Positions 1 to 46,539 of a stretch of DNA of 46,539 nt are shown here, one piece after another. This DNA is from Reclinomonas americana ATCC 50394 (lineage: Eukaryota). Numbering within the stretch: the first letter of the stretch is position 1; every line of letters starts with the position of its first letter. The notes under the pieces are model-generated. The model was not told where the DNA came from, did not search any database, and worked only from the letters and a program-made list of their open reading frames with translations. The stretch spans positions 1-46,539 of the forward strand of contig PS015232.1 of the NCBI GenBank assembly GCA_048213135.1. Reading direction: 5' to 3'. Both the position numbers and the translations under genes were made by a program.

Positions 1-323
1 CCTCTCCTCTCCTCTCCTCTCCTCTCCTCCTCCTCTCCTCTCCTCCTCCTCTCCTCTCCTCTCCTCCTCCTCCTCCTCCTCCTCCTCCTCTCCTCCTCCT
101 CCTCCTCCCTCCTCCTCCTCCTCCTCCTCCTCCTTCCCTCTCCTCCTCCTCCTCCTCCTCCTCCTTCCCTCCTCCTTCCCTCCTCCTCCCCCTCCTCCTT
201 CCCTCCTCCTTCCCCTCCTCCTCCCCCTCCTCCTTCCCCTCCTCCTTCCCCTCTCCTCTTCTCTCCTCCCCTCCCCTCCCCTCCCTTCTCCTCCTTTCCC
301 CTCCCCTCACTTTCCCCCTCCCA
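1..323 (+). repeat. Intronic (CCT)n/CT pyrimidine tract ending at the acceptor AG 323-324
   Basis: Direct reading of the sequence. Confidence 0.95.
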
Positions 324-324
324 G

Positions 325-3300
325 GGTACCCTGTGACAACCTTTTCACCTTCGAGCATCACCGCGGCGGTGGCCAACTCCTCGATCACTGTCACGGGAAC
401 CGGCATGGCGTCGACCGACGTGATGAAACTCGTGGTCGGCACCGACTGCAACAGCGTCTCGGCGACCTCTTACACCATGACGTTTTCGTCGACGACCGGC
501 CTGGTCTACGTGGCCACCACGTCGAATGCCAGCCTGGCGAAGAACTCGTACACGATTTGGTGCGCCTCGCCGGAGCCTGTTGTGTCGTGCTGGTTGCCTC
601 TGTGTGCTGATGCACGTGTGCAATCACAGCTACCAGTTCGCTGGATTTACAACATTCTTTGCCGTGAGCGCCACCCAGATTGAAGCCGGTGAGTGCAGCA
701 GTGGATGTGATGACAACACTCATCATGCTCAACTGCGTGTCGTACGCACAGTGCCTCCCGTCACTGGCTTTTCACCGACTGGGATCGTGTCGGAGACCAC
801 TGGCGAGCTGGTTACGGTGACAGGCACTGGCCTGGCCGCTGGTGACAGCATGCGACTGGTGGTCGGATCGGACTGCAACGACGGAACTGCGGCAAACTAC
901 GCCATGACATATGTGTCAGTGGCAGGCACGTCACCGACGATGGAATACACGGCGCGAACGGGCACCAACATCTTGGCCTCGAAGGCGTTCTCAGTGTGGT
1001 GAGTCTCATTCATTTGTGTGAGAATGTAGAGGGGGAGTAAGAGAAGCAAGAGGACGGAAGGGAGAGTGGAAAGGGAGAATGAGCGTGCTTGAAAGTAACT
1101 GTGTGTGATGAGTGAGAGAGTGTGGTTGGTGTGAGAGTGTGAGTGAGGAAGGGAGCGAAAGGGCGAGTGCAGTAAAGTAGTGAATAAGCGCGAAAGTGAA
1201 TGAGGGGGAAAGGGAGGAAATTAGAGAGTGAGCGAAAGAGAGTGTGTGAGTGAGTGGCTTGGTGGCAGATTGTAATTATAGCTGGATCATGCAACACGCT
1301 CGCTTGCTTTTATTTCTCACAATCTCTATTGCTTTCTCGCTCAATCGCTCTTTGCCTCACGTCCTTTCCCTTCGNNNNNNNNNNNNNNNNNNNNNNNNNN
1401 NNNNNNNNNNNNNNNNNNNNNNNNNNNNNNNNNNNNNNNNNNNNNNNNNNNNNNNNNNNNNNNNNNNNNNNNNNNNNNNNNNNNNNNNNNNNNNNNNNNN
1501 NNNNNNNNNNNNNNNNNNNNNNNNNNNNNNNNNNNNNNNNNNNNNNNNNNNNNNNNNNNNNNNNNNNNNNNNNNNNNCCAGCTACTTGTTCACCGGCTTC
1601 ACCAAATACATCCCCGTCACCACCGCCCAGCTCAACGTCGGTACGTATGAATCAGCCCTGCTCTTCCCTTCCTAGCCACCTCATCCTTGTGCATCAAAAC
1701 AGTCAAGTCGTTGGAGTCCTTTTCACCGACCAGCATCCGCGCCAAGACCGCCAATGAGTCCATTGTCGTTGTCGGTCACGGACTCACCAGCACCGACGCC
1801 GTCAGTTTGGTGATCGGTACCGACTGCAGTGTCGTTGGCGCGGCATCTTTCCGCTTGCGCTTCGTTTCCGCGGGTGGCACCGCCGGGGCCAGGACGCTCA
1901 CGGTCAAGGCGGCGGATACATCGCTGCTGTCTGGCACATTCAGCGTCTGGTGAGCTCTTCTGTTTTTCCATCGTTTCTGCGAGGTAATTCTCATTGTCAT
2001 TACCCCTGCAGCATTACATACACGATTGGATCATCGACTCTGACCGTGCAAGCTCCCGGCACACTAGCCTCTCGTGCGTCCTCGCGCACACGTGAAGAAA
2101 ATTTGTGCCTTTGCCTGACGACACCTGCACAGAGAAATCTGCCGACGCCTTCTCGCCAGTGAGCTTTCCCTCCGAGACACAGTATGCTGCCGTCACCATT
2201 ACCGGCGCAGATATGACCATGGGAGACTCAGTGGTACTGGCGTCCGGTGGCGGCTGCAACGACGTCGGGGCAACCATCACGGCTCTGGAGTTGGTGGCGG
2301 TGACTGGTGCGGCGGAGTCGACCACGGCAGTGGCACGAACTCCGGATACTAGCTTGCCACCCGGCGTTTACTCTGTGTGGTTCGTTCGTGCTGCATCACC
2401 GAGCCAGCGAATGTTTGGCGGAGGCCTCATCTTTTGATTGTGCGCTTGCAGCTACAAGTTCTCTGGCGACGCTTCGTACTTTACTGTCGGCGACTCGTCC
2501 CGGCTTTCCGTGTGTGCGTGCATCCATTCCTCTCATTGGTGTGTGCTGTTGCCTGTCTCAGACTTTCTCTGCACCACCACGCAGTGAAGACCATGGACAG
2601 CTTCCTGCCGGGAGGTATTCGAGCGCAGACGTCGGACGAGACGATTACGATCACCGGTCGCGGTCTGGCATCCACCGATGTGGTGAACTTGGTGCGCGGC
2701 AGCTGCACCAGCTTCCCGCGCTTCCTTTTGTTGCTGGTGTCTGCTGGTGGCAGTGCTGGAGCGCGGACACTGGCAGTCAAGGTCCCGAACGCCACGCTGA
2801 CTGCCGGCACGTACCTTGTCTGGTGAGATCAGTATGGGGAACGGAATCACCGTTGGTGCTCCTTATTCACACCCAATGTCTGTCTGTCTGTCTGTCTCTG
2901 TCTCTCTCTCTCTCTCTCTCTGTTTCTCTCTGTCTCTTTCTTGTGTGTGTGTGTGTCTCTCATTCGCTTTCTCCCTCTCTCTGTCCTTCTCTCTCTGTCT
3001 TTCTCTGTTTCCCCTCTCGCTTTCTCTCTCTGTCACTCTCTTATTCTCTCTCTCTGTCTCTCTGTCTCTCTCTCTCTCTGTCTCTCTCTTTCACTCTCTT
3101 ATTCTCTCTCTCCTCTCCCTCCATTCATCCCTCCTTCTCTCTCTCTCTCTCTTTGTCGCTGCGTCTCTCTCTTTCTCTTTCTGCCTATCTCTCTCTCCCT
3201 TGTGTGTCTCCCTCTGTGTCTCTCCCTTTCTCTCTCCCTCACTTTTTTCGCGTCACAGCATCCAGTACACACTGGCCTCCTCACCGACAACACTGACTGC

Positions 3301-5058
3301 TCAAACGGGCCTGCAGACCTCCATCACTGTTTGTGAGTGCGAAAGAAATGCAAGCATATCACTTTTTGTGTTGCTGACTGCGCAATGGTGCAGCACCCGT
3401 GGCGACCTCCATCACCTTCTCGCCGATTTCAATTGCCGCCGCCCTGCAGAGCCAGCAGATCACGCTCTCTGGGTCCGATCTGACCAGCCAGGACGCTTTG
3501 TTGTTGGTTGCCGGCGCCAGCTGCACCGCGCAGCCTGGGTACGCCATGCAACTGGCGCGATTCCAAGTTGATGGAGCGACGAGCTTGCGCACGGCCGTTT
3601 TTGGTACTCCAGACACGCTGCTGACAGTCGGAACGTACAACGTGTGGTACGCACAACTCGCCGCTGTAGTCTCCTAAGCTTAATCTCTGTGTGTTAACAA
3701 AGTCAGGCAACCCTGTGCAGTGTCCAGTTTGTTGGCTCCGTCTCGCCGACGCCAGTGAGTGGCGGACTGTTGACGGCTTTTGCACAATGTTGTGTCCTGT
3801 TTGTGTGCAATTCGCTTTCCCTTTCCATTGCGTTCGTGCTGATTTTGACTCGCGCCACAGCCACCAGCGGTCGCATCTCGTCGGTTTCAATCGCCATTCG
3901 CGCCGGACTGGCCAACCAGTCTGTCTACACCTCGGTGCCGACCAGCCAGTTCACCACCGCGCTCAGCGCACCAGCATTCTCTGTACGATCGACCAAGGAG
4001 TGCACGACGGCTGTGGCGTCCACGGCCGTGCAATCTGCAACTTCGTCGCCTGCTGGCACGGTCTACGATCTGGTGCTGGTTTTCGACACGACAAGCGAGT
4101 CGGCGGCGACCACGCGGTACCTGTGTGTCAGCGCTAACGGAGTGCTTGCGCCGCAGTTGGCAGCCACGATCACCATTTGTTGCGTGCCACTCACTTTTGG
4201 AGATGAATGATTGCAGCTGACACATCCGTCGCACAGACTCGATTACTGCTGTTACTCCGGCTATGCTGCCGCAGGGCTTGCTTGCCCAGCAGGTGCAGAT
4301 CACCGGCGCTGGCTTCTCCACGTCGATTCCAAGCACGGCTGCAAACGGCACGAATCCAGCGACTCCGGGACCGAGTGCAGCCGCGATCTTCTTGTCCACT
4401 TCGGCCACCTGTGCCTCAGCAGACGTTCCCGTCACAGTCAGCGCAGTTGCTCCGAATGCGATCCGCCTGGCCGTGTCGACGGCCTCTGCTGTGTCAGCCG
4501 CCTCGTGCACGTTCTACACAGCGGCGGAGTACCAGATTTGCTTGCGGTAAGCAACCTGTTGCACATTACTCGGCGATGCATCCCCCTCTCTCCCGCTCGC
4601 ATCTATCTCTGATTCTCTCTCTCTCTCTCTCTCACTCACACACACACACACACACTGTCCCGCGTTCGTTCTGCTGTCTCCATCTCTGTTCCTCTTTCTA
4701 TCTCACTCCCTCTCCCCTCGCTGACTCGCTGCCAGAACAACCCTCCTCTCTATCACCCTCACCTCTATCTCTATCTCCCTCACCCTCGCCCTCACCCTCA
4801 CCGACTTACTCTTGCTCTCTTCGTTGGTCTCCTCTCTTGCAAACCGTTGCATCTCTTTCTCTCCCTCTCCCTCTCCCTCTCTCTCTCCCTCTCCTCTATC
4901 CCTCACCCTGCCCCTCTTCCACTCCCTCTCCCTCGCCCTCCTCTTCCTCGCCCTCTCCCTCTTACTCTCGTCGCCGTCTCTGTCACTCTGTCTTTCTCTC
5001 CCTCTTCCCTTCTTCATCTCAACCCAATCGCCCTCACCCTCACCCTAACCCTCATCCT

Positions 5059-5145
<87 letters not shown>

Positions 5146-7154
5146 CCTTTCCGTCTCCCTGTTCTCTCTCCCTCTCCCTCTCCCTCTCCCTCACCTTGCC
5201 CCTCCCCTTCCCCTTCCCCCTTCCCCTATCCCCCTCTCCCTCATCCTTCTTCGCCCTCTCGAACACAGCTACCAAGACGGATCGTACGTGCCAGTCGGGA
5301 GCACGTTCACCATCACTGCCCCGGCCACTCCAGTCATTGGTTTCATGGTGCCGTCCAACTTTGCGCTGAACAGGGCCACGCAAGTGAGCATTCGCTCCGT
5401 GAACAGCGCGTTCACCAGCTGCACGCGCTTCCGCATTGTGGAAACGAACAGCGTGGTCAATCTCACTGACTGCCAGAACTCGGCGGCTTCTGGTTCGTCT
5501 CCTCCGTGCTCCGTTGCTTCTCATGTGGAATTCTCTGACGCACTCTTCGCCTCCAGCAACGGCGACGGTGTCGTCGTATGTGGCGGGAGTGCTTGACGCG
5601 TCGGCATGCTCAAGCACTGGCTGCTCCACATACACGATCTCGGTCACCGCCACGACGTCAGGAAACACCAAGCTGTGCGTCGCGACATACCCAACTGGTC
5701 CTGCCTCAGTGTTTGGAGGCGATAATGTGTCGTCGGGCATCACGGTGCAAACGTCTAGCGTGGCTGCCAACCAAGTGTCGACCACCGTGCGTTGTCGTTG
5801 ATGTTCTTCCTTCCCTGCTGTCGCTGACCCGAATTCACTTCTCCTCCGCGCACGCGCAGCTGTCGACGGGTACTGGTGTGCGCTCGTCGCTTATCACGCA
5901 CACATTCCCGTCGCCATTCGCTGGCACTCCGCGTGTCTTGATTGGCTTGTCGGCGATTGTCAACGAAACGGAGGACAACACGCAAGTGTTTTGTGGCATT
6001 CCCACCGTGACGACGACCGACGTGGCTGTTCGATGCTCGGTGTTTGGCACCACACGCCTCACGTCGCTGATCACCAGTTGAGCGCGCTCACTTGCCGACA
6101 TGCTCATCTGTGGCGTTGGTCTTACTGTCGACCTTGGCAGACTACATTGCGACTTACAGCCCTGTGGGCTCTGTTCTCACGTTTGCCGGGCAGACGGGTA
6201 TTATCCGGGGGCCGGCCATCTGGACGAACACGAGCACGAACAAGCGGTCGAGCATTGTTGCGTTGGAGAGGAGAAGATAGTGGGAGAAGGGATCGACTGG
6301 AGAGAAAGAGGGAGGAAGGGAGAGAGAGAGGGAGGGAAGTGAGAGAGGGAGTGAGTGAATGAGTGCATGAGAGTGAGCTCGAGTCATTGAGTGAGTGAGT
6401 GAGAGTGAGTGAGTGCAATTATAGGGTGTGAGAGAAAATCTGCAGATGCGCTGGCTGTGTGGATTCGAGTGCGGCTCACATTGGTCGTCTATGTTGCCGC
6501 AGTTGGTCAACGTTCGCCAGGTTCAACAGTTTGAGTATCCGCCAAGTGTCGCCGTCGTTCTGTCGGGCGTCTCGACTGTGCGCTTGGCCGGTGCCGGCAA
6601 CATCCGCAACGAGGAGTTTGAGGTGGCCGTCAGTCGGCAGAGTGGAGGCAACACGGCGTCACTGCGGCTGACAGTGCGCGGCGACAGTCGAGTGGAGAGC
6701 ATGGCCTGCCGGTACTTGTTCATTGGCTCCGCTATCGACGAGCGCGACAACATGTCGGGATACATTATGCTCAGCGGAGGTGTGTGTTCTATATTGAGTG
6801 GTGCCACCTCGGCTCCCAGCGTATTCTCAACTGTGTTTGGCCACTACAGAGACCAAGCATGTGGGAACAGCGGCTGTCACTGCGTCGTTCATCAACAGAA
6901 GTGCCGCACCCTACGGCCTGCGCCAGTCAGGCTTCCAGTACGCCCTCTTCCTTCGCGGGTGGAAGACACTAACGACGACGGCCGGCAGCGTCGCGCCCTC
7001 TATCCTCCACAGCAACGGTGTGCCGGAACAGGGCACGGCCCCGACAGGCGCATACGGTCGCTTGGTGATCACGCCGTCGAGTGGTGCGCAGATTGGCGAG
7101 ACGTACGTGACGTGGGTGGCCATCGCCATGCCCGCTCGAGTCAATGGCAACTAA
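325..7154 (+). CDS. Large multi-exon, probably extracellular protein: ~8 tandem ~100-aa Ig/IPT(TIG)-like beta repeats, then C-terminal H-type-lectin-like domains; 5' end outside window
   Basis: Inferred exons: 325-559, 630-688, 752-998, 1582-1640, 1703-1949, 2012-2073, 2133-2379, 2452-2513, 2585-2822, 3259-3332, 3394-3646, 3721-3788, 3861-4178, 4237-4546, 5269-5492, 5557-5786, 5860-6076, 6141-6256, 6503-6779, 6850-7154 (TAA). All GT-AG and frame-compatible. Repeat consensus FSP.si....ITVTG.GL.S.D...LV.G..C....Y.VC. C-terminal motifs THTFPSPFAGTPRVLIGLSAI and QQFEYPPSVAVVLSGV resemble the H-type lectin F...F..PP.V..L pattern. Domain names are by eye. Confidence 0.75.
5031..5146 (+). repeat. 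(CACCCT)n hexamer microsatellite in intron 4547-5268
   Basis: Near-perfect array with one CCCTAA unit and one CATCCT unit. Confidence 0.95.
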
Positions 7155-7642
7155 AGAGAAAAAAGATGGTTATTTTTTGTAAAGGACACATACACGCATC
7201 ATGGCGAAGAAAGGAATTGGGCAAGCGATGGCTGCCGTCTGCTCCAGCACTGATCGTGTGTGTCGAGAAGGGAAGAAAAACGAGCACAGGTGCACAACAA
7301 ACAACAAGTTCACTTATTCNNNNNNNNNNNNNNNNNNNNNNNNNNNNNNNNNNNNNNNNNNNNNNNNNNNNNNNNNNNNNNNNNNNNNNNNNNNNNNNNN
7401 NNNNNNNNNNNNNNNNNNNNNNNNNNNNNNNNNNNNNNNNNNNNNNNNNNNNNNNNNNNNNNNNNNNNNNNNNNNNNNNNNNNNNNNNNNNNNNNNNNNN
7501 NNNNNNNNNNNNNNNNNNNNNNNNNNNNNNNNNNNNNNNNNNNNNNNNNNNNNNNNNNNNNNNNNNNNNNNNNNNNNNNNNNNNNNNNNNNNNNNNNNNN
7601 NNNNNNNNNNNNNNNNNNNNNNNNNNNNNNNNNNNNNNNNNN

Positions 7643-7975
7643 AGGAGAAGAAGAAGAAGTAGAAGAAGAACAAGAAAAAGATGATGATGATGAAAAAGAA
7701 GAAGAAGAAGAAGAAGAAAAGAACAAGAGGGAGAAGAAGAAGTAGAAGAAGAGCAAGAAGAACAAGAACAAGAACAAGAAGAAGAAGAAGAAGAGGAAGA
7801 AGAAGGAGGAGAAGGAGAAGGAGAATGAGAAGGAGAAGAAGAAGAACAAGAAGAAGAAGAGGAAAAAGAACAAGAGGAAGAAGAACAATGAACAAGAACA
7901 AGAACAAGAACAAGAAGAGCAAGAGAACAACAAGAACAAGAAGCAGAGAAAGAAGAAGAATGAAGAAGAGAAGAA
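7643..7975 (+). repeat. (GAA)n-like tract; pyrimidine-rich intron sequence of the minus-strand gene
   Basis: Direct reading of the sequence. Confidence 0.9.
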
Positions 7976-8030
7976 GTGCGACAGACAAGTGACGAATGAC
8001 CTCTCTCTCCCCCCCGTGTCTCTCACACAC

Positions 8031-8593
8031 CTGATACTCCGCCACACACTCCATCAGCTCCGCATAACGCGTGGCCAGTGCATCACAGCGCGGCGACGCC
8101 TCCGCAAACCGCTCTTGCAGATACAAGCGCATAATCGCGCGATCAGGCGTCACAGGCATCGACTCCACCTAAAAAAAAAAAAAAAAAAACAAGCACACAA
8201 ACAGAGAGAGAAGGGGGAAGGGAGGGAGGGAGAGAGAGAGGGAGGGTGAGACAGAGAGCAAACATTCACTCACTCACTCACTCTCTCACTCACTCCCTCA
8301 CTCACTCACACACTCACTCACACACTCACTCGTGCACGCTCACTCAAACCCCACTTAAGAGAGAAAAAGCGATGGATATAAACGCCTAAAGCGATGCCTA
8401 AACTGCACTCTCTCTCTCTCTCTCACACACACACAATGAATGCATCCTTCAGTCTCTCTCTCTCTTTCTCTCTCTCTTGTTCTTCTCACGCAACTTGCGC
8501 AGTGGGCTTTGCGTGTGTGGAAGTCACTGCGGCAGACACTCGTCCACTCACACCACGATAGATGCGTTGGAGTGCTTGATCGAGTCTTTGCAT
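8031..8593 (-). CDS. Small hypothetical protein (two visible exons; 3' part in or beyond the gap)
   Basis: Exon 8593-8495 (MQRLDQALQRIYRGVSGRVSAAVTSTHAKPTAQ), donor A|GTTGCG at 8494, polyT-TAG acceptor at 8169. Exon 8168-8031 (VESMPVTPDRAIMRLYLQERF...ALATRYAELMECVAEYQ), donor G|GTGTG at 8030. A possible last exon starts at 7249. Faint, unverified resemblance to FMC1/LYR-type mitochondrial proteins. Confidence 0.5.
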
Positions 8594-9090
8594 TGTGTGA
8601 GAGAGAGAGAGAGAGTGAGAGAGAGAGNNNNNNNNNNNNNNNNNNNNNNNNNNNNNNNNNNNNNNNNNNNNNNNNNNNNNNNNNNNNNNNNNNNNNNNNN
8701 NNNNNNNNNNNNNNNNNNNNNNNNNNNNNNNNNNNNNNNNNNNNNNNNNNNNNNNNNNNNNNNNNNNNNNNNNNNNNNNNNNNNNNNNNNNNNNNNNNNN
8801 NNNNNNNNNNNNNNNNNNNNNNNNNNNNNNNNNNNNNNNNNNNNNNNNNNNNNNNNNNNNNNNNNNNNNNNNNNNNNNNNNNNNNNNNNNNNNNNNNNNN
8901 NNNNNNNNNNNNNNNNNNNNNNNNNNNNNNNNNNNNNNNNNNNNNNNNNNNNNNNNNNNNNNNNNNNNNNNNNNNNNNNNNNNNNNNNNNNNNNNNNNNN
9001 NNNNNNNNNNNNNNNNNNNNNNNNNNNNNNNNNNNNNNNNNNNNNNNNNNNNNNNNNNNNNNNNNNNNNNNNNNNNNNNNNNNNNNNNNN

Positions 9091-9198
9091 TGTGTGTGTG
9101 TGAGTGAGTGAGTGAGTGAGTGAGCGAGTGAGTGAGTGAGTGAGTGAGTGAGTGAGTGAGTGAGTGAGTGAGTGAGTGAGTGAGTGAGTGAGTGAGTG
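9091..9198 (+). repeat. (GT)n/(GAGT)n microsatellite upstream of ABCA
   Basis: Direct reading of the sequence. Confidence 0.95.
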
Positions 9199-9259
9199 AC
9201 AGAGCCTGTGTGCTCGCTGAGAGCATTTGTGGCCTTTGTGCCTTTGCTTTGTGATAATA

Positions 9260-12200
9260 ATGGGAACTCTCTTGGCTCTTCTTCGTCGCAAGCGCACGAT
9301 TATAGTTGCGTCGCTGTTGTATGAGCTCCGTCCGTCCGTAGCAGGAGAGATGGCGAGGAAAATGGAAGTGGATGGTGACAAGAAGCCGATGAGATGCGAT
9401 GGAGATTTTTTTCGGTGATCGCTCTCTTCTGTTGTGCGACACTGATGCACACACACACACACACACACTCTCTCTGGCATGCACTCTTGTGTACACTGAT
9501 GCACACTCGTGCATTTTGCAGGAAGAATTCTCGAACATGCATGCATGCTGACTACTCCGTGCATTCTCACTTCCTCACCTCTCTCTCTCTCGCACGCACT
9601 CACTTACGCACATTCGCTCACTCGCCAACACACTCTCTTCTCTCTCTTCTCTCACTCAGACTCGCTCTTGCATGCTCGTGCAGTTGCAGGAGAAATTCTC
9701 GATCATGCATGCGTGCTGACTACTCAGTGCATTCTCACTCTCTCACCTCTCTCTCTCTCGCACACACTCACTTACGAACATTCACTCACTCGCCAACACA
9801 CTCTCTTACTCACTCTGTCACTCACTCTGTCACTCATCTCTCACTTCCTTCCCTTCTCTCTCTCCCCTGTCCTTTGTCTCTCTCACTCACGCCCTCGCTT
9901 CTGTCTGCGCTATCCGTTTCTCTCCTGCCTTCTCCCTCATCCTCCCCTCTCACTCTCTCACTAATGCAGAGTCCGCTCGATCTCTCCTCCGTCCCTTCCT
10001 CCTTTCCATTCCTCACTCCCGCATCCCCTCGCTTCTATCTGCGCTCCCGTTTCTCTCCTGCTTCTCCCTCATAATCCTCTCTCCGTTTCTCACTCGCACG
10101 GAGACTGCTCGATCTCTCTCTGTCCTTCCTCCTTTCCATTCCACCCCTCGCTTCTGTCTGTGCTCTCCGTTTCTCTCCTGCTTCCTCCCTCATGCTCTCC
10201 TGTCGTACGTACACTGTTCACACCCTCCCTTCCCCGTTCCCGCCCCTTTCCCTTCTCCCTTACCCATTCCCTTTGCCCTTTCCCCTTTACCCTTCCCCTT
10301 CCCCCTCACCCTCCCTTCTCCCTCTCCCCCTTCCGCCTTCTCCTTCTCCAGTGGCGCAACCGACGCGCCTTCTTCCTCGGCCTCATGACACCCTGCGTGT
10401 TCGTGCTCGTCGCCGGCATCCTGTACAAGGTGCTGACGCCGTCGCCTCCGACGCCCACCTCCCTGACGCCCGAGTTTCGTTCCTTTCCCACTCCTCCCTC
10501 TCCCTTCTTGAACCTCTCATCACTGTGGATTCGCAGTCACTTCTCCGGCCGCCCCACTGTGCCGTACCAGGCGCTGGGTGCGGTTGATGCAGGGCAAGTG
10601 GCGGCGATCCTGTCGGCGGGCATTGCCGGCTCGTCACTGGTGCTGAACAGTGTCGCTTCGTCGACAAACTTCAACACGTACTTGGAGAACAATGCGGCGG
10701 ATTACCTGACGGGAGTGACGTTCTCGGCGGCGTCGCCCTCGTCCGCCTCTGTCAACACGTACTTCAACAACACCTCGTCGAACTACGACTTGTTGAGCAC
10801 GGTGTCGCTGGTGGCCAATGGCCTGTTGCGCACGAGCACCAACAACCAGGCGCTCTCCATGCCCGGCTCGATGCTCATCTATCCGAACTTCAACCTCGCC
10901 GATTTCACCTTTTTGTTCACTGGACCCGTGCTGTACGGCTACGGTCTGGTGTTCATGAGCACGACACTGGTGATTCTGGTGGTCACCGAGCGCGAGAAGC
11001 ACCTCAAGCTCCAGCTGCAGCTCTCGTCACTGCCGCTGCGCATGTACTGGCTGGGCGAATTCATCAGCGATTACCTATTTGTGCTGCTGGCCTCCATCTT
11101 GATGCTGATTCTCGGCCTCGCCTTCCAAATGCCACCATTCCAGGGCAACATCTCCCCACTCATCTACATCATCTACTTTTTACTGATGCCCGCCTGCCTG
11201 GTGCTCTTCGTGCACTGCCTCTCGTTCCTGTTCAACTCGGCCGAGAATGCCACTCGTTGCGTTGGGTGGGAGGGCGATGCGTGAGGGAATAGTTTGTTGA
11301 CTTCAAATGCAGGCTTCTTCCCGCTGGTCCTCTCCATCTTCACCATTGTTCCGTACTACATTATTCGCTTCGTCTTTGGTGGGCTCAACTCGACACCGCC
11401 CGATGGGTGAGTGCTCGCGCGTGCATGCTGTCTTCACAACTCCGCTGACACCCCGCTTTTATTCGCGCAGCCCCAACATTGGCTTTAGCGTGATCCCGAC
11501 CTACTCGATTTCATTTTTCTTGCAGCTGCTGACGCAGGCGACGGCCCTCAAGAGCACGCTGCCGGCCGGTGCCATTGTCTCCAACACCACCATCCTGTCG
11601 CTCTACTTGATTCAGCTGGGCGAGATCGCCGTGTTTGCCGGCATCATTGCCACGATCGAGTACGTCAAGTTCCGCCGCCTCCGCACCGGTGCGCTGCGTG
11701 CGCGCAGCGCCACGTTTGTGCCATCGCCCGACGAGGACGACGATGTGCGGGCCGAGAGGGAACGCATCAACCAACGGCGTTGCGTTTTGTCTTGCTTGTC
11801 GCTCGTCAGCATTTTCTGTGCTGTGCTTACGTCTCGCGTCGCAGATGGACAAGGTCATGTGCTCGAGGTCAAGAACGTGAACAAGCTGTTCGGCCTAAAG
11901 CACGTTGTCAACAATGTGTCTCTCGGAGTGGGCATGGGCGAATGTTTCGGTCTGCTTGGCCCCAATGGCGCCGGCAGTTGAGTGCTTGTGGACTCGTGCT
12001 GCTTGTTTGGCGAGGCTAATCAGCGCTTGCTTTCTCAGAAACCACTCTGATTGGCGTGCTGACGGGCGTGGTCGGCCCGTCGGCTGGCGACGCCTCGGTG
12101 CAAGGCCNNNNNNNNNNNNNNNNNNNNNNNNNNNNNNNNNNNNNNNNNNNNNNNNNNNNNNNNNNNNNNNNNNNNNNNNNNNNNNNNNNNNNNNNNNNNN

Positions 12201-28520: not shown

Positions 28521-29108
28521 ATCTCTCTCAGCTGTGCTGTCATCTGCTCTCTCTTTCTTGCTCTCTCTCTCTCAGACAAAGGAAAGACGAGCACACTCAG
28601 CGAGGGCGTGTGTTTGTGCGAGAGAGGGGGCTGCATCCCAACCAGTCTGCCTGCTGCATGAATCCTGCAATGTTAACGGAAGAGAGTTCTCTCATTCACT
28701 CTCTTGCACTCCCGCCCTCTAAAGACAACAGAGAGGAGACGAGTGTACACAGTGCAAGAGAGGGGGTTCTGCCTTCTGCATTGATGCTGCTATGAATGAG
28801 AGAAAGAGAGACAGTTCTCTCTCCCACTCGCCCTCTCTCACTCCCCGACTTGCCAGAACTCTCTCCCTTCCCTTCCATCCCCACTTGCACAGCACCCTCC
28901 CTCCTTTCCTCATCTCTGTATCTCACAACACCCTTCCTCTCTCATTCCCTTCTCCCCTCACACAACTTGACCAGCGCATCGCGGATACCCGCCAAGTCAC
29001 TCGGTTGATGCATCCTCCCTTTGCTCTTCTCCTCCTCCTCTCCACGCCACACTTCAGCCTCGACTATTTTTATTCCGACAACCAAATCCAACCGATTTCC
29101 CGCCTTTC

Positions 29109-32100
29109 TCAAATCTGCTGCTTCTTCGCCGCCGAATTCATGTACGGTCTCAACACCCACTCGTTCTCCGCCTCCGTCATGTCCACCGTGCCCAGGCGGA
29201 TCTGGAACAGGCGCAGTTCGAAGCGCGGACCCACCTCCTTCAGCACTGTCTGGCCGTCTTGCACCTCGTAGATGTGATGCCTTTTGTGGGGGAAGGGAGG
29301 AGGGTGAAGTGAGGAGAGTGCAATGTAAAGAGTCCACGCTATGGTCAGTACACTGCTCTTCCCTCCTTTCTGCGTCCATCTCAACAGAACGTGTGCGAGT
29401 GCCGATCTTCTAATCTTGCTGGCTCCGCAATTCTCCAACACCCCGTGCAACTCTCTCTCTCTCTCAGCCTTCAGCTCTTCGGCCTCTCATTGCAACCAGA
29501 ATGACAGCGTCTCATTTCTCATCTTGTGCATACATCCTTCCTTCTCCACTGCGTGCATTCTTCCGTTTCACACGTACGACAACTTAGCAGTGTCTATGCT
29601 GAGTGAAAGAGACAAGGAAAAGTTTGAGAGAGAATGCTTGAGAGAATTGAGAGTGAACAAGAGAGAAAAAGAATGACTGAGAGAAAGAAAGCGAGAAGAT
29701 CAAGTAACAAAAACTGTCACGAAGTATCACACCTCACTCCAGTTTGTCGATAACGAAATCGCAACGTACACCTCGAGCTTTCTTCTAAAGCACAAGTGTG
29801 ACAACTCAGCAGTGTCTCTGGTGAGTGAAAGAGGTACATAGAGAACGATTGAGAGAGAAAGAGAAAGAGAGAAAGAGAAGAGAAAGAGAAGAGAAGAAGA
29901 AGATACGTATAATTACGTATAATAGTATAGTCTATACTAAGTTTANNNNNNNNNNNNNNNNNNNNNNNNNNNNNNNNNNNNNNNNNNNNNNNNNNNNNNN
30001 NNNNNNNNNNNNNNNNNNNNNNNNNNNNNNNNNNNNNNNNNNNNNNNNNNNNNNNNNNNNNNNNNNNNNNNNNNNNNNNNNNNNNNNNNNNNNNNNNNNN
30101 NNNNNNNNNNNNNNNNNNNNNNNNNNNNNNNNNNNNNNNNNNNNNNNNNNNNNNNNNNNNNNNNNNNNNNNNNNNNNNNNNNNNNNNNNNNNNNNNNNNN
30201 NNNNNNNNNNNNNNNNNNNNNNNNNNNNNNNNNNNNNNNNNNNNNNNNNNNNNNNNNNNNNNNNNNNNNNNNNNNNNNNNNNNNNNNNNNNNNNNNNNNG
30301 AGAGAGAGAAGAAGACAGAGAGAGAGAGAAGAGAGAGAAGAGAAGAGAAAGAGAAGAGAAAGAGAAAGAGAGAAAGAGAGAAAGAAAGAAAGAGAAAGAG
30401 AGAAAGAAAGAGAATGATTGACAGAAAGAAGGACGGCAGACCGAGAGTGAAAGAGAGTGAAAGAGAGAGACACGAAAAAACATTCACGAAGCACCTTGCC
30501 TCTCTTCCTTCCCTCTTCCCCCCTTGCCTCTCCCTTCCCTCTTCCCCCTTTTCCTCCCTCCCCCCTTACCCTTCCCCTTCCCCTCTAATCCCTTCCCCTC
30601 CTATCCCTTTCCCTTCCCGCTCACCTGAACGAAATATAATCATTCGAGTTCGCAAACGTGATAATGCGCCGCGTGTCGGGCCTCGGCACCGGGAACAGGA
30701 ACTTCAGAATATTCGCCACACGCTTGCCGAGCTTCGTCGTGAAATTCTCCATCACCAGGTGCGGATAGGCGGTGGGAATCGTGCCGTCGGCCTTGATGTC
30801 GTGGCGCGAGACGGCGTTGACAATGGCAAAGTAGGCGGTGGGACCGTAGGGGAGGTGGGAGATGATGAGGCCGTCTGTGGAGGGAAAGGGGGAAGAGGGG
30901 GGAAAGGGGGCGATGTCAGAAGGAGGGAGAGGGAGAGCGAGAAAGAGAGGTGGAGAGAGAGAGAGGAGGGAGAGAGAGAGACAAAGAGGGAGACATACAG
31001 AGAGAGAGGCAAAGAGAGACAATCACAGAGAATGTGCGGATGCTCTTCGTCTCTCTATCATCGCATCCCTTCCCCTTTTCCTTTCCCTTCTCACGCACCT
31101 GGCTCCCCGCGATGCTCATGCACCAAAATCAAATCGGTAAACTCGTGCGTGCGGCACGACTTGACAATGTTCTTGATGACGTGCTGGCCGCGGTTCATGC
31201 GCTGCGTGTTGGGGAACACAAACGACAGCTCCTTGACGAATTGGATGAGGCGCGAGCTGGGGTCGCGCGAGGTGGTGATGAGGATGCGCGGGTCCTCCAT
31301 GCCGGCGCGGGCGTACTCGTCGTCGACGGTGGAGGCGGCGGCTGTGGAGGGGGAGAAGGGGGAAAGAGGGGAAGGGGGAAGGGAAAGTGAGGGGATGAAG
31401 GGGAGAGAAGGGGAGAGAAGGGGAGAGAGGGAGATAAAGGGAGAGAAGGGGAGAGAAGGAGAGAAAAGGGAGGGAAAATGGAGAGAAAAGGGAGAGAAAA
31501 GGGAGAGAAAGAGAGAGAAAAGGGAGAGACAAGGGGAGAGACAAAAGGGGACAAGGGGGAGAGAAAGGGGAAGAGAAGGGGGAATAGAAGGGGAGAAGGA
31601 GAGATTGACCACTCGTCTCCCTCGTCGCCCATAAGCACTCAAACGAGGGCGCTTGACGCGGTTCCTTCAGCACGCCTGCAAAGCTTGCAGAGCTGCTCTC
31701 ACTCACTCTTTCCCACACTTCCTCGCTGTATCCTTCTCCTATCTCCCTCGCACCAACAAGATCTCAAATACAGAGCGTCTGATTGACTTTCTCTCACAGC
31801 TGCACAGTTTGCAGAACAATACACACCCAGCTCTCCTCCCTCCACCACGTCGTTGCACACTTACTGCCCAGTCTCCTTCTGTCATCTTCAGTCTCGCTCT
31901 CGCCCACATGCATTAAACGAGGGCATCTATCTCATCCTTCAATCTGCAAAGCTTGTAGCGCCGTCCTCCTATCACACCAACAAAATCTCAAATGCAGAGC
32001 GTCTGATTGGCTTACTCTCACAGCTGCACAGTTTGCAGAACAACACACGCCCAGCTCTCCTCCCTCCACCACGTCGTTGCACACTTACTGCCCAGTCTCC

Positions 32101-33426
32101 TACTGCCATCTTCAGTCTCGCTCTCGCCCACATGCATTCAAACGAGGGCATCTATCTCATTCCTTCAATCTGCAAAGCTTGTAGCACAACAAGATCTCAA
32201 AAATAGAGCGTCTGATTGGCTTTCTCTCACAGCCGCACAATGTACAGAACAACACACACCCAGCTCTCCTTCCTCCATCTCGTTGTCACATCTTCAAAGA
32301 ACTCAAACATAGTGCAAAAATAGTGCACCTCACGCTGTTCCGCGCATCACAGCTGCACAACATACAACACACGCCCAGCTCTCCTCCTTTCCTCTCTCCA
32401 AACACCTTCCATCCCTCTCTCCCCTTTTCATCCCCCCTTCTCTCCCCTTCTCTCCTCTTCTCTTCCCCTTTCTCGTCCCCCTGTCTCTCCCCTTGTCTCT
32501 CCCCTTGTCTCTCCCTTTTCTCTCCCTTTTCTTTTCCTTTTCTTTTCCTTTTCTCTCCCTTCTCCTCCCTATTCCCCAATGACTCACCCGCGGTCCTCTC
32601 ATCCTCCATCTCCATCTCATGCCGCAACGTGTGCACATCATCCACAATCTCCGTCGCCACACGCTGCTTCTCTGCAACCACAAAAAGAAGAGTGAGTCCA
32701 AAAAAAAATTCATGTGCACATGCACATCATCAACACGCACACACACTCAAAAAAATAAAAGTGACGCGCGCTCTCTCTCTTCTCTTTTGTGCATGCGACT
32801 CACCAGCGATGGCGCGCTTGATCAGGCTCTTCTTCTCGGCCTTGCTGGCCTCCTGAATCTCCACATTCTTCTTGTAGATGTACTCGCGGCGGAGGCGGGA
32901 GTCGCGGCGATCCTGTGAGGAAGTGAGTGAGTGGGAGGGAGTGTGCACAAGGGAGAAGGAGAGAGAAGGGAGAAAGAGAAGGGAAGGCAGAACAAAGAAA
33001 GGCGGATGAAAAGGAACAGAAAAAGAGAGACTGAGAGAGACAGTGTGCGTGTGTGTGTGTGTGCGCGCGTGAGTGCGTATGTGTGAGAACGAGATCGCGT
33101 GTGTGAGTGTGCACAAGGGAGAAGAGAGAGAAGAAGGGAGAAAAAGAGATGGGAAAAGAGAAGAAGAGAAGAAGAAAGAGTAAAGACAGGGAACGAGAGA
33201 GGGCGAGAGAGAGAGAGAGCATGTGTGTGTGTGCGTGCGTGTAAGTGTAAACAAGAGTGAAGGCGAGAACAGAGAGAAGAGAGAGAAGAGAGGAGAAGAG
33301 AGGAGAAGAGAGAAAAAAGAATGCAGCCTCTCTCTTTCTTTCTCTTTCTCTCTCTCACACACACACTCCCACACACACACACTCTCTCTCTCACACACAC
33401 ACACACTCGCGCACTCTTCTCACCAT
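29109..33426 (-). CDS. IMP4: U3 snoRNP protein IMP4 (Brix domain)
   Basis: Exons 33426-33424 (ATG only), 32912-32804, 32671-32588, 31341-31099, 30874-30625, 29280-29109. Protein: MDRRDSRLRREYIYKK...VDDEYARAGMEDPRILITTSRDPSSRLIQFVKEL...QRMNRG...[23 protein letters not shown]...ISFRHHIY...LKEVGPRFELRLFQIRLGT...EWVLRPYMNS. Confidence 0.96.
31640..32385 (+). repeat. Degenerate tandem repeat, ~225-nt unit, in IMP4 intron 3
   Basis: aaacgagggc / atctcaaat.cagagcgtctgattg / cacagctgcacagtttgcagaacaa blocks repeated about three times. Confidence 0.88.
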
Positions 33427-33542
33427 TCTGTGTTTGTTGTTTCGTTTTGTACGAAGTCGATGTCGACTTGTGCTCGCCGTTGCGCGCTTTTTTGCTTTTG
33501 TCTATCGTCGCGTTTCGTTGTTGTGTGTGAAGAGAAAGAGAT
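33427..33542. promoter_or_regulatory. Putative short bidirectional promoter/5'UTR region between IMP4 and the BRCT gene
   Basis: 116 nt of non-microsatellite sequence between divergent ATGs at 33426 (-) and 33543 (+). Depends on the tentative BRCT start exon. Confidence 0.4.
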
Positions 33543-35192
33543 ATGGAGGACGAGGGCGATGCTGTTGCGTTTATTTGCTGTGTAGAGAGAATGTGATGGA
33601 GAGCAAGAGGAAAGAGAGAGACAAGGGAAACATCAGTTGCTCTTTTCTCTCTCTCTCTCTCTGTGCTCTCTCCTCGCAGCACTTTGCCTCCTTCATTCCT
33701 TCAGTGCCTCTTCTGCATTGTTGACAAATCGCTGCTCTCTCTCGTTCTCTCTCTGCTCTGCTCTGCTCTGCGTTGCTCTGCTCTGCTCTTCTTTCCTCCT
33801 CTGCTCTGCCGTGCTCTACTCTCCCCTGCTCTGATCTGCTCTGCTCTGCTCTCTCATCGCAGCACATTGCCTCCTTCATACCTTCAGTCTCGCATTCTTC
33901 ATTGTCGACAAATCGCTGATCTCTCGTTCTCTCTCTCTCTGCCCTGCTGCGTTGTTCTACTCTGCTCTTTTCCTCTCTCTCTCTCTCTCTCTCCCTCTGC
34001 TTCTCTTCTCTCTCTACGTACTCTACTACTACTCTTCTTCTTACTTACTTCCTTTCCTTCTACCTCTCCTCTCTCTCTCNNNNNNNNNNNNNNNNNNNNN
34101 NNNNNNNNNNNNNNNNNNNNNNNNNNNNNNNNNNNNNNNNNNNNNNNNNNNNNNNNNNNNNNNNNNNNNNNNNNNNNNNNNNNNNNNNNNNNNNNNNNNN
34201 NNNNNNNNNNNNNNNNNNNNNNNNNNNNNNNNNNNNNNNNNNNNNNNNNNNNNNNNNNNNNNNNNNNNNNNNNNNNNNNNNNNNNNNNNNNNNNNNNNNN
34301 NNNNNNNNNNNNNNNNNNNNNNNNNNNNNNNNNNNNNNNNNNNNNNNNNNNNNNNNNNNNNNNNNNNNNNNNNNNNNNNNNNNNNNNNNNNNNNNNNNNN
34401 NNNNNNNNNNNNNNNNNNNNNNNNNNNNNNNNNNNNNNNNNNNNNNNNNNNNNNNNNNNNNNNNNNNNNNNNNNNNNNNNNNNNNNNNNNNNNNNNNNNN
34501 NNNNNNNNNNNNNNNNNNNNNNNNNNNNNNNNNNNNNNNNNNNNNNNNNNNNNNNNNNNNNNNNNNNNNNNNNNNNNNNNNNNNNNNNNNNNNNNNNNNN
34601 NNNNNNNNNNNNNNNNNNNNNNNNNNNNNNNNNNNNNNNNNNNNNNNNNNNNNNNNNNNNNNNNNNNNNNNNNNNNNNNNNNNNNNNNNNNNNNNNNNNN
34701 NNNNNNNNNNNNNNNNNNNNNNNNNNNNNNNNNNNNNNNNNNNNNNNNNNNNNNNNNNNNNNNNNNNNNNNNNNNNNNNNNNNNNNNNNNNNNNNNNNNN
34801 NNNNNNNNNNNNNNNNNNNNNNNNNNNNNNNNNNNNNNNNNNNNNNNNNNNNNNNNNNNNNNNNNNNNNNNNNNNNNNNNNNNNNNNNNNNNNNNNNNNN
34901 NNNNNNNNNNNNNNNNNNNNNNNNNNNNNNNNNNNNNNNNNNNNNNNNNNNNNNNNNNNNNNNNNNNNNNNNNNNNNNNNNNNNNNNNNNNNNNNNNNNN
35001 NNNNNNNNNNNNNNNNNNNNNNNNNNNNNNNNNNNNNNNNNNNNNNNNNNNCTCTCTCTCTCTCTCTCTCGTCTCCTCTCTCTACTCTACTCTCGTCTCT
35101 TCTTCTTACTTACTTACGTACGTAACTACGTACGTACTCGTCTCTCTCTCTCTCTCTCTCTCTCCGTCGTCGTCGTCGTTCGTTCTCTCTCT

Positions 35193-35252
<60 letters not shown>

Positions 35253-38200
35253 CTCCCCTCTCCCCTCGCAGCCCACTGCCTCCTTCACATTCTGCTTCTC
35301 ATTCTGCATTCTCTCTCGATTGTATCGATCTCCTGCTTTCGCTCTCTCTCTTTGTCGTTTTCTGCTCTGCTCTCTGCTTCCCTTGCAGAACACTGTCCTC
35401 CTCTCACCGCTCTCTCGGCTGTTCATCTGTTTGTCTCAACGCATACACACCCTGATCATTTCTTTTCTTCTCTCTGCCCTCTGCTCTGTTCTTCGCACTG
35501 TGCTGTGCTGTGTTCTGCTCTCCTCTGCTGTCCTCTGTTCTTCTCCACTCTGCTCTGCTCTGTTCTGTGCTCTGCTCTCCTCTTCTCTCCTCTGCCGTGC
35601 TGTGCTGTGCTCTGCTCTCCCCTGCTCTCCTCTGCCCTGCTCTGCTCTGCTCTGCTCTCCTCTGCTCTGCTCTCCTCTGCTCTTCTCTGCTCTCCTCTGC
35701 TCTCCTCTGTTCTTCTCCACTGTGCTCTGTTCTGCTCTTCTCTGCTCTTCTCTGCTCTCCTCTACTCTTCTCTGCCTCTGCTGTCCTCTGTTCTTCACCA
35801 CGCTGCTCTGTTCTGCTCTCCACTCCTCTCCTCTCTTCTGCTCTGCTCTTGCTCTTCTCTCCTCTCCTCTGCCGTGGTGCTCTGCTCTCCCCTGCTCTCC
35901 TCTGTTCTCCCCTGCCGTACTCAGCCCTGCTCTTCTCTCCACCGCTCTTCTCTCCTTTACTGTGCTCTGCGTGCTCTGCTCTGTTGTGCTTTGCTCTGCT
36001 CCCCTGCTCTCTTCTGCTCTTCCTGTTCTCCCTCAATTTTCCCCTCTATCTTCCCTTTCCATCATCCACCCTGCCCCCCTCTCGTCCACGTTCCCGTTCT
36101 CCCTCTCGCCCACCCTTATTCCCTCTCTCCCACCCTCATTCCCTCTCTCCCACCCTCATTCCCTTTCTCCCTCTCATCCACCCTTCCCCTTCCCCTCCCT
36201 TTCTCCCTCCCTCCTCCCCCTTCTCCCTCCCTCCTCCCCCTTCTCCCTTCTCCTCATCCACCCTTCCCCTCACATCTCACCCACCCTTTCCCTCTTCAGT
36301 NNNNNNNNNNNNNNNNNNNNNNNNNNNNNNNNNNNNNNNNNNNNNNNNNNNNNNNNNNNNNNNNNNNNNNNNNNNNNNNNNNNNNNNNNNNNNNNNNNNN
36401 NNNNNNNNNNNNNNNNNNNNNNNNNNNNNNNNNNNNNNNNNNNNNNNNNNNNNNNNNNNNNNNNNNNNNNNNNNNNNNNNNNNNNNNNNNNNNNNNNNNN
36501 NNNNNNNNNNNNNNNNNNNNNNNNNNNNNNNNNNNNNNNNNNNNNNNNNNNNNNNNNNNNNNNNNNNNNNNNNNNNNNNNNNNNNNNNNNNNNNNNNNNN
36601 NNNNNNNNNNNNNNNNNNNNNNNNNNNNNNNNNNNNNNNNNNNNNNNNNNNNNNNNNNNNNNNNNNNNNNNNNNNNNNNNNNNNNNNNNNNNNNNNNNNN
36701 NNNNNNNNNNNNNNNNNNNNNNNNNNNNNNNNNNNNNNNNNNNNNNNNNNNNNNNNNNNNNNNNNNNNNNNNCCACCTCCTCCCCCACCACCTCCACCAG
36801 CCCCGGTGCAGCAACCGCCGACCGTGGAAGAGTTCCGCCGCCGGCCGGGCGTGCGCATGGAGGTCTTCAACGTGCTGGAGATGATTGTGGAGGTGCCGGA
36901 CCCGACGCAGCCGAACGGCCGACGCATTGTGCGCACCTACACGCAAGTGGACCGTGTGCCGGGTGGCGATGCGGTGGTGCAAGACCCTGCGCCGCCGCCC
37001 GCCACCGTCGAGCAGGTGCTGCAGGTGTACGACGCGGCGCTGGATGCGGCCGAGGAGGCAGTTGCAACCGGAAGCATTGCCTCAGTCGCCGGTGCGGTGA
37101 TTGACGTGCACGGCCCGCTTCCCGCCCCCGCCCCCGCGCCCGCACCCCCTGCCGTCGAGGCTCCCGCCGAGCCTGCTCCTGTCGCAGCAGCAGCAGCAGA
37201 ACCCGCCGCCGCCACTTCCACCACCACCACCACCACCACCACCGCTGCAGCCCCTCCCGCCGATGACTCCATTCCGGGGGCGACGGAGAACGCCATGTAT
37301 GTGGTGAGCGTGCTGCGCAGCATGGGCGCCGAGGTGGATTTCGTGTTCGATCGGCGGCGGCACAATCTGTTCATCGGCAGTGCGACGAGCGACGCCGGCT
37401 ACGCCGAGGCCATTTGTGCCGGCTGTCGCTGCGTGAATGAGCGGTGGCTGGTGCGCTGCCACAATTCGCTGTCGCTGCTGCCGACGTCGGATGTGGATTT
37501 CCAGATTACGCCCAGTAAGACGATTGCGGCGATGGAGAGGATGGTGCGTTACAGGGGAAGGGGGAGAGGGGGAAGGGGGAGGAAGGGGAGAGAAGGGGAA
37601 GGGGGAAGGGAGGAGAAAGGGAGAAGGGGGACGGGAGGAAGTGTGGAGAACATACGTGCTAAATGTGTCTTTCAGTTTGCCACACAGCGCAGAGATATAC
37701 TTGCTTGCTTCAGGAGAGCGGCTTTCCAATGATGCTTTGTTCGCTCTATCCGTTTGTGTTTCCGCGACTGAATGAGCACACCTTTCTCCTCAGCTCTTCT
37801 ACTCCTCATCGGTAGTTGTTTCTTCTTACTTGCAGTGCATCTTCACTCATTTCTCTGCCATTCGACTCCACTTTTTGATGTGTTGTTTTTTATGTGCCAT
37901 CACTGCATTCTAATCATTGTCTCTCTTCTGTTTCCTACTTCGCAGACAATTGCAGTCACCGGATTCCAGGTTTGTTTCTTGCAACACTCGTCGCGCCTCA
38001 CTGTCACGTGCAACTTATCTGAATGCTCGCAGGGCGTGCCTCGCGAGGAACTCAAGCGGTACATTCAGTACATCGGAGCGCGCTACACGGGATACATGAC
38101 GCGTGAGAACACGCATCTCATCTGTCTCAAGTTTCGTGACTGTTGATTCACACGGTTATCAAACATTTTCCTTGTGTCTCGTGGCGTAGAGTGAACCTGT

Positions 38201-41200
38201 AAGTGACTGACACAGAGCGAGAGACACAGTGTGAGCGATTGAGAGAGAAATCTGAGTGGAGCAGTTCGGAAGTGCAGGGTTGTTGAAAGAGCGAGTCTTC
38301 GTGTTCATCCTTTCGCCTTTTCTACTTCATTCATTATTGCATCGTATCCCTTCTTCCCTCTTTCTTGTTTTTCTTCGTTGTGGAGAGCTAGATGTAGACA
38401 ATGGAGCGAGCAAGCTGAGTGCAGAAAGGCGTGTGAAGCCTTCATTTCTTCCTCTTTGCGTTCTTCTTCAGTTTCTTGTGTCTTTTCCGCTTTTTTTGTC
38501 TTCTGTCCCTTCTCTTTTTCTGTTGCCGTCTTGTCCTCTTGCGATGTGTTTTGGTGTTCTTGTTCTGTCGCTCTCCGTCTTAATTCCTCGCTTCACTAGT
38601 CGCACTTTGTTTGTCAGAGGAAGAGAAAGAGAAGAAAGGAGACAAAGTGGCGCGTTTGCATTCTCAACACGCTTCTCTTCTCCTCATTTTCTTGTTATCT
38701 TCTGCTTCCACTTGCTTTCGAAGTCCTCCTGCTCTTCACAGTTTCAGAAGCGCGTCGTCCGTTGCATTTTCTTCATTGGATCTGTTCTTTTCCTTTCGAA
38801 CCTAATTCCCTTCTCCTTCCCATGTAATTACTCATGCTTTTCCCCTTTTCTCTCTTGTCTCTTGTTCTTCTCCCTTTTCCTCCTTCCCCTTCTCCCTTCC
38901 CTTTTCTCCCTTCCCTTTTCTCCCTTCCCTTTTCTCCCTTCCCTTTTCTCCCCTATCTCTTCCTTTCCTCTCCCTTCCCCTCTCACTCTCCTCCTTCTCC
39001 CCCCGCAGGGCCGAGGGCGNNNNNNNNNNNNNNNNNNNNNNNNNNNNNNNNNNNNNNNNNNNNNNNNNNNNNNNNNNNNNNNNNNNNNNNNNNNNNNNNN
39101 NNNNNNNNNNNNNNNNNNNNNNNNNNNNNNNNNNNNNNNNNNNNNNNNNNNNNNNNNNNNNNNNNNNNNNNNNNNNNNNNNNNNNNNNNNNNNNNNNNNN
39201 NNNNNNNNNNNNNNNNNNNNNNNNNNNNNNNNNNNNNNNNNNNNNNNNNNNNNNNNNNNNNNNNNNNNNNNNNNNNNNNNNNNNNNNNNNNNNNNNNNNN
39301 NNNNNNNNNNNNNNNNNNNNNNNNNNNNNNNNNNNNNNNNNNNNNNNNNNNNNNNNNNNNNNNNNNNNNNNNNNNNNNNNNNNNNNNNNNNNNNNNNNNN
39401 NNNNNNNNNNNNNNNNNNNNNNNNNNNNNNNNNNNNNNNNNNNNNNNNNNNNNNNNNNNNNNNNNNNNNNNNNNNNNNNNNNNNNNNNNNNNNNNNNNNN
39501 NNNNNNNNNNNNNNNNNNNNNNNNNNNNNNNNNNNNNNNNNNNNNNNNNNNNNNNNNNNNNNNNNNNNNNNNNNNNNNNNNNNNNNNNNNNNNNNNNNNN
39601 NNNNNNNNNNNNNNNNNNNNNNNNNNNNNNNNNNNNNNNNNNNNNNNNNNNNNNNNNNNNNNNNNNNNNNNNNNNNNNNNNNNNNNNNNNNNNNNNNNNN
39701 NNNNNNNNNNNNNNNNNNNNNNGAAATGATGATCGGCTGATTCTCTTTCTCCCACCCTCCCTCCTCTCCCTCCCTTCCCCCCCTTCTCCCTCCTCTCCCC
39801 CACTAACCATCCTCCTCATCCCCGGCATACACCGACGGCTGCGCGTAGATGCACGTGCTCAACAACACCGACGACGGCGGGTTGCGCATGCGCTGCACCT
39901 CCAGCATCTCCATCTTGAAGCGCCACTCGCGCAGGAAGCGATCCGGCTCAATGTCCAGGGTGCTGTAGCGCTCCTCGGGGAGGCGCTGCCAGTGGAGCAT
40001 GCAGTCGAAGAGCCAGTGCATGTTGACGATGCGGATGTTCCAGTCCTCGGCCTTGGTGTATTTTTNNNNNNNNNNNNNNNNNNNNTCCTCTCCTTTAACC
40101 CTTGATCGTAAACCTTCCCTTTGCTGTAACCCTCGATCATCAATTCTCCTCTCCTTTACCCCTTGATCGTCATCCCTCTTGCAGTAACCCTCAATCATTA
40201 TTTCTCCTCTCTTGTGACCCTTGATCGTCAACCCTCCGTTTCCTGTCACCCTCGATCGTCATTTCTCCTCCGCTGTGACCCTTGATCGTCAACCCTCCGT
40301 TTCCTGTCACCCTCGATCGTCATTTCTCCTCCGCTGTGACCCTTGATCGTCAACCCTCCCTTTCCTGTATCCCTCGGTCATCAATTCTCCTCTCCTGCAA
40401 CCCTTGATCGTCAACCCTCCCTTTCCTGTATCCCTCGGTCATCAATTCTCCTCTCCTGCAACCCTTGATCGTCAACCCTCCCTTCCTGTAACCCTCGATC
40501 ATCAATTCTCCTCTCCCTTAACCCTTGATCATCAACCCTCCCTTTCCTGTAACCCTCGATCATCATTTCTCCTCCTTGGTTGTCACCCATCTTCTGTTCT
40601 GCAACCCTTGATCATGGATTCTCCTCTCTTTTGACCCGTGATCGTTTCTCTCTTTGCTTCCTTCGTCTTTCTTGGTCAGTGGTGCAATTTGACTCGTAAC
40701 CTCGATCACCAATTCGTTATCACGTTCCTTATTCTTTTCCTCTCCCCCCTGTCGCTTCCTCTATTGCCGTTTACCCGCGATTATCAACTTGCGTCCATTC
40801 CTGTTCATCCTCCGTCGATCAATCGCAATCACTAATCGTTGATCGCTCCCTTTGCACCCCCCTTTCCCTCATACCCCCTTTCCCTTCTCCTTCCCCTTAC
40901 ACCCCCTCCTTCCCCTCCATAGACATGACCAGCGACGACATCACCATGTCCACCATCCGCTCCTCACCCATCTCGTCGAGCTCCCACGCCCCCGGCACCC
41001 CACCGATCTCCATGCTGACGCCACCCACTCGCCCGCCCCTGACGGCCACACCTCCCCTGTCCTCCGCTGCCGCCAGCGAGTGCACCGAGGACAGTGCGAG
41101 TGGGCGGGAGCGCGCGACCAGACAGCCACGCGCGCGTGCCAGCAAGCGCAGTCTCGCCGCGGTGGATGCAGAGCTGCGAGTGCCGCACATCAACGCCCCC

Positions 41201-43683
41201 GGCGCGCGTGTGTTCCTGTTTGCCGGCGACATTCAGCGGTCGCGCAAGTTCAAGCAGTTGCGCACACTCTGTTGGCGAAGGATGTTTCTTCCGAGACTCA
41301 CTCTTGCGTCGCAGCACGGTGGAACGACTGGGAGGTCTCGTCCTGCTGCCACCGTAGCGTGTCCTGCACGGCGAGCGCGCACTGACTGTCTTCTGCACAG
41401 GAACGCTGCGCACCCGACGCAGTCACTTTGTGCCCGGCTGCACGCATCTGGTCACCAACAACATTTCACGCACTGAAAAGGTGCTGTGCGCCATGGCTGC
41501 CGGCTGCTGGATCCTGCGTGCCGAGTATCTGTTGCGTCCCTTTTCCCAGTACAACCATGAGTTCTGTCGCTGACTCGGGTGCAGCGACGAGTGCGCCAAG
41601 GCCGATCGCTTCCTGCCCGAGGAGGACTTTGAGTATTTCGCCGAGGACTGGGACAAGGAGCGCAAGTTGTGGTTGGCGTCGCCGCGCAGCTGGCGTGTGT
41701 ACAAGCAGCGGCATGGGCATGGAGGGATGGCAGGGAGGCGAGGTGAGTGGTGGAGAGGGAAGGGAAAAGGGGGGAAAGGGAAAGAGGGTGGGAAGGGGAA
41801 ATGGAACGGTTTATCGAGAAGAGAGTGGGCGAGGTAGAGAGCACGGCCGATGGTTGTATCGAGAGGTTCGAGACAGAGAGCGAAGAGAGTGGGTGAGGAG
41901 GAGAGCACAGCCGATCGCTGAATCGAGAGGAACAAGCGCAGAATGGAGGGAAATGATGGAAAGAGAGAGAAGAGAGTGGGCGAGGTGCAGAGCACAGCCG
42001 ATAGCCGGACCGACAGGAGCAAGACGCAGAAGGAAAGCGAGAGAGAAGAGAGTGGGCGAGGTGGAGAGCACAGACTATAGCGGAATCGAGAGGACAAAAC
42101 GCAGAAGGAAAGGGAAATGATGGAAAGAGAGAGAAGGGAGTAGGTGGGGAGGAGAGCACAGCCGATTGCTGAATCGAGGGGAACAAGATGCAGATGGAAG
42201 GAAAAGGGGTGGAAATAGGAGAAGAGAGTGAGCGAGGTGCAGAGCGCAGCTGATTGCTGAATTGAGAGGACAAGACGTAGATGGAAGGAGAACGGGTTGA
42301 AAGAGACTGGGCGAGCTGAAGAGCGCAGACGATTGCTTAATCGAGAGGACAAGACGCAGATGGAAGGAGAACGGGTGGAAAGAGAGAGAGAAGAGAGTGG
42401 GCGAGGTGCAGAACACAGCCGATTGCTGAATGGAGGCCACGCAAGACGCGGAAGGGGGTGAAACGGGTTGCAAGAGAGAGGAGAGAGTGGGCGAGGTGTA
42501 GAGCACGACTGATTGTTGATTCAGGAAAAGGTAAGGAAACGGATTGACAGAGAGAAAAGAGTGGGCGAGGTGCAGAGCGCAGCCGATAGCTGCATCGAGA
42601 GGAACAAGACGCAGAAGGAAAGGGAGACGGGGAATGGCAGATGGAAAGTGAGAGAAAGCGAGAAAGAAAAGCTACCGCAACCGGTGTTTGAGAAGAAGCA
42701 GACGCAAAAGAGATGAAATGGAGTAATGGGAGAGTAAAATGGAATGAGTGAGAGTGAGAAAGACAGAGAGAGTGTGTGTGTGTGTGAGAGAGAGAGAGAG
42801 GTTGAAAGCGCAACAGATTGCTGAATCGAGGTGGAGAAGGATATGGAGATGAGAATCTGGAGTGCAGCGGATTTGTGAGATTGAGCACCCGCATAGCGGA
42901 ACCGGCTGACTCTGAGACAAACTAAACTCTGAGTAGCTGCCCTAATATGCCTGCTCTGTTTGTTAATCTGTTTCTGCACTTACCGGCGATAGCCACTTGT
43001 CGTCTTCTTGTTCCTAGCTCAACACTTTCCCTCCACACCACTCGTCCTCCACCCTTCTCCCTCACTCTTCCTTCTCACTCTTCTCCTTTCCCTTTACCTC
43101 CACCCTTCTCCCTCAACCTTCTCCCCCACTTCTCCCTCAATCCCTTCCCCCAATTTGCAGTGGCCATTCACAAAGACGCCAGCCCCTACTACGAATTGCT
43201 GTGCAACATTGTGGCGGAGGGCGGCGGCGAACCAATCACCCTCATCGGCAGCACAACGCATATCCTTTTTTTGCTTCGCCCCAAGCGTCCCGCGCCTCCC
43301 TTTTCGCTTGCTCTGTTGTCGTCCTTGACTCCTCAGCGCACTCAGTGCCGCCCATGTGTGTTTCGCGGTCGTGCCCGACGCCGGCCTGCCCGCCGAGTTG
43401 CAGGAGATGGAGGCGCTCGCCACTGGTGAAGTGCCGGCAGTCCGCGGTGCCTATCTGCTCGACTATTTCGCGTCTGAGGAGCCGCCGGACATTGTGCGTC
43501 CTGTTGCTCACAGTCGCCGATGATGTGCTTGTTTTGCTGACTTTCTGCTCGTGCTGCAGGCGGATTACACCTTCCCGGTATCTTCGTGTGAAATTGCGTA
43601 CGATTGCCCACCTCCATTCGTCACTTACGCCCTCCTCACAGGCCACCAGACCGTCGCGCACCGTGAAACGCCAGCGAATATAA
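33543..43683 (+). CDS. Four-BRCT DNA-damage scaffold protein (N-terminal PTIP/Rtt107-like pair, C-terminal TopBP1 BRCT7/8-like pair)
   Basis: Body 36773-43683. Motifs: VLRSMGAEV...CVNERWLVRC; TIAVTGFQ|GVPREELKRYIQYIGARYTGYMTRENTHLICLK|AEGEKYTKAEDWNIRIVNMHWLFDCMLHWQRLPEERY (KYTK onward lies on inverted contig 39723-40065); VERLGG...CTHLVTNNISRTEKVLCAMAAGCWILRAEYL|DECAKADRFLPEEDFEY; SPRSWRVYKQRHGHGGMAGRRV; ends ...VKRQRI* at 43683. The start exon 33543-33563 (MEDEGDA) is tentative. Confidence 0.82.
35480..36020 (+). repeat. Degenerate (CTCTG)n pentamer tract
   Basis: Direct reading of the sequence. Confidence 0.85.
40087..40640 (+). repeat. Minisatellite, 61-nt unit made of two ~30-nt accctYgatcRtca subunits, in a BRCT gene intron
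   Basis: cttgatcgtcaaccctcc recurs at ~40220, 40281, 40342, 40403 and 40464. Confidence 0.9.
41820..42620 (+). repeat. Degenerate minisatellite, ~75-90-nt unit, about 10 copies, in BRCT gene intron 41743-43160
   Basis: Recurring agagtgggcgaggtgcagagcacagccgattgctgaatcgagaggacaagacgcaga. Confidence 0.88.
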
Positions 43684-44084
43684 GCTCGTGCTGCCCTCAT
43701 TGTTCACCGCATCTGTTGCCATCATTTGCAGCTCTGCTCACCCTCCAAATGCACAAGCTATGGTGCGTGGTAACAGTTACAACCATCTCAGTCTCTCTTC
43801 AAACTGTAGGCACTGGCTGCGGCTCGTGAGGGAGCGACACCGATGCAGACTATTGTCTGCGTCTCATCAACCAAATGCAGTGCGCCTCATCAACCAAACA
43901 CAATGCATCCATCCGCTAACTCTTCCCGTCCTTCTCTTCGTCACTGACAGAGAACAATAGTCGTGGCGCAACTCAAGTTCAAGGAACCAAGTGAATGCAT
44001 CCACTCTCACCTCCTCGGTATTGCACGCTCGAACATGGGTGTGACGCGAGGAACAGCTTCACAACCATAAACCTTGACTGCTGC

Positions 44085-44365
44085 GTGAAAAAGTGTCCCT
44101 CACCAACTGCTCCCTCTGTGCCGTAACAATTTCCCTTCAACCGCAAACTGTATTGCTCTCTCCGTCACGCTCTCGTGAAAAGTGTCTCTCACCAACTGCT
44201 TCCTCTGTGCCCAGTCCCCTTCAACAATTACCCTTCAACCGCAAACTGTATTGCTCTCTCCGTCACGCTCTCGTGAAAAGTGTCCCTCACCAACTGCTCC
44301 CTCTGCGGCAAGTCCCCTTCAACAATTTCCCTTCAACCGCAAACTGTATTGCTCTCTCCGTCGCG
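44085..44365 (+). repeat. Tandem repeat, ~90-98-nt unit, three copies, between the convergent BRCT and RPN12 3' ends
   Basis: gtgaaaagtgtc.ctcaccaactgct...cccttcaaccgcaaactgtattgctctctccgtc at ~44085, 44175 and 44273. Confidence 0.9.
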
Positions 44366-44400
44366 CTCCCCCATTCGAGTCTCCCTCTTCCTCTCTTTTC

Positions 44401-46002
44401 TCAGATGATTCGCTCCAGCTCCTTGGCGTACGCCAGCGCCTTGCTGATAATGTTGCGCGCCGGCACCACGTGCTCCTTGGTCTCCTCCGACTGGAAGATG
44501 AACTCGCCGTTCTGCTCTCGCCAGCCCAGGTTGTCGGTGAAGGCCTTGAGCTCCTGCAGCGAGTCGAAGAGCAGCATGCGGCACGCCTCGGTGACGCGCA
44601 GGCGCTCAAACGACTTTTCCGCGCAGGCCGCGAACTCCTTACTGTGGAGGGGCAAGGGGGAGGGGAGAAGGGGGGAAGGGAGAAGGGGGAATGGGGAGGG
44701 GGGAGAAATGAGAAGGGAGCAAGAGAGGCACAGACACAAGTGCACGGATACAGTACGGAAGAAACGAGAAGGGAGCAAGAGATAGACATACACAAATGCA
44801 CACATACTCGCCAAGAGATACAGAACAGGGAAGCAACGAGATGGGAGGAAGAAAACACTTGAACAATGTCCTCACTCATCCCACTCATTCTCTTCTGCAC
44901 ACTGCCAACGCACCGCACAGTCTTCATCAGCTCCTCCACAAATAGGGCGTACGTCGGGTGTGGTACGTCCATGCGCGAGGCCCAGACCTTGGAGTAGGCG
45001 CCCTCCATGAGGTGGCGCTCCAGCTTGACCGGGTGCGTGATCCACACGTTGGATTCGCTGTGAGTAGAAGGGAAAGGGGGGAGGGTGAGGAAGAGGAAAG
45101 GCAACGGTGAGGTTGGGGAGGGTTAAAGTGAGGGTGCATGGCAAGAAAACTAGGAAGACGAAGAATGAGAGGATGCCGAGGATTCATGAGCACAACCAAG
45201 GATGACAATGGGTGAGAGCAGAGCAAGATCAACGCAGAGCAGGTGACGAGAGGACAAGGCGGTGAGTGAATGAGCAGAGCATAAGGCAGCGGCAGCAGAG
45301 CGAGAAACGCGCCAAGGGAAAGGGAGAAAAAATGAGCAGGAGAACGAGAGGAACGACGGCAAATTGCAAGAGCGGGATATGTGGAGGGAGGTGCGAGAGA
45401 TGGAGCAGAACAATAGGGACTGGCAGCGGCTGCAGAGATAGAATGCGCCAGGAAACGACAGAAACGACGGCAAATTGCAAGAGCGGGAAATATGGAGGGA
45501 GGTGCGACAGAGGAGCAGAACAACAGGGACTGGCAGCGGGGCAAAAGCAGAACGAGGATCACGAAAGAAAGCGGAGGAACAAGAGCCAGAGAAACAACAG
45601 CAAAGCGCAAGAAGATCGAGGGAGCAGCGAGATGTAGCGACAATCGCAGAGTGCCTGTCCTGTTCTCACTCAATCCCATTGTCTCTATCCCGCCCTTTCC
45701 TCCCGTCGCACTCACCGCTGGTCAATCGGAATCAACTCCAACTCGGTGTGGAAGCGCGCACGTGAGTGCTGCGCCAGCAATCGGAGCAAGTTGAGTCCGC
45801 GGATCATGTACTCGCGTTCTGACGGCCGTGCCTTGCCACTGCAATGACAAGAGTGAGCTGGAGGGACACAGAGGGCAAGAGAGTGGGAGGGCGGCGCACC
45901 GGAAGTCGGTGTAGTACGTCTTCAACTGCGCCATGTTGATGTCGAATGCGTCCAGGTCGCCCATGCGTGCGCACAGCAGTACGGCGTTCTCCAGCGTGTC
46001 GC
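44401..46002 (-). CDS. PSMD8: 26S proteasome regulatory subunit RPN12/PSMD8; 5' end outside window
   Basis: Four exons: DTLENAVLLCARMGDLDAFDINMAQLKTYYTDF; SEREYMIRGLNLLRLLAQHSRARFHTELELIP; SNVWITHPVKLERHLMEGAYSKVW...VPHPTYALFVEELMKTVR; KEFAACAEKSF...ISKALAYAKELERII* (TGA 44403-44401). Confidence 0.95.
45350..45540 (+). repeat. Direct duplication, ~110-nt period, in an RPN12 intron
   Basis: acgacggcaaattgcaagagcggga...ggagggaggtgcga occurs at ~45353 and ~45463. Confidence 0.85.
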
Positions 46003-46490
46003 CTGAACAGGGGAAGAGAGGGAACGAAGGAGGGGGTAAGTGAGAGAGAGATAGGGAGAAAGGGAAGGACAAAACAAAGCAACACAGCAATCAAGCAGCA
46101 AGGCGCGAGATAGATCAACTGAGAAAGAACGGCAGCAAGAACAAGAAAGAAGAGCTGTAACAACTCGAAAGGTGAGGCGACAACCCACAGAGACAGACTG
46201 AAAGAGAGAGCGAGGGCAAGGTGTCACAAGGGCGAGAGATGCATCACAAGGGCGAGAGATGCACATCAAGTGAGTCACGAGATAAAAAAATTGAGCGGAG
46301 GCAAAAAATTGGGCGGAGGCAAAATGGAAGACAGCAAAAGAACCAGCGAGAAAAACGAGGATGGATAGTTGAAGGAGTGCGGAGCGAGGCAAAGACAGGA
46401 AGAGAGAAAGACAGACAGGCAGGGAGAGAGAGCAAGACAGACAGGGAGAGAGAGCAAGACAGGCGGGGAGAGAGAGCAAGACAGGCGGGG

Positions 46491-46539
<49 letters not shown>

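Follow-up and report, generated by a model that had tools for sequence, protein, structure and literature searches.

The window, a stretch of 46,539 nucleotides, is a eukaryotic scaffold rich in introns and in GC; it carries at least nine genes on both strands, among them an IPT/TIG-repeat gene, an ABCA-like gene, an SF1 helicase gene, a pectinacetylesterase (PAE)/Notum-like gene and a multi-BRCT gene. Its 5' splice sites (donors) were re-annotated by hand, by three-frame reading and homology, independently of an earlier sequence-only reading of the same DNA. Over both strands of this single 46.5-kb window we curated 87 GT-AG donors; the curation was done with knowledge of the motif described below, and 8 of the 87 are of low confidence. 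Fifty-six are unshifted with G as the last exon base (-1), 21 read GTTG[CA]G and are here called shifted, three are variants of the shifted form, and seven are unshifted with another base at -1. The curated introns are of the U2 GT-AG type: GT starts all 87, their removal restores reading frames, alignments with homologues cross the junctions, and the acceptor is CAG in 19/21 shifted and 58/61 ordinary introns. The minor-spliceosome (U12-type) donor is /RTATCCTT, where the slash, as throughout, marks the cut; RTATCC was absent from all 87 curated donor contexts, the shifted ones having GTTG[CA]G in its place. As curated, these are ordinary short GT...CAG introns whose 5' ends lie in two registers of one heptamer.

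The ordinary donors, with G at -1, span positions 560 to 45899:

Plus strand: 560, 689, 999, 1641, 1950, 2380, 2823, 3647, 4547, 5493, 6780, 11407, 12716, 12909, 12996, 13137, 14355, 17048, 17283, 17375, 17624, 17758, 17952, 18544, 18882, 18985, 19158, 19479, 19611, 19785, 19983, 20253, 21480, 22663, 23129, 23462, 37544, 37970, 41335, 41743, 43578
Minus strand: 8030, 24177, 24354, 24447, 26525, 27033, 30624, 31098, 32587, 32803, 33423, 39807, 44913, 45715, 45899

The unshifted donors with another base at -1 are the following:

2074..2079, plus strand: C/GTGCGT
2514..2519, plus strand: T/GTGCGT
3333..3338, plus strand: T/GTGAGT
5787..5792, plus strand: C/GTGCGT
17864..17869, plus strand: A/GTGAGC
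43494..43499, plus strand: T/GTGCGT
43201: T/GTGCAA, low confidence

The shifted donors and their variants are listed with the gene and the evidence that places each of them:

4179..4185, plus strand: T/GTTGCGT, IPT/TIG-repeat gene, phase 1, 58-nt intron ending in CAG; position paralogous to that of the donor after exon B in the gene's other repeats
6077..6083, plus strand: A/GTTGAGC, IPT/TIG-repeat gene, 64-nt intron; the motif overlaps a TGA in frame, which forces the exon to end at this point
6257..6263, plus strand: T/GTTGCGT, IPT/TIG-repeat gene, 246-nt intron; in-frame stop 19 nt downstream
8488..8494, minus strand: A/GTTGCGT, low confidence, gene fragment with ATG at 8593; the motif, with its in-frame TGA, closes a 33-codon ORF, and the next ORF begins past TTTAG at 8168
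9305..9311, plus strand: A/GTTGCGT, ABCA-like gene, first intron, 1047 nt
11256..11262, plus strand: C/GTTGCGT, ABCA-like gene; no gap against P0002 over the junction (..ENAT R FFPL.. against ..ETAQ R FFIT..)
11779..11785, plus strand: C/GTTGCGT, ABCA-like gene, 66-nt intron; the length differs from P0002 by 1 residue when spliced, with a 21-residue insert when read through
11977..11983, plus strand: A/GTTGAGT, ABCA-like gene; splits the Walker A motif GPNGAG-K-TT at its K
14161..14167, plus strand: C/GTTGCGT, ABCA-like gene; length match to P0002, the stretch between YRL and ELPP being 39 residues in both
16221..16227, plus strand: A/GTTGCGC, medium confidence, SF1 helicase gene, N-terminal part; frame continuity only
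17156..17162, plus strand: A/GTTGCGT, medium confidence, helicase gene; frame continuity, 58-nt intron
18396..18402, plus strand: C/GTTGCGT, low-confidence candidate after a possible 15-nt micro-exon; a GC-AG intron from ~18300 fits the frame equally well
18694..18700, plus strand: T/GTTGCGT, helicase gene; both flanks match 5 homologues
18776..18782, plus strand: T/GTTGCGT, helicase gene; alignment without gap
19324..19330, plus strand: T/GTTGCGC, helicase gene; no gap, AD/VVC conserved in homologues
20471..20477, plus strand: T/GTTGCGT, helicase gene; no gap, ..VVGHWPTL.. against ..VVGSISTL..
23022..23028, plus strand: A/GTTGCGT, PAE/Notum-like gene; the flanking exon matches the Pfam PAE profile 162-253
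23302..23308, plus strand: A/GTTGCGT, PAE-like gene; frame continuity, 69-nt intron
33564..33570, plus strand: T/GTTGCGT, low-confidence candidate, multi-BRCT gene, whose first exon would have 7 codons from the ATG at 33543; the intron is long and of low complexity and contains runs of N
41257..41263, plus strand: A/GTTGCGC, multi-BRCT gene; the following exon reads TVERLGG
41531..41537, plus strand: T/GTTGCGT, multi-BRCT gene; exon matches the RTT107_BRCT_5 profile 53-82
3789..3795, plus strand: variant T/GTTGTGT, low confidence, analogue of G/GTGTGT; nothing forces splicing here, as the 72-nt candidate intron keeps the frame and has no stop
10474..10480, plus strand: variant A/GTTTCGT, low confidence, analogue of G/GTTCGT; 63-nt candidate intron, in frame, stop-free, pyrimidine-rich, with a CAG end
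38131..38137, plus strand: variant A/GTTTCGT, multi-BRCT gene; the exon matches the BRCT profile up to position 48, where it ends, with an in-frame stop 13 nt past the donor

The sequence-only reading had stated that shifted donors never follow G, and this observation is confirmed in the re-annotated window. The base at -1 of the 21 strict donors is A in nine, T in eight, C in four and G in none, and the three variants follow T, A and A; the total of 24 is close to the 23 counted earlier. Conversely, GTTG[CA]G was found at 0/56 donors with G at -1 (about 58 such donors had been counted previously, likewise without a case) and at 21/31 donors with another base there, or 24/31 if the variants are included (shifted versus all unshifted donors, Fisher P = 3.6e-14). 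The nearest approach among G/GT donors is G/GTTGGA at 24177. The remark that G/GTT donors mostly keep G at +5 also holds, in 6/7 cases, the exception being GTTCAT at 23129. Every coordinate named in that reading is present in our independent set, including the G/GTT donors at 2380, 5493, 12716 and, on the minus strand, 39807, and all six unshifted non-G donors, to which we add the low-confidence site at 43201.

The association withstood changes to the donor set. Among the first 85 donors, GTTG[CA]G occurred in 0/55 with G at -1 versus 20/30 without (Fisher P = 2.1e-12); with low-confidence rows removed, which left 79 donors, the counts were 0/54 versus 18/25, and for the 11 donors of the ABCA-like gene that were checked against the homologous protein P0002 they were 0/6 versus 5/5 (Fisher P = 0.0022).

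The rule might be an artefact of annotation, GTTGCGT having been picked as donor-like and the -1 rule having followed from the choice of boundary, and it is true that both the earlier reader and we curated by eye and that the candidate introns at 3789, 10474 and 18396 are forced by neither frame nor stops. As a control for this bias, we used a dynamic-programming gene finder whose donor model was limited to +1..+8 and hence blind to exon bases. It called 72 donors, 57 of them shared with the curated set, and reproduced the rule (0/38 versus 16/34, P = 5.4e-7). Removing the site model altogether made the finder noisy, only 27 to 34 of its 57 to 58 predictions being curated donors: one run gave 57 donors, 34 of them curated, with 0/27 versus 9/30 (P = 0.002), and another, with a crude codon table, gave 58 donors, 27 of them curated, with 1/23 versus 5/35 (P = 0.39). 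The single G case of the latter run, 39881, is in antisense orientation to a BRCT exon of an inverted contig. Against an artefact also stand nine shifted junctions fixed by protein alignment, several of them gapless, the in-frame stops that closely follow the motif at 6077, 6257, 8494 and 38131, and the abundance of the heptamer itself. GTTGCGT is present in 16 copies in the window, a four-fold excess over the 4.0 ± 1.9 expected by chance, and each of the 16 is a sense-oriented donor at the end of an ORF. We therefore consider an artefact very improbable. The window holds 66 GTTG[CA]G sites, 21 of them curated donors; among the 45 to 47 sites counted as non-donors, 9 are preceded by G (19% with 47). 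Nine unused sites that lie on the sense strand all lack T at +7.

The nine protein-supported junctions comprise five in the ABCA-like gene that fit P0002 (9305, 11256, 11779, 11977 and 14161) and four in the SF1 helicase gene that fit its homologues (18694, 18776, 19324 and 20471). Three of them place the cut before GT, not one base later. At 11977, the split codon A+AA yields the Walker A Lys found in P0002, whereas moving the cut by one base yields Arg; at 9305, the joined N terminus equals P0002 in length, and a conserved Trp survives solely with the cut before GT; and at 18776, the split codon T+TG yields the L of VDNL, kept in 5/5 aligned homologues, which again needs the cut before GT. 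Since the next exon begins with G in only 7/21 shifted introns, re-registering would alter the mRNA of the other 14.

Both classes align on one heptamer, G-(G or T)-T-G-(C or A)-G-T, of which the first six letters had been proposed before, and both are cut at the first GT. T at +7 in 17/21 shifted donors parallels T at +6 in 37/55 ordinary donors, and rare variants run in parallel, GTTTCGT with G/GTTCGT and GTTGTGT with G/GTGTGT. The exon-side preference moves with the register as well, position -1 of shifted donors behaving like position -2 of ordinary donors. G precedes the heptamer in 0/21 shifted and 5/56 ordinary donors (Fisher P = 0.32), in both classes less often than the 29% G of coding sequence would predict (binomial P = 7e-4 and 2e-4, respectively), and C stands one position further upstream in 12/21 and 24/56. 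Shifted donors thus never follow G because the heptamer is rarely preceded by G in either class; given that -1 of the shifted class is -2 of the ordinary class, "never after G" is the ordinary rule "-2 is rarely G" moved by one base. The further proposal that recognition needs a G opposite the reader of position -1 overlooks the seven unshifted non-G donors. Coding constraint had also been proposed to remove the exonic G; that loss may cause the shift or may accompany it as a correlate, and U6/U5/Prp8, named in the same reading, may set the cut.

The two classes differ in how strictly they follow the core, since GTTG[CA]GT is found in 17/21 shifted donors and GTG[CA]GT in just 20/56 ordinary donors; the core is also perfect in 5/7 unshifted non-G donors. 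The fifth heptamer position (M) is C rather than A in 19/21 shifted versus 26/63 unshifted donors (P = 9e-5) and in 24/28 non-G donors overall. That -1 depends on +3 to +6 is a familiar form of compensation between the exon and intron sides of donors, captured by maximal dependence decomposition. The stronger intron side of non-G donors in the window resembles this, but ordinary compensation strengthens the same register, whereas most of the non-G donors here also move the register by one base.

The U1 snRNA 5' end is almost universally ACUUACC, and a search of the window with Rfam detected no snRNA. For U1 with this standard 5' end, the mean predicted duplex energy is -1.7 kcal/mol for shifted versus -7.5 kcal/mol for G/GT donors. 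In the best duplexes of the 21 shifted donors, the +1 G pairs with C9 in 7, pairs with C8 in none and is unpaired in 12. With a hypothetical U1 5' end complementary to the window consensus, the energy of shifted donors improves from -1.7 kcal/mol to -7.3 kcal/mol. Because C is preferred at M and is a mismatch for standard U1, either U1 differs here or another reader sees GCG.

What we propose for the reader of the heptamer and for the placing of the cut is inferred. The heptamer G-K-U-G-M-G-U would most likely be read as a unit early in splicing, either by U1 at its 5' end or by a diverged form of that end. The first G of the heptamer would lie across from C9, the usual reader of -1, and the catalytic spliceosome would then place the cut at the first GU. 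In the common class, letter 2 is G, so that the first GU and the cut fall after the first G (H-G/GUGMGU); in the second class (21/87, mostly GUUGCGU), letter 2 is U and the first GU begins at the first G (H/GUUGCGU). Recognition register and cut site would thereby be uncoupled by one base. Whether U1, standard or diverged, reads the heptamer shifted by one base while the catalytic spliceosome cuts at the first GU is a question on which we are evenly divided. Against it count the very weak binding to standard U1 that is predicted in any register, the preference for C at M, and the seven unshifted non-G donors, which indicate that G at that place is not obligatory.

A bulge offers a different account of the extra U: U1 would pair in its normal register (+1 G with C8, +2 U with A7), the U at +2/+3 would be flipped out, and the helix would resume at GCGU. 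On the intron side, GU-U-GCGU suits a bulge no less than a shift, and such registers are documented in humans (PMC4856993, PMC9311317). A bulge leaves C9 free for a G at -1, which should then be as favored as in the unshifted donors (56/63), and the observed 0/21 contradicts this. Pairing predictions point the same way, given that the +1 G lies on C8 in no best duplex with standard U1 and that for CA/GUUGCGUG the explicit bulged structure (+2.2 kcal/mol) lies 3.6 kcal/mol above its shifted counterpart (-1.4 kcal/mol), so we consider bulging decidedly unlikely. Somewhat less unlikely, though still improbable, is a dedicated reader of GUUGCGU in place of slippage, whether a protein factor or a U1-like snRNA (diverged, or a second one). 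The near invariance of the shifted class, the C at M of non-G donors where A would pair with standard U1, and the gain with a consensus-complementary 5' end speak for such a reader, but intron bodies, branch-like motifs and acceptors are alike in both classes. Moreover, since an RNA pairing with seven contiguous intron bases would still take up the shifted register with respect to the cut, a dedicated reader is a subcase of the shifted reading proposed above and hardly a rival to it. Finally, the uniform heptamer could mark copies of a single introner-like mobile family that ends in GTTGCGT and inserts after non-G bases. When 62 short introns (16 shifted, 44 ordinary and 2 variants) were scored pairwise, however, shifted-intron interiors were no more alike than other pairs (mean, -0.19 versus -0.24; maximum, 0.11), and the shifted and ordinary introns share similar median lengths (66 and 64 nt) and the CAG acceptor (19/21 and 58/61), leaving this origin scarcely credible.

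In humans, pairing of U1 in a shifted register is known at a few atypical sites, each of which had to be proved on its own with suppressor snRNAs. As described in PMC4856993 and PMC9311317 (citing Roca and Krainer 2009), U1 pairs at these sites move by one position; according to PMC4856993, the +1 G takes the place of the usual -1 G, the +2 U faces C8 and the cut stays at GU, and an example oligonucleotide in Table 2 of that paper (Tan et al. 2016), of the type ACA/GUCAAGUAU, has a non-G base (A) at -1. The shifted donors of the window have in common with them the cut at GU and the non-G base at -1 and, in the proposed reading, would also share the one-position move, the +1 G in the -1 place and the +2 U facing C8. 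In contrast, the human sites, as far as these accounts describe them, are rare and atypical with an AAGUAU-type tail, whereas the window class makes up 21/87 donors with a strict GUUGCGU, prefers C where standard U1 wants A, and is predicted to pair weakly. Human bulge +2/+3 sites (Roca et al. 2012, cited in PMC4856993 and PMC9311317) likewise have an extra U right after GU and the remaining consensus displaced by one base, but in those accounts they keep exon-side pairing, with G at -1 tolerated or favored, unlike the shifted donors here (0/21). The donor core itself has a counterpart in Ostreococcus lucimarinus, where introns outside chromosome 2 have strict GTGCGTG donors and where changed, matching snRNAs have been suggested (Irimia and Roy 2008, PMC2483917). 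Ostreococcus shares with the window the GC-rich GUGCGU core in place of GURAGU; it is intron-poor with a single uniform donor, and we saw no shifted class described for it in PMC2483917, whereas the window is intron-rich and combines degenerate ordinary donors with a uniform shifted class. We found no report of the shifted register as a major donor class.

That about a quarter of the introns are shifted suggests that finding the start of an intron and cutting there are separate steps, routinely so in this organism. It is possible, although we lean toward doubting it, that some one in four introns use the shifted register with its near-invariant GUUGCGU, that uncoupling is routine genome-wide rather than a rare exception and that the 5' end of U1 departs from ACUUACC, the last because weakly anchored donors all prefer C as the fifth letter of the heptamer. 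In practice, roughly one exon end in four of this genome would be misplaced by gene finders built on one register; in the window, GTTGCGT by itself flagged a donor in 16/16 cases. If the shifted reading is true, this large and sharply defined intron class would be a natural experiment on the hand-over of the 5' splice site from recognition to catalysis, and it would bear on which element fixes the cut and on the coevolution of splice signals and snRNAs.

Donor sites were curated without use of the list made in the sequence-only reading, and the two sets were compared afterwards; all donor coordinates named in that reading were recovered. The curated set comprises 87 donors, of which 56 are unshifted with G at -1, the last exon base, and 7 are unshifted after a base other than G (a slash marks the cut below). 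Shifted donors, i.e., introns that start with GTTG[CA]G, account for 21 of the 87, and their -1 base is A in 9, T in 8, C in 4, and G in none (0/21), which confirms the earlier claim that shifted donors never follow G. Three more donors are one-letter variants of the shifted form (T/GTTGTG at 3789, A/GTTTCG at 10474 and at 38131). By Fisher's test on the first 85 donors, 0 of 55 were shifted after G versus 20 of 30 after other bases (p=2.1e-12). The p value was 1.7e-12 for the 79 of these donors that remained after removal of low-confidence rows, 2.6e-12 for the 63 best-supported donors, and 0.0022 for 11 donors of the ABCA-like gene that were checked against the homologous protein P0002 (0/6 versus 5/5). 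In the full set of 87, eight donors are of low confidence (3789, 8030, 8494, 10474, 18396, 33564, 43201, and 43578). The proposal that G/GTT donors mostly keep G at +5 was likewise borne out, at 6 of 7.

The evidence comes from one window and homologous proteins. The window is 46,539 bases of intron-rich, GC-rich eukaryotic DNA with 12 N runs (5,003 N in total) and many low-complexity CT/GA stretches. Its introns are mostly 50 to 75 nt long with CAG at the 3' end; a minority, of 0.2 to 2.7 kb, are low in complexity. Genes were assigned from three-frame reading, Pfam, and homologues, as follows.

Genes of the window, with coordinates, strand, and Pfam family where given
345-7154, plus strand, IPT/TIG-repeat gene
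8593-8030, minus strand, gene fragment
9260-15243, plus strand, ABCA-like half transporter
about 16100-20640, plus strand, SF1/UPF1-like helicase (AAA_12)
21097-23672, plus strand, pectinacetylesterase/Notum-like gene (PAE)
27309-23745, minus strand, amino-acid permease (AA_permease_2)
33426-29110, minus strand, IMP4 (Brix)
33543-43683, plus strand, multi-BRCT gene
about 46003-44401, minus strand, CSN8/PSMD8/eIF3k-family gene

In IMP4, the amino-acid permease, and the PCI-family gene at 46003-44401, all on the minus strand, 13 of 13 donors were G/GT and none was shifted, versus 24% overall. Such a result may have arisen by chance (probability about 0.03) or may reflect a preference of housekeeping genes for strong donors. 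The ATGs of IMP4 (33426, minus strand) and the multi-BRCT gene (33543, plus strand) stand back to back with 116 bp between them, a stretch that looks like a divergent promoter. The plus-strand exon 38033-38128 matches positions 20-48 of the Pfam BRCT profile, and the remainder of the domain (profile 57-78) lies on the minus strand at 40063-39824; the 343-bp contig 39723-40065, which has N runs on either side (39020-39722 and 40066-40085), sits in the scaffold in reverse orientation. Across the N run 12108-12545 (438 bases), only one P0002 residue (K) is unaccounted for (..ASVQG [gap] SIFSYE..), so that either the gap has the wrong size or it conceals a whole intron. Tandem repeats with long units sit within introns or just 3' of genes, at 40086-40575, 27753-28062, 41875-42622, 44125-44368, 9506-9827, and about 31750-32450. 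Their units measure 61 nt (x8), 93 nt (x3.3), 255 nt (x2.9), 98 nt (x2.5), and 168 nt (x1.9), and a ~120-nt unit, repeated about three times, was spotted by eye in the long IMP4 intron. Rfam assigned no RNA family to these repeats and, with 0 matches on the window, found no snRNA or snoRNA there.

A dynamic-programming gene finder served as a bias control only; its early versions merged genes, called antisense genes, and missed small exons. Its score drew on codon usage and an acceptor matrix, together with a donor model of two classes that was restricted to +1 to +8 and thus blind to exon bases. The exon-blind finder returned 72 donors, 57 of them shared with the curated set, and shifted donors made up 0 of 38 with G at -1 versus 16 of 34 without (p=5.4e-7). 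When the splice-site model was removed, the noisy run with the final codon table gave 57 donors (34 curated; 0/27 versus 9/30, p=0.002), and the run with a six-exon codon table, which gave 58 donors (27 curated), yielded no significant difference (1/23 versus 5/35, p=0.39). The sole G case of the latter run, 39881 (plus strand, G/GTTGCGCA), is antisense to a BRCT exon and was rejected. The finder donor 29154 (minus strand, T/GTTGAGAC) was also rejected, given that it falls within the final exon of IMP4, in which read-through yields a conserved EW.LRPYMN tail.

Over both strands together, the heptamer GTTGCGT has 16 copies, versus 4.0 +/- 1.9 in 100 dinucleotide-preserving shuffles, none of which reached 16. 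Every one of the 16 belongs to the curated donor set and is oriented in the sense direction of a gene. Nine sense-strand GTTG[CA]G sites are unused (10792, 10825, 17747, 20619, 22430, and 33479; on the minus strand 32628, 29154, and 39863), and T at +7 is absent from all nine. Against a general avoidance of GGTTG, non-donor GTTG[CA]G sites have G in front of them about as often as the background predicts. Two strong donor-like motifs that appear unused, A/GTTGCGC at 17747, which lies in an exon 11 nt upstream of the used donor 17758, and G/GTGCGC at 19273, inside exon 19221-19323, are frame-compatible with downstream acceptors and are thus candidates for alternative splicing.

Junctions were compared with homologous proteins. 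A protein search with an ABCA exon returned one match, P0002 (753 residues, ABCA-like, 44% identity over the query exon), which aligns along the whole gene (tblastn and by eye); Protein Atlas gave the family only for the same exon, and a metagenome scan gave four loci 25 to 35% identical to P0002, too distant for orthologous introns to be compared. Removal of introns 9305, 11256, and 14161 left stretches exactly equal in length to P0002. Removal of intron 11779 left a one-residue difference, whereas read-through would produce a 21-residue insert. Donor 11977 divides the Walker A motif (GPNGAG/K/TT). A protein search with a helicase exon found no match; an exhaustive search gave 15 distant helicases (36 to 49% identity), six of which (36 to 49% identical) align gaplessly across 18776, 19324, and 20471; at 18694 their alignment contains a small indel. 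Pfam profile coordinates also continue over adjacent exons for AAA_12 (80-141, then 144-193), Brix (1-51, then 56-153), and CSN8_PSD8_EIF3K (38-83, then 85-142).

An alternative cut, with the G exonic and the intron starting at TT, would give the same mRNA only where the next exon starts with G, as in 7 of the 21 shifted introns. A cut after G would turn the Walker A lysine into Arg at 11977, remove a Trp at 9305, and turn the Leu of VDNL into Trp at 18776. Where the two readings differ, residue conservation favors the N/GT cut. Since this cut keeps the conserved residues, the shifted introns would be GT-AG introns in which the consensus is displaced and the cut stays in place.

Several junctions allow a choice. 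The stretch ~18295-18451 has two frame-compatible readings, namely, a GC-AG intron (G/GCGAGT) to the acceptor before 18452 or a 15-nt micro-exon (18381-18395) followed by C/GTTGCGT at 18396. The candidate introns 3789-3860 (72 nt) and 10474-10536 (63 nt), which have shifted-variant donors, are stop-free multiples of three, and their retention would leave the frame intact. Two in-frame CAG acceptors, 12792 and 12804, lie 12 nt apart, and the upstream one gives the gapless fit to P0002.

Ordinary donors with G at -1 were degenerate (+3 G in 38 of 55; +4 A in 21, C in 21, and T in 11; +5 G in 49; +6 T in 37), and shifted donors were near-invariant (+5 C in 19/21, +7 T in 17/21). Once the classes are offset by one base, they agree at all intron positions, and their rare variants run parallel (GTTTCGT with G/GTTCGT at 2380 and 5493; GTTGTGT with G/GTGTGT). 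On the exon side, G was rare at -2 of ordinary donors (5/56; binomial P=2e-4, given that G makes up 29% of coding sequence) and absent from -1 of shifted donors (binomial P=7e-4 against the same 29%). The G share at these two positions did not differ (Fisher 0.32), whereas -1 of shifted and -1 of unshifted donors did (p=3.6e-14). At the next base upstream, C leads in both classes (12/21 shifted versus 24/56 ordinary). These exon-side counts imply that "never after G" restates, for the other register, a rule common to both classes, namely that G seldom precedes the heptamer. The alignment of both classes proposed in the sequence-only reading is therefore supported by intron positions, variants, and exon-side preferences, which all match after the shift. 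Judged from sequence, the data support a simpler wording, in which a single heptamer, G-(G or T)-T-G-(C or A)-G-T, would be cut at its first GT and seldom be preceded by G.

A bulged-U model, in which U1 binds in the normal register and the extra U is flipped out, fails on the exon side, since -1 would remain opposite position C9 of U1 snRNA and G at -1 would be predicted, contrary to its absence from the shifted donors. Pairing with the standard U1 5' end, for which the sequence given by Tan et al. 2016 (PMC4856993) was taken, was computed with RNAduplex. Explicit shifted pairing of CA/GUUGCGUG gave -1.4 kcal/mol versus +2.2 kcal/mol with the bulged U. The +1 G paired with C8 in 56 of 56 ordinary donors and, in the 21 shifted donors, with C9 in 7, with position 4 in 2, and with no partner in 12. 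Together, these energies and partner counts make the shift the better of two weak options. An introner-like family was rejected, as shifted introns resemble one another in their interiors no more than other intron pairs do; in this comparison, from which 8030 and 39807 were left out because their acceptors are not known, acceptors were alike and median length was 66 nt for shifted versus 64 nt for ordinary introns. U12-type introns were rejected as well, since the set holds no RTATCC donors.

The original paper on shifted human sites is reportedly that of Roca and Krainer from 2009. Human sites with a shifted U1 register are described in two articles (PMC4856993, PMC9311317). The window differs from them in scale, with 21 shifted donors among 87, in having a strict heptamer dedicated to the class, and in its preference for C. 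According to Tan et al. 2016 (PMC4856993), diverse U1 registers need not entail diverse U6 helices, a remark that corresponds to the earlier proposal that cleavage is set separately. GTGCGTG-type donors occur in Ostreococcus, with the idea that snRNAs may have changed to match (Irimia & Roy 2008, PMC2483917); the available part of that account describes no shifted class, unlike the window. A literature search with partial coverage turned up no account of shifted donors as an abundant class. By analogy with the human shifted sites, it is plausible that U1 reads the heptamer, that U6/U5/Prp8 place the cut, and that coding constraint lies behind the loss of the exonic G.

Mean RNAduplex energies with the standard U1 were -7.5 kcal/mol for G/GT donors, -2.5 kcal/mol for unshifted non-G donors, and -1.7 kcal/mol for shifted donors. 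At the C/A position of the heptamer, which is the fourth intron base in unshifted donors and the fifth in shifted ones, C rather than A was found in 24 of 28 donors without G at -1 versus 21 of 56 with it. This preference implies that C is the "strong" base here, the opposite of what standard U1 would favor, and speaks against such a U1. If the 5' end were instead complementary to the consensus of the window, the predicted pairing of shifted donors would strengthen to -7.3 kcal/mol. The weakness of the pairing predicted with standard U1, together with the preference for C, leaves room for a diverged reader; if the U1 5' end of R. americana is the standard ACUUACCUG, the C preference would stay unexplained, and other readers would be indicated.
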